Shown here: positions 1 to 64,000 of the stretch, in pieces
Position numbering within the stretch: the first letter of the stretch is position 1
Layout of the letters: each line of letters opens with the position of its first letter
NCBI GenBank assembly: GCA_946610035.1
Contig: CAMOCC010000002.1
Coordinates: forward strand, 4,254 to 68,253
Direction: 5' to 3'
Length of the DNA: 64,000 nucleotides
Origin: an uncultured Verrucomicrobiota bacterium
GTDB lineage: Bacteria > Verrucomicrobiota > Kiritimatiellia > RFP12 > UBA1067
Translations under genes and position numbers: made by a program
The notes under the pieces: generated by a model
The model's input: the letters and a program-made list of their open reading frames with translations, nothing else
Told to the model about the DNA's origin: nothing
Databases searched by the model: none

Positions 1-515
1 AGCAGGTGGAGGTCGTCCGCGTCTGCACCCGCGCACCGTGCACGAATCCGAAGCGCATCACGAAGCGCCTCGCGAAGCGCCTTGCGAAGAGCCGCAAGGT
101 CTGGGTCAACACGCAGTTCAACTGCGCGGACGAGGTGACGCCGGATGCGCGCGAGGCCGCGGCGCGGCTCGTCGGGCGCGGCATCCCCGTTAGCTGCCAG
201 ACGGTCCTGCTGAGGGGCGTCAACGACTCCGCGGACGAGATGCTGCGGCTCCTGCGCGCGCTTTCGTCCGCGCGGATACGCCCCTACTACGTCTTCATGT
301 GCGACCCGGTTGCGGGGATCGGACGGTTCCGCGTGCCGCTCCGGCGCGCGCTGGAGATCGAGCGCGCCTGCGCGGAGGCGATAGGGGGGCTCTCCATGCC
401 GAGGTTCGTGGCGGACTTGCCGGGCGCCGGGAGGAAGGTTCCGATAAGCGAGCTTGAGGAGACTGCGGACGGCCGTCTGCGGGCTTGCAACCGGACGGGC
501 GGTTTGCTAAACTGA
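1..515 (+). CDS. KamA-family radical-SAM aminomutase (lysine 2,3-aminomutase-like), C-terminal part; 5' end lies outside the window
   Basis: Translation VNTQFNCADEVT...GIPVSCQTVLLRGVNDS...IRPYYVFMCDPVAGIGRFRV...ADLPGAGRKVPI fits the conserved C-terminal half of KamA/EpmB-type enzymes. The frame is open to the window edge. Confidence 0.75.
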   Translation, partial: QVEVVRVCTRAPCTNPKRITKRLAKRLAKSRKVWVNTQFNCADEVTPDAREAAARLVGRGIPVSCQTVLLRGVNDSADEMLRLLRALSSARIRPYYVFMCDPVAGIGRFRVPLRRALEIERACAEAIGGLSMPRFVADLPGAGRKVPISELEETADGRLRACNRTGGLLN

Positions 516-521
516 AGGAAT

Positions 522-755
522 ATGGACTCAACATACGAAGATAGGTCGCGCGAGTTCCTCGCGCAGCTGGCGGACGTCCTGGAGGTCGCCTCGATAGCTC
601 CTGACGCCGACTACCGCGAGACGCCGCTGTGGGGGTCTCTCACGGCGTTCGCGCTGAAGGTCATGATTTCGCAGTGCTTCGGACGCGAGGTCCCGCTGAG
701 GGACCTCGCCGGGTTCGCGACTGCCGGGGCGCTCATGGAAAGGGTGCTGGGATGA
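522..755 (+). CDS. small acyl/peptidyl carrier protein-like protein (77 aa)
   Basis: Size and helix pattern fit a carrier protein. Candidate phosphopantetheine serine in PLWGSLTAFAL. Stop overlaps the next start (ATGA). Confidence 0.5.
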   Translation: MDSTYEDRSREFLAQLADVLEVASIAPDADYRETPLWGSLTAFALKVMISQCFGREVPLRDLAGFATAGALMERVLG

Positions 756-1384
756 AGCACCTCCTGATAATCGGCGCGGGCGGGTTCGGACGCGAGGCGT
801 TCGCCATGGCGGGCGAGTCGGCGGGCTACGGCACGGAATTCGACGTGAAGGGCTTCCTCGACGCGCGCGCGGACGCGCTCGACGGCTTCGCGGGGTATCC
901 GCCCGTCGTCGGGGACCCGGCGACCTACGTGCCGGAGGCGGACGACGTGTTCATCACCGCGCTGGGCAGCGTGAGGGCGCGCAAGCGGTGCGCCGAGGCC
1001 GTGGAGGCGAAGGGCGGGCGGTTCGTCTCGCTCGTCCACAAGTCCGTCTTCATGGGACCGAACGTGACGATAGGCGACGGATGCTACATCGCGCCCGGCG
1101 TGTCGCTCACGGCCGACGTCGCGGTTGGACGCCATGCGGACGTCTTCCACAACGCGTCCGTCGGCCACGACTCGATCCTCGGCGACTTCTCCCACGTCTA
1201 CGCGCAGTGCGCGATAGGCGGGGGCGTGAGGCTCGGCGAGGGCGCGCAGGTCTATCCGGGCGCGGTCGTGACGCCGAGGCGGACGGTGGGCGCATACGCA
1301 GTCGTCGGCGCGGGGTCCGTCGCGTTCCTGGACGTGCCGGACGGGGTTACGGTGCACGGGAACCCCGCCGCGCCGGTCGAATGA
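752..1384 (+). CDS. NeuD/PglD-family left-handed beta-helix (hexapeptide) acyltransferase
   Basis: N-terminal LLIIGAGGFGRE Rossmann-like motif followed by hexapeptide repeats (IGDGCYIAPGVSL.., VGRHADVFHNASVGHDS.., IGGGVRLGEGAQV..). I place the start at the internal ATG at 752, within track ORF 629..1384. Confidence 0.75.
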   Translation: MKHLLIIGAGGFGREAFAMAGESAGYGTEFDVKGFLDARADALDGFAGYPPVVGDPATYVPEADDVFITALGSVRARKRCAEAVEAKGGRFVSLVHKSVFMGPNVTIGDGCYIAPGVSLTADVAVGRHADVFHNASVGHDSILGDFSHVYAQCAIGGGVRLGEGAQVYPGAVVTPRRTVGAYAVVGAGSVAFLDVPDGVTVHGNPAAPVE

Positions 1385-1420
1385 GTCCGTCCGCCCCTCC
1401 ACTTTTTTCTCACTCCGCTA

Positions 1421-1449
1421 TTGCCTAATCGCCCTCAAAATTGTATAAT
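1421..1449 (+). promoter_or_regulatory. sigma70-type promoter TTGCCT-N17-TATAAT upstream of pyrH
   Basis: TTGCCT at 1421-1426 and TATAAT at 1444-1449, with a 17-nt spacer. The TTG start of track ORF 1421 lies inside the -35 box. Confidence 0.5.
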
Positions 1450-1456
1450 CTACATT

Positions 1457-2182
1457 GTGAATAGAAAAAACAAGGTGAAGTACGGCAGGATACTGCTGAA
1501 GCTTTCGGGCGAAGTCCTCGGCAACCGGGAGACCGGCGAGTGCATCGACCCGAAGAATCTTGCTTTCATGGCCGAAAGGGTCAAGAAGATACACAAGATG
1601 GGCGTCCAGGTCGGCATCGTCCTCGGCGGCGGCAACATCTTCCGCGGGCTCACGGGCGCGGGGAAGGGCGTCGATCGCGTCACAGGCGACTCGATGGGCA
1701 TGCTCGCGACGGTCATCAACGCGCTCGCGATGATGAACGCGCTCGAGACGATCGGCGTCCCGACGCGCGTGATGACGGCCTTCGCCATCGACAAGATCGC
1801 CGAGCCGTTCGTTCAGCGCAAGGCGCTGCGCCACTTCGAGAAGGGGCGCGTCGTGATCTTCGCCGGCGGCACCGGGAACCCCTACTTCTCGACAGACTCC
1901 GCCGCGGCGCTCAGGGCGAGCGAGATCGGCGCCGGGGCGCTTCTCAAGGCGACGAAGGTCGACGGGATCTACACGGCCGACCCGAAGAAGGACCCGAAGG
2001 CGAAGAAGTATTCGACGCTCAAGTACGAGACGGCGCTCGAGAAGCGGCTCAAGGTCATGGACTCCGCCGCGTTCGCGCTTTGCATGGACAACGAGATCCC
2101 GATCGTCGTGTTCGACTTCTTCGACGGCGACGCGCTCGAGCGCGTCGTGAAGGGAGAGGCGGTGGGGACCATAGTGAGTTAA
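1457..2182 (+). CDS. pyrH: UMP kinase
   Basis: KYGRILLKLSGEVL...GGGNIFRG...MLATVINALA...FAGGTGNPYFSTDSAAALRA is the classic PyrH pattern. Start uncertain: GTG 1457 (7 nt after the -10) or GTG 1475. Confidence 0.9.
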   Translation: MNRKNKVKYGRILLKLSGEVLGNRETGECIDPKNLAFMAERVKKIHKMGVQVGIVLGGGNIFRGLTGAGKGVDRVTGDSMGMLATVINALAMMNALETIGVPTRVMTAFAIDKIAEPFVQRKALRHFEKGRVVIFAGGTGNPYFSTDSAAALRASEIGAGALLKATKVDGIYTADPKKDPKAKKYSTLKYETALEKRLKVMDSAAFALCMDNEIPIVVFDFFDGDALERVVKGEAVGTIVS

Positions 2183-2210
2183 GAGTTAGGAGTTGGGAGT
2201 TAAAAGTTAA
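2176..2210. repeat. five tandem heptamers GAGTTRR starting at the pyrH stop codon
   Basis: gagttaa gagttag gagttgg gagttaa aagttaa read directly from the sequence. It is an AT-rich island in GC-rich DNA. Confidence 0.8.
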
Positions 2211-2257
2211 GGGCGAGAGCCTTGATCGAAAAGTCTTGAAAACAAGAGGAACCAAAA

Positions 2258-2821
2258 ATGGAAACAGTCAGTGAAGTCTTGAACGATGCGAACGCCAAGA
2301 TCCAGAAGAGCTTCGACGCCTTGAAGCAGCAGTTCGCGGGATTGAGGACGGGCAAGGCGAACCCGGCGATGGTCGACCAGATCAAGGTCGACTACTACGG
2401 CTGCCCGACGCCGATCAAGAACCTCGGCACGATTTCAACGCCCGAGGCGCGTCAGATCAAGATCACCCCGTTCGATCCGACGGTCCTCGCCGAGATGAAC
2501 AAGGCGATCCTCGCCGCGAACCTCGGTGTCACGCCGCAGACCGACGGGAAGGTCCTGCGCATCACGGTTCCCGAGCTCAACGAGGAGCGCCGCAAGGAGA
2601 TCGTCAAGGTCGCGAAGACGCAGGCGGAGGCCCAGAAGGTCGCCATGCGCAACGTCCGCCGCGATGCGAACGACGCCGCGAAGAAGCTCGAGAAGGACAA
2701 GAAGATCTCCGAGGACGACCTCAAGTCGGCCCTGGACAAGATCCAGAAGGCGACTGACGCCGGCATCGCGAAGATCGACGCCGAGCTGAAGGCCAAGGAG
2801 TCCGAGGTGATGGCGGTCTAA
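2258..2821 (+). CDS. frr: ribosome recycling factor
   Basis: Full-length RRF-like translation (..LRTGKANPAMVDQIKVDYYG..ITVPELNEERRKE..) in the canonical pyrH-frr order. Confidence 0.92.
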   Translation: METVSEVLNDANAKIQKSFDALKQQFAGLRTGKANPAMVDQIKVDYYGCPTPIKNLGTISTPEARQIKITPFDPTVLAEMNKAILAANLGVTPQTDGKVLRITVPELNEERRKEIVKVAKTQAEAQKVAMRNVRRDANDAAKKLEKDKKISEDDLKSALDKIQKATDAGIAKIDAELKAKESEVMAV

Positions 2822-2864
2822 GGCCCTTCAACCGCGAACCATTTTCACGACAAGGAGGAAGACG

Positions 2865-3707
2865 ATGGCAGAAGAGAATCTGAGCCCTATCAGCGCACCG
2901 AAACCGCCGGCGGTGAATCCGCTCGGCGCGGCCACCTCGGCGCACGCGTCCACGCTTAAGCTGAAGCCGGTCATCCGCAAGCCCACCCTGGGCGGCGCGA
3001 AGCCGGGCGTCAATCCCGGGTTGAAGCTGCCCACGCAGGTGGGCGTCCCGAAGCCCGCCGCCCCGGCCGCGCCGGACTCGATGGAGCAGCTGAAGTCCGT
3101 CACCCAGAAGCTGAAGGGCGTCACCCAGCAGATTCCCCAGCAGGCGATTCTCCACAAGACGGGCATCATTGCGGACCAGAGCCTGACCGACGCACAGAAG
3201 CAGGCGTCGAAGTCCAGGACCGCGCGCATTTCGCTTTCGGACGCGATCGGCGTCGCCCCCGTGCAGAACGAGGCAGCCCCGATGAAGACGATCCGCATCA
3301 AGCGCCCCGTCGACCTCCAGGCGCCCGCACCCGAGCCGGCCCCGGCCGAGCCCGCGGCGGCGGAGTCGGCAGCGGCGACGATCACCCAGCGCAAGACGCT
3401 GAAGATCGCCCGCCCCGGCGGCGGAGTGCGTCCGACGGGCAAGTTCGGCGTCAAGAAGCCGGGCGCCGCGCCCGAACCCGAGGCCGCCGCAACCGCAGAG
3501 GGCGGAGAAGTCGCGGACATCCCGGATGTCGCGGACGTGCCTGCGGCGGCGCCTGTCGCGGCGCTTCCCGAGCCTGCGGCCAATACCGTGGCGGACGTCC
3601 CCGCCGGGCTTGCCGTCTTCGATCTGATCCTCCAGATCGCGGCGTGCATCGGCATCGGATTCCTCGGCTACCTCCTCTACACCGACTTCGAGACTCTTTG
3701 GTTCTAA
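2865..3707 (+). CDS. hypothetical Pro/Ala-rich, low-complexity protein with a single C-terminal transmembrane anchor
   Basis: SD aaggagg lies upstream. C-terminal helix is VFDLILQIAACIGIGFLGYLLY. Three basic motifs: LKLKPVIRKP, KTIRIKRP, KTLKIARP. Confidence 0.6.
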   Translation: MAEENLSPISAPKPPAVNPLGAATSAHASTLKLKPVIRKPTLGGAKPGVNPGLKLPTQVGVPKPAAPAAPDSMEQLKSVTQKLKGVTQQIPQQAILHKTGIIADQSLTDAQKQASKSRTARISLSDAIGVAPVQNEAAPMKTIRIKRPVDLQAPAPEPAPAEPAAAESAAATITQRKTLKIARPGGGVRPTGKFGVKKPGAAPEPEAAATAEGGEVADIPDVADVPAAAPVAALPEPAANTVADVPAGLAVFDLILQIAACIGIGFLGYLLYTDFETLWF

Positions 3708-3714
3708 TGCGGAA

Positions 3715-4647
3715 ATGAGGAGCTGGTGGGCCATCGTCCGCGCGACGACGCTTGAAATGACGTCGGAACCGTTGGCGCTGCTCATCACACTGAGTGCGGC
3801 GGCGATGGTTTCAATCGCCGCCGCCTTCCATTTGCACCAGTTCGGCGAGCCTTCGCGCATGGCGCGCGAGGCGGGGCTCTCCGCGCTGCTCGTCTTCGGA
3901 CTCGCCTACGCCGTGTTCTGCACGATTCGCGTCTTCAGGCGCGAGATCGAGTCCGGGACGGCCCAGATGGCCCTCTCCCATCCCGTCTCCCGCGCGGGGT
4001 TCTTCCTGTCCAAGGTCGCAGGCGCGGTCGGCGCGTACCTCGTGTTCGCCGTGACGACCGGATGCGTCGTCTTGGTCACGACGATCGGGGCGGAGACCGG
4101 CGGACTCATCGCGGCGGTGAAGGGCGACATCCCGCTTGTCTGGGGGCCCGCCATCGCGCTCGACACCGCCGTGATGATACTGCCGCTCGCAGTGGCGGCG
4201 GCGCTCAACAGGTTCGCCTCCCGCCGCTTCACCGTCAACGCCGTCCGCATCGCCTTTCTCCTCGCGCCCGTTGCGCTGGCAATCGCGGCGGTCGCGGCGC
4301 GCATGTTCTGCGCGTCGGCCTTCCCCAATGCGGCGTACGACGTACTCGCATCGGCGCGGCGGCTCGTCCCCGCGCTCGTCGCGGTCGTCCTCCCCGCGCC
4401 AGTCTTCGCAACTGCCGCGGCCGCGTTCGCCGTCCGCTTCAAGGGCAACGCCGCCGCCTCCCTTTCCGCGGCGCTTTTCGCCGTCTCGCTCCCTGCGCTT
4501 TCCGGGTACTACCTTTCGGACGCCCTGGCGAAGGGCGGTTCCCCTTCGTGGGGGTACGTCGCCGTCGCCGCCGCTGCGACGCTGCCGTTCCTCGCTGCGT
4601 TCGCGGTGCTGGGCATATCGCTTTTCGGGGACCGCGACGTGGGGTGA
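3715..4647 (+). CDS. ABC-2 family transporter permease
   Basis: Multi-pass membrane protein carrying the EIESGTAQMALSHPVSRAGFFLSK motif typical of ABC-2 permeases. Confidence 0.65.
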   Translation: MRSWWAIVRATTLEMTSEPLALLITLSAAAMVSIAAAFHLHQFGEPSRMAREAGLSALLVFGLAYAVFCTIRVFRREIESGTAQMALSHPVSRAGFFLSKVAGAVGAYLVFAVTTGCVVLVTTIGAETGGLIAAVKGDIPLVWGPAIALDTAVMILPLAVAAALNRFASRRFTVNAVRIAFLLAPVALAIAAVAARMFCASAFPNAAYDVLASARRLVPALVAVVLPAPVFATAAAAFAVRFKGNAAASLSAALFAVSLPALSGYYLSDALAKGGSPSWGYVAVAAAATLPFLAAFAVLGISLFGDRDVG

Positions 4648-4650
4648 AGT

Positions 4651-5403
4651 ATGAACGTAGTCGAAATCAAGGGTGTAAGGAAGACTTTCACGGACTTCTG
4701 GCTCAGGCCGACGGTCAAGGCCGTCGACGGACTCGACCTCGCCGTCGGCGGGGGCGAGGTGTTCGGTCTGCTGGGTCCGAACGGCAGCGGCAAGTCCACG
4801 ACGATAAAGATGATCCTCGGACTGGTCAGGCCGTCCGAGGGGTCCGTAAGCCTCTTCGGCCACGACCCTTCGTCCGTGGAGGCCCGCCGACGCCTCGGCT
4901 ACCTCCCCGAGCTGAGCTACCTGCATCCGTTCCTCACTGCGAGGGAGACGCTCCTGTACTACGCGGGGCTTTGCGGGCTCGACCGCCGGACCTCCCGATC
5001 GCGCGCGGCGGAGCTTCTGGAGATGACGGGGATGGCCGACGTCGCGGACCGCGCGGTCGGAGGGTTCTCGAAGGGAATGTCCCGCCGGATCGCGCTCGCC
5101 AGCTCCCTCATCGGCAAGCCCGAGCTGCTCGTACTTGACGAGCCGACGAGCGGACTCGACCCCGTTTCGACGAACGAGGTGAAGACGCTCGTCAAGACGC
5201 TCGCCGCAGGCGGCATGACGATACTCATGACGTCACATCTCCTTGCGGACGCCGAGGACGTCTGCGACAGGGTGGCGATCCTCAACCACGGGAGGAAGGT
5301 CGCAGAGGGGAAGATCGGGGAGATCGGCACGTCGCTTGAGAAGTTCTTCCTCGCCAAGGTCGGCGAGGGACGTGATTTCAAGGTCGCGGAGTTCCTGAAG
5401 TGA
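4651..5403 (+). CDS. ABC transporter ATP-binding protein
   Basis: Walker A GPNGSGKST, signature-like FSKGMSRR, Walker B LLVLDEPTSGLD. Confidence 0.88.
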   Translation: MNVVEIKGVRKTFTDFWLRPTVKAVDGLDLAVGGGEVFGLLGPNGSGKSTTIKMILGLVRPSEGSVSLFGHDPSSVEARRRLGYLPELSYLHPFLTARETLLYYAGLCGLDRRTSRSRAAELLEMTGMADVADRAVGGFSKGMSRRIALASSLIGKPELLVLDEPTSGLDPVSTNEVKTLVKTLAAGGMTILMTSHLLADAEDVCDRVAILNHGRKVAEGKIGEIGTSLEKFFLAKVGEGRDFKVAEFLK

Positions 5404-6665
5404 AGGCGTTCTGGGAGATATTCCGCCTCGAATGGCGCGCGCTCGTCCGCTCCAGGGCGTTCGCGCTGATGCTCGTTGCGTCCGTCGCGTGGATGTTCGC
5501 CGTCCCCCATCTCGTCAAGGACGACGGTACGGCGGCCGGCGCGTTTGAACTGAACGTCCGCTACTCCATCGGCGTTGTGTTCGCCCTCGTCCTCGTGTCG
5601 CTCGCATCGTCCGCCGCGGGCTCGCTCTCCAAGGAGCGCGAGGCCAAGAGGCTCCAGCTCACGCTCGTGCGGCCCGTGCGTCATTTCGTCGTCGCGCTCG
5701 CACGGATGTTCGCGCTCGTGTCCGCCGGCGCGGCGATCCTCGGAGTGTCGTCCGCGGTCCTCGTGGCGCAGGTCGGCGGCGGGCGGGCGTGCGACCACGT
5801 CCTCGCGCCGGTGATGGAGTCGCCGAAGGCCGAGGCGGACCGCCTGTTCGACGAGTACATGGAGAAGTACCCGGACTTCAGGGAGAAGGTTGAGTCGCAG
5901 GGCGAGCGCGAGGTGAAGCTCTACCTCGTGCAATATGTGAAGGACCAGCTCCAGACGGTCGCGACCAACGCGACGGCAAGCTGGAGGTTTGACCTAAAGT
6001 CCGTCCCGCAGGATGCGGAAATGGCCGTGAGGGTGCGGGTGACGGACCTCTACGGACGTCTGAAGCACGTAGGCGGAGAGTTCTCGCTGGGCGGGCTCAA
6101 GGGCGTGCTTTCGCACATAAACAAGATGATCGTAAGGGTTCCGCTGGAAGGGGAATCGAATTCGGACGGCGAAGAACTCGTCTTCAGGAACGGGGGCGAG
6201 GCGTCCGTTACAATCAATCCGCGCAAGGACCTCAACCTCCTCGTGCGGGCGGACAACTTCGCATGGAACGCCTTCAGGGCGTGGCTCGAGTTGACGTCCG
6301 TCCTCTCGCTCATCGTCGCCGTCGCCGTCTTCCTCGGGGCGGCTCTCGGGAGGAGCGTCGCCGTCTTCTCAGTCGTCGCGATGCTCGTCGTCATGGTGGT
6401 CAGTCCGAGCGTGCTGGAGGACTATCCCGATCCGACGACGATGAACCGCGTGGACAGGATGAGCCTTGCGCTCACCGAGGCCGCGGCGCGCGTGACGGCG
6501 CCGTTCAGCGTGTACAGCCCCGTGTCCGCGCTCGAAAGCGACTCGTGCGTCGAGCGCGCCGAGGCGCTGGAGGCCGTCGGCGTGAACGTCGTCCTCCTGC
6601 CGCTCGTCTTCGCGCTTCTTTCGGGACTCGTCATGTCGCGCAAAAGCGACCTCGTCTCCGGCTGA
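5400..6665 (+). CDS. ABC-2-like membrane protein with a large extracytoplasmic loop
   Basis: GTGA overlap with the ATPase gene. N-terminal TM helices plus a KEREAKRLQLTLVRPVRH motif, then a ~170-aa soluble insert and C-terminal TM helices. Confidence 0.55.
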   Translation: MKAFWEIFRLEWRALVRSRAFALMLVASVAWMFAVPHLVKDDGTAAGAFELNVRYSIGVVFALVLVSLASSAAGSLSKEREAKRLQLTLVRPVRHFVVALARMFALVSAGAAILGVSSAVLVAQVGGGRACDHVLAPVMESPKAEADRLFDEYMEKYPDFREKVESQGEREVKLYLVQYVKDQLQTVATNATASWRFDLKSVPQDAEMAVRVRVTDLYGRLKHVGGEFSLGGLKGVLSHINKMIVRVPLEGESNSDGEELVFRNGGEASVTINPRKDLNLLVRADNFAWNAFRAWLELTSVLSLIVAVAVFLGAALGRSVAVFSVVAMLVVMVVSPSVLEDYPDPTTMNRVDRMSLALTEAAARVTAPFSVYSPVSALESDSCVERAEALEAVGVNVVLLPLVFALLSGLVMSRKSDLVSG

Positions 6666-6736
6666 CGGGCCGGGGTGCGTGGTGGACTGCGCAGATGCGC
6701 CCGGCAATTTTCCTATAGCCAAATACGTCTTTTTTA

Positions 6737-6745
6737 TGCTATAAT
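6737..6745 (+). promoter_or_regulatory. extended -10 element TGCTATAAT upstream of the hybrid kinase gene
   Basis: Read directly. It sits 37 nt upstream of ATG 6782 and 58 nt upstream of the alternative GTG 6803. Confidence 0.4.
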
Positions 6746-6781
6746 ACCATCAACCTAAGAACTAAGCATCTAGCTCTTTGC

Positions 6782-9526
6782 ATGATAAACTTAGGAGGGG
6801 GAGTGCAAAGTTTCGTAGTGTTCGCATTGGCAGTAGTTGCCTTGGCGGCGACCGCAGGAGCGGCCGCCCTGATTTGTTTGGTTGTCAACTACCGCCGGAT
6901 GGCCGACGTGCGCCTGCGTTCGGGCGCCGTCGCGCCGACTGTGGGGGCGGGGCCGCGGGTCCCGGTCGACGAGTCGTGGCCGGACCTGCATCCCGACGAT
7001 TCCAAGGCGGTCGCCATGGCGAGGCGCAAGGCCCTCATTACGCGCTTCGTCGATATTTCGCCGTCGCCGTGCTACGTGAAGGACGCCTCCGACGGCTTCA
7101 GGTACATCGTATGCAACGATGCGTTCGCCAAGCTGACGGGGCTTGACAAGGACAGGATCGTCGGCTCGACAGACGAGGAGCTGTTCGGTCCGAAGTTCGC
7201 CATGGAGTCGCGCGCGAAGGACGAGGAGGCCCTTGAGTCCGACGCGCCGCTCTTCTACGAGGGCGCCATGCCGACAACGAGGGGCGGCGTCGGCTACAAG
7301 GTGAACCGTCGCAAGCAGAGGATCGTGACATGGGACGGCGTGAAGCTCATCTTCTGCCTCATGAGGGACGAGATGTACGACAGCCGCAGGGCCGATTCGG
7401 AGGCGTTCAAGGCGAAGCTCCTCGCGTACGCCATCGACCATCTCAACCACGAGGAGAACATCGAGTACATAGCGAGGCTGCTCGTCGAATACTTCGGCTG
7501 CGACAGGGTCGCGATTCGGTTCTCGGACGGTCCGCGCCACATCTGCTGGGCTGACGGGCGCAGGGAGGACGACGCCACCGACGGACGCAAGGCGGCGTGG
7601 GAGGCGTTCGGGACGGGCGACATCGTGAACGTCGAGGATGCGTCCAGGCTGAACCCCGAGTCGTGGCCGGAAGGCGCGGGGGCGATGGCGTTCCTCGGTG
7701 CGCGCGTGATGAAGGGGGGCGAAATGGTCGTCCAGGTCGCGGCCATTTTCGACAAGGAGCCCCACCACTTCTTCGAGGTGTCCGAGAGTGTCGTCATGTT
7801 CGCCGCCGAAACGCTCGCCCTGTCGCTCGAGCGCGCGCGGCTGCAGCGTCCGTACCAGATCGCCAACGCGAACTTCGAGACGATGTCCCGCGCGCTCCAC
7901 GAGCTCCAGGCGTCCGAGACGCTCGACGACCTAACGCCGTTCGTCAAGATCGTCTGCGAGCGTTTCAATGCGGACTACTGCTCCCTTGTGAAGGTGCTCG
8001 ACGACGGGCATAGCGCGGTCGTCTGCCAGTACGACCCGGACAGGGTGAGCGTCCTGCCCGACCTTCGGCGCGGCATTGCGGACGCGGCGGTGGGCGAGCT
8101 TGCGGACCGCTTCGGCGAGCACGACGCAATCGAGCTCGGCGACGAGGAGTCGCGCAGGTTGTGGCTCGACCACGGCTTCAACGAGGCGCAGATCGCGTCG
8201 GCTGCGATCCGCCACACCCAGCTCGCGGCCGTGCGCGTCAACGGCAAGTTCTGGGGCGCGATACAGATAGGCCACCACAGCCGCCGCCTCCTGAGCGACG
8301 ACGAATGGGGCCATCTCCACCGTCTTGCGGAGGTCCTTTCCATCGCCATCCGCCGGCGCGACGCCCACGACGAGCTCAAGGCGGCGCTCGACCGCGCAAG
8401 GGCGGCGGACAAGGCGAAGTTCTTCTTCTCGACGGTGAGCCACGACATCAGGACGCCGCTCAACGCCGTCATAGGGCTTTCGCAGATGCTGAAGCTGGGC
8501 TTCGCCACGGAGCAGGAGCGCGACAATGCGATAGACTCCATAATCTTGAGCGGCAAGACGCTCCTGCAGCTCGTGAACGACGTGCTGGACCTCTCGAAAC
8601 TCGAGGCGGGCAAGGTGGTCGTCAGCCCGGAGCCTACGGACTGCGCTAAGCTCATTTCGGAGATAGTGGGTTCCTTCAAGGTCGCGAACCCCGGCGCGGC
8701 GGTCGACATACGCAGCAGGATGTCGCCTATGCCGCTCCTGGAGATCGACCCGCAGCGCATCCGCCAGATCATCTTCAACCTCGCGGGGAACGCCGTAAAG
8801 TTCACCGTGAAGGGCTTTGTGGAGGTGAGGGCGTCCTTCGAGCCCGATTCGCCAGGCGCGGGAGCCGGGACGCTCACCGTCGCCGTGGAGGACACGGGCT
8901 GCGGCATATCGAACGAGGAGAGGAAGTTCATCGACACGCCGTACGTCCAGTTCGGGAAGGGCGTCAAGAAGGGCGGCACGGGGCTCGGCCTCGCAATCTG
9001 CCGCCAGCTCGCATCCGCCATGCACGGCCGGATAGAGTTCGAGAGCGAGGTGGGCAGGGGGACCGTCTTCTACCTGAAGATACCGGGTGTCAAGGCGTGT
9101 GCGGGCACCGTCCGGCCCGGGAGGAAGGACGCACAGCTCATGAGCCTGAGCGCCGTGGATGCTGCGCATTCGCGCTACACGAAGGTCCTCATAGCCGACG
9201 ACTCCAAGGTGAACCTGATGGTCCTTTCGTCGATGCTCAAGCGCCTGGGCGTAAGGGAGGTCGTCAAGGCGGAGAACGGCAAGGAGGCGCTGGAGAGGCT
9301 TCGCGAGGGCGGCTTCGACCTCGTGCTCACCGACATGTGGATGCCTGAGCTGGACGGCGAGGGGCTCGTCCGCGCCATGCGCGCCGACAGGCGGTTCGAC
9401 GGACTGCCGGTGTACGCAATCACGGCTGACGTGGAGATTCGGAACCACGTTGCACTGGACGGCTTCAACGGCATACTGTTGAAGCCAGTGACCTTCGACG
9501 TGCTCAAGCCGGTGCTGAATGCGTGA
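6782..9526 (+). CDS. hybrid sensor histidine kinase (TM, PAS, GAF-like, HisKA, HATPase_c, REC)
   Basis: H-box FFFSTVSHDIRTPLNAVIG, G-boxes EDTGCGIS and GGTGLGLAICRQL, receiver KVLIADDSKVN..DLVLTDMWMPELDG. GTG 6803 is a likely alternative start, 4 nt after an AGGAGG. Confidence 0.88.
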   Translation: MINLGGGVQSFVVFALAVVALAATAGAAALICLVVNYRRMADVRLRSGAVAPTVGAGPRVPVDESWPDLHPDDSKAVAMARRKALITRFVDISPSPCYVKDASDGFRYIVCNDAFAKLTGLDKDRIVGSTDEELFGPKFAMESRAKDEEALESDAPLFYEGAMPTTRGGVGYKVNRRKQRIVTWDGVKLIFCLMRDEMYDSRRADSEAFKAKLLAYAIDHLNHEENIEYIARLLVEYFGCDRVAIRFSDGPRHICWADGRREDDATDGRKAAWEAFGTGDIVNVEDASRLNPESWPEGAGAMAFLGARVMKGGEMVVQVAAIFDKEPHHFFEVSESVVMFAAETLALSLERARLQRPYQIANANFETMSRALHELQASETLDDLTPFVKIVCERFNADYCSLVKVLDDGHSAVVCQYDPDRVSVLPDLRRGIADAAVGELADRFGEHDAIELGDEESRRLWLDHGFNEAQIASAAIRHTQLAAVRVNGKFWGAIQIGHHSRRLLSDDEWGHLHRLAEVLSIAIRRRDAHDELKAALDRARAADKAKFFFSTVSHDIRTPLNAVIGLSQMLKLGFATEQERDNAIDSIILSGKTLLQLVNDVLDLSKLEAGKVVVSPEPTDCAKLISEIVGSFKVANPGAAVDIRSRMSPMPLLEIDPQRIRQIIFNLAGNAVKFTVKGFVEVRASFEPDSPGAGAGTLTVAVEDTGCGISNEERKFIDTPYVQFGKGVKKGGTGLGLAICRQLASAMHGRIEFESEVGRGTVFYLKIPGVKACAGTVRPGRKDAQLMSLSAVDAAHSRYTKVLIADDSKVNLMVLSSMLKRLGVREVVKAENGKEALERLREGGFDLVLTDMWMPELDGEGLVRAMRADRRFDGLPVYAITADVEIRNHVALDGFNGILLKPVTFDVLKPVLNA

Positions 9527-10716
9527 CTAAGGGAGAAGACGGGACAGTGAAGGGGATTTCGATATATCTGTTCATCGACGCGCTCGGATGGGACGTGGTG
9601 GAGCCTACCGGGTTCCTCTCGGACGTCCTGCCGAACAGGCGCGCGGTGGACATGCAGTTCGGATACTCCTCGTCTGCGATCCCGACGATCCTCTCCGGCA
9701 GGCAGCCCGACGAGCACGGGCACCTCGGCCTCTTCGCATGGGCCCCCGAGAGGAGTCCGTTCCGCCGCGTCGCCCGCATCATGCGCCTCATGCGTCCGCG
9801 CGCCGTCTTCAACCGCCCGCGAGTCCGCGGGTGGATCTCGAAGGCCGTCAAGCGCGCCCTCGGGATAACGGGCTACTTCCAGCTCTACCAGATGACGCCG
9901 GAGAAGCTCCCCTACGTCGACTACTGCGAGAAGAGGGACCTCTTCGTCCCCGGCGGCATGGAGGGCGTCGCGAACATCGCGGACGAACTCGTGCGCGCGG
10001 GCGTCCCCCACCACATCAGCGACTGGCGGCGCCCGGACGAGGAGAACCTCGCTATAGGCGCGAAGGAGATCGGGATGGGGACTGACTTCGTCTTCATCTA
10101 CACCGCCGAACTGGACGCCCTGCGGCACAAGTTCGCCGCGCCTTCCGTCAACCCCGAGGTGAAGGCGAAGCTCGCATGGTACCGACAGCGCATCCTCCGC
10201 CTCGTCGCGGCCGCGAAGTCCACCGGACGCCCCTGGACGCTCACCGTCTTCTCCGACCACGGGATGACGCCGCTCACCAAGACCGTGGACCTGAAGGGCG
10301 CGGTGGAGGCGACGGGGCTCGTCCTCGGGCGCGACTACGGCGCGTGCTACGACTCGACGCTTTTCAGGGTTACGTACCTCAAGCCAGGCGCGAGGGAGCG
10401 CATCGAGGCGGCTCTCGCGCCATTCGCCGGGGACGGACGCTGGCTCACGGAGGGCGACGAGCGGGAGAACGGGGTGTGGCGCAGGGACAGGGCGTTCGGC
10501 GACGCCATCTTCCTTGTGAAGCCGGGCGTGCAGATCGTCCCCAGCGACATGGGGCTCGCCCCGCTCGCGGGGATGCACGGGTTCGATCCGCGCGACGTCC
10601 ACTCGAAGGCGGCCGTGATGTCCACGGCGCCGATCCCGGACTGGGTGCGCGGGGTGAAGGACTATTTCAGATTGATGAAGGCGGGCTTCGAAGTCGGAGG
10701 CCCCGGGAACAACTAA
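9523..10716 (+). CDS. alkaline-phosphatase-superfamily protein (type I phosphodiesterase / nucleotide pyrophosphatase-like), no signal peptide seen
   Basis: IDALGWD, GYSSSAIPTILSGRQPDEHG and VFSDHGMTP motifs. GTGA overlap with the kinase stop codon. Confidence 0.65.
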   Translation: MTKGEDGTVKGISIYLFIDALGWDVVEPTGFLSDVLPNRRAVDMQFGYSSSAIPTILSGRQPDEHGHLGLFAWAPERSPFRRVARIMRLMRPRAVFNRPRVRGWISKAVKRALGITGYFQLYQMTPEKLPYVDYCEKRDLFVPGGMEGVANIADELVRAGVPHHISDWRRPDEENLAIGAKEIGMGTDFVFIYTAELDALRHKFAAPSVNPEVKAKLAWYRQRILRLVAAAKSTGRPWTLTVFSDHGMTPLTKTVDLKGAVEATGLVLGRDYGACYDSTLFRVTYLKPGARERIEAALAPFAGDGRWLTEGDERENGVWRRDRAFGDAIFLVKPGVQIVPSDMGLAPLAGMHGFDPRDVHSKAAVMSTAPIPDWVRGVKDYFRLMKAGFEVGGPGNN

Positions 10717-10734
10717 CAAGCAATAAGGAGGCTT

Positions 10735-11070
10735 ATGGAGATAAAGATAGAGAGCAAGGAAGGGCTCATAATAGTGGCCGTCGACGGGCGTCTCGTGGCG
10801 TCGTGCTCCGAGGAGCTCAAGGAGAGGGTGTCGGCGGAGATGGAGAAGACGCCGAACGTCGTCTTCGACTTCACGAACATGACGCACGTGGACTCGTCGG
10901 GGCTGGGTGCGCTCGTGTACATACTGCAGCGCGCCAAGGCGGCCGGCGGAACCGTCCGCCTCGCATGCCTCCAGCCGCACCCGCGCATCGTGTTCGACAT
11001 AACAAAGGTGTTCCGCGTCTTCGAGATATACGACACCGTCGAGGCTGCGGAGAAGGCGTTCAACAAGTAG
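10735..11070 (+). CDS. STAS-domain protein (anti-sigma-factor antagonist, SpoIIAA/HsbA-like)
   Basis: 111 aa. Contains the phosphorylatable-serine motif THVDSSGLGALV. SD aaggagg upstream. Confidence 0.85.
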   Translation: MEIKIESKEGLIIVAVDGRLVASCSEELKERVSAEMEKTPNVVFDFTNMTHVDSSGLGALVYILQRAKAAGGTVRLACLQPHPRIVFDITKVFRVFEIYDTVEAAEKAFNK

Positions 11071-11074
11071 ACTG

Positions 11075-14000
11075 GTGAAAATTGCGCACATAGTCAGACG
11101 CTACGCCAGGAACGAATGGGGCGGAACGGAGACGGTCGTCTCCCACATAGCGACGGAGCAGCTCCGCCGCGGGGACGACGTGCGCATTTTCTTCACATCG
11201 GCCTGCCAGCCGCCCGGCTCGACGGAGGGGTATGCGTACTACTACCCGTACTGGCCCATGCCGGAGTCCGACCGCATAGCGCTGGACAAGAAGGGGGGCA
11301 GCCCCATCTCGCCGGCGCTCATGAGGGCCGTGGAGGACTTCAAGCCCGACCTCATCCACATACACGCGGGCGGGCGGCTCGCCTGCGCGGCGGCGGGGCT
11401 TGCGGAGGAGCTGTGCGTCCCGTCCGTCATGTCGCTGCACGGCGGCGCGATGGCGGTACCGGAGTCGGAAATGGAGGAGATGCTCCGTCCGATGAAGCGC
11501 AAGATACCCTACGGCGGCATCATCGACCGGCTAATGGGGCTCAATTTCGATCCTCTCGAGCAGGTCGACGCGATAATCTGCATCTCCTACGCCGAGAAGC
11601 GGAAGCTCGCCGAGAAGTATGGCGCGGGCCGGGTGCACTACCTGCCCAACGGCGTGGAACCGCCCGCCGAGGTGATCGGGCGCGGCAACGCCCGGAGCCG
11701 CGCGTCCCTTGCGGACCCCAGGGCCGTGAAGAACATCCTCTGCGTCTCGCGGATAGACTACCAGAAGAACCAGCTTGCGCTGGTGGAGCTCCTTGCCGGA
11801 CTTCCGAGCGCAAGGCTCACGCTTGTCGGACCCGTGACGGCGAAGTGGTACGGCGACAAGATACTCGCCCGCGTCCGCGAACTCGCCCTGGAGGACAGGT
11901 TCACGATGATCCCCGGCCTCCCGCCGGGAAGCGCGGAGCTGGAGGCGGAGTACGCCAAGGCGGACGTCTTCGTCCTGCCGAGCATACACGAGCCTTTCGG
12001 CATCGTCGCGCTGGAGGCGATGCAGCGAGGCATACCCCTCGTCGCGTCCGCCGTCGGCGGACTCGTCGACTTCGTGCACGACGGCAAGAACGGGCTCCTC
12101 TTCGACCCCGCCGCGCCGGACAGCCTCAAGTACGCCTTCTCGCGCTTCGTCATGGACGAGGCGCTGGCCGCGCGGATAGCGGAGGGGGGGCGCAGGACGG
12201 CGTCCGGTTTCATGTGGCCGGCGATCGTCGACAGGCTGGAGGGGATATACAGGGAGACGGTGCTCGGAGTCAAGACCGAAGGCTTTGTGAAGCGCGTCAC
12301 TGGCGGACGGGACGTGTCCATCCTCGTGAGGTCCCGCAACGAGGCGCGATACCTTGAGAGGACGCTTGCGGGCATCGAGGCCCAGCACTCCACGCGCATA
12401 CTGGAGGTGATAGTCTGCGACGACGCGTCGACGGACGATTCGCTGTACGTCGTCGAGGCGGCGAAGACGCGGGCGGCGAGGTCCGGCAGGTACATGATAC
12501 GCACCATTCCGCCTCCCGACGGCGAGTACCGTCCGGGGCGGATGCTCAACGCTATGGTGAAGGCGGCGTCCGGGCGTGTGATAGTCTTCAACAATGCGGA
12601 CGCCGTGCCGCTCGACTGCGACTGGCTCGAGAACCTGATTGCGCCGCTCGACTGCGGGCGGGCGGACGTCGTGTTCGCGAACCAGCTGCCTCGCCCCGAC
12701 GCCGACGTGCTGGTGAAGAAGGACTCCGTCAGGGCATTCGGGAACGGGCTCGTCTCCGCCGACTGGCCGCACTTCTTCTCGCTTGCGTCGTCGGCCGCGA
12801 TGAAGTACGACCTTCAGAAGTACCCCTTCGACGAAACGCTCATATACTCCGAGGACGTCGAATGGGCGAACAGGCGCAAGGGCTTCAGGCGCGTCTACTC
12901 GCCGCTTTCGCGCGTCGAGCACTCCCACGACTACACGAACGACCAGCTGGTCCGCCGCTTCTACGGAGAGGGGTATGCGGACGCGCAGATATTCGGCGAC
13001 CGGCCGGCGCCCTTTGCGAAGACGTTCCTTCGCGTGCTGGCGGAGTCCCTGCGCGACGCCAGGTATGTAATGGACGGTTCGGCGTCCGTCGGCTTCTGGA
13101 AGGGCCTGTGTACGATGCTTTCGTCCCCGAGGCGGCGCTGGCTGCAGAGGATGAGCCACGAGCGCGGAGTCGCCGATTTCCGCGAGGGGCGTCCGCCGCG
13201 CTACGTCTCCACCTCCGTCCGCCAGCGGCAGGCCGCCTGCGGCAAGACGCCGACCGTCCTGTTCACGGGGGTGTATCCGAAGTACCACGGCGGACTGGAG
13301 CGGTTCGCCGCGAGAATGGCGGACCTCCTGCGCTCGCGCGGGTACAAGGTCGACGTGATGGGCGATCCGCCGGAGGACGCGTCCGGCTACTCATACGTGC
13401 TCATGCACAAGGTCCCGCCGTCGCCCGCGGCGCTCAGGCGGCTGAAGTCGCAGTGCGGCGGACGGCTTCACTTCTTCGCGCACGACCACGAGCTCTACTG
13501 CCTGAGGCGGCACGGGTACACGCCGTTCAGGTGCAACTGCACGAGGGCGTATTCGCCGGCAAGATGCAGGCTCTGCGCGATGGTGACGCGTCCGCGATGG
13601 ATCTGGCGGGCGCTGACGCGTCCGATGCGCGCGTTCTTCGCCGAGATGAAGGGCGTGAGGATTTTCGCGCCGTCGGCCTTCACGCGGGACGCGCTTCTCA
13701 GAAACGGCTTCAATGCCGACGACATATCCATCGTCGCTCCCTTCTTCCATGAGGGGGAGATAGGGTCGAGTAGGGTCGATTTAGGGTCGACGCTAAAAGA
13801 CCCTAAACTGACGCTAAAAGACCCTAAAAAGACCCTAAAAGACCCTAACTCGACCCTAAAAGGCCCTAAACCGCTAAACCTCCTCTTCATGGGCCAGCTC
13901 ATCGCCGGGAAGGGGGTTGACATCCTCCTCGACGCCGTGAACCTACTCGACATCCCCTTCAGGCTGACCGTGGTCGGCTCCGGGCGCGACGAGGCGAAGC

Positions 14001-14422
14001 TGCGCGCCAAGGCGGCTTCCTTCGCGTCCGAAAAGCGCGATTCGATAGTCTTCACCGGTTGGTGCGAGAATCCGGAGGCGTACTTTGCCGAGGCGGACGC
14101 CGTGGTCTTCCCGTCAAGGTGGAACGAGCCGTACGGCCTCACCGGCGTGGAGGGCTACTGCCGCGGTGTGCCGTGCGTCGGCTTCGCGACGGGCGGAGTG
14201 CCCGGGTGGCTGATCGACGGCGAGACGGGCGTTCTCGTCGGGGAGAAGACGCCCGAGGCGCTGGCGGCCGGGATCGTCCGCATTGCGGACCCCGCATACA
14301 GGTTGCGCCTTGCGAAGGGCGCCCTGCGGTTCGCACATGAGAACTTCGCCCCCGACGTCATTCTGCGGCGAATGGGCTTTCAGTCGTGTTCCGCATGCGA
14401 AGGGAAGGGGGCGCCGTCATGA
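11075..14422 (+). CDS. three-module glycosyltransferase (GT4-like, GT2-like, GT4-like), 1115 aa
   Basis: N-terminal MKIAHIVRRY..GGTE and ..EPFGIVALEAMQRGIPLVAS (GT4). Middle VSILVRSRNEARYLERTLAGIEAQ..VCDDASTDDS (GT2). C-terminal ..EPYGLTGVEGYCRGVPCVGF (GT4). Confidence 0.8.
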   Translation: MKIAHIVRRYARNEWGGTETVVSHIATEQLRRGDDVRIFFTSACQPPGSTEGYAYYYPYWPMPESDRIALDKKGGSPISPALMRAVEDFKPDLIHIHAGGRLACAAAGLAEELCVPSVMSLHGGAMAVPESEMEEMLRPMKRKIPYGGIIDRLMGLNFDPLEQVDAIICISYAEKRKLAEKYGAGRVHYLPNGVEPPAEVIGRGNARSRASLADPRAVKNILCVSRIDYQKNQLALVELLAGLPSARLTLVGPVTAKWYGDKILARVRELALEDRFTMIPGLPPGSAELEAEYAKADVFVLPSIHEPFGIVALEAMQRGIPLVASAVGGLVDFVHDGKNGLLFDPAAPDSLKYAFSRFVMDEALAARIAEGGRRTASGFMWPAIVDRLEGIYRETVLGVKTEGFVKRVTGGRDVSILVRSRNEARYLERTLAGIEAQHSTRILEVIVCDDASTDDSLYVVEAAKTRAARSGRYMIRTIPPPDGEYRPGRMLNAMVKAASGRVIVFNNADAVPLDCDWLENLIAPLDCGRADVVFANQLPRPDADVLVKKDSVRAFGNGLVSADWPHFFSLASSAAMKYDLQKYPFDETLIYSEDVEWANRRKGFRRVYSPLSRVEHSHDYTNDQLVRRFYGEGYADAQIFGDRPAPFAKTFLRVLAESLRDARYVMDGSASVGFWKGLCTMLSSPRRRWLQRMSHERGVADFREGRPPRYVSTSVRQRQAACGKTPTVLFTGVYPKYHGGLERFAARMADLLRSRGYKVDVMGDPPEDASGYSYVLMHKVPPSPAALRRLKSQCGGRLHFFAHDHELYCLRRHGYTPFRCNCTRAYSPARCRLCAMVTRPRWIWRALTRPMRAFFAEMKGVRIFAPSAFTRDALLRNGFNADDISIVAPFFHEGEIGSSRVDLGSTLKDPKLTLKDPKKTLKDPNSTLKGPKPLNLLFMGQLIAGKGVDILLDAVNLLDIPFRLTVVGSGRDEAKLRAKAASFASEKRDSIVFTGWCENPEAYFAEADAVVFPSRWNEPYGLTGVEGYCRGVPCVGFATGGVPGWLIDGETGVLVGEKTPEALAAGIVRIADPAYRLRLAKGALRFAHENFAPDVILRRMGFQSCSACEGKGAPS
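13761..13868. repeat. in-frame inverted/direct repeat cluster (3x TAGGGTC, then 5x GACCCTA plus 1x GGCCCTA) inside the glycosyltransferase gene
   Basis: tagggtcgag (13761-70) is the exact reverse complement of ctcgacccta (13849-58). The 19-nt unit gacgctaaaagaccctaaa occurs at 13789-13807 and 13810-13828. The region encodes TLKDPK-type peptide repeats. Confidence 0.9.
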
Positions 14423-16266
14423 AACTGCTGGTCGACGTCATACCCTTCGACAACGGGAAGTCCGGGATATCGGTGTACTGCCGCGAGGTGGTTGCCGCCC
14501 TGGTGGCGGACGGACACGAGGTGACTCTGCTGGCGGAGCCTGGCGTGGCCGGGGAGTTCTTCCCCGGGCTTGCCCACATCGACGCGCCCAGGTGGACGAA
14601 GAGGCCTGCGTTGTCCATGCTCTGGCACCTTCTTCGCGCGCCTGCGCTCGTCAAGCGGTCGGGGTGCGCTGCGTGCCTGCTTCTCGCTGCGAACAGGCGG
14701 GCGTTCCGCAGGTATCCCGTCCCCACCGTCGCTGTCGTCCACGATCTCGCACAGTACCATGTCGATGCGAAGTACGACAAGTTCAGGATGTTCTACATAA
14801 AGCGGCTGCTTCCGCACTTTGTCCGCAAGGCCCACACCGTCGTCGCGATATCGAAGAGCACGGCGAAGGACCTCGTGGAGCACTGGCGCATACCGGAGTC
14901 GATCGTGAGGGTCGTCTACAACGGATTCACGAAGTCCGGCGGTGTCCCCGGCGTCGGGACGGGCGGGACGGAGGGCGGATCGATCCTCTACATCTCGCGT
15001 ATCGAGCATCCGGGGAAGAACCACGAGACGCTGATAGAGGCGTACGGTAGGCTGCCGCGCGAATTCGCCGAGCGGCATCCGCTCGTCCTCGTCGGCGGCG
15101 ATTGGAACGGTGCGGAGAAAATTCACGAACTCGCCGGGAGCAGTCCGTATCGCGACTTCATCCGCTTCACGGGGTTCGTGCCCGCCGGGGACCTCCGGCG
15201 GCTGTACGCGGAGGCGTCGTGCTACGTCTTCCCGAGCAGGTTCGAGGGATTCGGGCTTTCCCTTCTCGAGGCGATGGACGCGGGAGTGCCGTGTGCGTGC
15301 TCGAAGACCGGATCGCTTGGCGAGATCGGAGAAGGCGCGGCGGAGCTGTTCGATCCCGAGGATCCGGACGACATTGCGCGGGCCGTGAAGGCGGCGGCGG
15401 AAGGTCCCGGAAGGGATTCCTTGATTGCGGCGGGCAGGGCCAGGGCGGAGTGCTTCGACTGGCGGAAGTGCGCGCGCGGACTGCTCGGATCGTTCCCCAA
15501 GGCGGAGGTCTTCGGCGTGCCGGTGGACTGCGTGACGATGGAGGAGGCGGTCGGCGAAGTCGCCGGCTGCGTCCGCACCGGCGCGAAGCCGAAGTTCTTT
15601 GCGTTCGTCAACGCCCACTGCCTCAACACGGCCTACCGGGACGCGGAGTACGCCGAGATACTGAAGAGTTGCGATGCGGTGTGGCCGGATGGAAGCGGCG
15701 TGCGCATCGCCGGGCGCATCCTGGGCTTCCCCGTGCCGGCGAACGTGAATGGGACGGACCTTTTCCCGATGCTGTGCCGCGCGGTCGAAGGGGACGGACC
15801 CGGGTCGCGTTCCGTCTTCATGTTCGGCGGCGAGCCGGGCGTGGCCGAGAAGGCGGCGGAGAATGCCGTCCGGATGTTCCCCGCTCTGAGGATCGCCGGA
15901 GTGTGCGACGGGTTCCGCCCGCCAGGGGAGGCGGAGTCGGCCATCGCCGCCGCGCATCCCGACATACTGCTCGTGGCGCTCGGTGTTCCGCTTCAGGAGA
16001 AGTGGATAGCGGCGCGGCTGGGGAGTCTCGACTGCGGATGCGTCCTTGCGGTGGGCGGGCTTCTCGATTTCGTGTCCGGCCGCCATGCGAGGGCACCGAT
16101 GTGGATGCGCAGGCACGGGATCGAGTGGATGCACCGTTTCATGCTGGAGCCGCGGCGGATGTTCCGCCGGTACATAATAGGCAATCCGCTTTTCATGGCG
16201 CGGGTCGCGCGCGAGCGGCGTGCGAGGCGCGGGGATTTCAAGAGAGGAAGGTGTATGCGGCAATGA
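14419..16266 (+). CDS. fusion glycosyltransferase: GT4-like N-terminal module plus WecG/TagA/CpsF (GT26)-like C-terminal module
   Basis: I place the start at ATG 14419 (ATGA overlap). GT4 motif: RFEGFGLSLLEAMDAGVPC. GT26 motifs: FVNAHCLN, WPDGSGV, ILLVALGVPLQEKW, GGLLDFVSG. Confidence 0.78.
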   Translation: MKLLVDVIPFDNGKSGISVYCREVVAALVADGHEVTLLAEPGVAGEFFPGLAHIDAPRWTKRPALSMLWHLLRAPALVKRSGCAACLLLAANRRAFRRYPVPTVAVVHDLAQYHVDAKYDKFRMFYIKRLLPHFVRKAHTVVAISKSTAKDLVEHWRIPESIVRVVYNGFTKSGGVPGVGTGGTEGGSILYISRIEHPGKNHETLIEAYGRLPREFAERHPLVLVGGDWNGAEKIHELAGSSPYRDFIRFTGFVPAGDLRRLYAEASCYVFPSRFEGFGLSLLEAMDAGVPCACSKTGSLGEIGEGAAELFDPEDPDDIARAVKAAAEGPGRDSLIAAGRARAECFDWRKCARGLLGSFPKAEVFGVPVDCVTMEEAVGEVAGCVRTGAKPKFFAFVNAHCLNTAYRDAEYAEILKSCDAVWPDGSGVRIAGRILGFPVPANVNGTDLFPMLCRAVEGDGPGSRSVFMFGGEPGVAEKAAENAVRMFPALRIAGVCDGFRPPGEAESAIAAAHPDILLVALGVPLQEKWIAARLGSLDCGCVLAVGGLLDFVSGRHARAPMWMRRHGIEWMHRFMLEPRRMFRRYIIGNPLFMARVARERRARRGDFKRGRCMRQ

Positions 16267-18233
16267 GCATAATAAGGCTGATAGTGGAGGACTTGAACCG
16301 CAGGAGGCGCCACGGCGGGATTCTCCTCGTCGTGACGGTGGCGGTGGTTTGGATTGTCGCGGTCGGGTTCATGCTGGACAGCTACAGGAGGCTTTGGAGG
16401 CTGACGGACGAAGTGGGGGCGAGCCACAGGTACTGGCAGGACCTCTCGGAGGTCGGAATCGAGTTCAGGGAAGGGTCCGACAGGCTCACGCTCGAGGTGA
16501 CGCGGTACGTCCTCTTCGAGGACATCAGGTACATGCGCGCCTACTTCCACGAAGCCGACGTGACGCGCAGCCGCGAGCACGCGCTGGAGGCGCTGAAGGA
16601 CGTGCCCGGGTCGGAGCCGCTCGCCGAGGCGCTCGACAGGGGAATGGACGAATCCGTCCGCCTGATGGAGACCGAGTTCCACGCAATGCGGCTGACGGCG
16701 GCGGCGAGCGGGGTGGACGAAGCGGCGCTCCCGGAGAAGCTCCGCAACTGGAAGCTGACCGACGAGGAGAGGGCGATGGACGCCGACGCAAAGCGCAAGC
16801 TCGCCGGGCGGCTCATCTTCGGCAAGGAGTACAACGACGTCAAGGAGCGGATCTGGCGGGCGGCGTCGGAGCCGTTGAAGGAGCTGCTCTCGAGGGTCCA
16901 TGTGAGGTACGACAAGTTCACGGGCGACATCGTCTTGTGCCGCCGCCTCAACATGACGTACACGATCATCTGCATAGTGATGCTGCTCCTGAGCTTCTAC
17001 GGCGCGATGAGGGTCGGGCTTCTGCGGTTCAAGTCGAAGGAGAGGCAGATGCTCGCCGCCGTGATGCGCGAGCGCGACGCGGCGGTTGCGGCCGAGAAGG
17101 CGAAGGACTACTTCTTCGCGTCGGTCTCGCACGACATCCGCTCGCCGCTCAACTCCATCATCGGCTTCTCCGAGCTGCTCAGGCGCGGGGACGCGACCGG
17201 GAGCGAGCGCGAGATGTACCTGGAGGGCATAGAGACGTCAGGCAAGCAGCTCCTGGAACTCATAAACGACGTCCTCGACCTGGGCAAGATCGGTGCGGGC
17301 AAGATCGTCCTCAAGCCGGAGCCGGTGGACGTCCTGCGCCTCGTCTCGGAGGTCGTGAACGTCTTCCTCCCGCAGGCCCAGCACGCGGGGTTGACGATAT
17401 CCTCCTTGCACACGTCCGAGCGGCACTTCCCGTACCTCGACAGGATGCGCTTCCGCCAGGTGCTGATGAACCTCGTGGGCAACGCGGTCAAGTATACGGA
17501 GAAGGGGGGCGTCGACGTGACGGTCGAATGCGACGAGAAGACTGGAAGCCTCGTCATCGCCGTGCACGACACCGGGCGCGGCATTTCGCCCGAGGACAAG
17601 GAGAAGCTCATGCAGCCCTACGTCCAGCTCTCGCACGCCGACGGACGCAAGGGCACGGGGCTCGGGCTCGCCATCTGCCGCCAACTCGTCGAACTTATGG
17701 GCGGGCGCATAACCATCGAAAGCGAGCTGGGCGTGGGGAGCGTGTTCACCGTCCGGCTGGAACGCGTGCGCTTCGCGGACGGCGAGGACCTCGCGAGGCT
17801 TCGCGCCGAGGCGGCGTCGTACTCGGAGAGGACGGAGCGCCAGATCGACGCCCACGACCCGGCCATCGCGAAGCTGCGCCTCCTGGTGGCGGACGACATG
17901 CCGCTCAACATAACGGTGCTGAGGCAGATGCTCAAGCGCTACGGGATAACGAAGGTCGTCGCGGCGTCCAACGGACGCGCGGCGCTGAACGAGCTGAGGG
18001 GCGACGGCGCGGCGTTCGACCTCGTGTTGACGGACATGTGGATGCCCGAGATGGGCGGCGAGGAGTTCATCCGCATAGTGCGCGCAGACCCTGAGCTGAA
18101 GGACATCCCCGTCTACGCCGTCACGGCGGACGTCGAGATCCTCAAGAACTACCAGGATCTGGGATTCACCGGGACGCTGCTGAAGCCGGTGACGTTCGAG
18201 GCCCTGGCAAAGATACTTTCGTCGGTAATATAG
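16263..18233 (+). CDS. hybrid sensor histidine kinase (2 TM sensor, HisKA, HATPase_c, REC)
   Basis: I place the start at ATG 16263 (ATGA overlap); the upstream part of track ORF 15102 is an overlapping frame. H-box FFASVSHDIRSPLNSIIG, HDTGRGIS, GTGLGLAICRQL, receiver LLVADDMPLN..DLVLTDMWMPEMGG. Confidence 0.85.
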   Translation: MSIIRLIVEDLNRRRRHGGILLVVTVAVVWIVAVGFMLDSYRRLWRLTDEVGASHRYWQDLSEVGIEFREGSDRLTLEVTRYVLFEDIRYMRAYFHEADVTRSREHALEALKDVPGSEPLAEALDRGMDESVRLMETEFHAMRLTAAASGVDEAALPEKLRNWKLTDEERAMDADAKRKLAGRLIFGKEYNDVKERIWRAASEPLKELLSRVHVRYDKFTGDIVLCRRLNMTYTIICIVMLLLSFYGAMRVGLLRFKSKERQMLAAVMRERDAAVAAEKAKDYFFASVSHDIRSPLNSIIGFSELLRRGDATGSEREMYLEGIETSGKQLLELINDVLDLGKIGAGKIVLKPEPVDVLRLVSEVVNVFLPQAQHAGLTISSLHTSERHFPYLDRMRFRQVLMNLVGNAVKYTEKGGVDVTVECDEKTGSLVIAVHDTGRGISPEDKEKLMQPYVQLSHADGRKGTGLGLAICRQLVELMGGRITIESELGVGSVFTVRLERVRFADGEDLARLRAEAASYSERTERQIDAHDPAIAKLRLLVADDMPLNITVLRQMLKRYGITKVVAASNGRAALNELRGDGAAFDLVLTDMWMPEMGGEEFIRIVRADPELKDIPVYAVTADVEILKNYQDLGFTGTLLKPVTFEALAKILSSVI

Positions 18234-18245
18234 CCTTTAGGACGG

Positions 18246-18274
18246 TTCACACCGCGCCCTTGTTATGGTATAAT
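18246..18274 (+). promoter_or_regulatory. promoter TTCACA-N17-TATAAT with TGG extension
   Basis: TTCACA at 18246-51 and TGGTATAAT at 18266-74, in the only sizeable intergenic gap (18234-18333) of the supercluster. Confidence 0.5.
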
Positions 18275-18333
18275 ATCCGTGATGCGCGGTTTTGCACCGA
18301 TACCGAAGCGGCTGAAGCGGAGAGGAGATGTAG

Positions 18334-20013
18334 ATGGCCGAAGACGACAACGGGAAGATGCAGGTTCTCATGCTGGACGACGAGCGGCTCGTCCGGTTCA
18401 CCATTGGCACGTATCTGAAGGCATCCGGCTTCAACGTGCACGAGGCGTCGACGCCCGACGAGGCGATCGGCATACTCCGTCGCACCCAGATCCACGTAGT
18501 CGTGTCCGACGTCAGCATGGGCGACGTGGACGGCTTCATGTTCAGGGACATGGTCCGTTCCTTCAACGCCGACATCCCCATCGTCTTCCTGACGGCGATG
18601 GTGAACGACGAGAACAACGCCTTCATGTCGAAGCTGACCGACGACATACGCTCCTACTACGTCTCCAAGTCGGCCCCGCGCCATGTGCTGGTCACGAGAA
18701 TCCAGCAGGTCTCGGAGTTCTACCGCGCGAGGATCGGGCTCGAGCGCTCGCGCGACGCCCTGCAGAAGAGCCTCAGGCTTGCGAGCTGCGTCCAGAAGTC
18801 GATGCTCCCGTACTGGGCGAGCGTAAGCCGCCAATACGCCTACTCATGCCGCATCCGCGCATTCGAGTCAGTCTCCGGCGACCTCATGGAGTGGTACCGC
18901 CCGACGGAGACGACGGCCCTCGTCATCTTCGGCGACGTCTCCGGCCACGGGACGAACGCGGCGCTCGCGATGACGGCGATCCAGGCGTTCCTCAAGCAGT
19001 TCAAGCACATCGAAGTCTCCATCGCGAGGCGCGTCCACCACATCGCCTCGCTCATACACGAGTTCATATCCGCGAACTTGAGGGATGTCGCGTACATGGC
19101 CGCCACGATCGTATACGTCGACTTCGAGGCGTGCCGTTGCCGCTACCTCAACTGCGGCAACCCCGAGCCCTACATCTCGCACCTTGGGGACGGGGCGCGG
19201 CGGATCGTCAACAAGGAGGCGAGGGGCGGACTGCCGCTCGGGCTCATGCCGGACGCCGAGTACCACGATTCCGACGTCGTGGAGTTCGACTTCCATCCGG
19301 GCGACGCCTACGTCCAGATGTCCGACGGCATATACGACGTATCCAGCGACCCCGGCGGCGAGAGCCGCATCCCCGACGACATCGTCGACGAACTCGTCGC
19401 CATCACTATACGCGACCAGCCGTCGAAGGGCGAGTTCCTGTGCGAGCTGCCATACCGTCTCTTCGGCGCGATCTACGACATGGGCTTCACGCACCAGCAG
19501 GACGACATGTCGGTCTGCGTCTTCTCGCCGTTTGCGAAGACGGACGGGCGGACGTACTTGCACCGCGTGAGGATGCAGCCCGGGAAGATCGACACCGTGA
19601 GCCACTCCGCCGGCGTATGGGTGGCGGACAGGTTCAAGTCCGACGAACTGGGGGTGAAGGCGGAGCTTCTCCTGAACGAGCACCTCATGAACATCTACCG
19701 CCACGGCTACGACGCCTTCGAGAAGCAGCGCGAGGTGTGCATAATCGCGATCCGCGAGGACCTTGGGACGATGCAGGTCAGCGTCTGGGACAGGGGCGCG
19801 CCGTGGTCGCAGATCGCGTCCTCGTCGTACTCCGCCGCCGAGGCGAAGCTCGACGAGCAGAACGAGGCGCTTGCCGCGAACGGACGCGGGCAGGCGATAA
19901 TGAAGAAGCTCACGCAGAGCATCAGCCGCGTGAGGACCGCGGGGTTGAACAGGACGGTGTTCACGTTCGCCCTGCCCGAGGAGTATTTGAAATCCAGTGG
20001 CGACAAATCGTAA
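18334..20013 (+). CDS. response regulator with PP2C-type (SpoIIE/RsbU) phosphatase and C-terminal RsbW/SpoIIAB-like kinase (HATPase_c_2) domains; HsbR-like
   Basis: REC: VLMLDDERLV..VVVSDVSMGDVDG. PP2C: SGDLMEWY..FGDVSGHGTNAAL..MSDGIYD. Kinase-like: NEHLMNIYRHG, VWDRGAPW, NGRGQAIM. Confidence 0.82.
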   Translation: MAEDDNGKMQVLMLDDERLVRFTIGTYLKASGFNVHEASTPDEAIGILRRTQIHVVVSDVSMGDVDGFMFRDMVRSFNADIPIVFLTAMVNDENNAFMSKLTDDIRSYYVSKSAPRHVLVTRIQQVSEFYRARIGLERSRDALQKSLRLASCVQKSMLPYWASVSRQYAYSCRIRAFESVSGDLMEWYRPTETTALVIFGDVSGHGTNAALAMTAIQAFLKQFKHIEVSIARRVHHIASLIHEFISANLRDVAYMAATIVYVDFEACRCRYLNCGNPEPYISHLGDGARRIVNKEARGGLPLGLMPDAEYHDSDVVEFDFHPGDAYVQMSDGIYDVSSDPGGESRIPDDIVDELVAITIRDQPSKGEFLCELPYRLFGAIYDMGFTHQQDDMSVCVFSPFAKTDGRTYLHRVRMQPGKIDTVSHSAGVWVADRFKSDELGVKAELLLNEHLMNIYRHGYDAFEKQREVCIIAIREDLGTMQVSVWDRGAPWSQIASSSYSAAEAKLDEQNEALAANGRGQAIMKKLTQSISRVRTAGLNRTVFTFALPEEYLKSSGDKS

Positions 20014-20028
20014 ATCAAGGGGGGATAA

Positions 20029-20343
20029 ATGAAGGAATGCATAAAGGAATGGCTGCTGAAGCAGATGCCGGAAATGGACGACGACACGCTCGGCGCGATA
20101 TACGAGGAGTACCGCGACAGCGCCGTGAGGCTGTGGGGCGACCTGAAGGCGAATGTTTCGTCCGGGGGCGATCCGGTCGCGGCGGATCGTCTGGCGCACA
20201 CCCTGAAGGGCAGCGCGGCGACCGTGGGCGACAACGCCGTCTTCGAGGTCGTCCAGGGCTGGCGCGAGGCCGTGAAGGCCGGCGACACCGCCCGAGCGGG
20301 CGAGCTGTGGGTGAAGATCGAACCGCTCATCGAGGCGATTTGA
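20029..20343 (+). CDS. histidine phosphotransfer (Hpt) protein
   Basis: 104 aa with the motif AHTLKGSAATVG. Confidence 0.8.
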   Translation: MKECIKEWLLKQMPEMDDDTLGAIYEEYRDSAVRLWGDLKANVSSGGDPVAADRLAHTLKGSAATVGDNAVFEVVQGWREAVKAGDTARAGELWVKIEPLIEAI

Positions 20344-20380
20344 TCCTGCGTGGAGCGAAGAAGGAGTTTAATTCGACGGT

Positions 20381-21121
20381 TTGAACAAGAGAGCCAGAGA
20401 GGGGTCGGCCGCGGTGGCCGGTGCGGATCTGACGGACCTCGTCCGCCAGCTTGAGCGCCGTACGCGTCTCAGCCGAAGCAGCAGATTCCGCCTGGCGATG
20501 TGGAACGCCACGGTCCGCGGCGCGTATTTCGTGAAGCGGGCGTTCGACGTGTTCGTGTCCGGCGGCCTCATGCTCCTCCTCTCCCCGGTCTTCCTGGCGA
20601 CGTACCTCGCCATAAGGCTGACCTCTCCAGGCCCTGCGTTCTTCTCGCAGACGCGCGTCGGGCGCTACGGGCGCCACTTCAAGTTCTGGAAGTTCAGGTC
20701 CATGAGGATCGACGCGGAGTCGATGAAGAAGTCGCTCATGTCCGAGAACGAGTCCGGCGACGGAGTCATATTCAAGATGAAGAAGGATCCGAGGATAACG
20801 CCGGTCGGGCGCTTCATCCGCAAGTTCTCCATCGACGAGCTGCCGCAGCTGTGGAACGTCCTCAAGGGCGACATGACGCTCGTCGGGCCTCGTCCGCCCG
20901 TCCCGTCCGAGGTCGCCGAGTACACGCTCGAGGACCGCAAGCGGCTCAACGTCATACCGGGGCTGACGTGCACCTGGCAGGTTTCGGGCAGGAGCGAGAT
21001 ACCGTTCCGCGAGCAGGTCAGGCTCGACAAGGAGTACATCCGGACGCACGGATTCTGGAACGACCTCAAGATCCTGGCCAAGACGGTTCCGGCGATCCTC
21101 ACAGGAAGGGGGGCCTACTGA
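20381..21121 (+). CDS. small phosphoglycosyl transferase (bacterial sugar transferase, PglC/WbaP C-terminal type)
   Basis: KRAFDVFVSG..., FKFWKFRSM, KMKKDPRITPVGRFIRKFSIDELPQLWNVLKGDMTLVGPRP. Start uncertain: TTG 20381, GTG 20414 or ATG 20498. Confidence 0.85.
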   Translation: MNKRAREGSAAVAGADLTDLVRQLERRTRLSRSSRFRLAMWNATVRGAYFVKRAFDVFVSGGLMLLLSPVFLATYLAIRLTSPGPAFFSQTRVGRYGRHFKFWKFRSMRIDAESMKKSLMSENESGDGVIFKMKKDPRITPVGRFIRKFSIDELPQLWNVLKGDMTLVGPRPPVPSEVAEYTLEDRKRLNVIPGLTCTWQVSGRSEIPFREQVRLDKEYIRTHGFWNDLKILAKTVPAILTGRGAY

Positions 21122-22830
21122 TGAAGGCCATAATCGTACCTTACGCATACATGTCCAAGTGCCTGTGGGCGCGCAAGGTCTTCCCGGACCGCTCGATCGC
21201 CTCGCTGCCGATCGCCGACAAGTGCCTCATCTACTACCAGCTCGACGAATGCGCGAAGCACGGCATAAAGGACGTGCTTATACTGGACTGGGGATTCGAC
21301 GCTGTATTGGCGGACAAGCTGGGCGACGGTTCGAGGTGGGGCCTGAACCTGACGTACACTGGCGTGTCGTCCGGTGGCACGCTCAAGTCCCAGGTGATGC
21401 GCCACTCCGAGTTCATGGACGGCGATAAGATCGAGTTCTACTTCGACAACGAGGTCGGCGGGCGCTGCATCGACTCGCTGGAGGCGTACTACAGGGCCAA
21501 CATGGAAGTCCTCGCGAACCCGGGCGGCCTGACGCTTCCCGGCTACTCCTCCGAAGAGGGCGTCCACGCCGGGATGAACGTCGTAATGAAGCCTGGCGTC
21601 GAAGTCGAGCACCCCGTCCTCCTCGGCGACAACTGCCGGCTCGAGCGCGGCGTCTGCGTGTCCTCGTCGACCATCGGCTGCGGGGCCGTCGTCGACGAGG
21701 GAACACGCATCTACAGGTCCGTAGTGTTCCCGAACACCTACATCGGGCGCGACCTCGACCTGGACGGCAAGATCGTCGTCGGCAACCGCGTCATAAACCC
21801 GAGGACGGAGGCCTACATCGACTCCGACGACCAGGGCGTCGCCAGCAGCCTCGACGCGCACTTCATGGCGGTGCCGAAGCCGGTGCCCTACGAGGAGCTC
21901 GCGCCCCTGCACTACACGGCGAACGGCGATGCGGCCGTGGACCACCAGGTCGCCCTCGCGCTCTCGGAGCTCGCGCTGGACATCGCCTCGCTGAGGCTGG
22001 ACAAGGTGGTCGCGGTCGTCCTCGGCGGCGGGTACGGACGCGGCGAGGGCGGCGCGCCGTTGAACAACGACCTCGACTTCTTCGTCCTTACGGACCGTGC
22101 GAACGAGGACGAGAAGGGCAAGATAAAGATCCTTCTCGAGACGGCCGCCATAAGGTACCACGACGAACTCGGCGTTGACGTCGACTTCTGCCGTCCGAAG
22201 AACGTCCAGGAGTTCAAGAAGGACGAGCGCCGGTTGATGATGCAGGAGCTGATAAGGGGCCACGTCGTCATCTACGGCGACGAATCGAGCCTTTCGTTCA
22301 TGAGGCCGCGCCCGCCGACCGACCTCCCCCCGACCGAGGCGCTCCGCCTGCTTGTGAACCGCGGCATGGGCCTCGCCCTCGCGCGCTATTCGCGCGACAG
22401 GGGATTCGTCAAGCGCAACATCAACAAGGCGATACTCGGCGTCGGCGACGCGATCCTCATCGCGGAGGGCAGGTATGCGTGGGACTGCCGGACGAGGATG
22501 CGGCTCCTGGGGCGCGAGGACTACACGAAGGCCGTCGAGTTCAAGTTCGACCCCAGGAAGGACTTCGTCCCGTCGTGGGAGGCCGGCTACGCCGTGTGGC
22601 GCGAGGGCGTGGACAGGGTGTGCGAGCTGTGCGGACCGGCCCTGACACGGCGCGGAGTGCGCCACGCGCTGCGCTGGCTCGCCAGGCGCAGGACGCTCGG
22701 GGATCTTTCGACGTTCGGATGCGATCCGCTCTGGAGGATATTCGTCCCGCTGGAGCGCCTGCTTGCGATCGGACGCGCCGGCCCGAGAATACCCGATTCG
22801 CTCGTGCACGATTGGATGACTTTCAATTAA
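21121..22830 (+). CDS. two-part protein: sugar-nucleotidyltransferase-like fold plus hexapeptide beta-helix (N-terminal), Pol-beta-type nucleotidyltransferase-like domain (C-terminal)
   Basis: I place the start at ATG 21121, sharing one base with the upstream TGA. LbH repeats around GMNVVMKPGVEVEHPVLLGDNCRLERGV. C-terminal LGGGYGRGEGGAPLNNDLDFFVLTD matches the G-x-G...D-x-D NTase pattern. Confidence 0.5.
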   Translation: MKAIIVPYAYMSKCLWARKVFPDRSIASLPIADKCLIYYQLDECAKHGIKDVLILDWGFDAVLADKLGDGSRWGLNLTYTGVSSGGTLKSQVMRHSEFMDGDKIEFYFDNEVGGRCIDSLEAYYRANMEVLANPGGLTLPGYSSEEGVHAGMNVVMKPGVEVEHPVLLGDNCRLERGVCVSSSTIGCGAVVDEGTRIYRSVVFPNTYIGRDLDLDGKIVVGNRVINPRTEAYIDSDDQGVASSLDAHFMAVPKPVPYEELAPLHYTANGDAAVDHQVALALSELALDIASLRLDKVVAVVLGGGYGRGEGGAPLNNDLDFFVLTDRANEDEKGKIKILLETAAIRYHDELGVDVDFCRPKNVQEFKKDERRLMMQELIRGHVVIYGDESSLSFMRPRPPTDLPPTEALRLLVNRGMGLALARYSRDRGFVKRNINKAILGVGDAILIAEGRYAWDCRTRMRLLGREDYTKAVEFKFDPRKDFVPSWEAGYAVWREGVDRVCELCGPALTRRGVRHALRWLARRRTLGDLSTFGCDPLWRIFVPLERLLAIGRAGPRIPDSLVHDWMTFN

Positions 22831-22846
22831 GGAGACTCCCTGCTAC

Positions 22847-24820
22847 ATGGAAGAGGAACTGTCAGAATACGAGATTGAGCACCTGAGGAGGCTTTCGGTC
22901 CTGCAGAGGACCGCCGCCGCCATATTGATGAAGTGGAGACGGCTGCTCGTCACCGTCTTCATCCTAACCGGCGCGGTGTTCGTGATGTACCTTGCGCTCC
23001 ATACCGCCCGCAGCGTCCACCGCTTCGACGCGGATACGCGGCTTCTGTTCACGCCGCGCACCACGCCGGGCATCGAGTCGGTCTCGGACCGCCAGCTAAT
23101 GTCCATCATCGACCGCAAGTCGCTGAAGCGCAAGGTCGGCGAGCGCGTCAGCATGCCGCAGAAGGAGCGCGAGTGCCTGACGCTCGACATGGAGGTCAAG
23201 CAGGGCAACAAGCAGACGAACCTCTTCTCCCTCAAGGCCCGTTCGTCGTCGTGGGTCGGCGCGGTCAAGAAGGTCAACGCATACGCGGAGATCCTCATCG
23301 ACGAATACGAGCAGTACCGGCTCCAGGACCTCGAGAACTGGAGGGAGTCATTTGTCATCAGGCGTGCGGAGCTCGCCGACAAGCTGGCCAAGTTGGAGGC
23401 GGAGCAGAGCCTTGTGCGCGGCAATGGCGGCACGTCCGCCCCCGTCGAGGCGCTCGCCGCCGTCAACCAGATCATCTCCGACCAGCGCATGAGACTCTCC
23501 GCGATGAGGCTCCAGATGGGCAACGAGAAGATGAAGGTGAAGAAGCTGGAGAAGCTCATGGGCGCCAACGGCGCGGCGATGACGGCGAACACCGCCGCCA
23601 TAAGGAAGCGCAACGAGGAGATTGCGTCCGTCGACCGCGAGCTCGCGGCGCTGAGGGAGCTTTACACGGACATCAACCCGAAGGTCATCGGCAAGCTGGA
23701 GGAGCGCGCCGAGCTCGTCAAGTCTTTCTCCGAGTTCCTCGAACAGCACGGAATAGAAGGCCTAGACCTGGACGACCTGGACAAGCTGGACAGGGCGGCC
23801 GAGTCGCTTTCGGAGTCGCGCGCGAGGCTCGAGGTCTACGAGGAGAACGCGCTCACGCTTGAGGCCCAGATCGATGCGAACGAGAAGAGGGCGGGCGAAA
23901 TCGCCGTGCAGATTCCGGCGTGGGACCGCCTGAAGCTGCAGAGGGCGGACATCGACACGTCCATGCGCGAGATCGATGACCAGCTCGGGCGCATCGCCTA
24001 CCTGAAGACCGTCATCAGGTCGGAGCTCCGCCAGATCGAACGCGCCGGCGGCGCGGGCGACGCGGAGGGCCCTCTGTCCATCAAGACGTTCATCTACGCC
24101 TTCGTCGGCACCCTCTTCGCCACATTCGGCGTCGCATTCTGGATACTCGCCCTCGAGCTCATGTTCGGCAAGGTCTGCGGCGGGCGCGAAATCAAGGCCC
24201 ACGACGACATCTACTTCGCGGGATCCGTGCCGAAGCCGGGCGTCATGGGCGAGGAGGAGGCGAACGAGGCGACGGGCATCGTCGTCCTGAAGCTCATCGG
24301 GGCGGACGTCCCGAACAAGATCGTCTTCGTGTGCCGCCTCCCAGGCACGACGATACCGCCGAACTTCATTGAGTCCCTCGAGTTCTCGGCCACGATGTCC
24401 GGCAAGTCCGTCTACTTGATCGACGTCGTGCCGGCATCCTCCTTCGAGCCTCCGGAGGGCGCGGAGACGATGATCAGCGTCGTGCGCGGCGACAGGATGG
24501 GGTGGTTCCCCGTCGCCAACCGCTTCGCGCTCGCGCCGACGGAGCTCCAGATGCTCAACGCCGACCTCGAGACGCTGAAGTCCAAGTACGACATGATATT
24601 CATCCGCACGCCGGACGGCGTCCGCCGCGGAGGGTCGTTCTTCGACCAGATGCTCGGCGTGTGCGACTGCGCCATGCTGGAGATCGGCCACTACACCACG
24701 CCGAGAGGCTGGTTCTCGTACGTCGCCTCCCACGTCCGCAAGGCCGCGAAGCCCATGATCGCCTTCGTGACCGGTGCGCCCGCGAAGACGGTCCGCCGCG
24801 AAATGGAGAACGTCAAATGA
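22847..24820 (+). CDS. polysaccharide co-polymerase (Wzz/Wzc/GumC-like) with a degenerate C-terminal P-loop domain
   Basis: Two TM helices flank a long coiled-coil region. The C-terminal domain has YLIDVVP and YDMIFIRTPD where Walker A' and B are expected. There is no GxxxxGK[ST] and no C-terminal Tyr cluster. Confidence 0.55.
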   Translation: MEEELSEYEIEHLRRLSVLQRTAAAILMKWRRLLVTVFILTGAVFVMYLALHTARSVHRFDADTRLLFTPRTTPGIESVSDRQLMSIIDRKSLKRKVGERVSMPQKERECLTLDMEVKQGNKQTNLFSLKARSSSWVGAVKKVNAYAEILIDEYEQYRLQDLENWRESFVIRRAELADKLAKLEAEQSLVRGNGGTSAPVEALAAVNQIISDQRMRLSAMRLQMGNEKMKVKKLEKLMGANGAAMTANTAAIRKRNEEIASVDRELAALRELYTDINPKVIGKLEERAELVKSFSEFLEQHGIEGLDLDDLDKLDRAAESLSESRARLEVYEENALTLEAQIDANEKRAGEIAVQIPAWDRLKLQRADIDTSMREIDDQLGRIAYLKTVIRSELRQIERAGGAGDAEGPLSIKTFIYAFVGTLFATFGVAFWILALELMFGKVCGGREIKAHDDIYFAGSVPKPGVMGEEEANEATGIVVLKLIGADVPNKIVFVCRLPGTTIPPNFIESLEFSATMSGKSVYLIDVVPASSFEPPEGAETMISVVRGDRMGWFPVANRFALAPTELQMLNADLETLKSKYDMIFIRTPDGVRRGGSFFDQMLGVCDCAMLEIGHYTTPRGWFSYVASHVRKAAKPMIAFVTGAPAKTVRREMENVK

Positions 24821-25893
24821 CCGCTACTGCGCTTCACAGGTCCATGGCCGCGGCGCTCGCCGCGTTCGCAGTGCTCCTCGCCGGGTGCTACCCCGCGAGA
24901 TGGACGACGGCATACAGCGACGTCAACCCGCTCTCCAGCGCCATGGGGGAGGATGCGATAATCGAGCAGTCCGCGAACGACTCGGAGGTCGAGGCCCGCA
25001 ACATTGAACGGCTCAGGCGGATCTCCGAGGAGGAGGACTCCGTCTACAGGATGAACGCCGGCGACCAGATAGAGATACGCGTCTACGGGCACGACGACCT
25101 CGGCACGATCACGAAGCTGGGTCCGGACGGCAAGATCGGCATCGTGTTCATGGGCGACGTGACCCTTGCCGGGCTCACCATCGCCGAGGCCGCGGACAGG
25201 ATCAAGACGGGCCTCTCCCCCTACATCAAGCACCCCGTGGTGAGCGTGAGCGTCCGCGAGGTGAGCAGCGAAAGGGCGACGATATCCGGGGCCTGCAAGA
25301 ATCCGGGCACGTACGACATCGCGAACGGGACGCGGCTTGCGGACTTCTACGCCATGGCGGGGAGCTCCGCGACGCACCTCATCCACGGCACGGACACCGA
25401 TGTCGCCGACCTCGACCACTCGATGTACATCAGGGACGGCGAGATGCTGCCCGTCGACTTCAACAAGGCGATATCGAAGGCCGACCCGCTCCACAACATA
25501 AAGGTCCACAAGGGCGACTACGTATTCATAGCCCAGAGGATGGAGTCGTCCATCACGATATGCGGCGAGGTCCCGAGACCACAGCGGCGCCTCTACGAGC
25601 CGGGGATGGGCATCGTCGAGCTGCTCACGGAGGCGGGGTGGATGCTTGACACCCACTGGAGCCACGTGATCGTCATACGCGACGGCTTCGTCAACCCGAA
25701 GATGTACAAAATCGACATCGACGGCATCCTCGCCGGACGCTGCCGCAACGTCCTGCTAAAGCCGGGCGACATACTCTACGTCCCGAAGGATACGCTCTCC
25801 GAGTACAACGTATTCGTGAAGAAGCTCATACCAACGGCCCAGCTCGTCAACCTCTCGCGCTCGTCGATATCGTCCAACACGATCGTCCAGTAG
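24817..25893 (+). CDS. Wza-like polysaccharide export lipoprotein
   Basis: I place the start at ATG 24817 (ATGA overlap). Lipobox LLAGC. Poly_export-like GDQIEIRVYGHDDL..GPDGKIGIVFMGDVTLAGLTIAEA. Confidence 0.75.
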   Translation: MTATALHRSMAAALAAFAVLLAGCYPARWTTAYSDVNPLSSAMGEDAIIEQSANDSEVEARNIERLRRISEEEDSVYRMNAGDQIEIRVYGHDDLGTITKLGPDGKIGIVFMGDVTLAGLTIAEAADRIKTGLSPYIKHPVVSVSVREVSSERATISGACKNPGTYDIANGTRLADFYAMAGSSATHLIHGTDTDVADLDHSMYIRDGEMLPVDFNKAISKADPLHNIKVHKGDYVFIAQRMESSITICGEVPRPQRRLYEPGMGIVELLTEAGWMLDTHWSHVIVIRDGFVNPKMYKIDIDGILAGRCRNVLLKPGDILYVPKDTLSEYNVFVKKLIPTAQLVNLSRSSISSNTIVQ

Positions 25894-25895
25894 AG

Positions 25896-27281
25896 ATGAA
25901 GTATATAGTGTTCCTGTTCGCGGCCCTTGGAGTGCCGCCGCTGGCGTACCTCCTGCATCTCAACAAGAGGTGGATGCGGTACGTCTTCTACGGGATGTTC
26001 GCGGCATTCACCTTCTACTCGGCCTTCAAGCTGAACTTCTTCTCCGAGGAGACGTACCGCGGTTCGTCGCGCGGCATGGAGGTCAGCGTCATCTACCTCT
26101 TCGCGCTCGCAGTCATCATCGCCTTTTCCCTGCGCCACAGGTTCTCCGGGTGGATCCCGGACGGTGGAGCCGTCCTGTACCTGCTGTACTTCCTCCTCTG
26201 CCTCCCGAGCTACGCAAACGCCGCGAACCCCCTGTACGCCTGGTTCGAGACCTGGAAGATGGTGATGATATACCTCGTCTTCGTCGCGGTCTACTCCTAC
26301 CTCAAGGCGACGGACGACGTGGACGCCCCGTTGAAGGGCTTCGCCTTCGTGGCCATATACAACTTCGGCTTGGTAGTGTACGAGCACATGCTCGGCACAT
26401 ACCAGCCGCACGGCATCTTCCCCCACCAGAACTCGATGGCGCTCGCCATGCACTTCCTGGGGACGCTCTTCTTCGCCCGGTACCTCGTCCGGGGATTCCA
26501 CGGACGAGGCTCGCTCCTCTACGCCTTCGCCATGGTGTGCGCAGGCGCGGCGCTCGTTAGAAGCTACTCGCGCGCGGCCATCGCCCTCGTCCCGGTTTCC
26601 TACGCCGTCGTTCTCGTGTGCCTCTGGCGCGGCGGGATCAGGCGAATGCTGCCCGCCAGGGTGGCGCCGCTGCTCATCGTCGGCATGATCGGACTCGGTG
26701 CGATCCTCCCGAGGATCGTCGAGCGCTTCGTCAAGGCGCCGGAGGCGTCCGCCAACACTCGCGTCGAGCTCGCCCGCTGCGCAAGGGAGATGATTAAGGA
26801 CAAGCCGTGGTTTGGCGTCGGCATCAACAACTGGGGCATAAAGATCAATCCGCCATACCCATACGCGGAACGCGCCGAGCGCAACACGAACCGACGTCCA
26901 GACGAGGATTTCAAGGACGGCATCGTGGAGACCGTCTACCTTCTCGTGGGCGCGGAGTGCGGACTGCCGGCGCTAGTCGCCATGATAGCGTGGTTCGGGT
27001 GGTATGCCTGGAGGTGCTTCCTCCTTCTGAAGAAGCTGAAGGGGACGCGCCACGTCTACATCCCTGCCGGGATGCTGGGCGGCTTCACGGCCGTCTACCT
27101 CCAGAGCTTCCTCGAATGGGTCCTACGGCAGCAGATGAACCTCATCCTCCTCATGTTCCTCTTCGCCATAATCGCGTATCTCGACAACAACTGGAGGAGG
27201 ATTCTCGCATACGACGAGAGGCTCCGCCTCAAGCGCATGGAGGCGCAGGCGGCGAAGGATGCGAAGGAGGCGAGGAAATGA
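25896..27281 (+). CDS. O-antigen ligase/polymerase (Wzy_C) family membrane protein
   Basis: About 10-12 TM helices and a central SYSRAAIALV-type loop. Position is next to the Wza and PCP genes. Confidence 0.65.
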   Translation: MKYIVFLFAALGVPPLAYLLHLNKRWMRYVFYGMFAAFTFYSAFKLNFFSEETYRGSSRGMEVSVIYLFALAVIIAFSLRHRFSGWIPDGGAVLYLLYFLLCLPSYANAANPLYAWFETWKMVMIYLVFVAVYSYLKATDDVDAPLKGFAFVAIYNFGLVVYEHMLGTYQPHGIFPHQNSMALAMHFLGTLFFARYLVRGFHGRGSLLYAFAMVCAGAALVRSYSRAAIALVPVSYAVVLVCLWRGGIRRMLPARVAPLLIVGMIGLGAILPRIVERFVKAPEASANTRVELARCAREMIKDKPWFGVGINNWGIKINPPYPYAERAERNTNRRPDEDFKDGIVETVYLLVGAECGLPALVAMIAWFGWYAWRCFLLLKKLKGTRHVYIPAGMLGGFTAVYLQSFLEWVLRQQMNLILLMFLFAIIAYLDNNWRRILAYDERLRLKRMEAQAAKDAKEARK

Positions 27282-29371
27282 GGGTGCTGATCGCGGCAAC
27301 GGCGGCGTTCCTGTGCGCCGGCGTCGACGGCGCGACGTTCGTCCGGCGGCTCGACCCGTGGACCGAGGTCAAGATGTCCGACTACACGGCCGAGGGCGTG
27401 GCGATTGAGAAGGAGGAGGGTGCCTTCAAGTTTCCCCACGGGCTCGCCGATCCTGTGAACGCGACGCCGCGCATCATGTACGTCGCATTCAGGACGAATG
27501 CGGCGGAGAGGTCCGCCTCGGCGGTGGAGACTCCGCTCATCAAGGTGAACCAGGTCGGCTACCTCTCCGCCCAGCCGAAGTTCGCGTTCCTCGGCGGCTG
27601 GCTCGGACCGAAGTACGGCGCATGGCGTCCGCACGGCGGCGTATCCTCATGGCGCATCGTCGACGCCTCCTCGAAATCGGCCGTCCTGGAGGGGACGCTC
27701 GCCGATCCGGAGCCGTTCGACTCGCTGACGGGCGAGTCCCCTTACGCGATTGACTTCTCGTCCGTCACGAACCCCGGCGTCTACCGCGTCGAGGTGCCCG
27801 GCGTCGGCATCAGCCGCGAGTTCAGGATCGCCGATTCCGCCGCCGAGGACGCCTTCCGCGTCCACATGCTCGGCCTCTACCACAAGCGGTGCGGCTGCGC
27901 GAAGGGGATGCCGTTTACGCACTGGACGTCCGGCGAGTGCCATACGGACGTCGTGCGCGGGCTCTTCCCGCCTGACGAGGGCGTCCTCACGCCCAAGGTG
28001 AGGATGTTCGAGATCGTCAAGTGCTCGACCGACTGGTCCGCCCCGACGCTCAAGCTCCCGGGCGGCTGGCACGACGCGGCGGACTTCGACCGCCGCCCCA
28101 TGCACCTGTCCATCGTGAACGACCTCGCCGCCGTCTACCTCATGAAGCCGGGGAACTTCAGGGACGGACAGCTCGCCATCCCCGAGAACGCCAACGGCGT
28201 CCCCGACATCCTCGACGAGGCGGCATGGGGCCTCAGGCACCTCCTCGCCGCGCAGGAGAGGGGCGGCGGCGTCGGCACGTGGATCGAGACCACGCGCCAC
28301 CCGGTCCCCGGCGAGGGTCCGACGTCCGAGCGCGGACTGCGCTACGCGCTTTCGCGCGCGACGAGGTCCAGCTCCATGGACTACGCCGCCCACGCCTCGC
28401 TCCTTGCGAGGTGCAGCCCCGGATTGAAGGACCGCTTCCTCGCCTCCGCCGTCGCCGCGTGGGACTTCGCAATGCGTCCGCGCACCGAGGACGACGTGTT
28501 CGAGGTGAGAAGACCGCGACGGCTTCTTCCGGACGAGAAGATCCACGTTTCGTGGAAGGGCGACCGCGAGGTGTCGGCCGCGTGGCTGCTGAAGGCGGCG
28601 CTCAACCTCCACGCCCTCACGGGCGATCCGAAGTACGTCGTCGAGGCGCGCAAGGCGTCGGACAGGTTCCGCAAGGAGGCTGCTAAGCAGGACTGGCATT
28701 GGACGCCGCTCCTCTTCTCCGGCGAACGGGCGGCTGGCGGCATACCGTCGGAGCTTAAGCCCGACGTCGACTGGTGGTTCAAGCGCGTCGTCTCCAAGGC
28801 CAACAAGGTTGTAGGCTCCGTTGCGAAGAACCAGTACCGCAACCCGACGTCCGGCGCGCCCTCTGCATGGGGCGTTTCGCATCCGCTCGTCCAGGCGCGC
28901 GCGCTCGTCGCGGCGCATGCGGCGACGGGGAAGGCGGAGTACCTCGAAGCCGCCTACGCCGCGCTCGACTTCCACAACGGCGTCAATCCGAACGGGACGA
29001 CGCTCACGAGCGGACTCGGCGTAGTCTATCCCACGAGTTTCCTGGACCTTCCGTCGTACACCGACGGCATAGCCGAATACGTCCCCGGCATAACGCCGTA
29101 CCGCTGGACCGGCCGGATTCCGCCAAAGGCCGTGGAACTTTGCTGGAAGGGCGATGCGAAGGCGGCCGAGGCGTGGCCTGCGTGGCGTCGCTACAACAAC
29201 TTCGAGAACCAGACCGTGGCCGCGAGCGAGTACACGGTCTGGGAGACGATAGCCCCCGCCGCGGCGGTGACCGGCTACCTGATCGTCCCGTCCGCATCCT
29301 CGCCGCTCCCGCCGCCGCGGGAGCCCTGCGGAAGTCTCTCCAGCCTGCCGGGCTACTGGAGCCTTCCATGA
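27278..29371 (+). CDS. glycoside hydrolase family 9-like enzyme with an N-terminal Ig-like (CelD_N-type) domain and signal peptide
   Basis: I place the start at ATG 27278 (ATGA overlap). IKVNQVGYLSAQPKFAF, GGWHDAADFDRR (DAGD-type motif), and a C-terminal SEYTVWETIAP (NE-type acid motif). Confidence 0.65.
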   Translation: MRVLIAATAAFLCAGVDGATFVRRLDPWTEVKMSDYTAEGVAIEKEEGAFKFPHGLADPVNATPRIMYVAFRTNAAERSASAVETPLIKVNQVGYLSAQPKFAFLGGWLGPKYGAWRPHGGVSSWRIVDASSKSAVLEGTLADPEPFDSLTGESPYAIDFSSVTNPGVYRVEVPGVGISREFRIADSAAEDAFRVHMLGLYHKRCGCAKGMPFTHWTSGECHTDVVRGLFPPDEGVLTPKVRMFEIVKCSTDWSAPTLKLPGGWHDAADFDRRPMHLSIVNDLAAVYLMKPGNFRDGQLAIPENANGVPDILDEAAWGLRHLLAAQERGGGVGTWIETTRHPVPGEGPTSERGLRYALSRATRSSSMDYAAHASLLARCSPGLKDRFLASAVAAWDFAMRPRTEDDVFEVRRPRRLLPDEKIHVSWKGDREVSAAWLLKAALNLHALTGDPKYVVEARKASDRFRKEAAKQDWHWTPLLFSGERAAGGIPSELKPDVDWWFKRVVSKANKVVGSVAKNQYRNPTSGAPSAWGVSHPLVQARALVAAHAATGKAEYLEAAYAALDFHNGVNPNGTTLTSGLGVVYPTSFLDLPSYTDGIAEYVPGITPYRWTGRIPPKAVELCWKGDAKAAEAWPAWRRYNNFENQTVAASEYTVWETIAPAAAVTGYLIVPSASSPLPPPREPCGSLSSLPGYWSLP

Positions 29372-29502
29372 CGCGCAGCATGGCGGAGGCGCTCCCCGCC
29401 TATCCGCCGAAGGGCGGCTACGCGCTTTGCATGAGATGCGCTTCAGCACTGTAAACACGGGCTGAAATCGTTCTTTTGCGTTTGGACTACCCGAACTGGT
29501 AA

Positions 29503-29531
29503 TTGCGCGGCGATGCGACGTTTGGTATAAT
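29503..29531 (+). promoter_or_regulatory. promoter TTGCGC-N17-TATAAT with TGG extension; ATG 29538 lies 6 nt after the -10
   Basis: TTGCGC at 29503-08 and TGGTATAAT at 29523-31. No SD can fit before the ATG. Confidence 0.55.
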
Positions 29532-29537
29532 TGCAGC

Positions 29538-31130
29538 ATGAAAAACATCAATAGAGTCCTTGTAGGCGCGTGCTTTGCCGCGGCGTCGCTCTGCGAAGCG
29601 GCGAATCCGTTTCTTCCGCTGTGGGAGTGCATCCCCGACGGCGAGCCGTATGTGTTCGACGATCCAGACGCTCCCGGAAAGAAGAGGGTCTACCTCTACG
29701 GCTCGCACGACGACATGGTAGGTACGTACTGCGGACGCGACCAGGTCGTGTGGTCCGCGAGCGTCGACGATCTGAACACGTGGCGCTTCGACGGCGTCAT
29801 ATTCCGCTCGCTTCTCGACGCGGAGGGGAAGCCCCTGAACAGGAACGGACTCGGTGACGTGCTCTACGCGCCCGACGTCGCCGAGGTCGTCGGGGCGGAC
29901 GGAAAGAAGACGTACTATCTCTACCCGAACACGCAGGCGGGAGGGCGCAACGGCATGGTCGCGAAGTCCGACCGCCCCGACGGGCCGTTCAGGGTCTGCA
30001 ACTGGGACAAGTCCGATCCCCGCAAGACGGTGGGCCCGTTCGGATTCGATCCTGCCGTTCTCGTGGATGACGACGGACGCGTATACGGGTACTGGGGCTT
30101 CAGGCAGTCCTTCGCCGCCGAGCTGGATCCCGAAACGATGGCGACGGTCAAGCCGGGTACCGAGATAGTGAAGGACATGGTGAGCGGCCTCGACCAGCCC
30201 GGGGTGTTCCGCTTTTTCGAGGCGTCGTCGATACGCAAGATGAAGGACAAGTATGTCTTCATCTACAGCCGCTGGTCCGATAAAGGCGAGTTCGGGCTGC
30301 ATGACACAAACTACACTCTCGCGTATGCGTACTCCGACAGGCCTCTCGGACCGTGGACGTACGGAGGAACGATCATCGACGGGCGTGCGAGAGAGGAGAC
30401 CGCTGACGGGCGCACCGTCGTAACTGCTTGCCCCGGTGGCAATACGCACGGAAGCATCTGCGAGATCAACGGAAAGTGGTGGGTCTTCTACCACCGCCAG
30501 AGCGGAACGGACGAGTTTTCGCGCCAGGCGATGGTCGCGCCGATCACGGTGGAGGTTGAGGAGGGGCCCGGCGGCATGGTGTCGATTTCAGAGGGAGAGT
30601 ACACCTCGGAAGGCTTCGAGACAGGCGGACTCGACCCGTTCGCACTCCACGCCGGCGGAATCGCCTGCCACTACACGGGTCCCGAACCTGCGGTGCAGTC
30701 CTATCCGAACGTCCGCTACTCGGGTCCGTACATGCAGACCCGCTTCTGCGACCGCTACGGAGAGAAGGATCCGTACAATCCCAAGGTCAACTTCGCCTCC
30801 GCAGTGCATGTCACGCCCGGTTCCGTTCTCGGTTACAAGTACTTCAACTTCGACAAGACTTCCGGCGCGAAGGGGCTGAAGCTCGTTCTTGGCATCGTTC
30901 CGCGCGGTACGGGCGGGAAGGTCGAGGTCTGGATCGGTCGTAGCTCCTTCGCCGGCAGGAAGGTCGGTGCGGCTGATGTGCCGCGCGACCTCGGCAATGG
31001 CAGGACCGAGCTCGTGGTCGACGTCCCGGCGCTTGCAGATGTCGCCGGGAAGCAGGGCCTTTTCCTTCGCTTCTCCGGCGAGGGAAAAGCGTCCGTCTGC
31101 GACGTTCAGGACCTCAGATTTGTGAAATAG
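29538..31130 (+). CDS. glycoside hydrolase family 43-like enzyme with signal peptide and a C-terminal beta-sandwich (CBM-like) domain
   Basis: ANPFLPLWECIPDGEPYVFDDP...RVYLYGSHD, YAPDV, FFEASSIRK.. fits the GH43 five-bladed propeller pattern. Confidence 0.72.
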   Translation: MKNINRVLVGACFAAASLCEAANPFLPLWECIPDGEPYVFDDPDAPGKKRVYLYGSHDDMVGTYCGRDQVVWSASVDDLNTWRFDGVIFRSLLDAEGKPLNRNGLGDVLYAPDVAEVVGADGKKTYYLYPNTQAGGRNGMVAKSDRPDGPFRVCNWDKSDPRKTVGPFGFDPAVLVDDDGRVYGYWGFRQSFAAELDPETMATVKPGTEIVKDMVSGLDQPGVFRFFEASSIRKMKDKYVFIYSRWSDKGEFGLHDTNYTLAYAYSDRPLGPWTYGGTIIDGRAREETADGRTVVTACPGGNTHGSICEINGKWWVFYHRQSGTDEFSRQAMVAPITVEVEEGPGGMVSISEGEYTSEGFETGGLDPFALHAGGIACHYTGPEPAVQSYPNVRYSGPYMQTRFCDRYGEKDPYNPKVNFASAVHVTPGSVLGYKYFNFDKTSGAKGLKLVLGIVPRGTGGKVEVWIGRSSFAGRKVGAADVPRDLGNGRTELVVDVPALADVAGKQGLFLRFSGEGKASVCDVQDLRFVK

Positions 31131-31224
31131 GGATTCTGGACAATGCACATTGCGCCGTGATTTGGGAAATGGTGGACTAATGCCATGAAGCGAGTTCCGG
31201 TGGCATCGACGATAAAGGAGATAG

Positions 31225-31530
31225 CCGGGCGCAACTGCCTCATCGGCGTGGTCCGTCCGGCGAAGCCCGCGCGTCTGGAGCGTCCTCGGGCGCATCGGCG
31301 TGGCGTGGATGATCGCGTCGTGGATATATCTTTGCTGCGGTGTCAGGACGCGAATCGCGATCGCCGTAGCGACGCTTGCGATTCCGTGTTGCCCGCGATT
31401 TCCTCTTTGGGGGCCTCGCCTCGCTCTTCCCCGAGGCGTGGGGAAATGTCGTTCTGCAGCTCGGCTATATCGCCGTATGCTGGCTCTTCCTCTACTTCCT
31501 CCACCGCAAAGGCGTCTATCTAAAGGTGTA
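31225..31530 (+). pseudogene. decayed remnant of an HGSNAT/DUF5009-type membrane acyltransferase gene (two frames, no start codon)
   Basis: Frame 1 reads WSVLGRIGVAWMIASWIYL. Frame 2 reads FLFGGLASLFPEAWGNVVLQLGYIAVCWLFLYFLHRKGVYLKV-stop. These resemble the VLQRIA core and the C-terminal tail of that family (recalled from memory). Total length is far too short for an intact gene. Confidence 0.35.
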
Positions 31531-31617
31531 GGAGCGAAGTGAAGGGCTTTGAGGCTCTTCAGCAGTCTGGCAACATGCGGGGAGCCGATGGCAATAGTAC
31601 GGATTGCATCTGGGGTC

Positions 31618-31647
31618 TTGACATCCCCGAGAGTAGTATGGTAAACT
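31618..31647 (+). promoter_or_regulatory. promoter TTGACA-N18-TAAACT with TGG extension, upstream of the giant exoprotein gene
   Basis: Consensus -35 TTGACA at 31618-23 and TGGTAAACT at 31639-47. Confidence 0.55.
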
Positions 31648-31665
31648 AATTGGCGTAAACTCAAA

Positions 31666-34600
31666 ATGGGGGGTACAATGAAGCTGAAAAAAGTTCTCGG
31701 GCGTCTGGCCGCGCGAAGTGTGCGAGCCGCCGCCTCTGTTGTTGCAGGTTCTGCAGTCGTCGCGCCTTTAGCGGCCTCCGCAGCAGTGGATTACACAGGT
31801 ACTGACTACGCGCCGTGGTCGTATTCGGCCGGCTGCGTAGTGTGGCGAGCTACGGAAGGGACGTTCCACACCAGTACGGTCGCGGATGTCGCTTCTGACG
31901 GTACGATCGGCACGGCGTATGCGATGACGGCGGACCAAACCGCCACGTCATGGCAGCGCTTCGCGTCAAACCAGACTGCATATTCCGCCCCCGGCATGGT
32001 TCTCGTCTATGACGAATCCGGCAAGACTGCCGCGTCAGACGCGCAGTTTTCGCCGATTTCCTTTGGTGGTCTGTGGGTAAAGGCGCTTGCTGACGAAACG
32101 ACCCCTTATTCCATCACAGGTTCAGGCACTCGCGTGACGGAACTGGGCGCAAGCGGGTCGTCCACATACTTCAAGTTCGACAAGTCCTTTACGATCAACC
32201 GCTCCAGCGAAACGCAGATAAAAAGCAGCGGGCAGGGGCAGTCCGTGACGTTTGACATCGCCGAGGGCGCTACGTTCACGAACACCTCCAGGCTGAACAT
32301 TGTCGGCGGCGCCACGCTGAAGCTTACGGGCAAGGGCACGTTGGCAGTTCCGGGCGGCCTTGACATCCAAGGCGGCAACCAGCCGACCGCGCTCAACCTT
32401 TCCAGCGACGATTGTCCTGTCATCGACGGCGACGTGACGGCCACGGGCACTGGCGCACTGTTCATTCTCCCTGCCGGGACTGCGTTTGACACCGATCTCG
32501 ACATCCAGGTCTGCACCGGCACGCTGACGGCCACCGCAGGGAAGGTCATGGTCATGATTGGCAGTGCTATTGACTCTAATGTTTATATAACAACGTCGGG
32601 CGGCAAGATTACGCGCCTGTCTAAGAACGGTGATTATTACGTAACAGTTTCGGATGATGCGCAGTGGGATACGGCATCTTGGTCGCCGTCTGTTCCTACA
32701 GGAGACCTTACAGGCAAGTTCATCGCCATAAACATCGCTTCCGGCAAGACGCTAACACTTCCCGCAAGCCTGCAGGGCGCGTGGGTCGATGTTTCCGGCG
32801 GCGGCAGTCTGGCAAACCCAGCGGGATCATCCGTTGTGCTTACCGACGTAACAATCAACGGTGCTATTTTAAACAGCGGTGCAATTACGACACATGGTAC
32901 GACGGCGCTTAATGGTGCGAACCAGTTGTTGAAGGGTAGCGGCCTGACTGTCGGTTCTGGCACGACGTCACTTGCGACGGCAGGGCAGGGACTTCATGGC
33001 AATGTCACAATAAACGCGACAGCTACGCTTGTTTCACAGACAATAGATGCTGTATGGTACAATGTCCCGACATCGGAGAAGTTCACGATAGAAGTGTATG
33101 GAACGCTTGACATGGGCAACTCGCGCTGGACAATCCCCAACAGCGCTCGCACGGAATTTGTTCTTCATGACGGCGCAAAGATCATTGCAAGCGGTTCAAA
33201 CAGCAACGGCTATGCGCTAGACTTCTTCCAGTCAACGGGCAAGATCATCGCCGATACAGACGGCGGCGACTCAATCACCATCAGTGCGCCGCTTCGCGTC
33301 CGCAACAATCTCAATGTCCAGGTGGCGGAAGGACAGACTGTCAATATCACCGGTGCGTTGATGCCGCACGGAACCGATTATAGGGAATTCAACAAGTCCG
33401 GAGACGGCACGCTCGTCCTTTCCGGTCCGCTTACATACATCGGCAAGACTTACGTCTATGGTGGAACGCTCATATTCGACAAGACCAACCCGGCGAAAGT
33501 CACGGACGTCATACTCCAAGGCGGCGATGTCGTAATCGTCGGCGGTACGGAAACGCCGCTCACGTTCTCCCCGACCGTGCAGGGTGGTACGGCAAAGATT
33601 GCATCCGGCGTTGTCCGCACGACTCCTGACAAGACTTTTGAGGTCTCTGAAGATGCACAGCTGCAGATCGTCGAGACTGTCGCGGCAGACGGCTCCGCCA
33701 CGGTTATCCTCGGTGCCGGTGCGACGGTCGCAGACAACGTCAAGCTCTATCGTGCGGATGGCACTGAAATAATGGATGCGAACGCTTCCGGAGATTCTGG
33801 CGAGGTGGTGCTCACGTATGCACCTTCTACCTCCGGAAAAATTTGCTGGCTCGATTTCGAGTTCAATGGCAATGTCAGCTCCTCCGGATCTACAGAGTAC
33901 AGCATGAACAATTCTGAGGTAGTCTATAATGATTCCGAGAACCCAACTGCGATATACACGAGAATAAACTCCGACCCGTGGACTTCTGAAAATATCGGCT
34001 ATCCTGCGGAGTGGTCTGCAGCGATCCGCTGCACTGTTCCTGAAAATAAAGATGAGCTCGTCGTTGCGTTTGGTACATTGGGCGGTGGACTTATCGGCCT
34101 TGCCAAGGGCGAGGGCTCGGGCGATGTAAACATCGTCTATACGACGGGCAATTCCGCCCGCGTTGTCGCGGCCACTGCCACTGTGGTAGCGCCTACCACG
34201 ATGATGCATGTGTATGTCTTCACGAAGACGGCGAGCGCCATTGAGGTATATTGCGATGGTAAACTAGTGAAAAGGCATCCCGTGAGCAATCTCTCGTTTG
34301 GCAACGCCTTCCAGGTCGGATCCGTATTTGGCGGTCTTGGCAATACCGGGCTAAATAAGGCCGTTGCCACTTCAAATGCGCAGATGGACTTCTTGCGCCT
34401 TTACTATTCGCCTATCGGCTCGAACATGATCAAGCAGCTCTCCAAGGAATATCCCTTCGAGTCTGGCGCAGCGGTCTATACGCGCACGGTCGCTGGCGAG
34501 GAAGCCTGGGTGGCCGAGAGCGCCTGGACGGCGGATGGCGAAACATTCGTCGCAGAGCCCGTCTCCACCGAAAAGGCGACGCTGACGGCGAGCGAAGATG

Positions 34601-37600
34601 CGGTTGTCACCGTCAACCTTGCTGCTGTCCCCGCCTACGAGGAACTGACGTTTGATGGCGAAGGCGACATTACCCTCGTCGCGGGCGGAGAAGGGTCTCA
34701 GCCCATCGGAGCCGTGTCGATCAAGGTGAATACGAATGTGACGGTTCCCTACAACCTCGTCCGTTTCGACGGCGCGGATGTCGCGGTCGCCGACGGCAAG
34801 ACGCTGACGATCGATTACACGGGCCTTGATTGGTCGTCCATAAGTGCGAGTACCGCGATTGCGGTTACGGGAGCCATCTCCTCCAAGCCCGCAGACGGCG
34901 CAATCGTCGTGCGCCTGCCGGAGACGCATCCCGCATTTGTCGATTCGGCGGAGTTCAGGTATGACGATGTCATGTCCGCATACATCATTGCCGTGTCGAT
35001 AGATCACGCGGCCGGTGCTGAAATCTACTGGGATGCTTCTGACGGTCAGACGTACTGGGGCGATGGTGACAATGCCGCAAAGTTCTATGCGTCATACGCA
35101 AATGGCGTGTTCTCCAACGAGACGCTCTATAGGGCCGGCGATACGGTTGTCGTTCCAGATACGACGCAGCGCTGGTACGGTCCGTTGAGCATTGGTGCCA
35201 AGATCAAGTTCGACTGTGGAGGAACGATTGACGTTTCCAAGACGGATTCGATCGGCCATGTGTTCAATTACACTGCTGTTACCATCGCGGAAGGCACGAC
35301 GCTCAACTTCACGAAGAGCGGCAATGACGACCCCGTGGTGTACGGCGGCTCGGTGAAGGGCGCGGGCAAGATAGCCGTTGGCGATGGCGTCACGCTTACC
35401 TTTACAAACAATGGCAATGACACTCACGTCGCGACTGAAATTGAATGCACGGGAACGGGCAACGTCTTGTTTGCCAAAGACGAGTTCCTGGGCGCAGGCG
35501 AGACATTTACGCTCAAGAGCGGTGCCGTGTCTGTTGGACGCAACGGAGACGCCAAGTGGTTCATTGTGAACGGCGCTGGCGGAACGGTCAATCTCGACGG
35601 CGGCGTCCTTTCCGTTTGCAGGCTCACGCCCAATGCTGCGATGAACGTCAACTTCAACGGCGGCATACTGAAGTCCTATGGCAACGGTTATAGTTACGAA
35701 ACAATAGTCTCCGGTGACAATACGACGGCAAAGGTCCTTGCCGGTGGCGCGATTATTGATACCGATGTTTACAACACATCTATCACTACTGCTCTCGCAT
35801 CCGGCGTCACGGAAGGCACGGACGGCGGCCTTGTCAAGAAGGGCACCGGTACGCTGACGCTCACCGCCGCCCCGACGTTCACGGGCGCGATCTCCGTCGA
35901 AGGCGGATATCTTGTCCTGCCGAAGAAGACCGAAGGTGAATACAATCTCGCTAACGGGACTATCGTCATATCGGAAGACACAGAAGCTGGCACTGTGACG
36001 CTTGGCGCGACGCTGACGCTGACGGTTCCTGTAATCGAAGGTCTCTCGTCGACTGTCACTGTCGGTGGCGAGCCGATCGAAGGCGTTGAAGGCGACGGCG
36101 TCATGACGTATCAGGTAACCTCCGGCACGGCAGTATCCGTTGTGTATGCGGCGACGCAGGAAGGCTACGTTGTCGCCGGCACGGCGACATACAATGTCAC
36201 GGTGCTTGAATCGCAGACGCTTGCGGTAAATGCAACCGCTGCGGAAGGCATCGTGAAGCTGCACAAGTCGGGAATGAGCGATACGCTCTATGCGACGATT
36301 CAGGATGCCGTTACTGCTGGTGTTAGCATTGAGAACGCCTCCGTCATAACGCTTCTCAAGTCAGCAGAAATCGGCGGGGCCGGTTTAACGGTCAACTGCG
36401 GAGGCGCACGTCCTGTCACGATTCAATGCAATGAAGGCGCTGGAATCTACGGCACAGGCGCAATCACCAAGCAGGGCAGCGGCACGCTCACGTTCAGGGG
36501 CGACATGTCTGAATACACGGGCATCGTCACGGTCAACGCCGGTACGGTCTTCGTGGACAACGGCATCACTCTGAATCCTCAGCAAGTCGTCGTCGCAGGC
36601 GGAGAGTTCAAGGTCGGCTCGGCTACTGTCAACATGGTGAATACTGCTAAGAATAGCATGGACTTCAACCTGAATTCTGGCTCTTTGACCATGGAGGAAG
36701 GTTCGTTCCTGACTGTCGGCAAGGCGCCTCAAGCGGATGCCAAGTGGCTGATCGTCGGGGCTGGTTCCAATATCAACCTGAACGGCGGAGAACTCGCAGT
36801 CTGCAGGCTTGCCAAGTGGGCGAATGTCGCCGCTGCTACTGTCAACTTCAATGGCGGCACGCTCAAGTCCTATGGCGTGGGCAATTCTGTGGACAGCATC
36901 ATCAGCGCTGAAGAGAACTCGCCTTGGACGCTCAACGTCCTTGCCGGCGGTGCGATCATCGATACCGATGTCGATACGACTATTAGCGATGCGCTGATCA
37001 GTGGTGTCGAGGATAATACCGAAACCGAGCAGGTTGAGACGGACGGCGGCCTCGTCAAGAAGGGTACTGGCGCGCTGACGCTTGCTGTTGCCCCGACCTT
37101 CACGGGCGCGGTTTCCGTCGAGGCTGGTGCGCTCTACGTGCCGGCCGGCGCGACGCTCACCCTCGCCGAGGGAACGGTCAAGGCCGATACCTCAGACAAG
37201 GGAGGCTACGACAAGTACGTTCCTGGTCAGTCTGGCACACAGTGTGAGGACGGAAGTGGCAACAACTTCACGGTTCCCACCACGGTTGTTGTCCCGAATG
37301 AAAAGACGCTTGCGGACGCCACCGGCAAGGGCACCACGTACGCCCAGGCATACGCGCTCGGACTTTGGGACGGCACTGCGGACGGCGAAGTTGCCGACAT
37401 GCCCAAGGCGACGATCTCGATTGCCAACGGAGTTGTCACCGTGACGTTCACGGGCGTCTCTTCCGAGGCGTACACTGTCAAGAAGTGGCTCCAGGAGAAG
37501 GCGTCCCTTACGGCGGCTTGGCCCGAAACGCCGACTGAGCAGAACTCCAAGCTCATTGAAGGCGATTCCGCCACCGACACGATCGGCTCCGGCGAAGACG

Positions 37601-37644
37601 CCCAGTTCTACCGCGTCGTTGTCACTATCGAAGATCCCGAGTAA
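31666..37644 (+). CDS. giant secreted protein (about 1990 aa) with autotransporter-associated beta-strand (PATR) repeats and a LamG/concanavalin-like module; no beta-barrel translocator domain
   Basis: Signal peptide MKLKKVLGRLAA...ASAA (alternative start ATG 31678). Four G-[TS]-G-[TA]-L-T-L type PATR units, e.g. LVKKGTGTLTLTAAPTFTGAISVEGGYL. LamG-like module at about 33840-34440 (CWLDFEFNGN ... MDFLRLYYSPI). Confidence 0.85.
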   Translation: MGGTMKLKKVLGRLAARSVRAAASVVAGSAVVAPLAASAAVDYTGTDYAPWSYSAGCVVWRATEGTFHTSTVADVASDGTIGTAYAMTADQTATSWQRFASNQTAYSAPGMVLVYDESGKTAASDAQFSPISFGGLWVKALADETTPYSITGSGTRVTELGASGSSTYFKFDKSFTINRSSETQIKSSGQGQSVTFDIAEGATFTNTSRLNIVGGATLKLTGKGTLAVPGGLDIQGGNQPTALNLSSDDCPVIDGDVTATGTGALFILPAGTAFDTDLDIQVCTGTLTATAGKVMVMIGSAIDSNVYITTSGGKITRLSKNGDYYVTVSDDAQWDTASWSPSVPTGDLTGKFIAINIASGKTLTLPASLQGAWVDVSGGGSLANPAGSSVVLTDVTINGAILNSGAITTHGTTALNGANQLLKGSGLTVGSGTTSLATAGQGLHGNVTINATATLVSQTIDAVWYNVPTSEKFTIEVYGTLDMGNSRWTIPNSARTEFVLHDGAKIIASGSNSNGYALDFFQSTGKIIADTDGGDSITISAPLRVRNNLNVQVAEGQTVNITGALMPHGTDYREFNKSGDGTLVLSGPLTYIGKTYVYGGTLIFDKTNPAKVTDVILQGGDVVIVGGTETPLTFSPTVQGGTAKIASGVVRTTPDKTFEVSEDAQLQIVETVAADGSATVILGAGATVADNVKLYRADGTEIMDANASGDSGEVVLTYAPSTSGKICWLDFEFNGNVSSSGSTEYSMNNSEVVYNDSENPTAIYTRINSDPWTSENIGYPAEWSAAIRCTVPENKDELVVAFGTLGGGLIGLAKGEGSGDVNIVYTTGNSARVVAATATVVAPTTMMHVYVFTKTASAIEVYCDGKLVKRHPVSNLSFGNAFQVGSVFGGLGNTGLNKAVATSNAQMDFLRLYYSPIGSNMIKQLSKEYPFESGAAVYTRTVAGEEAWVAESAWTADGETFVAEPVSTEKATLTASEDAVVTVNLAAVPAYEELTFDGEGDITLVAGGEGSQPIGAVSIKVNTNVTVPYNLVRFDGADVAVADGKTLTIDYTGLDWSSISASTAIAVTGAISSKPADGAIVVRLPETHPAFVDSAEFRYDDVMSAYIIAVSIDHAAGAEIYWDASDGQTYWGDGDNAAKFYASYANGVFSNETLYRAGDTVVVPDTTQRWYGPLSIGAKIKFDCGGTIDVSKTDSIGHVFNYTAVTIAEGTTLNFTKSGNDDPVVYGGSVKGAGKIAVGDGVTLTFTNNGNDTHVATEIECTGTGNVLFAKDEFLGAGETFTLKSGAVSVGRNGDAKWFIVNGAGGTVNLDGGVLSVCRLTPNAAMNVNFNGGILKSYGNGYSYETIVSGDNTTAKVLAGGAIIDTDVYNTSITTALASGVTEGTDGGLVKKGTGTLTLTAAPTFTGAISVEGGYLVLPKKTEGEYNLANGTIVISEDTEAGTVTLGATLTLTVPVIEGLSSTVTVGGEPIEGVEGDGVMTYQVTSGTAVSVVYAATQEGYVVAGTATYNVTVLESQTLAVNATAAEGIVKLHKSGMSDTLYATIQDAVTAGVSIENASVITLLKSAEIGGAGLTVNCGGARPVTIQCNEGAGIYGTGAITKQGSGTLTFRGDMSEYTGIVTVNAGTVFVDNGITLNPQQVVVAGGEFKVGSATVNMVNTAKNSMDFNLNSGSLTMEEGSFLTVGKAPQADAKWLIVGAGSNINLNGGELAVCRLAKWANVAAATVNFNGGTLKSYGVGNSVDSIISAEENSPWTLNVLAGGAIIDTDVDTTISDALISGVEDNTETEQVETDGGLVKKGTGALTLAVAPTFTGAVSVEAGALYVPAGATLTLAEGTVKADTSDKGGYDKYVPGQSGTQCEDGSGNNFTVPTTVVVPNEKTLADATGKGTTYAQAYALGLWDGTADGEVADMPKATISIANGVVTVTFTGVSSEAYTVKKWLQEKASLTAAWPETPTEQNSKLIEGDSATDTIGSGEDAQFYRVVVTIEDPE

Positions 37645-37678
37645 TCGATCCCGGTAAAACGCAGCCACAGGCTGCAGG

Positions 37679-37710
37679 AACGCGTCCGCCCGAAAGGCGG
37701 ACGCGTTTTC
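37679..37710 (+). terminator. rho-independent terminator after the giant gene
   Basis: aacgcgtccgcc-cgaaa-ggcggacgcgtt forms a 12-bp stem, followed by tt-cc. It is preceded by a smaller hairpin gcagcc-aca-ggctgc (37661-75). Confidence 0.8.
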
Positions 37711-37791
37711 CGCTCGGCAGAACTAAATCTGAAGTTTGACGGCCTTGCGTTTGGGCTATTGTTGCCGCTTCACTTTCGCACTATTTTCCAC

Positions 37792-37820
37792 TTGCATTCA
37801 AGGTGTAAATTCGCTATTAT
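37792..37820 (+). promoter_or_regulatory. candidate promoter TTGCAT-N17-TATTAT for potABCD
   Basis: Read directly: TTGCAT at 37792-97 and TATTAT at 37815-20. Confidence 0.4.
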
Positions 37821-37852
37821 TACACTATCAAAATACTGGGAGAACAGACGAA

Positions 37853-38956
37853 TTGAACAACGACTTCCTCGTTTTCGATCATGTAACGAAGCGCTTTGGC
37901 GCGTTGACAGCCGTCGACGACGTCACGCTCACCATAAACAAGGGCGAGTTCTTCTCGCTCCTCGGCCCGTCCGGGTGCGGCAAGACTACGCTACTCAGGA
38001 TGCTCGGCGGCTTCGAGCGGCCCGACTCCGGGCGCATATACCTTGAAGGCAGGGACATCACCGACCTCCCGCCCGACAAGCGGCGCGTCCACACCGTCTT
38101 CCAGAACTACGCGCTCTTCCCGACCATGACCATCTGGGACAACATCGCGTTCTCGCTCAGGCTCGCGAAGCTCCCCAAGGCCGAGACAGAGGAGAAGGTG
38201 GATGCGATCCTCGACATGATCCAGATGACGGAGCACGCGTGGAAGTATCCCGACCAGCTCTCCGGCGGACAGAAGCAGCGCGTCGCCATCGCGCGCGCGC
38301 TCGTGGACCGTCCGCAGGTCCTCCTCCTCGACGAGCCGCTCGCCGCGCTCGACCTGAAGCTGCGCCAGCACATGCTCATAGAGCTCGACGCCATCCACGA
38401 CCAGGTCGGCATCACCTTCATGTACGTGACCCACGACCAGGGCGAGGCGATGAGCCTTTCCGACCGCATCGCCGTCATCAATCGCGGACACGTCGAGCAG
38501 CTCGACGTCCCCGCCAAGATATACGAGGCGCCGTCCTCTCGCTTCGTCGCCTCCTTCATAGGCGACACGAACTTCTTCGAGGGGACGATCGAGTCCGTCG
38601 AGGGCGACTACTGCGTCATCGACGTGAAGGGCTTCCCGCGCATCAAGGCGTACAACGACAAGAACCTGAGCACCGGACAGAAGGTCGCCCTCTCGGTGAG
38701 GCCGGAGAAGATCCGCGTCACCAAGGCCCGGCCTGCGCCCGAGAAGGGGGCTTCCATCAACGTGTTCCCGTCCGTCGTGCAGGACATCGTCTACCAGGGC
38801 GTCTACACGAAGTACTGGCTCGACTCCGCCGATCTCAGGATCAGCGCACTCAAGCCGCATTCGCGGTTCCTCCTCGACCAGGAGACCATCACCTGGAACG
38901 ACCCCGTGTTCGTCTGGTGGCATCCGGACGACGCGTACATGGTGGAAGTGCGGTGA
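37853..38956 (+). CDS. potA: spermidine/putrescine ABC transporter ATP-binding protein
   Basis: LLGPSGCGKTTLLRMLGGFE, LSGGQKQRVAIARAL, LLLDEPLAALD, and a C-terminal TOBE-like domain. The likely start is TTG 37853, after gggaga; the track ORF starts earlier, at 37736. Confidence 0.85.
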   Translation: MNNDFLVFDHVTKRFGALTAVDDVTLTINKGEFFSLLGPSGCGKTTLLRMLGGFERPDSGRIYLEGRDITDLPPDKRRVHTVFQNYALFPTMTIWDNIAFSLRLAKLPKAETEEKVDAILDMIQMTEHAWKYPDQLSGGQKQRVAIARALVDRPQVLLLDEPLAALDLKLRQHMLIELDAIHDQVGITFMYVTHDQGEAMSLSDRIAVINRGHVEQLDVPAKIYEAPSSRFVASFIGDTNFFEGTIESVEGDYCVIDVKGFPRIKAYNDKNLSTGQKVALSVRPEKIRVTKARPAPEKGASINVFPSVVQDIVYQGVYTKYWLDSADLRISALKPHSRFLLDQETITWNDPVFVWWHPDDAYMVEVR

Positions 38957-38957
38957 A

Positions 38958-39917
38958 ATGATGAAGATGAATCCGCTTCGTTCACGCCGCGCCGAATGGC
39001 TCGTCACGCTGCCTTCCCTCCTGTGGCTGGCGCTCTTCTTCGCCGTCCCGTCCGTCATCGTCCTCGCGTTCACCTTCCACGGCCACACCCCCAACGGCGG
39101 CGTCGGCGAGTGGAGCCTGTCCACGTGGCGCGAGCTCGTGGACCCCGACTACCCCGTGATCGTCTGGAAGACGATCCGCGTGAGCTTAGAGGTGACGGTC
39201 TGGTCGATAGTCCTCGCGCTTCCGTGCGCCTACGCGATAGCGCGCATGGGCAGGCGGTGGCGGTCCGTCGTCGCAGGCGCGATCATGCTTCCGTTCTGGA
39301 CCAGCTTCGTGGTGCGCGTCTTCGCATGGAAGACGATGCTGCATCCGGACGGCTGGCTCCAGGCGTGCTACCTCGCCTTCCTGCGCCTTCGCGCATGGGC
39401 GTTCGGCTGGCTGCCGGGCTGCGGCGGACAGGTCGACCCCGCCTCTTCGACCATACTCGACTCCGAGGCGGCGGTTGTGCTCGTCAGCGTATACACGTTC
39501 CTCCCGTTCGCGATCATGCCGCTCTACACGGCGGCCGAGAAGTTCGACTTCGCGCTCCTGGAGGCCGCGCGCGACCTCGGGGCGAAGAACTTCTACGCCT
39601 TCAGGAAGATATTCATCCCGGGCATCCGCCAGGGGCTCATATCGGCGATCCTGATGGTCTTCATCCCGGCGATAGGCTCCTACGTGATCCCGCAGATGCT
39701 GGGCGGGACGAACTGCGTGCTCATCGGCAACAAGATCTTCATGCGCGCGATCCAGAACCGCAACATCCCGCACGCCTCCGCCCTCGCGACGCTGATGGCC
39801 GTCTCGGTCCTCATCCCGATCGCCTGCGCGATGTGGTGGCGCAGGAGCCAGAGCGCGCGCGACAGGAAGCGCCTTGATGCCGAGACGGCGAGGCTGATGA
39901 CGGGAGGTGCGTCGTGA
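38958..39917 (+). CDS. potB: spermidine/putrescine ABC transporter permease
   Basis: Six-TM binding-protein-dependent permease with the EAARDLGA..FRKIFIPG EAA motif. Confidence 0.82.
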   Translation: MMKMNPLRSRRAEWLVTLPSLLWLALFFAVPSVIVLAFTFHGHTPNGGVGEWSLSTWRELVDPDYPVIVWKTIRVSLEVTVWSIVLALPCAYAIARMGRRWRSVVAGAIMLPFWTSFVVRVFAWKTMLHPDGWLQACYLAFLRLRAWAFGWLPGCGGQVDPASSTILDSEAAVVLVSVYTFLPFAIMPLYTAAEKFDFALLEAARDLGAKNFYAFRKIFIPGIRQGLISAILMVFIPAIGSYVIPQMLGGTNCVLIGNKIFMRAIQNRNIPHASALATLMAVSVLIPIACAMWWRRSQSARDRKRLDAETARLMTGGAS

Positions 39918-40753
39918 AGCGGTCGTACTTCTCGCTCGCCGTCCTCGGGGCGGTGCTCGCCTTCCTCTACGTGCCCATCCTCCTGGTCGTCGCCTACGGC
40001 TTCGTCCCGAACGGGATATCGATGTCCTTCTTCGGTGCGGACGGCTCGTTCCTCGGCTTCACAGGCAGGTGGTACGCGCAGCTCTTCGCCGGGCACCACG
40101 CCGTGCGCGCGCTTCTGGAGAGCTTCTGGCTGTCGCTCACCATCGCCGGGCTCGCGACGCTCGTCTCGTGCATCCTCGGCACGACCGCCGCCCTCGCGCT
40201 CCACCGCTGGAGGGACCGCCTTCAGGCCATCCACCACGCGCTGGTATACACGCCGCTCATCATGCCGGACATACTGATCGGCATCTCGCTCCTCATGCTC
40301 TTCGTCGCCTGCCGCGTCGAATGCGGCTTCTGGACGATCCTCGTTGCGCACGTCACGTTCTGCGTCTCGTACGTCACGATGACGGTCCTCGCGCGGCTTG
40401 AGGACTTCGACGACCGCATCGTGGAGGCGGCCTACGACCTCGGGGCGGGTCCGTGGTACACGTTCTTCAAGGTGGAGCTGCCGATGCTCCTCCCCGGCAT
40501 AGTCGCGGGGGGACTTCTCGCGTTCACCCTCTCCATCGACGACGTCGTCATCACCTCGTTCGTGAACGGCGCCGGGACGAACACCTTCCCGACCTACGTC
40601 TCGTCGATGACGAAGCACTCGCGCAACCTCCCGAGCGTGTTCGCGCTTTCGACGCTCATGCTGCTCTTCACCTGCGTACTCGTCGGCGTCTCGAAGCTCG
40701 TGTCGGGGCGTCGCCCGAAAGGCGTCTCAAACAACACAAAGAAAGGAAAATGA
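39914..40753 (+). CDS. potC: spermidine/putrescine ABC transporter permease
   Basis: EAAYDLGAGPWYTFFKVELP EAA motif. GTGA overlap with potB. Confidence 0.82.
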   Translation: MKRSYFSLAVLGAVLAFLYVPILLVVAYGFVPNGISMSFFGADGSFLGFTGRWYAQLFAGHHAVRALLESFWLSLTIAGLATLVSCILGTTAALALHRWRDRLQAIHHALVYTPLIMPDILIGISLLMLFVACRVECGFWTILVAHVTFCVSYVTMTVLARLEDFDDRIVEAAYDLGAGPWYTFFKVELPMLLPGIVAGGLLAFTLSIDDVVITSFVNGAGTNTFPTYVSSMTKHSRNLPSVFALSTLMLLFTCVLVGVSKLVSGRRPKGVSNNTKKGK

Positions 40754-40754
40754 C

Positions 40755-41921
40755 ATGAAAACAGCAATTTCGGCAGTCGCGGCGCTATCGTCGGCGATCG
40801 CAGCCTCCGCGTTCCTGTCCGGATGCGGCGGGGCCGGCGGCGAGGCGGGCACCGACCTCTCCGCCAACGCGCTCGCCGCCGCAGAGGCGGCCGGCCTCAA
40901 GCCGTCCGGTGACGGGAACGGAGGGGAGCTGCACATATACACCTGGAGCGACTACCTCTCGCCGGACGTCATAGCAGGCTTCGAGAATGCGCTCGGCGTC
41001 AAGGTCGTCGTCGACACCTTCGACTCGAACGAGGCGATGTACGCGAAGCTCAAGGCGGGCGGCACGGGCTACGACATCATCACGCCCAGCTCCTACCAGA
41101 TCGGCACGATGGTCAAGGAGGGGATGGTCGAACGTCTCGACCCCGCGCGCATCCCCAACGTGAAGCGGAACTTCGACCCGTCCTTCGCATCCCAGGTCCT
41201 CGATCCGAGCTTCGCCTACAGCGTCCCCTACGCCGTAACCTACACGGGCTTCATGTACCTGAAGGACAAGGTGCCGGCAGGCGAGGACGGACTTAGCTGG
41301 GCGGTCCTCGGCGACTCCGCGCTCAAGGGGCGCATCACGCTCCTCGACGACCTTCGCGAGGTGATCGGCGCGGGGCTCATGTACCTCGGCTACGACATCA
41401 ACTCGACGGACCCCGCGCAGATAGACGCGGCCGTCGAGCAGGTCCTCAAGTGGAAGCCGAACATCCGCAAGTTCGACGCCGAGAGCTACAAGACCGAGGT
41501 CGCGAACGGCTCCACCTGGATCGGACAAGGCTACTCGACGGACGCGACCCAGACGATCGTGGGCGACGAGGACGAGGGCATGGCGCCGCGTCCGGACATC
41601 GCCTTCGCCCTGCCCAAGGAGGGCTTCACGATCGCCTTCGACGAGATGGTGATCGCGAAGGGCGCGAAGCGCGCGGACCTCGCGTACGCCTTCATCAACT
41701 ACATCTACACCGGCGAGGTCGCCGCCGCGAACATGGACTACATATGCGGACCGAACCCGGTCAAGCCCGGCATCGACCTGCTCGACGAGGAGTACCGCAA
41801 TCTCATCGTCCTCCCGCCCGAGACGCTGAAGAGGGGGCATGTCCTCAGGGGCTTCGCCGACAAGCCCGAGGTCATGTCCCTGTACAACAAGGCGTGGGAC
41901 CGCATCAAGGCGACGAACTAG
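40755..41921 (+). CDS. potD: polyamine-binding periplasmic lipoprotein
   Basis: Lipobox FLSGC. LHIYTWSDYLSPDVIAGFE..., PotD/PotF-like throughout. Confidence 0.82.
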   Translation: MKTAISAVAALSSAIAASAFLSGCGGAGGEAGTDLSANALAAAEAAGLKPSGDGNGGELHIYTWSDYLSPDVIAGFENALGVKVVVDTFDSNEAMYAKLKAGGTGYDIITPSSYQIGTMVKEGMVERLDPARIPNVKRNFDPSFASQVLDPSFAYSVPYAVTYTGFMYLKDKVPAGEDGLSWAVLGDSALKGRITLLDDLREVIGAGLMYLGYDINSTDPAQIDAAVEQVLKWKPNIRKFDAESYKTEVANGSTWIGQGYSTDATQTIVGDEDEGMAPRPDIAFALPKEGFTIAFDEMVIAKGAKRADLAYAFINYIYTGEVAAANMDYICGPNPVKPGIDLLDEEYRNLIVLPPETLKRGHVLRGFADKPEVMSLYNKAWDRIKATN

Positions 41922-41956
41922 CGCCTGAACCGGCACTTTTGTGGCGGCGGCCAAAA

Positions 41957-41965
41957 TGGTATAAT
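41957..41965 (+). promoter_or_regulatory. extended -10 element TGGTATAAT upstream of the GT2 gene
   Basis: Read directly, 30 nt upstream of ATG 41996. Confidence 0.45.
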
Positions 41966-41995
41966 ATTCCGCACAGCACGCAATGGAAGACAGGG

Positions 41996-42850
41996 ATGAA
42001 TCCAATAGACGTTGACATCCTTCTCGCAACGTACCGAACGCCCCCGGCGCTTCTCGACGCGCAGAGGGCGTCCATAGACGCGCAGAAGGGCGTCGGGACG
42101 AACGTAATCGTCCGCGAGGACTCCGCCGGGGAGGGCCCGGCCGCGAACTTCTCCGCGTTGATGTCCGAGTCGTCCGCCCCGTACGCGGCCTTTTCGGATG
42201 CGGACGACGTGTGGCTTCCGGGGAAGCTCGCGCGGCTCATGGAGAGGATGCGGGAGATCGAGTCCGCCGCCGCTCCCGGGACGCCCGTCATGGTCTTCTG
42301 CGACTCGACGCCGACGGACGCCTCGCTCAGGCCGATACCGGGCGGGACCTTCATCGCGCGCCAGCGCGTGGACGTCGCGAAGGGGCTCGCCTTCCCGCGC
42401 CTTCTCATGCAGAACTTCATAGCGGGCAATCTGATGCTCTTCAACGCCGCGCTGAGGCGGAAGGCCGGCGCCGTGCCGCCGGAGGCCCTCATGCACGACG
42501 CATGGGTGGCGCTCGTCGCGGCGGCCTTCGGGAGGATCGGCTTCGTCGACGAGCCGCTCGTCCTCTACAGGCAGCATGGCGGGAACGCCGTCGGGGCGAC
42601 GCTCTCCGCGTCCGCACGCCAGCTCGGGCGGGCGGCCGAGGGGGCGGGGGCGTTTCGCGGACGCCTTGCGGCCAACATCGCCCAGGCGCGCGCGTTCGTC
42701 GACCGCTTCGGCGACGAGGCGCCGTCCGCCGCAAGGGCGCTCGCCTCGTTCCCGTCCTCGGGCTGGTGGGCGCGCAGGCGCGCAATCGTCCGCCACGGAC
42801 TCTACAAGCAGGGCTTGTGCCGCAACGCGGCGCTTCTGGCATTCGCATGA
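41996..42850 (+). CDS. glycosyltransferase family 2 protein
   Basis: I place the start at ATG 41996. VDILLATYR...FSDADDVWLPGKL, a rhamnosyltransferase-like GT2 pattern. Confidence 0.72.
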   Translation: MNPIDVDILLATYRTPPALLDAQRASIDAQKGVGTNVIVREDSAGEGPAANFSALMSESSAPYAAFSDADDVWLPGKLARLMERMREIESAAAPGTPVMVFCDSTPTDASLRPIPGGTFIARQRVDVAKGLAFPRLLMQNFIAGNLMLFNAALRRKAGAVPPEALMHDAWVALVAAAFGRIGFVDEPLVLYRQHGGNAVGATLSASARQLGRAAEGAGAFRGRLAANIAQARAFVDRFGDEAPSAARALASFPSSGWWARRRAIVRHGLYKQGLCRNAALLAFA

Positions 42851-43767
42851 AGATAGCGATACTTACAGACTGCACGGGGGTCGGCGGCGGGATGACGTTC
42901 ATCCGCCGCTTCATCGCCGCGCACCCGGACGACGAGACTCGCCTGTTCCTCTCCGACAACGGCGAATGCACCGCGGCCAAGGTGGATGCGTGGGGGGCGG
43001 ACCTCGTACACGTCAACCACCTGAAGTCGCTGCTGCAGCTCCTCGGCAATCCGTTCAGGCGTCCGAAGGGCCGCGTGGTGTTCGTAGTCCACGGCGTGCA
43101 CCTCAGGAAGTACGACTTCCTCCCGAAGACGCCGCGCAACGTCCTTGCGAGGCGTCTGAGGCTCGCCCTGGAGAGGTGGCTCTATGCGAGGTGCGACGGA
43201 CTCGTCGCGCTCAACGCCGACGATGTCGAATACCTTCGACGCGTACACGGCGTGAAGGTCCCGGTGCGGCTTGAGCCCAACACCGTCGATCCCGTGGACG
43301 CCGTCAGCGGGCCCGCCCCCGAGTACGCCTTCGCGACGGTGGCGAGGTTCGACTTCCAGAAGGGGTACGACGTGCTCCTCGACGCGGTCGCCGCCGCGGC
43401 GGACCGCCTCAGGCGGGCGCATGCGCGCGGCCTGCTTGTCGGGGGCGGAGGCCTCCTGGACGAGATGAAGCGCCGGGCCGAGTCGCTGGGCGTTTCGGAC
43501 ATCCTCGATTTCGCGGGCGAGCTGCCGGACGCCGCGGACGAGATGCGCAGGGGCGCGGTTCTCGTCGCCCCGAGCCGCTGGGAGGGTTCGCCCTACGCGG
43601 TCCTCGATGCGCTTGCGCGCGGGATATGGGTCGTCGCGTCGGACTGCCCCGGGAACAGGGACCTCGTCCGGGACGGTGTGAACGGGCGTCTGTTCCCGGT
43701 GTGCGATGCGCCCGCCCTGGCGGAGCTGCTTGTGGACCCAAGGGGCGCGGCGAAACGCGCGCATTGA
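42847..43767 (+). CDS. glycosyltransferase family 4 protein
   Basis: I place the start at ATG 42847 (ATGA overlap). MKIAILTDCTGVGGG.. and SRWEGSPYAVLDALARGIWVVASD. Confidence 0.72.
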   Translation: MKIAILTDCTGVGGGMTFIRRFIAAHPDDETRLFLSDNGECTAAKVDAWGADLVHVNHLKSLLQLLGNPFRRPKGRVVFVVHGVHLRKYDFLPKTPRNVLARRLRLALERWLYARCDGLVALNADDVEYLRRVHGVKVPVRLEPNTVDPVDAVSGPAPEYAFATVARFDFQKGYDVLLDAVAAAADRLRRAHARGLLVGGGGLLDEMKRRAESLGVSDILDFAGELPDAADEMRRGAVLVAPSRWEGSPYAVLDALARGIWVVASDCPGNRDLVRDGVNGRLFPVCDAPALAELLVDPRGAAKRAH

Positions 43768-43793
43768 GTCCGACACGCCAAATATGGTAGAAT
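43764..43793 (+). promoter_or_regulatory. promoter TTGAGT-N18-TAGAAT with TGG extension
   Basis: TTGAGT at 43764-69 and TGGTAGAAT at 43785-93. SD aaggaga precedes GTG 43819. Confidence 0.5.
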
Positions 43794-43818
43794 ATGGGAA
43801 AACAAAGGAGATAGAGAA

Positions 43819-44904
43819 GTGTACAAGAAACGCTGCATTGTCACCGGCGCGGCCGGGTTCATCGGCTCGGCCCTTGCGAGGCTGCTCATAAAGGAGACCG
43901 GCGCCACGGTCCTCGTCGTCGACAAGCTCACGTACGCGGGCGTCCCCGAGTCGCTGAAGGAGGTCGGCCTCGACCCCGAGACGCTCAAGTCGTCCAATCC
44001 CCGGCTTTCATTCCTCAAGGCGGACATCTGCGACCAGGCCGCGATGGACTGTGCGTTCGCCGAGTTCAAGCCCGATACGATCTTCCACCTCGCCGCCGAG
44101 TCGCACGTCGACCGCTCGATCGACGGACCGGGCGAGTTCATCCGCACGAACGTGACCGGCACCGCGACGCTCCTCCAGGCCGCCCTCAAGTACTGGAAGT
44201 CGCTCGACGACAGGGCGAAGGCGGCGTTCAGGTTCCAGCACATTTCGACGGACGAGGTGTACGGCACGCTGGGCGAGACCGGGTTCTTCACCGAGAAGAC
44301 GCCCTATTCGCCCCATTCGCCGTACTCGGCGTCGAAGGCTTCGAGCGACCACCTCGTCCGCGCCTGGCACGACACGTACGCGCTCCCGACGCTCATCACG
44401 AACTGCTCGAACAACTACGGCCCCTACCACTTCCCCGAGAAGCTGATACCGCTCATCATCCTCAACTGCCTGGACGGCAAGCCCCTGCCCGTGTACGGCA
44501 AGGGCGCGAACGTCCGCGACTGGCTCTACGTCGAGGACCATGCGCGCGCGCTCCTGCTTGTGAACGAGAAGGGCGCCCCCGGCGAGACGTACAACGTCGG
44601 CGGACACAACGAGCGCACCAACCTGGAGGTCGTCAGGACCGTGTGCGCAATCCTGGACGAGCTCAGGCCGCGCGGGAACGGCGCGAAGTACGATTCCCTC
44701 ATCACATTCGTGAAGGACCGCCCAGGGCACGACCTCCGCTACGCGATCGACCCCGCGAAGCTCATGGGCGAACTCGGCTGGAAGCCGCGCGAGAATTTCG
44801 AGACTGGCATCAGGAAGACCGTCCAGTGGTATCTCGACAACGAATGGTGGTGGGGCCCGATCCACTCCGGACGCTACACAGGCGAGCGGCTGGGGAGAGG
44901 GTGA
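43819..44904 (+). CDS. rfbB: dTDP-glucose 4,6-dehydratase
   Basis: [45 protein letters not shown], and the C-terminal WYLDNEWWW. Confidence 0.92.
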
Positions 44905-45932
44905 GGACCGCGCTTCTACACTACTGGCTTACAAACAGGCGCGGAGGGGAGCAGGTCCTCTCCGCGCTCGGACGCCTTCTGCCCGGCGCGGACGTCTTCA
45001 CGCACGCCTTCGGGCCCGCAATGCGCGAGGAGGGGCGTCCCGGGACGTGGGAGGGACACGAGGTCCGCGAGACGTTCATCGCCTCCCTCCCGCTGGGACG
45101 CCGCCATCCGCAGGCGTACCTCCCGCTCATGCCCGCGGCCTCGCGCCGACTGGACCTCTCCGGCTACGACTTGATAGTCTCAAGCGAGTCCGGTCCCGTA
45201 AAGGGCGTGCGCAAGCCCTCCGGCGCGCGCCACGTCTGCTACTGCCACACGCCGATGCGCTACCTGTGGGACATGTACGACGATTACTACCGCGATGCGG
45301 GGGTGGCGGGGAGGCTCGCCATGAGGCTCTTCACGCCGTATCTGAGGCGGGCGGACCTCGCGAGCGCGGAGTCCGTGGACCAGTTCGTCGCCAACAGCGC
45401 CTTCGTCGCGGAGCGCATCAAGCGGATATACGGACGCGGTTCGACCGTAGTGCATCCGCCCGTGGACACAGACTTCTACGGCGCGGCGGAGAGGTCTGAC
45501 GGCGGCTACTACCTCTTCGCCGGCGCGAACGTTAAGTACAAGCGGCTGGACCTTGCGCAGGCCGCCTGCGAGCGCATGGGGCGGCGGCTCGTCGTCGCGG
45601 GAGGCGGCGGGTTCTCGCGCGGGGACATGCGGCGTGCGTATGCGGGCGCGAAGGCGCTCCTCTTCCCCGGGATTGAGGATTTCGGCATCGTCCCCGTCGA
45701 GGCGCAGGCCGCCGGCGCGCCTGTGGTCGCCTATGGCGCGGGAGGTGCGCTGGAGACCGTCCAGGACGGCGTCACGGGCCTTTTCTTCCGCGAGCAGTCC
45801 GTCGAAGGGCTCTGCGCCGCAATAGAGGAGTTCGAGGGCCGCAAGTGGGAACCGTCCGCCTGCCGCGCGAACGCCGCGCGCTTCTCCGCCGCCGAGTTCG
45901 ACCGGCGAATGGCTCCGCTGCTCCGTCCCTGA
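44901..45932 (+). CDS. glycosyltransferase family 4 protein
   Basis: I place the start at GTG 44901 (GTGA overlap). ..[29 protein letters not shown]. Confidence 0.72.
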
Positions 45933-45985
45933 CGTCGCCGCCATGCCCCCCGCCGCGGTCGATTTCCATTTCAATACTTCACACC

Positions 45986-46014
45986 TTGTCCGTCGGGACG
46001 GGATGTGGTAAAAT
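45986..46014 (+). promoter_or_regulatory. promoter TTGTCC-N17-TAAAAT with TGG extension
   Basis: TTGTCC at 45986-91 and TGGTAAAAT at 46006-14. Confidence 0.5.
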
Positions 46015-46068
46015 ACTCATCGGCCGGAAAACCGGCGTAAAACAGGACTAGCACGGTCAATCGAGCTT

Positions 46069-46722
46069 GTGATGAAGATAGAGATACTGCCATCGCTTCT
46101 CGCGGCGGACTACGGAAGGTTCGCGGACGAGATACGGCGCGCCGAGGATTCGGGCGCGGACGCGCTGCACATAGACATAATGGACCCGACGTTCGTGCCG
46201 AACATGTCGTTCGGGCCGGACATCGTGGCGCTTGCGCGCCGCGTCGCGCCGGGGTTCTACCGGAACGTCCACCTCATGATGAACCGTCCCGACCTCTACC
46301 TGGAGGCATTCGCCAGGGCGGGCGCGCAGACCCTGCAGATACACATCGAGTCCGACTGCGACCTCCACACCGAGCTCGCCCGCATCCGCGCCATGGGCCT
46401 CAAGGCGGCCATCGTCCTCAACCCCGAAACGCCAGTCGAACGGCTCGCCCCGTACCTCGGCGAAATCGACGAGGCGCTCGTAATGACCGTCCACCCCGGC
46501 TACGGCGGACAGAAGTTCATCACCGACTGCCTGCCGAAGCTTTCGTGGCTCAGGGCGCGCGCGCCGGGACTCGACATCATGATCGACGGCGGCGCGAACG
46601 CCGAGACGATCCCGCAGGCGTTCGCCGCCGGCGCGAACCAGTTCGTCGCGGGAAGCCACCTCTTCGGCAAGGCGGACATGAAGTCGGAGGTGGCGCGTCT
46701 TCGGCGTCAGCTCGCAGGTTGA
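46069..46722 (+). CDS. rpe: ribulose-phosphate 3-epimerase
   Basis: ILPSLLAADYG.., ALHIDIMDPTFVPNMSFGP, MTVHPGYGGQKF, IDGGAN. Confidence 0.92.
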   Translation: MMKIEILPSLLAADYGRFADEIRRAEDSGADALHIDIMDPTFVPNMSFGPDIVALARRVAPGFYRNVHLMMNRPDLYLEAFARAGAQTLQIHIESDCDLHTELARIRAMGLKAAIVLNPETPVERLAPYLGEIDEALVMTVHPGYGGQKFITDCLPKLSWLRARAPGLDIMIDGGANAETIPQAFAAGANQFVAGSHLFGKADMKSEVARLRRQLAG

Positions 46723-46739
46723 AGCCCGAAAGGAGAAGA

Positions 46740-47261
46740 ATGCAGAGAAAGATACTCCTTTGCGTAACAGGCTCCATCGCCGCCTACAAGGCGGCGGAGC
46801 TGGTCCGCCTCGCAGTCAGGGCGGGGGACGAGGTGAAGGTCGTCATGACGCCCGCCGCATGCGAGTTCGTGACGCCGCTCACCTTCCAGACACTTTCAAG
46901 GAACCCCGTGGCCGTCGACCAGTTCAAGCCGCCGGCGCAGTGGCGCCCCGAGCACATCGCGCTTGCGGAGTGGGCCGACGTCGCAGTCGTCGCCCCGGCG
47001 ACGGCCAACACGATCGCGAAGATGCGCTTCGGGATTGCGGACAACCTGCTCACGTCGACCCTGCTCGCCACCAGGGCGTCCGTAGTCGTCGCCCCCGCGA
47101 TGAACGACGCCATGTTCGAGGCGGCGGCAACGCAGGAGAACCTGGCGGCGCTGCGCGCACGCGGCGTGAAGGTCGTCGAGCCCGGGAGCGGGGAGCTTGC
47201 GTGCGGGACGTCGGGTCGCGGACGCATGGCCGAGCCCGAAGAGGTGTTCAAGGCGCTATGA
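46740..47261 (+). CDS. coaC: phosphopantothenoylcysteine decarboxylase-type flavoprotein (stand-alone CoaC domain)
   Basis: ILLCVTGSIAAYKAAEL, APATANTIAKMRFGIADNLL, APAMNDAM, LACGTSGRGRMAEP. At 173 aa it has no CoaB half. Confidence 0.8.
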   Translation: MQRKILLCVTGSIAAYKAAELVRLAVRAGDEVKVVMTPAACEFVTPLTFQTLSRNPVAVDQFKPPAQWRPEHIALAEWADVAVVAPATANTIAKMRFGIADNLLTSTLLATRASVVVAPAMNDAMFEAAATQENLAALRARGVKVVEPGSGELACGTSGRGRMAEPEEVFKAL

Positions 47262-48010
47262 AGACCGTCGTCGTAATACCCACGTACAACGAGAGGGAGA
47301 ACGTCGTCCGGATGGCGGAGGCGGTCCTCGCCAATGCCGACAGCGCGCTCGGGCGCGAGCTGGAGCTTCTTTTCGTGGACGACAACTCGCCGGACGGCAC
47401 GGGTTCGCTTGTCGACGGCATGGCCGCCGGGAATCCGCTCGTCCACTGCCTCCACAGGGAGCGGAAGGAGGGGCTCGGGAGGGCGTACGTCGCCGGGTTC
47501 AGGCGCGCGCTGGAGCTGGGGGCGGACCTCGTGGTCCAGATGGACTGCGACTTCTCGCACGACCCCAAGGACCTCCCCCGCCTCATAGCCGCGGCGTCCG
47601 CGCCGTCCCAGGACGCGAACGCACCGCGCCTCGTGATCGGTTCGCGCTACGTGAAGGGCGGCGCGACACCAGGCTGGCCGTTCAGGCGCAGGCTCATATC
47701 GAGGCTCGGCGGGATGTTCATCCGCACCGTAACCGGGATGCCGATAAAGGATCCGACGGGCGGCTTCAAGTGCTGGACGAGGTCCGCCCTCGAGGCGATC
47801 GACCTCGACACGGTGGAGAGCTCGGGCTACTCCTTCCAGCTGGAGATGAACCACCGCTCGTGGCGGCGCGGCTTCGCGATATCGGAGCTGCCGATCGTCT
47901 TCACGGACCGCGCAGCCGGCTATTCCAAGATAACGCCCGGCATCGCCGTCGAATCCGTCAAGATCGCACTGAGGCTTAGCAGGATTGCGCGCCGCGGCCG
48001 GATTTGGTAA
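47258..48010 (+). CDS. polyprenol-phosphate mannose synthase-like GT2 (Ppm1/DPM1 family)
   Basis: I place the start at ATG 47258 (ATGA overlap). VVIPTYNERENV, FVDDNSPDGT, DCDFSHDP, KDPTGGFKCW. Confidence 0.8.
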   Translation: MKTVVVIPTYNERENVVRMAEAVLANADSALGRELELLFVDDNSPDGTGSLVDGMAAGNPLVHCLHRERKEGLGRAYVAGFRRALELGADLVVQMDCDFSHDPKDLPRLIAAASAPSQDANAPRLVIGSRYVKGGATPGWPFRRRLISRLGGMFIRTVTGMPIKDPTGGFKCWTRSALEAIDLDTVESSGYSFQLEMNHRSWRRGFAISELPIVFTDRAAGYSKITPGIAVESVKIALRLSRIARRGRIW

Positions 48011-48013
48011 AAT
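47985..48013 (+). promoter_or_regulatory. promoter TTGCGC-N17-TAAAAT with TGG extension, embedded in the 3' end of the preceding gene
   Basis: TTGCGC at 47985-90 and TGGTAAAAT at 48005-13. ATG 48021 is 7 nt downstream. Confidence 0.5.
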
Positions 48014-48020
48014 GGAAGGC

Positions 48021-49505
48021 ATGGAAGAGCAGACGGAGGAGTGTCCGAAGAAGGTGCCGGGGCCGGCGAAGCGGGGCGGATGGCGGCGACGCAAATGGTG
48101 GGTCGTCGCCTTCATCGCCGCCGTATTGTTCTTTGCGTCCGCGCCGCTCACCGAGATTGCCGTCGAACATGTGCTGAAGTCGAAGCTTAACGACCCCGAG
48201 AAGGGGCTTTCGTGCCGCGAGGTGTCGATGAACGGCTTCGGATACCTCAAGCTCCTCTTCAAGCGCGACCCCGGGAGGGTGGACATCAGGGGGCTCAGGT
48301 ACTCGCTCGAGGCCATGCTGCCGGACGGCGGAATCCTCGAGAGCCGCGAGGCGGAGGTCGACGTGACGCTGAAGCGGCGCGAGATGGCCCCGGCGGGACG
48401 CCTCAGCCTGTCCGTGAAGGGGCGCGCCTTCGACTGGCCGCTCACGGCGTCGGGTACTATCGACCTGTCGTGGTCCAACCTCGTCACCGCCGCAGGATCC
48501 GTCCGCGCCGAGCTCTCGGACCTCGACGGCGGCTCGCCGTATGCGGTAACGGCCGACTTCTCCGCGTCGCCGTCCGCCTGGCGCGCAGATGCGCGAATCG
48601 CGGAGTTCGAGCTCTCGTCCGAAGACCCTGTCGCCGGACGGCTCGTGTCGCGCCTCGATGCGCCGGCCGTCTCGAACCTCGTCTTCAACGGACGCGTCAA
48701 GCTGGACGTCTCGGCGCAGAAGACGGAGGAGGTCCCCGTCATCGCGTGGACCCTCCGTGCGCCGATGCGAGGATTCAACGCGAAGCTCGACCTCGCGGGC
48801 GCGCCGTTCGAGCTTTCGGGCGCAAGCGTCATGCTCGGCGCCTCGGGGATTGCGAACCACCTGGATGTCGAGCCCGTGCGACTTTACATGCGCGCGCTGG
48901 AGACGTCCGGCTTCGCGCTCACGAACGCCTACGCCAGCCTTCGCAACGAGGGACGCACCCTGGTCGTGTCCGAGGCCGGCGCGGGATGCTGCGGAGGGAC
49001 GGTAAAGCTGTATTCGCTGTCGCTCGACCCCGAAAGGCTCAACGCCGGCTTCACGCTCTTCCTTGACGACATAGACGCCGGCGAGGCGCTCTCGCACCTG
49101 AACGGATTTCGGGGGACGGCCACCGGACGACTCCACGGCAAGCTGCCGCTGTCGGTCCGCGGCGGCACGCGGATCAGGCTGCGCGATGCGTTCCTCTACT
49201 CCACGCCTGGCGAGACCGGCAACCTCAAGATGTGGGATTCGTCGCTCATAACGGACAACCTGCGATTGGGAGGCGTACCGGAGGAGACGTGCGGCAACCT
49301 CGAGAATGCGCTCTCGAACCTCGACTACACCACGCTCAAGCTGAAGTTCGCCAACGAGGCGGACGGGGATGCGCTCTTGACGATGAAGCTGGCGGGGACC
49401 GCAACGCGCGGACAGCTGACCGTCCCCGTGGACATAACGGTCAACTTCCGCGGCGCGATAGAGCAGATACTCAACTTGGGCCTCAAGACCGCGTCGCAGC
49501 TGTGA
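48021..49505 (+). CDS. YdbH-like AsmA-family envelope protein (N-terminal TM anchor, DctA-YdbH C-terminal region)
   Basis: KWWVVAFIAAVLFF anchor. C-terminal ..HGKLPLSV..STPGETGNLKM..NLDYTTLKLKF..TMKLAGTA..VPVDITVNFRG. The track ORF starts at 47985; I prefer 48021 because of the promoter position. Confidence 0.68.
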   Translation: MEEQTEECPKKVPGPAKRGGWRRRKWWVVAFIAAVLFFASAPLTEIAVEHVLKSKLNDPEKGLSCREVSMNGFGYLKLLFKRDPGRVDIRGLRYSLEAMLPDGGILESREAEVDVTLKRREMAPAGRLSLSVKGRAFDWPLTASGTIDLSWSNLVTAAGSVRAELSDLDGGSPYAVTADFSASPSAWRADARIAEFELSSEDPVAGRLVSRLDAPAVSNLVFNGRVKLDVSAQKTEEVPVIAWTLRAPMRGFNAKLDLAGAPFELSGASVMLGASGIANHLDVEPVRLYMRALETSGFALTNAYASLRNEGRTLVVSEAGAGCCGGTVKLYSLSLDPERLNAGFTLFLDDIDAGEALSHLNGFRGTATGRLHGKLPLSVRGGTRIRLRDAFLYSTPGETGNLKMWDSSLITDNLRLGGVPEETCGNLENALSNLDYTTLKLKFANEADGDALLTMKLAGTATRGQLTVPVDITVNFRGAIEQILNLGLKTASQL

Positions 49506-49544
49506 TTTCTGATAGGGACAACAAGGACTTAAGGAGGAAAGAAG

Positions 49545-49988
49545 ATGAAACAGATGATTCCGGCAGTAGCGCTTCTCGCCGCCTTCGCGGCGGGATGCAT
49601 AAACGTCAAGACCGAGAGCGAGGTGAAACCCATCCACATCACGCTCGACGTCAACCTAAAGGTGGACAAGGAGCTCGACAAGTCCTTTGCGGACGAGACG
49701 CGCCCGAAGCCGACGGGCAACTTCAAGGCCGTCCGGGAGATGATGGACCGCGGCGCGGCCGGCTTCACCAAGGACGCCCTCCTTGAGGCGCGCGAGGGCG
49801 CGACCGACGACGACAGGATCCTCGTCGCCGAGGAGAACGTCCGCCACCAGAAGCGCTACGAGGAGATCGCCAAGTCCAGCGGCGTCGCCGTGGACGCGGT
49901 CCGCCGCCGCCGCGCAAAGCAGCTTCGCGAGCGCATCCCCGCCGGCACCTGGTACCAGGAGGACGACGGCGCCTGGAAGAGGAAGTAG
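49545..49988 (+). CDS. lipoprotein fusing a YnbE-like N-terminal segment to a YdbL-like (DUF1318) C-terminal domain
   Basis: Lipobox FAAGC plus KPIHITLDVNLKVDKEL (YnbE-like). Then ..LVAEENVRHQKRYEEIAK..GTWYQEDDGAWKRK (DUF1318-like). Confidence 0.62.
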   Translation: MKQMIPAVALLAAFAAGCINVKTESEVKPIHITLDVNLKVDKELDKSFADETRPKPTGNFKAVREMMDRGAAGFTKDALLEAREGATDDDRILVAEENVRHQKRYEEIAKSSGVAVDAVRRRRAKQLRERIPAGTWYQEDDGAWKRK

Positions 49989-50073
49989 GGGAGAAGCGGG
50001 ATTCGCGGTGGATTCCGGCGCGCGAGGCGAGCGCCGCCACGGAGAAGAATTTCGCCCGCTGAGGGCGGTTATA

Positions 50074-50082
50074 TGGTACAAT
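50074..50082 (+). promoter_or_regulatory. extended -10 element TGGTACAAT, 7 nt upstream of ATG 50090
   Basis: Read directly. Confidence 0.45.
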
Positions 50083-50089
50083 ATTGCCA

Positions 50090-50884
50090 ATGCTACTTGA
50101 AATAGACGATTTGAGCGTTTCGTACAGGAACGACGAAGGGGAGGTGAACCCCGCCGCCATCGACGTGAATCTCACGCTCGACCGCGGCCAGGTCCTCGGC
50201 ATCGTGGGCGAATCCGGGAGCGGCAAGTCGACCGTCTCCATGAGCGTCGCGCGGCTCCTGCCGAGTCCGCCCGCATTCTATCCGAAGGGCCGCATCCTCT
50301 TCGACGGGACGGACATGCTGCGGCTTCCGCTGCCGGAGCTGAGGAAGATACGCGGCAAGCGCATCGGCGTCATCTTCCAGGACCCGATGGGCTCGCTCTC
50401 GCCCCTCCACCGCATCGGCGACCAGCTCGTCGAGACCGTGCTGCTCCACGAGAGGATGTCCGGGAAGGCCGCCCGCGCGCTCGCCCTCGAATGGCTGGGC
50501 AAGGTCGGCATACCGGACCCGGCGGTGCGCGAGCGCGCATACCCGCACGAGCTCTCGGGCGGCATGCAGCAGCGCGTCATGATTGCAATGGGGCTCATGC
50601 TCGGCCCCGACCTCGTGATCGCCGACGAGCCGACGACGGCGCTCGACGTGACCATCCAGGCGCAGGTCCTCCGGCTCATGCGCGAACTGCACAAGGCGAA
50701 CTCCGGCGTCCTCCTCATCACACACGACCTGGGCGTCGTCTCGCAGATGGCGACGAAGCTCGCAGTCATGAAGGACGGACGCGTCATCGAGACGGCGGAC
50801 GACCCGGCGGCGTTCTTCGCCGGGCCCAAGCACCCGTATTCGCAGGGACTCGTCCGCGAAGCTCGCAGAATGGAGCTTAAATGA
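50090..50884 (+). CDS. ABC transporter ATP-binding protein (DppD/OppD-like), no adjacent permease
   Basis: GESGSGKST, FQDPMGSLSP, LSGGMQQRVMIA, VIADEPTTALD. The track ORF starts at TTG 50084. Confidence 0.82.
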   Translation: MLLEIDDLSVSYRNDEGEVNPAAIDVNLTLDRGQVLGIVGESGSGKSTVSMSVARLLPSPPAFYPKGRILFDGTDMLRLPLPELRKIRGKRIGVIFQDPMGSLSPLHRIGDQLVETVLLHERMSGKAARALALEWLGKVGIPDPAVRERAYPHELSGGMQQRVMIAMGLMLGPDLVIADEPTTALDVTIQAQVLRLMRELHKANSGVLLITHDLGVVSQMATKLAVMKDGRVIETADDPAAFFAGPKHPYSQGLVREARRMELK

Positions 50885-51537
50885 AGAGGATAGGAATCAT
50901 CGGAGCGGGCCGTTTCGGCCTCGCGCTTGCGGAGTCGCTGTCCAACGCGGGGCTCGAGGTGATACTGATCGACCGCAACCGGCCGGCGATGCAGAACGCG
51001 AGCGAGTTCGCGACGGCGCTCCAGGGCGACGCGACCCAGCCGCACGTCCTCGAGGAGGCCGGGTTCAGCGAGTGCGACCTCGCGGTCGTCGCGATCGGCA
51101 GCAACATCGAGGCGTCGATGATGGCGACGGCGAACTGCAAGGAGCTCGGGATACCGAACGTCGTCTCGAAGGCGACGAGCGAACTCCACGGCAAGATACT
51201 GCGCCGGATCGGAGCGGACAGCGTCATCTATCCGGACCGCGACAGCGCTAACCGCCTCGCGCGCGCAATCGCGAACCACAACGTCGTCGACTTCCTGGAG
51301 GTCTCGGACGGCTACTCGATAGCGGAGATACCAGTACCGCCGGATACCGCGGGCAAGTCGCTCGCCGAGAGCAACTTCCGCGTGACGACGGGCCTCTCGG
51401 TCCTGTGCGTCCGCCGCGCCAACGAGGATCCGTCCAAGCCGCGCAAGGTCATAATCCCGCAGGCGAAGGACGTCCTCAGGCTCGACGACAAGCTTATCGT
51501 GTTCGGGGAGACGACGAAACTGGACGAGCTTTCCTGA
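50881..51537 (+). CDS. TrkA/KtrA-type potassium-uptake regulatory protein (RCK N and C domains)
   Basis: IGIIGAGRFGLALAESL... and a C-terminal TrkA_C-like region. ATGA overlap with the ABC ATPase gene. Confidence 0.78.
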   Translation: MKRIGIIGAGRFGLALAESLSNAGLEVILIDRNRPAMQNASEFATALQGDATQPHVLEEAGFSECDLAVVAIGSNIEASMMATANCKELGIPNVVSKATSELHGKILRRIGADSVIYPDRDSANRLARAIANHNVVDFLEVSDGYSIAEIPVPPDTAGKSLAESNFRVTTGLSVLCVRRANEDPSKPRKVIIPQAKDVLRLDDKLIVFGETTKLDELS

Positions 51538-51538
51538 C

Positions 51539-52825
51539 ATGAGCAGACTTCTGATACAGGGCGGGCGGACGGTCGCGGGGACGCACCCGGTCTCCGGCAA
51601 CAAGAACGCAGTCCTGCCGATGATCGCGGCGACGCTCCTCACGCAGGAGCCGGTGACGCTGAGGAACGTCCCCGAGATATCCGACGTCGTCTCCATGCTC
51701 GACGCGGCGAAGACCTTCGGCGCGAAGGTCGTCCGCGACCTCGCGGCCGGGACCGTGACGCTCTCCACGCCCAAGTTGAAGACGGCGAAGATATCGGCGG
51801 AGCTCGCATCGAAGATAAGGACGAGCTTCCTTTTCGCCGGACCCCTCCTTGCGCGCGCGGGCCGCGCCTCGCTTCCGCCTCCGGGCGGCGACGCGATAGG
51901 CCACAGGCGGCTCGACACGCACTTCGCGGGCTTCAAGGCGCTCGGCGCGAAGGCCGTCGCCGGGCGGAAGACGCTCCGCTTCAAGGGCGAGCTGAAGGGC
52001 GCGCGGATACTCCTCGACGAGGCGAGCGTCACGGCGACCGAGAACATCCTCATGGCGGCGGTCCTCGCGAAGGGGCGGACGGAGATATACAATGCGGCGT
52101 CCGAGCCGCACATAGTGGACCTCGCGAACATGCTCGTCTCGATGGGCGCGAAGATCGAGGGCGCGGGCACGAACCGCATACGCGTCGAGGGGGTCGAGTC
52201 GCTGAAGGGCTGCGAGGCGAGGGTCGGCTGCGACTACATCGAGGCGGGGAGCTACATCGCCGCAGCCGCGGTCACGGGAGGGGAGCTCACGCTCACGGGG
52301 ATAGACCCGGAGCCGTTCGAGGTGCTCGCTGGCGCGTTCCGCCGGTTCGGCGTCACATGGACGATCTCCGTCACCGAGAGGACCTTGAAGTACGTCCCGA
52401 AGAAGCGCCTCAAGATGAGGTACGACCTCGGCGACGCCATCCCGTCCGTGGCGGACGGCCCGTGGCCGGCGTTCCCGTCGGACCTGATGTCCATCCTCAT
52501 CGTCCTGGCCACGCAGACGCGCGGGACGTGCCTCTTCTTCGAGAAGATGTTCGAGTCGCGGCTCTACTTCGTGGACAGCCTGCGGCAGATGGGCGCGAAG
52601 ATCGTGCAGTGCGATCCGCACCGCGTCGTTGTGACGGGTCCGTCCCAGCTCTACGCCGGGACGTTCAGTTCGCCCGACATCCGCGCGGGCATATCGCTTG
52701 TAATCGCCGCGCTTGCGGCGAAGGGGGCGTCGACTATCCTCAACGCCGAGGTCGTCGACCGCGGCTACGGCGCCGTGGAGCGCCACCTCTCCGCCCTCGG
52801 CGCGGGCATCGAGCGCGGCAAGTGA
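51539..52825 (+). CDS. murA: UDP-N-acetylglucosamine 1-carboxyvinyltransferase, with Asp at the usual active-site Cys position
   Basis: Full-length MurA-like translation. The loop LPPPGGDAIGHRRLDTH corresponds to LPGGCAIGARPVDLH of E. coli MurA (recalled from memory). Confidence 0.9.
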   Translation: MSRLLIQGGRTVAGTHPVSGNKNAVLPMIAATLLTQEPVTLRNVPEISDVVSMLDAAKTFGAKVVRDLAAGTVTLSTPKLKTAKISAELASKIRTSFLFAGPLLARAGRASLPPPGGDAIGHRRLDTHFAGFKALGAKAVAGRKTLRFKGELKGARILLDEASVTATENILMAAVLAKGRTEIYNAASEPHIVDLANMLVSMGAKIEGAGTNRIRVEGVESLKGCEARVGCDYIEAGSYIAAAAVTGGELTLTGIDPEPFEVLAGAFRRFGVTWTISVTERTLKYVPKKRLKMRYDLGDAIPSVADGPWPAFPSDLMSILIVLATQTRGTCLFFEKMFESRLYFVDSLRQMGAKIVQCDPHRVVVTGPSQLYAGTFSSPDIRAGISLVIAALAAKGASTILNAEVVDRGYGAVERHLSALGAGIERGK

Positions 52826-52845
52826 ACTTTTTTTTAATACCCCCC

Positions 52846-52874
52846 TTGCGCTCGAGCGGCGGATATGATATACT
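52846..52874 (+). promoter_or_regulatory. promoter TTGCGC-N17-TATACT with TGA extension, upstream of the tRNA cluster
   Basis: TTGCGC at 52846-51 and TGATATACT at 52866-74, about 20 nt before the first tRNA. Confidence 0.55.
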
Positions 52875-52893
52875 ATATCTCGTTTTCTGATTT

Positions 52894-52970
52894 GGGGCTG
52901 TAGCTCAACTGGATAGAGCATCAGACTACGAATCTGAGGGTTATGGGTTCGACTCCCGTCAGCCCCGCCA
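52894..52970 (+). tRNA. tRNA-Arg (anticodon ACG)
   Basis: Hand-folded cloverleaf: GGGGCTG acceptor stem, anticodon loop CTACGAA, TTCGACT T-loop, CCA encoded. Confidence 0.92.
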
Positions 52971-52987
52971 TTTCGGAGAATCCAGAT

Positions 52988-53064
<77 letters not shown>

Positions 53065-53099
53065 AAGTCCGTGGAGAACTGGCCCGCGGCGACACACGG

Positions 53100-53176
53100 C
53101 GGACCGTAGCGCAGCCTGGTAGCGCGTTTGCTTGGGGTGCAAAAGGTCACGAGTTCAAATCTCGTCGGTCCGACCA
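53100..53176 (+). tRNA. tRNA-Pro (anticodon GGG)
   Basis: CGGACCG/CGGTCCG acceptor stem, anticodon loop TTGGGGT, CCA encoded. Confidence 0.92.
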
Positions 53177-53237
53177 AAAACGGTAAAGCCGGTGTTGTGC
53201 GTCCGGGTGCGCATGTCGCGCCCGAGAGCTGAAGCAC

Positions 53238-53311
53238 GGTGGGATGGCCGAGCGGTTAGGTAGCGGACTGCAAATCCGCTTACAGCGGTTCAACTCCGCT
53301 TCCCACCTCCA
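53238..53311 (+). tRNA. tRNA-Cys (anticodon GCA)
   Basis: GGTGGGA/TCCCACC acceptor stem, anticodon loop CTGCAAA, T discriminator base, CCA encoded; 74 nt. Confidence 0.9.
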
Positions 53312-53353
53312 ATTTTCCCCCCCCCCTTGAATCCACATTTCCCGAACTTGCTT

Positions 53354-54718
53354 TCACTGTAGCTTCGTCTGCGCGCGCAGTGCATTCAGCGCGCGGCGAA
53401 GGGACTGAAGGTCGGGCGTGGACGAGACCGAGACGCGGATGAACGAACGGGGATTCCCCGCTCGGACGCTGAAGCGGTCCGAATGGCACACCTTCACCCC
53501 CGCCTCGATGCAGCGCCTCTCTATCTCCGGACCCGTCCCCGCGGTCCCGGGAAGCGGCACCATCCTGAAGAAGGCGGTCGGCGCGGCCGCGAATGCGTTC
53601 GGGAACACTTTCTCGAAGACGGCGTTCGCCGCCCTTGCGCACTTCGCCTTTGCCGAGAGCATCGCCTCGGCGCGCCCCGAAAGGACCAGCTCCGCAAGAA
53701 TCTCCGCATCGAGGGCGCCCGCCTTGATGGCGAGATGGTGGAGGGCGTCGAGGATCCTCCCGGCTCCTTCCTCCGGCAGCGCCGCCCACGTGGCGCGAAG
53801 GCCGGGCGCGAGCGCGCGCGTGGAACCCGCGATGTAGAGGCACCTCCCGGGAATGCGTGAATGGAGCGTTCGCTCGCGGCCCTTCGGGGGGACGATCCGC
53901 GAGTCGTCCTCGATGAGGGAGATGCCGGCCCCCCGCACGACGTCGGCAAGCTCGTCCTTGCGCCGCTCGGACATCGTGATCGTCGTCGGGTTCGCGCAGT
54001 TGGGCATGAGATAGACTCCGCGCAGCCGCTTGTCCGCCGCCGCCGCATCGGCGAGCGCATCGGGGCGCATTCCGCCTCCATCGGACGCCACGGGGACGAG
54101 CCTCACGTGTGCGAGACGCGCGAGGCGTATGAGGTTCGAGTAGGTGAACTCGTCCGTCGCGAGCGCGTCGCCCACTCGGAAGAGCGACATGAGCGCGGCC
54201 GATATCGCGCCCTGCGCGCCGGGGAAGACCGCGGTCCGCCCCGCTGCCGCTTCGACTCCGTTCCGGCCCAGCCATGCGACGCCTGCGGCGAGCGGACGCG
54301 CCGCGCCGTCCCTGTCGCAGTACGAGAAGATGCGCTCGGCCGTGCCGCGCGAGAGCACGGACTTCGCGGCGGCGACTATCTCGTCCGCCCCAGTCGCCGG
54401 GAAGCCCTGCACCACGGAGCAGTCCACGGCCTCGCCTCCCGCATCCGGCGACGCGACGAAAGTGCCGCGCCCCGTGACGCCGTAGATGAGCCCGCGTTCG
54501 CGGCATACGCCGTAGGCGCGCGTGACCGTCGTGAAGTCGATGTCCAGGTAGTCCGCCAGCTCGCGCTGCGGCGGCAGCTTCGCGCCCGGCGGAAGCAGTC
54601 CGGCGGCGATGTCGTCGGCCAGCTGTGCGGCGAGGGCGAGGTACACTGGGCCGCCGCCGGGCGCGTCGCGCCTCGGCCGCCACGAGAGGGGATGGTCGTC
54701 GAAGGAGTTCACAGGCAT
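53354..54718 (-). CDS. pdxR: MocR-subfamily GntR regulator (wHTH plus fold-type I aminotransferase-like domain), PdxR-like
   Basis: N-terminal [41 protein letters not shown], then a long aminotransferase-like domain. Divergent from pdxS-pdxT. Confidence 0.8.
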
Positions 54719-54732
54719 CTTTATTGTCCTCC

Positions 54733-54752
54733 ATACAATTTTGCGATTGTAT
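54733..54752. promoter_or_regulatory. inverted repeat ATACAAT-N6-ATTGTAT in the pdxR/pdxS divergent control region (candidate PdxR operator)
   Basis: Read directly. It overlaps the -35 (TTGTAT 54747-52) of the plus-strand promoter TGGTACACT (54767-75). It lies just downstream of the minus-strand -10 TGATATAAT (complement of 54755-63). Confidence 0.45.
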
Positions 54753-54819
54753 GTATTATATCAGAATGGTACACTCTACGCAAGCACCCCGGGAAAGGGG
54801 GCGGAAAGGAAGAGTAGAG

Positions 54820-55695
54820 ATGAACGAAGACAGGGGCGAACTGAACAGGAACCTCGCGCAGATGCTCAAGGGCGGCGTCATAATGGACGTCACGACCCCG
54901 GAGCAGGCGGAGATCGCGGAGGCGGCGGGCGCGTGCGCGGTGATGGCGCTCGAGCGCATTCCCGCGGACATCCGCGCGGCGGGCGGGGTGAGCCGCATGA
55001 GCGACCCCGCGATGATACGCGGGATCCAGGAGGCGGTCACGATCCCGGTGATGGCGAAGTGCCGCATCGGACACGTCGCGGAGGCCCGGATCCTCGAGGC
55101 GGTGGAGATAGACTACATCGACGAGAGCGAGGTGCTTTCGCCGGCGGACGACGTCTACCACATCGACAAGTCGGCGTTCAGGGTTCCGTTCGTCTGCGGC
55201 GCGCGCGACCTCGGGGAGGCGCTTCGCAGGATCGGCGAGGGCGCGTCGATGATACGCACAAAGGGCGAGCCGGGGACCGGCGACGTCATACAGGCGGTAC
55301 GCCACCTCAGGAGGATGCAGGGCGAAATCCGCCGCGTTGCCTCGCTCCGCGAGGATGAACTGTACGAGGCGGCGAAGCGGCTCGCGGCGCCGCTGGACCT
55401 CGTTCGCTACGTACACGCGAACGGCAGGCTCCCTGTCGTGAACTTCGCGGCGGGCGGAGTCGCGACGCCCGCCGACGCCGCGCTCATGATGGAGCTGGGG
55501 GCGGAGGGCGTCTTCGTCGGCTCGGGGATCTTCAAGAGCGGCGACCCCGCGAAGCGCGCCTCGGCGATCGTCCGCGCCGTCGCGAACTGGAGGGACTCGA
55601 AGCTCCTGGCCGAGATTTCGGAGAACCTCGGCGAGGCGATGGTCGGCATCAACGCGGACGAGATAGAGACGATAATGGAGGAGCGGGGGAGATGA
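54820..55695 (+). CDS. pdxS: pyridoxal 5'-phosphate synthase, lyase subunit
   Basis: [43 protein letters not shown]..., IDESEVL, KGEPGTG. I place the start at ATG 54820, within track ORF 54625. Confidence 0.93.
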
Positions 55696-56279
55696 AGCCG
55701 CAGGTGGGGGTGCTGTCGGTGCAGGGCGCGTTTGCGGAGCATGTGCGCGCCTTTCGCGAGGCGGGGGCGGATCCGTTCGAGGTCCGCTCCACCGGCGACC
55801 TCGCGCGTCCGCTCGACGCGCTGGTCCTGCCGGGCGGGGAGTCCACGGTCCAGGGCAGGCTCCTGAAGGAGACGGGGCTGTTCGGTCCGCTGGCCGAGCG
55901 CATCGCGGCGGGGCTCCCCGTCTTCGCGACGTGCGCCGGTCTCATCCTTCTCGCGGAGCGGCTGGAGGGCGACACGACGGTGTGGTTCGGCGCCCTGCCG
56001 GTGACGGTGCGCCGGAACGCCTACGGGCGCCAGCTCGGGAGCTTCGCCGCGAAGGGGCGCGTCGGACCCGACGAGGACGTCCCGCAGACGTTCATCCGCG
56101 CGCCATCCATCGTGTCCGTCGGGAACGGCGTCGAGGTCCTGTCGTCGTTCGAGGGCGTCCCGACCGGCGTTCGCCGGCGCAACGTCACGGCGCTCGCCTG
56201 GCATCCGGAGCTCACGCAAGACCTGCGCGTGTTCCGACGCTTCCTTGAATCGATGCAGGTTTCCGCGAAACGCCGATGA
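55692..56279 (+). CDS. pdxT: pyridoxal 5'-phosphate synthase, glutaminase subunit
   Basis: [37 protein letters not shown] overlap with pdxS. Confidence 0.9.
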
Positions 56280-56337
56280 AACGCCACTTGCCTCTCAAGG
56301 TCTGTCACAAGGGGCTCTGTATCGGCGTCAGCAGAGG

Positions 56338-57243
56338 CTAGAGCAGCTTGTCCGCGGCGGTGTTGAACCACTTGTAGCCGCGCTGTCGCTTCGGGTCGAT
56401 TTCGTCCACTGAGCGCTTCGGTATGCCGGATCGGTCGCAGAAGAACGGCCTGCACTCCTTAAGGTCGTAGAACCGCGCCCAGCGACCGTCCGGCAGACGT
56501 GTGCGGCGGAACCACTCCACCGCGCCGTCTATGGAGGCGCGGAGCTCCGGCGACGGATTCTCCACCGTCTTCAGGAACTCGACCAGGTGGGCGGACTCCT
56601 GGCTGCAGAACGATGCGAGCTCGTAGGCGCGTCCGTTGGTCGGTGCAAGCGTCTCGCGGTCGTGCTGCTGGCACCAGACGGTCGGCTTTCCGTCCACGCG
56701 GATCTGGCAGGCGAGCACGCAGGCGAGCCCCCGGTCGAACGCCGCGCGGCAGCGCTTGCGCAGTCCGTCGTCCGCCCAGGCGAAGCCCCCCTTGCCGCGC
56801 GCGACGTCGTACATGATGGAGAGGACGAGCTCCATTGCGCGGTCGTTGAATGTTATCTGGGTCCAGTATCCCTTCTTCCTCTCCGGATACTGCGCCCAGC
56901 CGCCGTTCGGCATCTGGACGCGAAGGAGCCATTCGATCCCGCGGACGGCGGACGCCTTGGAGCGTTCGTCGCCGGTCCGCGTGAAGTGCCCCGCGAGGAA
57001 CCGTATCTGCGTCGTCGTGGCGTTGTTGTCGATCGTCGCCTTGTCCGACTTCGCCCGCGTTGCGGCGTAGTCCGCCGGACACGGCTTTTCCATGTTCTTC
57101 TTCTTCTGCCATCCTCCGCAGTCGAGCTGGTAGTCGCGCGTGTTCTGCGCGATCTGGTCGTCGGACGGAGTGTTCTTCCCCTCGCCGGCGAACAGCGTGA
57201 AGGCGGTGCCCAGGGAGGCGATAAGCGTTGCTATGGTTTTCAT
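56338..57243 (-). CDS. pectate lyase, PelA/Pel-15E (PL10-like) family, secreted
   Basis: Signal peptide, then QLDCGGWQK.., MPNGGWAQYP, ITFNDRAM, the alpha/alpha-toroid PL10 pattern. Confidence 0.68.
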   Translation of the reverse strand: MKTIATLIASLGTAFTLFAGEGKNTPSDDQIAQNTRDYQLDCGGWQKKKNMEKPCPADYAATRAKSDKATIDNNATTTQIRFLAGHFTRTGDERSKASAVRGIEWLLRVQMPNGGWAQYPERKKGYWTQITFNDRAMELVLSIMYDVARGKGGFAWADDGLRKRCRAAFDRGLACVLACQIRVDGKPTVWCQQHDRETLAPTNGRAYELASFCSQESAHLVEFLKTVENPSPELRASIDGAVEWFRRTRLPDGRWARFYDLKECRPFFCDRSGIPKRSVDEIDPKRQRGYKWFNTAADKLL

Positions 57244-57252
57244 GATGTCGAC

Positions 57253-57281
57253 ATTGTACCATTGCCGGCTTGCGGCGGCAA
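57253..57281 (-). promoter_or_regulatory. minus-strand promoter TTGCCG-N17-TACAAT with TGG extension; start codon 9 nt after the -10
   Basis: The reverse complement of 57253-61 is TGGTACAAT. The reverse complement of 57276-81 is TTGCCG. Confidence 0.5.
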
Positions 57282-57296
57282 TGCCCGATTGGGTAG

Positions 57297-57326
57297 TTGC
57301 AGTCCGGCGGGGAAGTTTGATACAAT
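57297..57326 (+). promoter_or_regulatory. promoter TTGCAG-N18-TACAAT with TGA extension; ATG 57333 lies 6 nt after the -10
   Basis: TTGCAG at 57297-302 and TGATACAAT at 57318-26. Confidence 0.5.
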
Positions 57327-57332
57327 CTAGGC

Positions 57333-59582
57333 ATGAATACGAAAATACTCAGGACCGTTTTCGCCGCGGCGACTGCATTCGCCGCGTTCGGAGCATTCGC
57401 CGTCGAGCCGTCCGTCATCTGGAGCGACCGTCCGGCGGCCATCTGGAACGACGCCTATCCGGTGGGCAACGGCAACGTCGGGGCGATGGTCTCCGGCGGC
57501 GGCGAGACGCGCATCCAGTTCAACCACACGCGCCTCTGGAGCGGGAGCCCGCACTGCTACGACAACCCCGGCGCGGCGGACGTCCTGGCGGAGATGCGCA
57601 GTTTAGTCTTCGCGGGGAGGAAGGCGGAGGCGAGGGATCTTGCGAACGCCCGGTTCATGGGAAGGCCAGTCGGGCAGCAGCGCTTCCTGCCGTTCGGCGA
57701 GGTGGTGGTGCGCTTCGACGGGGAGGCGGGCGACCTCCGGCGCGAACTGCGCCTGGGCGAGGCGCGGCACCTTGCGTTCTTCACCGTTGATGGATGCCGC
57801 ATTGCCGAGGAGACGTTCGCCCCGTATTCGGAGCCGGAGCTGATCTTGCATCGCATCGTCTCCAGGAAGTCCGGCGGGGTCTCGTGCGAAATCTCCCTCT
57901 CCACCCCGCACAGGATGTCGACAATCGCGCTGGAGGGGACGGAGTTCCGCCTGGACGGAAAGGCGCAGGGGGACGGCGTCGCCTTCGCGGCGCGCATGGC
58001 GGTCCGGGTTGGGGGCGAAGGCGCCAAGTGCGAGCCGCGCGACGGGCGGCTCGTCGTCCGCGGGGCGGATTCCGTGGAGCTGCGCCTCGTGGCGGCGACG
58101 AACCTAAGGAGCTGGAAGGAGCTGTCCGGCGATCCCGCCGCCGATTGCGCGGCTGCGCTGAGGCGGACGGCGGGGAAGGGATACGCCGAAATCGCCAAGG
58201 CGCACCGCAAGGCGTTCGGCGCGCTGTACAACCGCGTGGAGCTCGACCTGCCGGGCGACGCGGAACTTGCGAAGCTCCCGACGTCCGAACGCCTCGCGCG
58301 CCAGTCCGAGTCCCGCGACCCCGCATTCGCCAAGCTGATGTTCGACTACGGACGCTACCTCCTCATCTGCTCCTCGCGCGCGGGCGGCGAACCCGCCAAC
58401 CTACAGGGCATCTGGAACAAGGACCTCCATCCCGCATGGGGATCGAAGTACACGTGCAACATCAACGTCGAGATGAACTACTGGCCGTCCGAGACGTGCG
58501 GACTCGGCGATTGCGCCAAGCCCCTCTTCGACGCCGTAGCCGAGCTCGCCGAAAGCGGCGCGCGCACGGCGAAGACGCACTACAACGCGCCCGGCTGGGT
58601 GCTCCACCACAACTTCGACGTGTGGCGCGGAACGGCGCCGGTGGACGGCGCCGACTGGGGCATTTGGCCGACGGGCGGCGCGTGGCTCTCGCTCCACCTC
58701 TGGGAGCACTGGCTCTTCACGCGCGACCGCGCATTCCTGGCGAAGTCGTTCCCGACGATGCGCGGTGCGGCGGAGTTCTTCACGGCGACGCTTGTGCGCC
58801 ACCCGAAGACGGGGAACCTTGTGACGTGTCCGTCCAGCTCGCCAGAGCATGGCGGACTCGTTGCGGGCCCGGCCATGGACACGCAGATAATCCGCGCGCT
58901 GTACGCGGCGCTGCTGGAGGCGGCGGACGTGCTCGGCATGGCGGGCGACCCCGTCGTGGGGAAGGTCCGCGAACAGCTGCCGCGCCTTGAGCCCGAGCAC
59001 ATCGGCAGGTGGGGGCAGCTGCAGGAGTGGATAGAGGACGTGGACGGCCCGGACGACCACCACCGCCACTTCTCGCACCTCTGGGCGGTCTATCCCGGCT
59101 GCGAGATAACGCCCTCGACGGGCGACCTCTTCGCCGCTGCGAAGAAGTCCATGATAGCGCGCGGCGACGAGGCGACCGGGTGGTCGATGGGATGGAAGAT
59201 AAACGCGTGGGCGCGCTTCAGGGACGGCGACCATGCGATGAAGATAATGGACAACCTGTTCCGTCCTGCGATCCTTCCGGACGGCAGGGAGCGCGGCGGA
59301 CTCTATGCTAATCTCTTCGACGCGCATCCGCCGTTCCAGATCGACGGCAATTTCGGCGTGACGGCCGGCGTGGCGGAGATGCTGCTCCAGAGCCACCGCA
59401 GGACGGCGGACGGCGAGACGCTGATCGACCTTCTGCCGGCGCTTCCTTCGTGCTGGCCGGCGGGGTCCGTCAAGGGCCTTCGCGCGCGCGGCAACCTCAC
59501 CGTCGACATCGCATGGCGCGACGGCAAGGTCGTCGACTATTCCGTCAAAGGCCCCGGCAAGTGGCGCCTCGCCCAGCCGTAG
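57333..59582 (+). CDS. glycoside hydrolase family 95 (alpha-L-fucosidase-type), secreted
   Basis: [16 protein letters not shown].., [45 protein letters not shown]. Confidence 0.85.
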
Positions 59583-59597
59583 CCCAAGAGAGGTGAG

Positions 59598-59676
59598 GAT
59601 CGTCGCTCAGGGGGTTGCGTCGCTGTAGGGGGTTGCGTCGCCGTAGGGGGTTGCGTCGCTCCGCGACGGAACCCCC
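59598..59676. repeat. about 3.5 tandem copies of an 18-nt unit GGGGGTTGCGTCGCYGTA; the last copy forms a hairpin
   Basis: Full copies at 59610-27, 59628-45 and 59646-63. GGGGGTTGCGTCGC (59646-59) pairs with GCGACGGAACCCCC (59663-76) with one mismatch. Begins 16 nt after the GH95 stop. Confidence 0.85.
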
Positions 59677-59732
59677 TGCGGCCCCCATTCCCCGTTCCAT
59701 CGAACTTGTCATGGAAAGTTCCGGCAAAATAA

Positions 59733-59741
59733 TGTTATAAT
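59733..59741 (+). promoter_or_regulatory. extended -10 element TGTTATAAT upstream of the aldo/keto reductase gene
   Basis: Read directly. It makes the track start ATG 59742 implausible. ATG 59769 follows an SD-like ggaaaggaaag. Confidence 0.4.
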
Positions 59742-59768
59742 ATGCTGTGTTGGAAAGGAAAGCATCAC

Positions 59769-60737
59769 ATGGACAGATATGAAACGATGCCGTATGTGCG
59801 GTGCGGACGAAGCGGACTCAGGCTTTCGCGCGTCGCGTTCGGGCTCTGGCACAACTTCGGGACGTACGACGACCGCGCGAACATGGCGCGTCTCGTCACG
59901 CGCGCGTTCGACCTGGGCATAACCCACTTCGACCTCGCGAACAACTACGGTCCGGAGCCTGGCTCGGCGGAGGAGAACTTCGGGCGGCTCCTCGACTCGG
60001 AACTGAAGGGACACCGCGACGAGCTGATCGTCACGACGAAGGCGGGACATCTCATGTGGCCGGGTCCGTACGGCGACTGGGGTTCGCGCAAGTCGCTGAT
60101 CGCGAGTCTCGACCAGAGCCTCAGGCGCATGAAGCTCGACTATGTCGACATCTTCTATTCCCACCGCCCCGATCCGGAGACGCCGCTGGAAGAGACGATG
60201 GGCGCGCTTTCGGACATCGTGCGCTCGGGCAAGGCGCTCTACGTCGGAATTTCGAAGTATTCTGCCGCGCAGACGCGCGAAGCGGCGGCGATCCTGAAGC
60301 GCAACGGCACGCCGCTGCTCATACACCAGTTCCGCTACAACATGTTCACGCGCGGCATCGAGAAGGACGGACTTCTCGACGCGCTGGAAGAGACCGGTGC
60401 CGGCGGCATCTGCTTCTCGCCCCTCGCGCAGGGGCTTCTGTCGTCGCGTTACCTTGACGGAGTTCCCGCCGACAGCAGGGCGGCGAAGAACGCCTTTCTG
60501 AAGACCGACACCATTACGCCTGAAATGCGCGCGAAGCTTGCAAGACTGAACGATTTCGCCGTGTCACGCGGCCTGACGCTCGCTGAACTCGCTCTCAAGT
60601 GGGTGCTCCGCGACCGGCGCGTAACTTCCGTGCTGATGGGCGCGAGCCGCGTCAGCCAGCTTGAGGAAAACCTCGGTTTCCTGCAGAAACCGGACCTCGG
60701 TTCATCCGATCTGGAGGGAATCGAAGGTTTGCTGTGA
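59769..60737 (+). CDS. aldo/keto reductase (YghZ/Gpr-like)
   Basis: MPYVRCGRSGLRLSRVAFGLWHNFG, HFDLANNYGP, DIFYSHRPD, and the rest of the AKR fold. Confidence 0.85.
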   Translation: MDRYETMPYVRCGRSGLRLSRVAFGLWHNFGTYDDRANMARLVTRAFDLGITHFDLANNYGPEPGSAEENFGRLLDSELKGHRDELIVTTKAGHLMWPGPYGDWGSRKSLIASLDQSLRRMKLDYVDIFYSHRPDPETPLEETMGALSDIVRSGKALYVGISKYSAAQTREAAAILKRNGTPLLIHQFRYNMFTRGIEKDGLLDALEETGAGGICFSPLAQGLLSSRYLDGVPADSRAAKNAFLKTDTITPEMRAKLARLNDFAVSRGLTLAELALKWVLRDRRVTSVLMGASRVSQLEENLGFLQKPDLGSSDLEGIEGLL

Positions 60738-60750
60738 AGGGCTTTAAGGT

Positions 60751-60834
60751 TCCCCATTCCACGTTCCCTATCCCCCATTCCCCGTTCCCCGTTCCCCATT
60801 CCCCGTTCCCCAATCCCCGTTCCCCGTTCCCAAC
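60751..60834. repeat. twelve tandem heptamers TCCCCRT (minus strand: G4-tract array)
   Basis: tccccat tccacgt tccctat cccccat tccccgt tccccgt tccccat tccccgt tccccaa tccccgt tccccgt tcccaac. A 2-3 unit copy of the same motif is at 59682-59702. Confidence 0.9.
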
Positions 60835-60836
60835 AA

Positions 60837-60852
60837 ACTGGTATATACCAGT
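60837..60852. promoter_or_regulatory. perfect 16-bp palindrome ACTGGTATATACCAGT upstream of the second giant gene (candidate operator)
   Basis: Read directly. It ends 35 nt upstream of a TACAAT -10 candidate (60888-93). Confidence 0.4.
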
Positions 60853-60957
60853 AGAAAAAGGAATTGCGGGGAATGGTGAAAATTGTGTACAATGGCGGTG
60901 TTCGACGGGGGAAGTGTCCCTGCGTCGTTCACTTAAACCTTAAAAAAAGGAGCCAAA

Positions 60958-63900
60958 ATGAGTATTGTCCGCATGCTCAAGACATTCGCCGCGGCCGCGC
61001 TGGCCGTCGCTGCAACATGCGCCGCGCAAGCGGCTGAGGTGATATCCATCAACTTCACGCAGGACGGCTACGGCGCGCTTAAGGGCGACACCGTATATGC
61101 GAATCTGGCAGACGCGTCAATCACGGGCGCGGCCTGGAATACGTTTTCGGGCGCAAGCAGCGGTGGCGTTTCTGGAACATACACGCTCACAAATTACTGG
61201 GACGGCACGCAAGCTAAGTCGGACGGTACGGCAGTGGTATCATACGAAGCCAAAAACATGTGGCACCAGTCGGGCATGGCGGAGCCGTATGTCGGCTACC
61301 TGGACGACGGCGAGCACAACGGCGTCAAGGGTCCCACCGTGTCAGTGACGGGGATCCCATACGACGTCTACGACGTGATTGTGTATGTTAACACCACGGA
61401 CTCGACGTTCCGTCCAGTCACTGTCAACGGCTTCTCCTACTCTTATGTGGACGGCTCTACAGTCAAGGGTAGCACGGCCAACTGGGGCACTCGGCAAGAT
61501 GTACTTGAAGAAGGCAAGAACGCTATGCGTATCACCGGACTCACGGGCAAACTGTCCATTCAGGGTGGCAGCAGCAGCGGTGGACGCGGCTGTATCGCGG
61601 CTGTCCAGATTGTCAGAAATACCACAGCTGTGGTTGTGCCGGCGGTGAACTTCAAGTATCTATCCGGTCAGGGGAATGTAATTGAAACCACATCCGCCAA
61701 CTGGTATTCCGCCATAGACTACGCGGCAAAGTGGCACTGGGACCACAATGTCCGCTGCGAGCGCATCGCGTACGGGCGCAATGCTTTCTGCGTGATGCGC
61801 GCCAACAGCGCCCATCCCGGCACGGACGTCCTGTGGACCAACATGACGGCTTTCACAATGGCGTTCATCGTCGATGTCACAGACATGACTGGCGGCGACG
61901 ATCTTTGGAAGGTTATCGCGTGCATGGGCGGCAACGATGGAAGTGCGCTGACGCTTTTCAAGGATCCAGACGGTGGGGTTTCGCTCAGGCCGCGCACGGA
62001 TAGAACAGACAGGGACGACTACGTGCTGACGATTCCGGCGTCTGAGATTTCGCAGGGCTACCACCTTTTCGTCGTCACGTGCGACGTAAATGGGCAGAAG
62101 ACGACACTGCGCATGGATGACGGTGCGACAAGGGACATGAACTATGCCGTGCAGCCGACCGTCGGCTTTCAGATCGGCAAGAACTGGAACGGGACCCGTC
62201 CCGCGACATGGGGCTTTGGCGACGGACTCGGCGTTTACGCTGTTTTCGGATGGGAGAAGGTGCTGACGTCCGAGCAGATCGCGCTTCTCTACGCCGACTA
62301 CGCCGACGCACTCGGCACGCCGGTCAACTACAACTTCACGAGCGACTTCAACAACGGACACGACAGCGGCGTTCTCTATATACCGACGATGACGGGCGAC
62401 AACGCGCTTCAGGGAACACGTGGAACGATTGAAATACCGACGAACTCGGTTGTCTCCGTTCCTTCCATCTGCCTTGGCAACAGCGGAACAGCCTACAATT
62501 ATACGTTCAACGTGAAGGGAACGCTGAACGTCACGGCCGCTTCGACGACCTACAACGTCTACAGCGAAAAGGGGAACAAGCGCGGCATACTCTTCGGACA
62601 CTGGGCGGGAACCGGCGTCGAAAACATCTACGGCACGCTCAACGCGCCCGATGCCTGGCTCGAGACGACATACTCCCACACGACTGAAACATTGAACATC
62701 ATCGGCGGCACGGTCAAGGTGCGCGGCATCTATGCCCGAAACGCCGATAGCATAGCGAGCTCGGCTACGATTTCGGACGGAGGCACGCTGGAAGTAGCGG
62801 AGCTGAAACTCGACAAGAACTGGCCGCTCATCTGCGGCGCAGGCACGCTGCGCGCCATCAGGTATGACATGACATCTACGGGTTTGACCGATGGCTGGGC
62901 TGTCTCGTTCAACGACGCGGAGGTCGGCACGACACTAGACCCGAACGGGCTCGCCATCAACTTCATGGGTGCGACGACAGGCGCGGGCAGGATTATCATC
63001 AACGATACCTCCGAAAATGCGGACGGCACGGTGTCGTTCGCTATGATGAGCGGGCTTTCCGGTCCCGTGGATGTCAGGTCGGGAACGCTCGACATCAAGA
63101 GCTCCCGCCCGTCTGGCGAACTGAGCTTCTCCGCAGGCGCGAAGCTGCGTCTGCTGGAGTCCGTCGCGGACGGCAACGGGCGCGTCGCGCTCAACATCGC
63201 AGCCGGTAGCGCCGCGCCCGACGTGACGATGTACCGGGCAGACGGCACGACGCTTCTTGAGACATCGGTGGAAACCGATCCAGCGACCGGAAAGATGTAC
63301 ATCGCCTACGAGTCCGATCTCCCGCCGGTCGTGAGCGGCGAGGCGTGCTGGTACGATTTCGAATTCGAGAACAACGGCTACACGTCCGTCGGCAGCAGCA
63401 AGACGACGCTCACCCGCGACGTGGGCAAGGGGATCGGCGCGCGCACCGGAACGGGCGCTGCGGGCGATTTCGCCGACGAACATTCGCTCTACACCTCGTC
63501 GCTCATGTACACGAAGATCACGTATCCAACGGAATGGTCCGCAGCGATCTACTGCACCCTCCCGAAGCTGAAAGACGCCGTCTTGATGGACTTCGGAACG
63601 GCTTTCGGCTGCATCGCGCTCATTGCTGGAGACACAGACAACGAGGTGAAGCTCGTCATGGCGACCAACGACACGCGCTATGTTCCGCTCGCGACGATGA
63701 CGGTTCCGAACGCGACGACGAGCCAGCACCTCTATGTGTTCGTCAAGCGAGACAATGGCGTCGACATCTATCTCGACGGCACGCTGTGGACGACATACTC
63801 CCAGACCGAAAGCATCGTCATCAACGACGGCTTCCAGCTTGGCGCAGTCTTCGGACAGGGCGGCAACACCGGCATGCACGACTTCTCGTACGCGAATGTC

Positions 63901-64000
63901 TACAACGCCGAAAACGAAGAAGAGACGCTCGGCATACTTCATTCGTCATACGTCGGCATGTTGAGGATATACGACGTCGCGATTTCCGAAGACACGGTGA
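60958..64000 (+). CDS. second giant secreted LamG-repeat protein, 5' part (3' end outside window); paralogue of the 31666 gene; absent from the supplied ORF track
   Basis: SD aaggag, then ATG 60958. Signal peptide MSIVRMLKTFAAAALAVAATCAAQA. I translated this frame by hand to position 63999 and found no stop. Long mirror ORFs on the minus strand agree. LamG-type tails VFGWEKVLTSEQIALLY and GMLRIYDVAISEDTV. Confidence 0.82.
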   Translation, partial: MSIVRMLKTFAAAALAVAATCAAQAAEVISINFTQDGYGALKGDTVYANLADASITGAAWNTFSGASSGGVSGTYTLTNYWDGTQAKSDGTAVVSYEAKNMWHQSGMAEPYVGYLDDGEHNGVKGPTVSVTGIPYDVYDVIVYVNTTDSTFRPVTVNGFSYSYVDGSTVKGSTANWGTRQDVLEEGKNAMRITGLTGKLSIQGGSSSGGRGCIAAVQIVRNTTAVVVPAVNFKYLSGQGNVIETTSANWYSAIDYAAKWHWDHNVRCERIAYGRNAFCVMRANSAHPGTDVLWTNMTAFTMAFIVDVTDMTGGDDLWKVIACMGGNDGSALTLFKDPDGGVSLRPRTDRTDRDDYVLTIPASEISQGYHLFVVTCDVNGQKTTLRMDDGATRDMNYAVQPTVGFQIGKNWNGTRPATWGFGDGLGVYAVFGWEKVLTSEQIALLYADYADALGTPVNYNFTSDFNNGHDSGVLYIPTMTGDNALQGTRGTIEIPTNSVVSVPSICLGNSGTAYNYTFNVKGTLNVTAASTTYNVYSEKGNKRGILFGHWAGTGVENIYGTLNAPDAWLETTYSHTTETLNIIGGTVKVRGIYARNADSIASSATISDGGTLEVAELKLDKNWPLICGAGTLRAIRYDMTSTGLTDGWAVSFNDAEVGTTLDPNGLAINFMGATTGAGRIIINDTSENADGTVSFAMMSGLSGPVDVRSGTLDIKSSRPSGELSFSAGAKLRLLESVADGNGRVALNIAAGSAAPDVTMYRADGTTLLETSVETDPATGKMYIAYESDLPPVVSGEACWYDFEFENNGYTSVGSSKTTLTRDVGKGIGARTGTGAAGDFADEHSLYTSSLMYTKITYPTEWSAAIYCTLPKLKDAVLMDFGTAFGCIALIAGDTDNEVKLVMATNDTRYVPLATMTVPNATTSQHLYVFVKRDNGVDIYLDGTLWTTYSQTESIVINDGFQLGAVFGQGGNTGMHDFSYANVYNAENEEETLGILHSSYVGMLRIYDVAISEDTV

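Follow-up and report, generated by a model that had tools for sequence, protein, structure and literature searches.

Leaderless and Shine–Dalgarno-led initiation predicted side by side downstream of an extended −10 box in a Kiritimatiellia genome

Promoter boxes and their genes in the window

The window, a 64,000-nt stretch of a 3.03-Mb Kiritimatiellia metagenome-assembled genome (MAG), carries 13 exact matches to TGNTANAAT, as compared to 0.99 expected; none of 100 shuffles reached this count. Eleven of these matches (6737, 18266, 29523, 41957, 43785, 46006, 48005, 50074, 57261 on the minus strand, 57318 and 59733) are among the 15 box sites listed in the original prediction, all of which are present where it placed them; the other four are one-mismatch variants: TTGTATAAT at 1444, TGGTAAACT at 31639, TGATATACT at 52866 and TGGTACACT at 54767. 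Two exact matches, at 54763 (minus strand) and at 33055 (intragenic), were absent from that list. The sites had been described as intergenic, which fails for 48005, where the −10 shares bases with the stop codon of the preceding gene. The gene and family names are confirmed by Pfam.

Six genes begin 6–9 nt past their box (features lie on the plus strand unless stated otherwise). Five had been recognised before, with spacings that hold as given: GH43 (6 nt), a YdbH-like gene (7 nt), an ABC ATPase (7 nt), GH95 (6 nt) and, on the minus strand, PL10 (9 nt). The sixth is pyrH (Pfam AA_kinase), whose predicted leaderless promoter (1421–1459) consists of a −35 TTGCCT (1421–1426), a 17-nt spacer and TTG-TATAAT (1441–1449), followed after 7 nt by GTG 1457. 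The GH43 promoter (29487–29540), also predicted to be leaderless, has an operator-like CTACCC-GAAC-TGGTAAT as its 5′ part (29487–29503), then −35 TTGCGC (29503–29508) and TGGTATAAT (29523–29531), 6 nt ahead of ATG 29538; no start codon precedes this ATG in the open reading frame (ORF), and the signal peptide begins at its Met. The ABC ATPase promoter TGGTACAAT (50074–50092), with a terminator-like hairpin GCCCGCTGAGGGC immediately 5′ of it, is separated by 7 nt from ATG 50090 and is likewise predicted to be leaderless. Two more predicted leaderless promoters share the 89-bp divergent PL10/GH95 region (57241–57335): TGGTACAAT on the minus strand (57253–57261), 9 nt from PL10 ATG 57243, and TGATACAAT (57318–57326), 6 nt from GH95 ATG 57333. 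A palindrome CCC-GATT-GGGTAGT (57284–57297) lies ~31–33 nt 5′ of both −10 hexamers, and both proteins carry an N-terminal signal peptide, each ATG being the first start codon of its ORF. Finally, the promoter of the YdbH-like gene (47985–48023), with −35 TTGCGC (47985–47990) and TGGTAAAAT (48005–48013) 7 nt ahead of ATG 48021, is embedded in the 3′-terminal part of the gene upstream.

Other boxes are located further from the start codon. The leadered promoters of a hybrid histidine kinase (TGCTATAAT, 6737–6805; GTG 6803) and of a response-regulator/SpoIIE-phosphatase gene (TGGTATAAT, 18266–18336; ATG 18334) are followed by the Shine–Dalgarno (SD) sites AGGAGG (6793–6798) and GGAGAGGAG (18319–18327), respectively, and a GDP-mannose-dehydratase-type gene has TGGTAGAAT (43785–43821), SD AAGGAG (43805–43810) and GTG 43819. 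Of the strong SD sites named in the original prediction, those at 6793–6798 and 43805–43810 stand; the third is at 10726–10731, not at 10722–10728. Two leadered genes have only weak tracts: a GT2 glycosyltransferase gene (TGGTATAAT, 41957–41998; ATG 41996, 30 nt past the −10; purine-rich tract) and an aldo/keto reductase gene (TGTTATAAT, 59733–59771; ATG 59769, 27 nt past the −10; GGAAAGGAAAG tract). The ribulose-phosphate 3-epimerase gene (TGGTAAAAT, 46006–46074) starts at GTG 46069 or ATG 46072, ~54–57 nt past the −10 and with no clear SD at the start; with transcription beginning ~7 nt downstream of the box, its leader would be roughly 48–50 nt. The promoter of a gene for a 1992-aa PATR-repeat protein (31618–31680) combines −35 TTGACA (31618–31623), an 18-nt spacer and TGGTAAACT (31639–31647), with a short leader to ATG 31666 (18 nt past the −10) or ATG 31678. 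Within this gene, a low-GC stretch holds the exact TGGTACAAT at 33055–33063, which may be an internal promoter or a match arising by chance.

A tRNA operon (52846–53311) is preceded by an A/T tract, CCCCC, −35 TTGCGC (52846–52851) and TGATATACT (52866–52874), which ends 19 nt before tRNA-Arg; tRNA-Met, tRNA-Pro and tRNA-Cys follow. A GntR/aminotransferase regulator gene and pdxS form a divergent, leadered pair (54718–54822): the former has TGATATAAT on the minus strand (54755–54763), SD GGAGG and ATG 54718, the latter TGGTACACT (54767–54775) and ATG 54820. An inverted repeat ATACAAT-N6-ATTGTAT (54733–54752) was noted between the two genes.

Genome-wide statistics of the box, start codons and polymerase

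Genome-wide counts were made on the MAG, which is 88% complete and lacks its own 16S rRNA gene; gene calls and start choices are those of our own simple codon-usage caller. The box TGNTANAAT occurs 648 times. Of these matches 581 are intergenic, with a density 62-fold that of coding DNA, where boxes are rare (0.015 per kb). Intergenic TANAAT without TG shows only the 6–8-fold enrichment that is the baseline of AT-rich words; the TANACT variant has a 20-fold intergenic enrichment of its own. The position matrix of the boxes reads a-T-w-TG-g-TATAAT-a-t: as expected of an extended −10, the 648 sites have TG followed, after one base, by a TATAAT-like hexamer, and 82% have a T two bases further 5′ of TG (TnTGn).

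Counted without any gene model, 269 of the 648 boxes are followed by ATG at exactly 6–10 nt; 242 of these ATGs begin ORFs of 80 codons or more. The spacings of 6, 7, 8, 9 and 10 nt account for 70, 74, 43, 41 and 41 sites, respectively, as compared to ~5–20 at other spacings. Among the 2012 genes that we called, 315 carry a box 5–11 nt ahead of an in-frame start, which amounts to ~31% of the 1026 genes with a non-coding upstream region. These box-proximal starts are ATG in 90% of cases (74% for other genes) and GTG in 7%, and an SD core precedes 5% of them as compared to 45% of other genes, in which the GGAG spacing peaks at 7–8 nt. The base 5′ of ATG is C in 87% of cases at 6-nt and 73% at 7-nt spacing, creating a C-A step; at 8–10-nt spacing the C-A step stays 6–8 nt from the −10. 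The 16S 3′ ends of seven genomes of the same genus read GGATCACCTCCTTTCT, with the anti-SD CCUCC intact.

Only a minority of boxes have a −35. Genome-wide, 11% show TTG at a 17-nt and 16% at an 18-nt spacer, as compared to ~1% at other spacings; the earlier statement that many sites have a −35 at 17–18 nt is generous, given that only ~27% have TTG there. Judged by sequence, the −35 would be weak or dispensable, with a spacer of 17±1 nt if present. The TTGCGC reported at 29503, 47985 and 52846 is there, each time with a 17-nt spacer. It is the −35 of TGATATACT-type tRNA promoters and of some leadered protein-gene promoters of the same build, and is not a general −35.

A profile search of the genome returned one RpoD gene above the NCBIfam cut-off (380.9 bits vs 354). 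Its translation contains VHMIETINK and TRERIRQIEAKALRKL, which we take to be the contact motifs of regions 3.0 and 4.2 described for E. coli sigma-70; the His and Glu of VHMIETINK presumably correspond to E. coli H455 and E458, the TG-contacting region 3.0 residues. On this assignment, the genome encodes a housekeeping sigma factor equipped with the TG-contacting residues.

The box as a promoter and the rival readings

We consider it highly probable, judging by these patterns, that TnTGnTAnAAT serves this rumen/gut bacterium as its housekeeping promoter (RpoD, sigma-70), placed for leaderless expression in approximately one-third of cases, alongside SD-led genes. The box would be an almost obligatory ‘extended −10’ with a weak or absent −35. 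RNA polymerase would start ~7–8 nt past its last T, at the purine of the C-A step, and in roughly one-third of promoters this purine would be the A of ATG or, less often, the G of GTG. A box 6–10 bases ahead of the start codon therefore implies an mRNA almost without a leader: zero nt at 6–7-nt spacing and probably 1–3 nt, rather than zero, at 8–10 nt, in both cases with no SD site. The latter mRNAs would thus be leaderless only in the loose sense of a leader of at most 5 nt. Translation would then have to start by direct recognition of a start codon at the very 5′ end, as is known from Actinobacteria and Deinococcus. The remaining promoters mostly lie ~25–60 nt before an SD-led start or ~11–25 nt before a tRNA, and operon-internal genes use canonical SD sites. 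While we infer the exact transcript 5′ ends and the mechanism of translation, the coexistence of leaderless and SD-led initiation suggested by the original prediction is supported by every sequence-level test run: apart from the motif statistics, these read the spacing peak, the SD contrast (absence at box-proximal starts), the C-A step, signal peptides, conservation of orthologue N-termini, use of the box by tRNA genes and the anti-SD of the genus.

Could the box instead be an AT-rich translation-initiation or mRNA element – an unstructured or S1-binding enhancer – on transcripts starting further upstream? It does occupy the position of a ribosome-binding site, 6–10 nt before the start, and such placement also confuses gene finders in group C genomes (PMC6028130). 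This reading is nevertheless extremely improbable. The same box is found upstream of 26 of 51 tRNA genes, mostly ending 11–25 nt before the mature 5′ end; as tRNAs are untranslated, this marks it as a promoter rather than a signal for translation. The box also occurs, mostly at 25–60 nt, ahead of SD-led starts, it has the TG extension and, in ~27% of cases, TTG at exactly 17–18 nt, and the C-A step follows it at the canonical distance of a transcription start. Very unlikely, too, is that the promoters are real and translation starts at an internal in-frame codon further down, the mRNAs being ordinarily leadered. The start codons are predictions only: in 129 of the 315 genes another start codon precedes the putative leaderless one in the open frame, and our caller picked another start for 128. 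However, internal starts would leave the 90% ATG usage and the sharp 6–10-nt peak without a cause. Furthermore, a signal-peptide-like N-terminus requiring the predicted Met is present in 120 of the 315 (38%, as compared to 22% of other genes), rising to 49 of 78 (63%) at 6-nt spacing, and GH43, GH95 and PL10 have no other start codon before the hydrophobic core of the signal peptide. At the level of sequence conservation, orthologue N-termini confirm two starts, with conserved residues running from codon 2 in the ABC ATPase orthologues and from just past the GTG in PyrH. The N-terminus MLLEIxDL recurs from codon 1 in the ABC ATPase orthologues, six of the nine same-genus ones keeping the box at 6–7 nt with unrelated spacer sequence; for pyrH, TATAAT-N7-GTG is present in 11 of 11 genus members, and the gene is SD-led in other (sister) families.

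For the YdbH-like gene (48005) alone, we regard as possible, albeit on the unlikely side, an expression mainly by read-through from the upstream gene and termination–reinitiation across the 10-nt gap, the box being weak or incidental. The −10 overlaps the upstream stop codon (48008–48010) and the −35 lies within coding sequence. Against this stand the rarity of boxes in coding DNA and the full consensus geometry of the site, with TTGCGC at exactly 17 nt and ATG at 7 nt.

Distribution and comparison with known systems

Three families of a single order show the signature strongly. It leaves no trace in a same-family relative of comparable GC content, and it is absent from a complete genome of another order as well as from nearly all of the class and phylum; outside these few related families, the group relies on ribosome-binding sites. 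We lean, if only slightly, towards a scenario in which a few gut and rumen Kiritimatiellia families shifted recently, apart from the rest of the class, to a near-perfect, TG-obligate extended −10, with approximately one-third of first genes passing from SD-led to leaderless. If true, such a recent family-level shift would offer a natural comparative system for the evolution of leaderless genes and of promoter consensus strength. The patchy family-level spread, together with the changes between SD-led and leaderless starts among orthologues, also provides a comparative handle on the origin of leaderless initiation, here in a lineage other than the two phyla best known for it. The lineage comprises abundant, uncultured, glycan-degrading rumen and gut bacteria. 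In practical terms, an SD model would miscall the start codon of as many as one in six genes in these bacteria; as the box is near-invariant, promoters – and hence transcription units and regulons – can be read from MAG sequence. In the literature we found no report of a leaderless signature for this lineage.

The box itself resembles promoters of E. coli and Bacillus in having TG one base 5′ of TATAAT, TnTGn and a weak or dispensable −35. In E. coli only a minority of promoters have TG, and in Bacillus roughly half of them do, whereas here it is close to obligatory. Extended −10 (TGn) promoters of E. coli were reportedly treated by Mitchell and colleagues in 2003, and a 1998 study by Voskuil and Chambliss is said to have described the ‘−16 region’ (TRTGn) promoters of Bacillus subtilis.

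The arrangement of box and start codon is that of GeneMarkS-2 ‘group C’, with leaderless genes in Actinobacteria and Deinococcus-Thermus (PMC6028130); the leaderless mechanism has been studied in mycobacteria (PMC4633059). As in group C, a considerable fraction of operon-first genes have their Pribnow box ~6–8 nt ahead of the start codon, these genes are without SD while others are SD-led, and a 5′-terminal ATG, sometimes GTG, would serve as the start. The leaderless share of transcription units, here a predicted ~31–37%, compares with ~25–50% in group C (PMC6028130). Unlike group C, the present lineage belongs to PVC/Kiritimatiellia, which the text of PMC6028130 does not mention, the −10 is far stricter (TGnTAnAAT vs TANNNT), GTG starts are rare (7%) and the trait is limited to a few families rather than phylum-wide. 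In Deinococcus deserti, 167 of 262 mapped genes are leaderless according to the account of de Groot et al. 2014 cited in PMC6028130; that case, as presented there, was shown by dRNA-seq and proteogenomics, whereas the Kiritimatiellia case is predicted from sequence, and the two have in common a high-GC genome with an AT-rich −10 directly 5′ of many start codons. No new mechanism is implied: leaderless expression itself is known from group C, and this lineage would be a further case.

An extended -10 box in the window and across the genome

The window (C2:4254-68253) comes from a 3.03-Mb assembly of 62% GC that consists of 191 contigs and is estimated to be 88% complete. Its RpoD is 77-83% identical to that of MAGs from rumen or gut bearing the labels Kiritimatiellae, Verrucomicrobia or "RUG", which places the source organism in class Kiritimatiellia (PVC group) as an uncultured inhabitant of the gut or rumen. 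The original prediction listed 15 extended -10 boxes in the window, and all are present where it had placed them: 11 are exact copies of TGNTANAAT, and the other four are one-mismatch variants, namely TTGTATAAT at 1441-1449 (the pyrH promoter), TGGTAAACT at 31639, TGATATACT at 52866 and TGGTACACT at 54767. Two exact boxes had been overlooked, one on the minus strand at 54755-54763 and one, intragenic, at 33055. The window thus holds 13 exact copies against 0.99 expected, a count reached in 0 of 100 shuffles. The box at 33055 lies within the gene for a 1992-aa PATR-repeat protein, one of two very large genes located in lower-GC stretches (56-59% vs 65%; window 31666-37644 and 60973-64000); the other is an ORF of >1000 aa, the first 1009 residues of which have no Pfam match.

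The recurrence of the box is a real property of the genome as a whole. We found TGNTANAAT 648 times, with 581 copies outside coding sequence (62-fold density excess). Without the TG, the hexamer displays just the 6-8 fold intergenic enrichment seen for any AT-rich word, which makes the TG a nearly obligatory part of the box. The position matrix of the box reads a-T-w-TG-g-TATAAT-a-t, with the T two bases ahead of the TG present in 82% of sites. The -35 element is a minority feature: TTG is found at a 17-nt spacer in 11% and at an 18-nt spacer in 16% of cases (~1% at neighbouring spacings), most commonly in the form TTGC/Ann. Of the 51 tRNA genes, 26 also carry a box in the 120 nt upstream, in most cases with 11-25 nt between its end and the mature 5' end; the box therefore acts in transcription and not in translation. 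Judging by this distribution, it is the standard promoter of the genome, and it matches the extended -10 / TRTGn type.

The genome encodes one RpoD above the curated cut-off, and an altered sigma factor is unsupported as the cause, as on visual inspection this RpoD has the usual motifs of regions 3.0 and 4.2. Spread of the boxes by a repeat or mobile element is rejected, since conservation covers only ~12 bp and the flanks are unrelated. Nor is TTGCGC a general -35: although the three hexamers reported in the window are all genuine, only 14 of the 641 strict promoters use TTGCGC, and none of TTGCGG, TTGACT and TTGACA is any rarer; it is chiefly found in the promoter class CCCCC-TTGCGC-N14-TGATATACT.

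Start codons directly behind the box

Counted with no gene model, ATGs lie 6, 7, 8, 9 and 10 nt behind the box in 70, 74, 43, 41 and 41 cases, respectively, as compared to ~5-20 at other spacings; the control triplet ACG occurs at 6-10 nt in 0-3 cases. In 242 out of 269 boxes with an ATG at 6-10 nt, the frame opened by this ATG runs for 80 codons or more. We then used our own codon-usage gene caller, which yielded 2012 genes: 315 of these (15.7%), or ~31% of the 1026 genes with a non-coding upstream region, have TANAAT 5-11 nt ahead of an in-frame start. These leaderless candidates use ATG in 90% of cases (74% elsewhere), and the Shine-Dalgarno (SD) core precedes 5% of them vs 45% of the other genes, where GGAG peaks at 7-8 nt. 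Boxes are placed for leaderless expression far more often than chance would allow.

The five genes originally proposed as leaderless fit this pattern: the start codons of GH43, YdbH-like, ABC ATPase, GH95 and PL10 (Pec_lyase), identities that Pfam upholds, are indeed located 6, 7, 7, 6 and 9 nt from the last T of the -10. pyrH, with GTG 1457 placed 7 nt after TATAAT, is the sixth case in the window. At the YdbH-like gene the -10 TAAAAT (box at window 48005-48013) includes the TAA stop codon of the upstream gene (48008-48010), superimposing promoter and coding end.

Where the spacing is 6 nt, 87% of the ATGs are directly preceded by C, and where it is 7 nt, 73%; the resulting C-A step is typical at bacterial transcription start sites. 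At spacings of 8-10 nt this step does not shift with the ATG and remains 6-8 nt from the -10, which predicts leaders of 1-3 nt there. An RNA polymerase that habitually starts 9-10 nt after the -10 is unsupported, given this position of the C-A step and the modal spacing of 6-7 nt. Furthermore, 38% of the candidates, and 63% of those with 6-nt spacing, have an N-terminus resembling a signal peptide that begins at the predicted Met, as compared to 22% of other genes; a real start further downstream would make this impossible. GH43, GH95 and PL10 of the window each open with a signal peptide, and no other start codon precedes their ATG in the open frame. The predicted leaderless start sites are thus supported by the sequence itself, as is the original reading of these promoters as positioned for leaderless translation.

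For the two genes compared, the orthologues agree with the predicted starts. The MLLEIxDL N-terminus of the ABC ATPase is found in all close orthologues, with distant ones having only 1-2 extra residues ahead, and an extended -10 at 6-7 nt is kept in six of nine same-genus orthologues, each with a different spacer sequence. All 11 same-genus pyrH genes examined have -35 ATTGCC, TATAAT, 7 nt and GTG; in other families of the order, an SD or a longer leader lies ahead of pyrH. For leaderless translation in mycobacteria, a 5'-end GTG suffices (PMC4633059).

SD-led genes are equally real beside the leaderless ones, and side-by-side use of both modes, as originally suggested, agrees with the 5% vs 45% split in SD core as well as with the 16S rRNA 3' end. 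No 16S gene is present in the window's own MAG, and we therefore took the 3' end from seven same-genus genomes, where it reads GGATCACCTCCTTTCT; a survey lists CCUCCUUU for Kiritimatiellae (PMC10783764). The SD sites proposed in the window are real, except that the one placed at 10722-10728 is located at 10726-10731.

The motif and its geometry, together with the effects on coding sequences, can be read directly from the genome; from these we infer the transcript ends and the initiation pathway. In the most likely scheme, the RpoD holoenzyme would contact the TG and the -10 with little aid from the -35, open the DNA and start transcription at a purine 7-8 nt downstream. Where this purine is the first base of ATG or GTG, translation would begin at the very 5' end of the transcript and use no SD; other transcripts would have a short leader with an SD, their start codon mostly lying 25-60 nt after the box.

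Promoter classes and putative operators

The tRNA promoters form a class of their own (window 52820-52874 and ~20 other genome loci): an A/T tract, (T)ACCCCC-TTGCGC, 14 nt, TGATATACT and AT, with TATACT instead of TATAAT as the -10 at most of them. This class accounts for one of the three TTGCGC sites in the window, and some leadered protein-gene promoters share its architecture. Between pdxS and a divergent GntR/aminotransferase (PdxR-like) gene, the inverted repeat ATACAAT-TTTGCG-ATTGTAT (window 54733-54752) overlaps both the -35 of pdxS and the site where transcription of the regulator gene is expected to start; it is the probable operator of the PdxR-like regulator.

A palindrome, (A)CCC-N4-GGGTRRT, is found in 59 promoters genome-wide, with window copies at 29487-29503 and 57284-57297. 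Its right arm begins 28-30 nt upstream of the -10 hexamer, placing the centre near -43, and 35 of the 59 promoters are leaderless, mostly with 6-nt spacing. Ten downstream genes checked by Pfam encode GH35, GH97, GH3, GH95, GH10/GH43, an AXE1 esterase, a GDSL esterase, an MFS_2 sugar transporter, a HisKA_3 sensor kinase and the GH43 of the window. The palindrome looks like a putative site of a class-II-type activator for a glycan-degradation regulon. In its strict form it is confined to the window's genome (13 copies) and the closest relative, G012 (16 copies), and is absent from 10 other same-genus genomes. The divergent start codons of PL10 and GH95 (window 57241-57335) are only 89 bp apart, with two leaderless promoters between them; the single palindrome in this gap lies ~31-33 nt upstream of each of the two -10 hexamers, so that a single bound dimer could act on both promoters.

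Distribution and relation to known systems

To follow the pattern across genomes, we counted TGNTANAAT-N6/7-ATG and its reversed control. The window's genome has 144 copies (control 1), 12 same-genus genomes 27-151 (0-13), genera g10, g11 and g86 of the same family 42-121 (0-2), genus g13 of family f10 19-57 (0-10) and one genome of family f9 67 (8). Counts stay at or close to background in G123 and G285, which belong to two further genera of this family, as well as in seven more families within the order, ~40 others within the class and nearly all of the 148 genomes that represent the remaining phylum. Exceptions are of two kinds. G210, G208 and G244 (distant genus g98, from another family of the phylum) have a moderate excess of up to 59 vs 0; other g98 genomes have none, and the g98 excess may be an independent occurrence. 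Several further genomes show a moderate excess over a raised control, e.g. G089 (53 vs 12) and G270 (51 vs 9). The bare box gives the same picture, with counts 10-30 times the control for the majority of same-genus genomes and 1-3 times the control for the other families.

Because the strict pattern could miss looser leaderless promoters, we also applied our gene caller to three genomes, using 400 kb of each. G123 (same family, 66% GC) has no TANNNT peak before starts, G069 (complete 2.95-Mb genome from another order, 64% GC) has none either and a strong SD peak, and G133 (family f10) has a small peak amounting to ~3% of genes. The distribution is notably narrow and patchy, and GC content is rejected as the cause, since G123 and G069 lack the peak at similar GC.

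Our literature search on Kiritimatiellia and Verrucomicrobia found no description of leaderless genes or of this promoter. The proposed mechanism is of a known type that is apparently unreported for this lineage: the pattern of the window's genome agrees in every sequence-level respect with "group C" of GeneMarkS-2, reported mainly from Actinobacteria and Deinococcus-Thermus, where 25-50% of transcripts are leaderless (PMC6028130).

Follow-up and report, generated by a model that had tools for sequence, protein, structure and literature searches.

The concept of a STAS protein gating polysaccharide production has precedents in Vibrio fischeri SypA/SypE and in Anabaena HenR/All4160 (2026). In V. 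fischeri, the hybrid kinases RscS and SypF act through SypE on SypA, in the context of the 18-gene syp polysaccharide locus (PMC4517449, PMC11112999). In Anabaena, STAS was reported in 2026 to control a glycosyltransferase directly; the STAS-Bac_transf fusions All4160 and XssP have been described, and genetic evidence indicates that phosphorylation inactivates the enzyme (PMC13555669). The authors called this strategy lineage-specific to cyanobacteria (PMC13555669). REC-PP2C-HATPase_c_2 proteins are also found in Pseudomonas and Shewanella, where they bind the sigma factor RpoS (PMC6482189).

We analyzed a 64,000-nucleotide stretch of DNA (the window) from an uncultured Verrucomicrobiota bacterium, a gut-type member of the PVC group that probably belongs to Kiritimatiellia. 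Positions 6782 to 29371 (22.6 kb) constitute a single Wzy-dependent exopolysaccharide (EPS) locus that includes a signalling chain of its own. We favor, with moderate confidence, a model in which the relay and its free STAS protein gate the EPS machinery at the protein level, likely at lipid-carrier initiation. A preliminary description of this DNA had labeled the arrangement unusual, which was overstated, as V. fischeri SypA/SypE (PMC4517449) and the Anabaena system (PMC13555669) precede it.

Gene content of the locus

The signalling chain is complete, with two kinases, an Hpt, a phosphatase/kinase and a STAS protein (Table 1). Pfam searches recovered all the domains of the HptB/HsbR/HsbA-type inventory that had been claimed. 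Direct reading of the sequence confirmed the four gene junctions quoted previously, i.e., a GTGA overlap between the HK1 and Phosphodiest genes, a 4-nt gap between the STAS stop codon and the triple glycosyltransferase (GT) gene, and ATGA overlaps at 14419 (GT/GT) and 16263 (GT/HK2). It also revealed overlaps that had not been listed, at the p657/Wza and Wzy/GH9 junctions and, by 1 nt (TGATG), between the priming transferase gene and the following nucleotidyltransferase-like gene. No unassigned gap larger than 166 nt was present between 6782 and 31130. The GH9 gene is also found in related loci. The Phosphodiest protein has no sequence relative in the PDB.

Table 1. Genes and promoter-like sites of the EPS locus
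Feature	Coordinates	Strand	Basis and remarks
HK1, hybrid histidine kinase, 914 aa	6782..9526	+	Pfam
Alkaline-phosphatase-superfamily protein, cytoplasmic, Phosphodiest (PF01663, 4.6e-13)	9523..10716	+	Pfam
Single-domain STAS protein, 111 aa, STAS (PF01740, 1.4e-22)	10735..11070	+	Pfam
Fused GT4-GT2-GT4 glycosyltransferase, 1115 aa, GTG start	11075..14422	+	Pfam
GT4 + WecG/TagA (GT26) fusion glycosyltransferase, 615 aa	14419..16266	+	Pfam
HK2, hybrid histidine kinase, 656 aa	16263..18233	+	Pfam
HsbR-like response regulator, 559 aa, Response_reg-SpoIIE-HATPase_c_2	18334..20013	+	Pfam
Stand-alone Hpt protein, 104 aa	20029..20343	+	Pfam
Small priming phosphoglycosyl transferase (PGT), Bac_transf, PF02397	20381..21121	+	Pfam
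Two-part nucleotidyltransferase-like protein	21121..22830	+	
Wzc-like polysaccharide co-polymerase p657, 657 aa, degenerate kinase domain	22847..24820	+	
Wza-like outer-membrane polysaccharide export protein, Poly_export + SLBB	24817..25893	+	
Wzy-type polymerase / O-antigen-ligase-like membrane protein, Wzy_C	25896..27281	+	
GH9 glycoside hydrolase with CelD_N domain, final gene of locus	27278..29371	+	
Promoter-like site P1, TAGCCA-18-TATAAT + TG extension	6716..6745	+	Consensus match; 37 nt upstream of HK1
Promoter-like site P2, TTCACA-17-TATAAT, TG extension	18246..18274	+	Consensus match, 11/12 matches

The predicted phosphorelay and its putative output

HK1 has an N-terminal membrane anchor followed by PAS-GAF-GAF-HisKA-HATPase_c-Response_reg, with predicted phospho-sites at His554 of HisKA (codon 8441-8443) and Asp851 of the receiver (codon 9332-9334). 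In HK2, whose gene shares the reading frame of an ORF at 15102..18233, two TM helices flank a loop of ~190 residues, taken to be extracytoplasmic, and precede HisKA-HATPase_c-Response_reg (His290, codon 17130-17132; Asp591, codon 18033-18035). The two receivers are close paralogues, as previously described, with 53% identity (E 7e-42), and a 375-aa alignment of transmitter plus receiver showed 46% identity (E 5e-109). Pfam detected no Hpt domain within either kinase; the stand-alone Hpt carries His57 (codon 20197-20199). The HsbR-like protein combines a receiver (Asp59, codon 18508-18510), a PP2C/SpoIIE phosphatase and an HATPase_c_2 serine kinase. Its catalytic motifs were all kept in 42 orthologues, with a median identity of just 32%, and the N-, G1- and G2-box motifs of the kinase are conserved.

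The predicted phospho-acceptor of the STAS protein, Ser54 (codon 10894-10896), is part of a DSSGLG motif. It aligns to the phosphorylated Ser58 of SpoIIAA, which together with TM1442 gave the best PDB sequence matches, and all 31 homologues compared carry it unchanged. The subfamily is strongly conserved and spread over Kiritimatiellia, Lentisphaeria and Victivallales; it is also compact, with 13 clusters reaching E<=1e-30 in a set of 1.84 billion representatives. Median identity across loci reached 66% for the PGT, the most conserved protein of the locus, 57% for Wza, 55% for STAS and 53% for the Phosphodiest protein, with 34% for Hpt and 32% for the HsbR-like protein. STAS conservation tracks that of the PGT, Wza and the Phosphodiest protein, not that of its presumed modifying enzyme or of Hpt.

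In the model that we favor, the two paralogous kinases would sense distinct inputs, HK1 via its cytoplasmic PAS/GAF domains and HK2 via its inter-TM loop. We infer that phosphate flows from both to the stand-alone Hpt and on to the receiver of the bifunctional HsbR-like protein. By analogy with HsbR and SypE, a phosphorylated receiver would tip this protein away from serine kinase and toward PP2C phosphatase activity, and this balance would set the phosphorylation state of Ser54. Unphosphorylated STAS, presumably the active form, would bind a protein of the EPS machinery rather than an anti-sigma factor and gate polymer production at the protein level. Its likeliest targets would be two transferases, the Bac_transf enzyme that primes synthesis and the WecG-type enzyme that acts second, along with the associated nucleotidyltransferase-like protein. 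The conserved domains and catalytic residues, the EPS-embedded STAS subfamily, natural fusions, the scarcity of sigma genes and housekeeping-type promoters argue for this model. It is weakened by the lineage-variable neighbours of STAS, by the signalling-only clusters in which STAS sits in a few genomes (L001, L009, L013), and by the binding of RpoS to the Pseudomonas and Shewanella REC-PP2C-HATPase_c_2 proteins (PMC6482189).

RpoS binding brings up a classical partner switch, following the CrsR/CrsA and HsbR/HsbA-RpoS model. In such a switch, the EPS locus would be the regulon of a sigma factor whose gene lies elsewhere, HATPase_c_2 would act as anti-sigma factor and STAS would antagonize HATPase_c_2. 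The HsbR-like protein has the same domain architecture as the RpoS-binding HsbR and CrsR (PMC6482189), its conserved kinase boxes fit such a role, and regulators often adjoin their target operons. However, the GC3-supported genes of the 64-kb window yielded no member of the Sigma70, anti-sigma, FlgM or GGDEF families, in agreement with the earlier statement that it holds no sigma factor, FlgM-like or diguanylate cyclase gene. Pfam-annotated neighbourhoods of related loci contained no sigma or GGDEF genes, and a screen with approximate query sequences, of limited sensitivity, yielded only one sigma-like ORF, 9 kb away, in ~1.3 Mb of 80 related loci.

The promoter-like sites also argue against a dedicated sigma factor. 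The predicted starts of both transcription units look like TGNTATAAT extended -10 sites resembling the housekeeping promoter type of the organism. P1 carries TGCTATAAT at 6737-6745, and P2 is located 60 nt upstream of the HsbR-like gene. The window contains six copies of TGNTATAAT, each just 5′ of a gene, versus 0.08 expected, and 20 of 40 related loci have the TGNTANAAT motif no more than 250 nt ahead of the HsbR-like gene (background, 0.1 per kb). In addition, the kinase that STAS would antagonize is far less conserved than STAS itself, and where loci of Lentisphaeria and Victivallales were inspected closely (L003-L008), STAS lies among biosynthetic genes, with no HsbR-like gene in the stretch shown. 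We thus regard control through a sigma factor as improbable.

Neighbourhood conservation and candidate targets

The same arrangement was seen in about 70 related species. Homologues of the EPS genes of the window are found within 10 kb of STAS in 72 of 80 related loci, spanning two phyla and several differing gene orders, and a GT or PGT homologue is present in 33 of the 38 loci having at least 8 kb on either side. STAS is near an HsbR-like or Hpt gene in 43 loci, and Kiritimatiellia relatives carry the three genes side by side as HsbR-Hpt-STAS. The linkage and the stop-start overlaps that couple signalling and glycan genes make it very improbable that the signalling genes are passengers, merely physically linked to EPS genes and serving an unrelated process, for instance motility or a stress response. 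That idea draws on some genomes whose HsbR-Hpt-STAS-HK-HK cluster is signalling-only, with no EPS gene nearby (L001, L002, L013). Yet the L013 genome also carries another STAS paralogue, which lies within an EPS cluster (L072).

The preliminary description had proposed that STAS may act directly on the glycosyltransferase or export machinery, and had named conservation of the STAS/triple-GT adjacency as a check. The 72 linked loci support a module dedicated to a polysaccharide locus. In contrast, the adjacency of STAS and the 1115-aa triple GT is not what is conserved, and this GT is not specifically supported as the target. Only 26 of 80 loci have a GT as the next gene after STAS, and these GTs are of three types (15 GT2-like, 6 GT4a-like, 5 GT4c-like); in ~38 others a hybrid kinase takes this place. 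GT4a, GT2 and GT4b matches are contiguous right after STAS in L012, like in the window, and STAS/GT stop-start overlaps recur in L006, L007 and L008, but the triple-GT domains are separate genes in Lentisphaeria. WecG homologues are present in 45 of the 80 loci and a Phosphodiest homologue in 15, directly upstream of STAS in 6 to 8 of these. The most constant neighbour, upstream of STAS in 36 to 40 loci, is the nucleotidyltransferase-like half of the 21121-22830 protein. As the immediate neighbours vary by lineage, synteny singles out no one target.

This nucleotidyltransferase-like neighbour of STAS had previously gone unnoticed. The N-terminal part of the protein combines an RmlA-like fold devoid of the GxGTRL nucleotide loop with a left-handed beta-helix (LbH), and its C-terminal half (aa 264-569) has a Pol-beta/ANT-type nucleotidyltransferase fold with the invariant motifs GGGYGRGEGG...NDxD...DxDF.

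WecG-STAS-STAS fusions occur naturally outside the window, and the locus that carries them also encodes Bac_transf and an LbH nucleotidyltransferase. Together with the published STAS-Bac_transf fusions, they suggest that early lipid-carrier steps are the likely target of STAS.

The same switch might instead act on polymerization and export, with STAS binding the cytoplasmic pseudo-kinase domain of p657 and a serine switch replacing the tyrosine autophosphorylation cycle of Wzc. p657 had a Foldseek match to full-length E. coli Wzc (E 1.7e-18); for its C-terminal domain, the matches were kinase domains, those of Wzc, BceF, CapAB, Etk and VpsO. Judging from its motifs, this co-polymerase is a pseudo-kinase: the P-loop position has no Walker A GK[ST], and none of the 37 family members has a tyrosine in the last 25 residues. 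With the Walker A lysine missing, no C-terminal tyrosine cluster and no Wzb-like phosphatase seen in the window, the canonical tyrosine phospho-cycle cannot operate. A full-length p657 homologue is the sole EPS-machinery gene of the signalling cluster in L009/L010 (HsbR-Hpt-p657-STAS), and L017, L028 and L086 have the order p657-Wza-STAS-Wzy. Nevertheless, only 15 of 80 loci have a p657 homologue within 10 kb, direct adjacency to STAS is confined to one species, and in the natural fusions the partner of STAS is WecG or Bac_transf rather than a co-polymerase (PMC13555669). We therefore consider p657 an unlikely target.

Comparison with known systems

The component inventory and domain orders of the window are identical to those of HptB-HsbR-HsbA of P. 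aeruginosa and CrsR-CrsA of Shewanella (PMC5085249), i.e., Hpt-less hybrid kinases, a stand-alone Hpt, a REC-PP2C-HATPase_c_2 protein and a serine-motif STAS protein. No curated NCBIfam equivalog matched. The known partners FlgM, the cyclase HsbD and RpoS were found neither in the window nor in related loci, the context consists of EPS rather than flagellar genes, and the kinases are encoded in the locus. The Bacillus RsbU/V/W and SpoIIE/AA/AB switches share the STAS fold, the phospho-serine position and the PP2C and GHKL serine-kinase chemistry. Unlike those switches, the locus has no sigma gene in or near the operon, receives its input via a His-Asp phosphorelay and probably has a non-transcriptional output. 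As for assembly, the locus resembles the E. coli Wzc/Wzb capsule system in its Wza-, Wzc- and Wzy-like components, p657 having the full Wzc fold but, unlike Wzc, a degenerate active site.

The locus resembles Syp in its architecture: the genes for polysaccharide biosynthesis/export include one for a single-domain STAS protein that has a phosphorylatable serine, and the regulator of this protein, predicted in the case of the window, is a bifunctional serine kinase/PP2C phosphatase with a receiver, itself under two hybrid kinases. Neither shows evidence for an anti-sigma role; control is below transcription in Syp (PMC4517449, PMC11112999) and probably so in the window. The domain order is kinase-REC-PP2C in SypE but REC-PP2C-kinase here. 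The Syp phosphorelay also feeds the DNA-binding SypG, an activator of syp transcription (PMC4517449), whereas the present locus has a stand-alone Hpt and no transcription factor, and the hosts belong to Gammaproteobacteria and PVC bacteria, respectively.

In Anabaena HenR/Alr3423/All4160 and Synechocystis XssP, the phosphorylation state of STAS depends on a REC-SpoIIE phosphatase together with a serine kinase, as we propose here; the unphosphorylated form is active in the Anabaena module and no sigma factor is involved (PMC13555669), which may also hold for the window. In Anabaena, STAS is fused to Bac_transf, and the separate kinase and phosphatase are encoded elsewhere. In contrast, the window has a free-standing STAS, a kinase and phosphatase in one protein, and the upstream kinases and Hpt in the locus. 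This locus argues that an unfused equivalent of the Anabaena strategy is widespread in PVC bacteria.

A signalling module inside a Wzy-type polysaccharide locus

Genes were chosen by third-position GC in this window of approximately 65% G+C and then confirmed with Pfam. Profile searches recovered every domain claimed in the preliminary description, including PP2C, HATPase_c_2, STAS and Hpt, and the gene junctions quoted there were all correct (see table). The two hybrid histidine kinases, HK1 and HK2, both terminate in a Response_reg domain, and neither had an Hpt match in Pfam. Their receivers, which had been described as close paralogues, are 53% identical, and their transmitters and receivers together are 46% identical (E 5e-109); the two proteins are true paralogues. 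The stand-alone Hpt protein carries a candidate phospho-accepting residue, His57, within an HTLKGS motif, and Ser54 of the STAS protein aligns to Ser58 of SpoIIAA and is invariant among the homologues aligned. In 42 orthologues of the HsbR-like protein (REC-PP2C-HATPase_c_2), the catalytic motifs of the receiver, the PP2C phosphatase and the GHKL serine kinase are all kept despite low overall identity (D59, DxxGHG, DG, DD, N-box E/N/H, DxG and GxG). In an NCBIfam scan of ten locus proteins, no name at equivalog level emerged; the STAS superfamily model alone scored above cut-off, and similarity to RssB was sub-threshold. The Phosphodiest-family protein (PDE) had no match in a PDB sequence search. 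As proposed earlier, no sigma, FlgM-like or diguanylate cyclase (GGDEF) gene was found in the 64-kb window, nor was any anti-sigma gene.

Genes of the locus, in order, with their domain assignments
Feature	Position	Domains or description	Evidence
HK1	6782-9526	PAS-GAF-GAF-HisKA-HATPase_c-REC	Pfam
PDE	9523-10716	Phosphodiest family	Pfam
STAS protein	10735-11070	111 aa, single-domain	PF01740 at 1.4e-22
Triple GT	11075-14422	GT4-GT2-GT4 fusion	Pfam
GT4+WecG	14419-16266	GT4 and WecG	Pfam
HK2	16263-18233	two-TM sensor, then HisKA-HATPase_c-REC	Pfam
HsbR-like protein	18334-20013	REC-SpoIIE(PP2C)-HATPase_c_2	Pfam
Hpt	20029-20343	stand-alone Hpt	PF01627 at 1.4e-07, above curated cut-off
PGT	20381-21121	Bac_transf priming transferase	Pfam
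LbH protein	21121-22830	569 aa	
p657	22847-24820	657 aa	no Pfam match
Wza-like exporter		follows p657	
Wzy_C polymerase		follows Wza-like exporter	
GH9 hydrolase	ends 29371	last gene	

Downstream of the Hpt gene, six further genes follow, overlapping or separated by no more than 37 nt, and the largest unassigned gap between 6782 and 29371 is at most 166 nt. Because the signalling genes are continuous with the run from the priming transferase (PGT) to the GH9 hydrolase, the whole region is one exopolysaccharide (EPS) locus of the Wzy type, signalling genes included. The priming PGT, Wzy polymerase, PCP/Wzc co-polymerase and Wza exporter of the Wzy-dependent pathway are present. A Wzx flippase was not found anywhere in the window, with no Polysacc_synt match among the window genes scanned; in Lentisphaeria relatives, a Polysacc_synt flippase lies between PDE and STAS. 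The TTG start of the PGT gene creates an Arg/Ser-rich N-terminal extension of approximately 50 residues, and an internal Met some 40 residues in is a possible true start. From 6782 to 29371 we saw no gene for a transcription factor, such as the DNA-binding SypG in the Syp system of Vibrio fischeri. An Rfam search of the whole window returned only four tRNAs (52894-53311; Arg-ACG, Met-CAT, Pro-GGG and Cys-GCA) and, within the locus, neither a riboswitch nor a leader.

Elsewhere in the window, the tRNA cluster is followed at 53354-56279 by a divergent MocR/PdxR-like GntR-aminotransferase regulator adjoining pdxS/pdxT. A second glycan group outside the regulated locus (42211-48010) includes two GT4, a GDP-mannose 4,6-dehydratase, a GT2 and a ribulose-phosphate 3-epimerase. 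Two very large secreted proteins are encoded in regions of 55-60% G+C, against 65%: one of 1992 aa with PATR autotransporter-type repeats (31666-37644), and one of more than 1015 aa without a Pfam match that runs off the end (60955-64000).

The STAS subfamily and its genomic neighbourhood

Approximately 300 STAS homologues at 54-73% identity are all small and single-domain, and those with names belong to Kiritimatiellae, Victivallales or Lentisphaeria. No fusion occurs among the 120 closest, and the C-terminal half of the protein is nearly invariant in the homologue alignment. Among 1.84 billion representatives, a profile search yielded only 13 STAS clusters at E<=1e-30; the subfamily is therefore compact.

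By scanning genomes, we collected 80 related loci from gut and rumen MAGs of the Kiritimatiellae, Victivallales and Lentisphaeria groups and compared the window proteins with them by tblastn. The same gene sets recur in permuted order. Some 35 rumen Kiritimatiellae have the arrangement HsbR-Hpt-PGT-LbH-STAS-hybrid HK-GT4/WecG-p657-Wza-Wzy, Lentisphaeria have GH9-PDE-flippase-STAS-GT2-GT4-GT4(-WecG), and other relatives PGT-LbH-p657-Wza-(PDE)-STAS-(GT4)-Wzy-GH9, while a few carry a signalling-only cluster, HsbR-Hpt-STAS-HK-HK. An HsbR-like or Hpt gene is present in 43 loci (both kinds in 40), PGT in 39 and WecG in 45. Where at least 8 kb was available on each side of STAS, a GT or PGT was found in 33 of 38 loci. 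One MAG, Tb.RUG.75, harbors both a signalling-only cluster (L013) and a STAS paralogue embedded in an EPS cluster (L072). In the approximately 8.6 kb of sequence available upstream of the latter, no homologue of the HsbR-like protein was detected, which suggests that the two STAS proteins may share one kinase/phosphatase.

The preliminary description had proposed that the STAS protein might directly control the adjacent triple glycosyltransferase. Conservation of the neighbourhood bore out the polysaccharide context, as at least one homologue of the window EPS genes lies within 10 kb of STAS in 72 of the 80 loci, but not the pairing: a GT directly follows STAS in only 26, and it is of three types (15 GT2-like, 6 GT4a-like and 5 GT4c-like). 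The STAS/GT junction in relatives is often a 4-nt overlap. In approximately 38 loci, a hybrid kinase rather than a GT comes directly after STAS. The conserved property is thus membership of an EPS locus, not association with one particular GT. As the downstream neighbour differs among loci, the triple GT was dropped as the best guess for a specific target. The most constant neighbour of STAS is the C-terminal half of the LbH protein, which ends 20-90 nt upstream in 36-40 of the 80 loci and is encoded by a separate gene (approximately 315 aa) in many rumen Kiritimatiellae.

Candidate effectors and a proposed mechanism

The median identity of homologues to the window proteins is 66% for PGT, 57% for Wza, 55% for STAS and 53% for PDE, and only 34% for Hpt and 32% for the PP2C and kinase part of the HsbR-like protein. 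The difference between STAS and the HsbR-like protein argues that STAS is constrained like core machinery, unlike its modifying enzyme. More distant STAS matches included two metagenomic WecG-STAS-STAS fusions, P0264 and P0142; the middle region of P0142 looks frameshifted, and P0264 is the cleaner example. One of the two (L090:4850-6361) lies in the context GT4-epimerase-GT2-Bac_transf-[WecG-STAS-STAS]-[NTP_transferase/LbH]-Bac_transf, and the STAS domains of this fusion share 32-36% identity with the window STAS. Cyanobacteria have STAS-Bac_transf fusions, All4160 and XssP, and there a STAS variant that cannot be phosphorylated overcomes the loss of HenR, the REC-SpoIIE phosphatase (PMC13555669). 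Both fusion partners, WecG and Bac_transf, act at the first two lipid-carrier steps.

The LbH protein consists of an RmlA-like N-terminal fold, a left-handed beta-helix and a C-terminal domain without a Pfam match. The RmlA alignment starts only at residue 28, and the GxGTRL nucleotide loop is missing from the window protein and 41 orthologues. The C-terminal 306 residues were modelled with a pLDDT of 94, and the model resembles ANT-type adenylyltransferases, the HalB nucleotidyltransferase and MNT proteins (Pol-beta/ANT-type fold). This half, which carries invariant GGGYGRGEGG...NDxD...DxDF motifs, models as a predicted nucleotidyltransferase-like domain.

Since p657 had no significant match in a PDB sequence search, a fold search was needed. 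Its model matched full-length Wzc (Foldseek E 1.7e-18), with the kinase domain matching 3la6, BceF, CapAB, Etk and VpsO. None of the 37 family members has a Walker A GK[ST] where the P-loop should be, and none has the C-terminal tyrosines, so p657 is a conserved pseudo-kinase co-polymerase. Nor did the window reveal a phosphatase of the Wzb type. In two relatives (L009 and L010), a p657 homologue is located between Hpt and STAS in an otherwise purely signalling cluster, as might be expected if the Wzc-like pseudo-kinase were itself the STAS effector; we regard this main alternative to an effector at initiation as unlikely. Together, these observations narrow the shortlist of STAS partners to the priming transferase, a WecG-type transferase, the nucleotidyltransferase-like protein and the pseudo-kinase.

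A second alternative is that the output is a distant sigma factor. When the ORFs in all six frames of the 80 loci were screened, with limited sensitivity, one sigma-like ORF and no GGDEF emerged. Only two intergenic gaps of the locus are big enough for promoters, and both contain TATGNTATAATA (at 6735 and 18264), which occurs nowhere else in the window (0.00 expected). TGNTATAAT looks like the organism's housekeeping extended -10 element, as it is found six times against 0.08 expected, each time just upstream of a gene (6737, 18266, 29523, 41957, 54755 on the minus strand, and 59733). At 29523 and 59733, the motif stops 6 nt and 0 nt, respectively, short of the annotated ATG, so the mRNAs may be leaderless or the start codons mis-set. 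Of 40 related loci, 20 have a TGNTANAAT motif upstream of their HsbR-like gene (background, 0.1 per kb). Because no sigma gene is linked to the locus in the window, and the screen of the relatives returned none bar that one ORF, because the promoter-like sites look housekeeping-type, and because STAS stays with biosynthetic genes even where no HsbR-like gene is seen nearby, a distant sigma factor appears less likely still than the pseudo-kinase.

On balance, we favor a STAS effector within the EPS machinery, most likely at initiation. The likely logic is modelled on the published behaviour of HsbR (PMC5085249) and SypE (PMC4517449). Kinase signalling would generate phosphorylated Hpt, which would phosphorylate the receiver of the HsbR-like protein; this would switch on its phosphatase, and the STAS protein, once dephosphorylated, would be free to bind its effector. 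We infer the direction of regulation and the effector, and the steps from domain to chemistry draw on family knowledge.

Classical Wzy-dependent systems are controlled by tyrosine autophosphorylation of Wzc. A tentative possibility is that a STAS serine phospho-switch replaces this control here, with STAS, possibly together with the LbH protein, toggling assembly of an initiation/polymerisation complex. If so, the approximately 80 loci and the WecG-STAS and Bac_transf-STAS fusions would point to candidate partners for STAS proteins of the SypA type.

Comparison with known systems

The component list of the Pseudomonas aeruginosa HptB-HsbR-HsbA pathway (Hpt-less hybrid kinases, Hpt, REC-PP2C-HATPase_c_2 and STAS) equals that of the window at the level of domains. 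However, the known partners of that pathway, FlgM, the diguanylate cyclase HsbD and RpoS, are absent from the window, and the related loci yielded no GGDEF gene and only the single sigma-like ORF. In the RsbU/V/W and SpoIIE/AA/AB systems, the cognate sigma factor is usually encoded in the same operon and sequestered by the kinase. In contrast to these systems with their linked sigma factor, neither the window nor the neighbourhoods annotated with Pfam yielded a Sigma70 domain.

In function, Vibrio fischeri Syp and Anabaena HenR/All4160 come closest. Syp, like the window and 72 of the 80 related loci, has its STAS protein (SypA) in a polysaccharide biosynthesis/export locus, which also encodes a receiver-controlled bifunctional serine kinase/phosphatase (SypE), as does the window at 18334-20013, although the domain order of SypE differs. 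In Anabaena, the STAS domain and the priming transferase form a single fused protein; the fusions All4160 and XssP thus differ from the window, where STAS is free and Bac_transf has a gene of its own, 9.3 kb downstream. According to a 2024 review, SypA regulates SYP production 'at an unknown level' (PMC11112999), and work on Anabaena from 2026 proposes direct STAS control of a glycosyltransferase, which it calls specific to cyanobacteria (PMC13555669).

The concept itself, a STAS switch acting on polysaccharide, is already known. The module described here is a new form of it, with a free-standing STAS protein, an HsbR-type architecture and the sensors and Hpt in cis, paired with a pseudo-kinase Wzc and an unusual nucleotidyltransferase-like protein. 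We found no literature on this module in Kiritimatiellia, Lentisphaerae or other PVC bacteria, and it is absent from the Pontiella EPS paper. Kiritimatiellia and Lentisphaerota are abundant gut and rumen bacteria, and across both groups the unfused version is built into EPS clusters, together with sensor kinases and an Hpt of its own. The breadth of this conservation and the short list of partners could make the question of the SypA target testable.

Follow-up and report, generated by a model that had tools for sequence, protein, structure and literature searches.

A palindromic array of TAGGGTC decamers, in frame within a three-module glycosyltransferase and dispersed among genes of Kiritimatiellae-like genomes

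The Host Gene and Its Third Glycosyltransferase Module

The 64 kb stretch of DNA that was analysed (the window), whose lineage is probably Kiritimatiellota, carries a large glycosyltransferase gene in a polysaccharide cluster that includes further glycosyltransferases and a sugar transferase. A palindromic tandem-repeat tract (13761-13868) lies in frame within this gene. The gene and the module concerned are:

11075..14422, + strand: host gene, a 1115-aa three-module glycosyltransferase (GT4-GT2-GT4), from the open reading frame, its translation and Pfam
13235..14419, + strand: third module (GT4, GT-B fold), with the repeat between its N-lobe and C-lobe, from an AlphaFold2 model

Pfam assigns residues 15-374 of the host protein to Glyco_transf_4/Glycos_transf_1, residues 415-550 to Glycos_transf_2 and residues 935-1070 to Glyco_trans_1_4, the C-lobe domain of the third module starting at residue 935, immediately past the repeat tract. 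In the AlphaFold2 model of this module, built on a 62-sequence alignment (pLDDT 87, pTM 0.85), the repeat corresponds to the sole internal low-confidence stretch (module residues 179-208, pLDDT <50, for the protein of the window only), located between the strands at 164-166 and 214-219. The insert is predicted by this model to be a disordered loop at a surface, inter-lobe position.

Anatomy of the Array

The tract encodes the peptide EIGSSRVDLGSTLKDPKLTLKDPKKTLKDPNSTLKGPKP and is composed of the following parts:

13747..13759, + strand: upstream flank CCATGAGGGGGAG, which pairs with 13880-13892 (inverted repeat of 13 nt, 85%) and lengthens the predicted hairpin
13761..13788, + strand: left arm, three TAGGGTC units (TAGGGTCGA at 13761, 13771 and 13782; spacing 10 and 11), read as IGS-SRV-DLGS
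13782..13795, + strand: centre of the palindrome, where the orientation switches (TAGGGTC/GACGCTA, an inverted repeat containing GTCGAC)
13789..13868, + strand: right arm, eight inverted units with spacing alternating between 10 and 11, the 21-nt super-unit being read as TLKDPKx (sequence and TRF)
13870..13876, + strand: ACCGCTA, a possible decayed terminal unit, out of phase and 8 nt past the previous unit, judged from the letters alone
13880..13892, + strand: downstream flank CTCCTCTTCATGG, native coding sequence (LLFMG, first strand of the C-lobe) that is conserved in repeat-less homologues by alignment

The array is oriented head-to-head, three TAGGGTC units being followed by eight of the form GACSCTA or GGCCCTA, and the 10/11-nt alternation produces a super-unit of 21 nt (7 codons). 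Within the right arm, for which TRF reports a period of 21 with 4.0 copies and a score of 115, GACGCTA occurs at 13789 and 13810, GACCCTA at 13799, 13820, 13831, 13841 and 13852, and GGCCCTA at 13862. Read without stops, the repeat unit yields the peptides LGS/xRV and TL/DP. Complementarity between the two arms amounts to 79-82% over stretches of 28-32 nt; the 10-nt inverted repeat TAGGGTCGAG / CTCGACCCTA (13761-70 / 13849-58) and a 19-nt duplication (13789-13807 / 13810-13828) are both exact. A first-pass annotation of this DNA had described these two repeats, and its coordinates and unit counts are all present in the sequence; its inventory of three TAGGGTC, five GACCCTA and one GGCCCTA stands, but it had overlooked the two GACGCTA units, which bring the right arm to eight, and the 21-nt super-unit.

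The flanking inverted repeat (13747-59 / 13880-92) was considered as the terminus of the element and rejected, as its downstream half is the native, conserved LLFMG coding sequence and other copies are without conserved ends. It is treated here as a coincidence or a decayed unit: GAGGGGG in the upstream flank precedes the first unit by 10 nt, which is in phase, and may be such a remnant.

Composition and Folding

Only one array is present in the window. The motif GACCCTAA occurs six times in the 64 kb (0.52 expected), all six in the tract, a number reached by none of 100 shuffles, and the two-unit pattern gives four matches against none expected. The tract also differs from its surroundings in composition, as had been noted at first sight (GC 0.48 against ~0.67). 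In its codons, AAA accounts for seven of eight Lys codons (2% of Lys codons in the background), CTA or TTA for five of six Leu codons (background 1.9% and 0.5%) and CCT for four of five Pro codons (background 7%). These codons, which the host almost never uses, together with peptides that are simply stop-free readings of the unit, argue for an origin of the tract at the level of DNA and not of the peptide.

As RNA, positions 13745-13895 are predicted to fold with -66.8 kcal/mol (z = -8.1), and as DNA the z-score is -5.8. The initial view of a REP/MITE-like block that forms a hairpin and lies in frame in the linker between the lobes is supported. Rfam searches at gathering thresholds of the window and of ten array-bearing loci returned tRNAs only, with no family for the array.

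Lineage Specificity and Length Polymorphism

The insertion is specific to its lineage, one of the possibilities raised in the first-pass annotation. It is absent from the sister cluster (54% identity, P0002/13/17) and from ~80 homologues of module 3 at 40-58% identity, all of which have an unrelated, non-repetitive linker of ~20 aa, and no repeat unit was found in outgroup DNA. It had also been asked whether distant relatives carry the same peptide linker encoded by non-repetitive DNA; the linker of these homologues is a different one. A 16-22-aa insert ('LTRRLRVGHGTE..') at the same linker in some homologues from the Hadza gut was examined as a decayed copy and discarded, its DNA being without units.

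The site is represented by seven alleles, which come from at least six assemblies. Over 3.2 kb their identity is 97.1-99.1%, and outside the tract there is one further indel. Within the 120-nt tract at least four indels (21, 21, 63 and 6 nt) distinguish them, resulting in tract lengths of 78, 120 (two compositions), 135 and 141 nt; the left arm contains three or five units (five representing +21 nt) and the right arm two, six, seven or eight. In having a tandem unit whose copy number differs between close strains, the tract resembles an intragenic variable-number tandem repeat (VNTR). Repeats can be mis-sized in short-read assemblies, but the tract is shorter than the read length and two assemblers agree (L001, L002). 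The reading frame is kept in all eight full-length alleles, all indels being multiples of 3 and mostly of 21, and no frame-switching allele occurs among them; of the proposal that the tract is prone to slippage affecting linker length or frame, the first part agrees with the variation between strains and the second does not. Inversion between the arms was considered for alleles of equal length (3+8 and 5+6 units) and set aside, as simple 21-nt deletions from a 5+8 ancestor suffice.

A Dispersed Family in Genes and Between Genes

The expectation that related copies would exist elsewhere was borne out in related genomes and in many other genes. Beyond the glycosyltransferase, at least 17 genes, most of them with housekeeping roles, contain the head-to-head array in frame, and at about 18 distinct host sites it is bracketed by Pfam domains. 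The genes come from Kiritimatiellae-like genomes and from rumen or wastewater metagenomes, outside the window's own genome. Hosts confirmed by Pfam include FGGY kinase, a KpsF-type SIS+CBS protein, ManC, MutL, Asp/Glu racemase (MurI), DegT, TatD, a ProA-like aldehyde dehydrogenase, MnmE, threonine synthase, pyrimidine nucleoside phosphorylase, UppS, QueA and a radical-SAM methylthiotransferase. A second, distant GT4 has an array at the equivalent inter-lobe linker and the MutL copy lies in an inter-domain linker, while some copies split single domains (NTP_transferase, racemase, TrmE_N). L227 and L253 are one locus read on opposite strands and were therefore counted once.

These hosts were located by DNA pattern scans and not by peptide searches. 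With the repeat peptide as query, a word-indexed search for other hosts returned nothing and an exhaustive phmmer search only unrelated low-complexity heptad repeats, mostly in eukaryote-like proteins. Plasmid and phage collections gave no match in BLAST searches, whose low-complexity filter may mask matches.

Long intergenic arrays with a period of 10 occur in the same kind of contigs, where they adjoin genes and sometimes supply their TAG stop (L011, L014). Adjacent spacings are 10+11 in 190 of 203 cases inside ORFs, which is partly a logical requirement for staying open, and 10+10 in 120 of 145 cases between genes. The gene flanked by arrays in L011 and L014 was evaluated as a mobilising protein and dismissed, as it shows a weak sub-threshold match to 23S_rRNA_IVP (a four-helix bundle) and none to a transposase. 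No transposase came to light. At 18 sites the 16 nt flanking the array on either side contain neither a target-site duplication nor a conserved terminal repeat and show just a weak G-rich bias, so that it is the distribution of the copies that suggests mobility. A G-rich stretch precedes the first unit in many of the other copies.

The orthologous arrays of MurI, KpsF and ManC have near-consensus cores across species, whereas their flanks are only 70-90% identical. Since a purely neutral relic should decay, this hints at continuing homogenisation or a function at the DNA level; the conservation of the core is partly an effect of ascertainment, because retrieval demanded exact TAGGGTC units.

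A universal TAGGGTC motif (at least 90 loci in very diverse phyla) was also considered. It was rejected because in viral contigs shuffled 7-mers at the same spacing yielded 2 and 13 arrays against 29 for TAGGGTC, which indicates that phased decamer arrays are generically common; the subset retained for the family comprises head-to-head, in-frame, GC-rich arrays. Uni-directional 11-nt arrays were observed in Flavihumibacter, a spirochaete MAG and others, and may or may not be related.

Relationship to Known Repeat Systems

Palindromic or selfish repeats in frame within genes are documented as Rickettsia palindromic elements (RPEs) and intragenic REPs (PMC10969869, PMC3733652, PMC2996958). RPEs (Ogata et al., 2000, 2002, as summarised in PMC10969869 and PMC2996958) resemble the present arrays in being dispersed, hairpin-forming, selfish-looking DNA that occurs in frame in many unrelated functional housekeeping genes and also between genes, adding a hydrophilic peptide at surface or unstructured positions. 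However, an RPE is a fixed-length unit of ~100-150 bp with a unique sequence, whereas the arrays described here consist of two opposed runs of 10/11-nt units of variable length, strongly polymorphic (78-141 nt at the glycosyltransferase site); moreover, the host is a ~67% GC, free-living or gut PVC bacterium instead of an AT-rich obligate intracellular alphaproteobacterium. The array is thus not an RPE sensu stricto (RPE-1 to RPE-10), being set apart by unit size and architecture, and no relationship in sequence is to be expected. It fits the class that RPEs typify, the protein-coding selfish palindromic repeats: it forms a hairpin, lies in frame in many conserved genes, is absent from homologues and occupies a position predicted to be unstructured.

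Short palindromic repeats of the GTAG-tagged REP/BIME type, with their RAYT transposases, have been reported in the PVC superphylum (PMC3733652). They are likewise often clustered head-to-head or in tandem, a minority lies inside genes, and their TAG often supplies the stop of a neighbouring ORF, as in L011 and L014. The core of the present arrays starts with (G/A/T)TAGGG: TAG is invariant, preceded by G in some units (GTAGGGTC at 13770 in the window; TGGTAGGGTC in L011) and by T or A in others. Unlike the REP unit, a stem-loop of 20-40 bp, the 10-11-nt unit is not self-complementary and only the whole array is palindromic. MITEs are dispersed inverted-repeat DNA with occasional in-frame fusions (PMC10969869), and the array is also small, dispersed, built as an inverted repeat and devoid of coding capacity, but at 18 sites it has neither defined terminal inverted repeats of 15-30 bp nor a target-site duplication nor a fixed length.

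PARCEL repeats share with the array a tandem, variable-number coding repeat with dyad-symmetric DNA and a patchy distribution. Their unit, however, is 75 nt (25 aa), amphipathic and of the DUF285/TIGR02167 type, and it makes up whole ORFs of unknown function, often membrane proteins, whereas a 7-aa unit forms short inserts in known enzymes here; Pfam returns glycosyltransferase families only for the host protein, with no DUF285/TIGR02167-type match. The FutA/FutB fucosyltransferases of Helicobacter pylori also have a 21-nt (7-aa) unit whose copy number varies between strains. Those heptads are direct repeats, particular to their gene, that build a structural dimerising stalk and reportedly alter the product, in contrast to an array that is palindromic, common to many unrelated genes and predicted to be disordered. 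Literature searches on the motif and on repeats of Kiritimatiellota or Verrucomicrobia brought up nothing specific, and the TAGGGTC array family is apparently undescribed.

Origin and Maintenance of the Array

The tract is probably a palindromic tandem-repeat element of selfish, DNA-level character that belongs to a dispersed family, is tolerated in a permissive loop and evolves by 21-nt slippage. Its building blocks would be units of ~10 nt sharing the core TAGGGTC, first a series in one orientation and then a series of their reverse complements. In this lineage it would take a plain 10-nt period between genes, while within genes only the 10/11 alternation would persist, since with a period of 21 nt (7 codons) the frame is preserved and the TAG of the unit is not read as a stop. 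The copy in the glycosyltransferase would have landed or grown in the surface linker between the two Rossmann lobes, where ~39 extra disordered residues are tolerated, and would be retained because it is harmless, the peptide itself being dispensable. Either arm would then change in length by whole 21-nt double units, through slippage during replication or through deletion promoted by the hairpin, leading to linker-length alleles among near-identical strains, and out-of-frame variants would be purged by selection on the enzyme. Two observations speak against this reading: the window has a single array in its 64 kb, and the cores of orthologous arrays stay near consensus across species.

A more tentative reading is that the decamer arrays are an undescribed and still active repeat system of Kiritimatiellota, in which a conserved protein acting in trans, either a recombinase/transposase or one that binds the arrays, would recognise the 7-nt core, initiate arrays in head-to-head orientation and maintain their homogeneity, coding sequence being colonised through a 10+11-nt spacing that is open in both orientations.

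It is unlikely that the arrays are functional DNA sites in which helix-phased cores (10-11 bp), exposed on one face, offer a cooperative platform to a putative conserved TAGGGTC-recognising protein involved in nucleoid organisation, segregation or regulation, or acting as the element's own recombinase, with coding copies persisting by selection on the motif. The strictly kept spacing would fit such a role, as would the consensus state of the cores in orthologous arrays, synonymous third positions included (GGG, GTC, CTA), amid diverged flanks, and the placement of intergenic arrays next to genes whose TAG stop they sometimes provide. However, no protein emerged as a candidate binder, the number of units and the balance of the arms vary even between strains, the positions are scattered over unrelated genes, the search patterns inflate the conservation of the core, and the shuffled 7-mers also generated arrays in viral contigs.

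Less probable still is an adaptive variable linker (a contingency locus or 'molecular ruler') in which the gain or loss of seven residues tunes the distance or flexibility of the lobes and alters the activity or product of a surface-polysaccharide enzyme. The polysaccharide cluster, the 7-aa unit that differs in number among 97-99% identical strains, the array at the same linker of the distant GT4 and, by analogy, the FutA/FutB heptads would be consistent with it. Against it, the identical element resides in cytoplasmic enzymes (MurI, MnmE, QueA, threonine synthase, MutL), in which variation of an antigen or product would serve no purpose, and in intergenic DNA; its codons are among the rarest of the host, its peptide is modelled as disordered, and ~80 homologues function with a fixed short linker. 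The domesticated Lys/Pro linker of the first-pass annotation likewise found no positive evidence and is disfavoured by the non-host codons and by the presence of the same DNA in unrelated cytoplasmic enzymes and between genes.

There is little to recommend a translational pause element, that is, a stable mRNA hairpin and a run of rare codons that slow the ribosome between lobes or modules, aid co-translational folding or tune mRNA stability. The folding energy, the AAA, CTA, TTA and CCT codons and the copies at domain borders (the glycosyltransferase and MutL linkers) are compatible with this role, but three alleles that have lost most of the right arm (five left and two right units) are left with much less pairing (-45 to -51 kcal/mol, against -67 to -93 in the others) in otherwise near-identical genes, homologues are without any such element, other copies split single domains, and translating ribosomes unwind stems of this kind. 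Finally, short-read metagenome assemblies are error-prone at repeats, but an assembly chimera or a collapsed or expanded repeat is scarcely credible for a tract that recurs at the same site in at least six independent samples or assemblies, has the same 194-nt version from two assemblers, is always in frame and shares its architecture with dozens of unrelated contigs and isolate-independent MAGs.

Implications

Invasion of functional genes, in frame, by palindromic DNA of a selfish kind has been recorded chiefly in Rickettsia and a small number of other reduced genomes. A selfish TAGGGTC array would extend it to a GC-rich, free-living or gut-associated PVC lineage and to a new building principle, in which opposed helix-phased decamer runs are paired into a frame-neutral 21-nt period readable on either strand. 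For genome annotation it is a warning that low-complexity 'LGSDRV...TLKDPK' stretches in these proteins are DNA elements and not domains, and for strain typing of Kiritimatiellota from rumen and wastewater it provides a fast-evolving marker. Through the dispersed copies, nature has in effect tested which loops of essential enzymes accept 10-70 additional disordered residues and, if the core is actively maintained, the family could point the way to a novel DNA enzyme or binding protein with sequence specificity.

Structure of the array

The tract at 13761-13868 is a head-to-head array of short units, in which a left arm of TAGGGTC units is followed by a right arm of their reverse complements:

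13761, 13771 and 13782, + strand: left arm, three TAGGGTC(GA) units
13789-13868, + strand: right arm, eight reverse-complement units, no spacer after the left arm
13789 and 13810, + strand: GACGCTA units
13799, 13820, 13831, 13841 and 13852, + strand: GACCCTA units
13862, + strand: GGCCCTA unit

Re-reading of the sequence upheld the palindrome described in the first-pass annotation and its counts of three TAGGGTC, five GACCCTA and one GGCCCTA units; the two GACGCTA units had been left out and a 21-nt super-period missed. Unit starts are spaced alternately by 10 and 11 nt, therefore the true period is 21 nt or seven codons (Tandem Repeats Finder: period 21, 4.0 copies, score 115). All six occurrences of GACCCTAA in the 64 kb window fall within the tract (0.52 expected by chance; six or more in 0 of 100 shuffles), and the 64 kb window holds a single copy of the array. 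The tract is indeed AT-richer than its surroundings (GC 0.48 vs. ~0.67). An mRNA structure acting on translation had also been proposed, and 13745-13895 as a single strand folds into one long hairpin (RNA, -66.8 kcal/mol, z = -8.1; DNA, z = -5.8); a hairpin causing a translational pause is among the less well supported readings of the tract.

The array and its reverse complement read alike, so that it is open on either coding strand and encodes a peptide of the same kind. On the - strand, a 215-aa ORF (13495-14142) passes through the repeat; at high GC a palindromic, stop-free array is expected to produce such an ORF, which is probably not a real gene. This also leaves the coding strand of array-bearing ORFs open to mis-calling, as in one locus retrieved on opposite strands (L227 and L253).

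The host glycosyltransferase and its surroundings

The tract lies in frame within ORF 11075-14422, a 1115-aa GT4-GT2-GT4 fusion, and the C-terminal Rossmann domain of the third module starts at residue 935, directly past it, in agreement with the position first described. A confident AlphaFold2 model of module 3 (62-sequence alignment; pLDDT 87, pTM 0.85) has a GT-B fold whose sole internal low-confidence stretch, residues 179-208, is the repeat, flanked by the final strand of the N-lobe region (164-166) and the strand that opens the C-lobe (214-219).

The gene belongs to a conserved cluster (window 6782-20384; positions 1-23339 of the allele contig L001) that includes a hybrid histidine kinase/response regulator (HK-RR), a phosphodiesterase, a STAS-domain protein, the GT4-GT2-GT4 protein, a GT4-WecG fusion, a second HK-RR, a response regulator with SpoIIE phosphatase and HATPase_c_2 domains, an Hpt protein and a Bac_transf sugar transferase. 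Its make-up resembles that of a polysaccharide pathway controlled by partner switching or a phosphorelay. Elsewhere in the window, an aldo/keto-reductase-like gene (59742-60737) stands between two other tandem repeats (59601-59700 and 60749-60831), both of which lie between genes and have no sequence relation to the TAGGGTC array: upstream, 3.4 copies of the 18-nt unit CGTCGCTGTAGGGGGTTG followed by CCCCATTCCCCGTTCC; downstream, about 12 heptads (G/A)TTCCCC.

The window's tRNA-Arg/Met/Pro cluster is almost identical to that of RUG14632, parts of the spacers included, and the KpsF gene of RUG14632 is almost identical to that of Kiritimatiellae bacterium RGIG2266. The closest organism-named GT4 homologue (P0123) is from Kiritimatiellae. 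Taken together, these matches point with moderate confidence to a Kiritimatiellota bacterium as the source of the window.

Lineage specificity of the insert

Alignment of orthologues indicates that the insert is lineage-specific. The sole sister cluster (P0002, P0013, P0017; 54% identity) has the three-module architecture and neighbouring genes of the window, but an unrelated linker of about 20 aa, TDAVRARDDFMPVAPDGTRP, encoded by ordinary GC-rich DNA with no TAGGGTC unit. A search with module 3 alone gave 188 homologues, and the repeat is absent from the best 82 of these (40-58% identity), in which the slice spanning the insert measures 42-51 residues vs. 71 in the window. The ancestral linker has apparently had about 10 of its residues lost or overwritten. 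The exception is a more distant GT4 (P0145, 38% identity) with 4 + 8 units of TAGGGTC-array DNA at the equivalent linker, and locus L189 is a similar case. Because intermediate homologues have no insert, the P0145 array appears to have arisen independently at a permissive site.

Four GT2-GT4 homologues (P0116, P0117, P0126, P0139) carry at this same linker a 16-22-aa insertion unrelated to the repeat (LTRRLRVGHGTE...), which confirms that the inter-lobe loop tolerates extra residues. Of the four, P0116 was traced to its source, a Hadza gut metagenome, and its insertion DNA (L264 4470-4640) contains no repeat units. The P0116 gene adjoins MTaX1, RadC and SLFN/AlbA_2 genes.

Length polymorphism among alleles

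Members of the window protein's 90%-identity cluster measure 1091, 1101, 1112, 1115 and 1120 aa, and differ in the repeat region by 7-aa blocks. The DNA of six further alleles was taken from different samples and assemblers, all short-read assemblies of metagenomes that seem to come from wastewater or digesters. Apart from the tract, the alleles share 97.1-99.1% identity over ~3.2 kb, with a lone 30-nt indel at the 3' end of the gene that gives an alternative C-terminus; the 120-nt tract itself has undergone at least four indels (21, 21, 63 and 6 nt). Units number 3 or 5 in the left arm and 2, 6, 7 or 8 in the right arm, and tract lengths are 78, 120 (two compositions), 135 and 141 nt. Alleles L001 and L002, from different assemblers, have the same sequence. 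Thus copy number varies, and the proposal of a slippage-prone tract that alters linker length or frame holds for length but not for frame: all differences are multiples of 3, mostly of 21, and none of the seven alleles, the window's included, is frameshifted.

At the 3' end of the gene (window 14380-14422, compared with alleles L001, L003 and L007) the 30-nt indel sets apart two C-terminus classes, ...MGFQSCSACEGKGAPS and ...GRMEVMQK. These do not track with repeat length, which suggests recombination among strains.

A dispersed family of arrays

Across 185,579 species genomes, a pattern of three phased TAGGGTC units matched at least 90 loci, and a metagenome-contig scan for the junction pattern at least 120; both demanded exact cores, and the counts are lower bounds. 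The raw locus count carries little meaning, since arbitrary 7-mers, too, commonly form phased decamer arrays (in a viral-contig control, 2 and 13 loci for two shuffled 7-mers vs. 29 for TAGGGTC). The specific subset consists of a TAGGGTC run followed by a GACCCTA run inside long ORFs, in the same two stop-free frames (LGS/xRV in the left arm, TL/DP in the right). The genomes that carry it are MAGs with the label Kiritimatiellae/Kiritimatiellia or Verrucomicrobia, RUG14632, and a single MAG labelled Lachnospiraceae. The metagenome matches listed added 26 in-frame arrays (contig GC 0.58-0.67, many from rumen samples).

By Pfam, enzyme domains lie on both sides of the arrays. Hosts include FGGY sugar kinase, KpsF-type SIS+CBS, ManC-type nucleotidyltransferase, MutL (array in the inter-domain linker), Asp/Glu racemase, DegT aminotransferase, TatD, ProA-like aldehyde dehydrogenase, MnmE/TrmE, threonine synthase, pyrimidine nucleoside phosphorylase, UppS, QueA and a radical-SAM methylthiotransferase. 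With two GT4 sites and unnamed hosts, the matches listed comprise about 18 distinct host sites, so that the related elements to be sought in other genomes do exist.

Intergenic arrays of up to ~25 units occur in the same kinds of contigs and at times provide the TAG stop of the adjoining ORF. In two rumen MAGs (L011 3920-5546, L014 5867-7279), one labelled Kiritimatiellae and RUG12612 bearing just the label "uncultured bacterium", a 255-264-aa gene has a long TAGGGTC/GACCCTA array on either side (up to ~25 units, period 10) and takes its stop codon from the first unit, as TAG. This gene has a weak, sub-threshold match to 23S_rRNA_IVP/four-helix-bundle and adjoins AAA-ATPase genes. One-directional intergenic TAGGGTC arrays, possibly related to the PVC element, several per genome and with a genome-specific 11-nt unit (TAGGGTCAGCT/ACCT; TAGGGTCAATC/ACTC, ending GGTGGTC), occur in several unrelated genomes, e.g., Flavihumibacter petaseus (L018, L030, L053, L074, L087), where two array loci have ~120 nt of downstream sequence in common, and Spirochaetes MAG OH_HBB_164 (L046, L066, L071, L080). 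Set aside as unrelated were L144, L157, L160, L188 and ~25 more metagenome loci with a conserved 51-nt element, TAGGGTCGTTGACGACCCTATAGCGACCCTATGACGACCCTTGTTAGGGTC (e.g., L144 1405-1455), which lies between genes in AT-rich DNA on many low-GC contigs and has almost the same flanks on each, evidently a single locus of an abundant organism caught by the junction pattern.

Origin and maintenance of the array

Within the tract, Lys is encoded by AAA in 7 of 8 cases (2% of Lys codons in a background of 2388 codons), Leu by CTA or TTA in 5 of 6 (background 1.9% and 0.5%) and Pro by CCT in 4 of 5 (7%). These are codons avoided by the host, and their use points to an origin at the DNA rather than the peptide level. 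The peptides LGS/xRV and TL/DP are no more than what TAGGGTC and GACCCTA encode in frames free of stops. Adjacent spacings are 10+11 or 11+10 in 190 of 203 cases among ORF arrays, as an open frame in part requires, vs. 10+10 in 120 of 145 cases among intergenic arrays on similar contigs. As a plain 10-nt period enters the TAG frame, coding copies are a subset or derivative with a 21-nt period; even so, the spacing shows a decamer array as the native element, with coding copies as its constrained versions.

The best-supported reading takes the tract for selfish or neutral DNA that a permissive surface loop tolerates. Its length most likely shifts by whole 21-nt double units, through slipped-strand mispairing or hairpin-promoted deletion, and selection on the enzyme would remove frame-breaking changes. 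An adaptive linker "ruler", as reportedly found in H. pylori FutA/B, would also change length in steps, and is less well supported. Neither a target-site duplication nor an associated transposase was found at array sites, and outside the units no terminal repeat is conserved; sequence ahead of the first unit has just a weak G-rich bias.

Pure neutrality does not fit the persistence of the arrays in MurI, KpsF, ManC and DegT, where orthologous arrays occupy the same site across species with flanks 70-90% identical and are still built of near-consensus cores, an effect inflated by the exact-core search patterns. Such cores beside diverged flanks suggest that the arrays are still being homogenised, or that some protein recognises the core; that the array is phased for protein binding is likewise less well supported than the selfish or neutral element.

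Functionally, the array resembles Rickettsia palindromic elements and intragenic REPs, palindromic selfish DNA in frame at unstructured positions of functional genes (PMC10969869, PMC3733652, PMC2996958). It differs from both in its 10-11-nt units, not individually palindromic, and its variable length, from MITEs in lacking their type of terminal repeat and target duplication, and from PARCEL in lacking a DUF285-type repeat; by these features it is judged not to be a member of any of these families. GTAG, the tag of one REP group, occurs in some units and not in others. No description of the array was found in Rfam, in plasmid and phage collections or in the literature searched. The phenomenon is thus already known from Rickettsia palindromic elements and REPs, and the TAGGGTC decamer array is apparently a new form of it.
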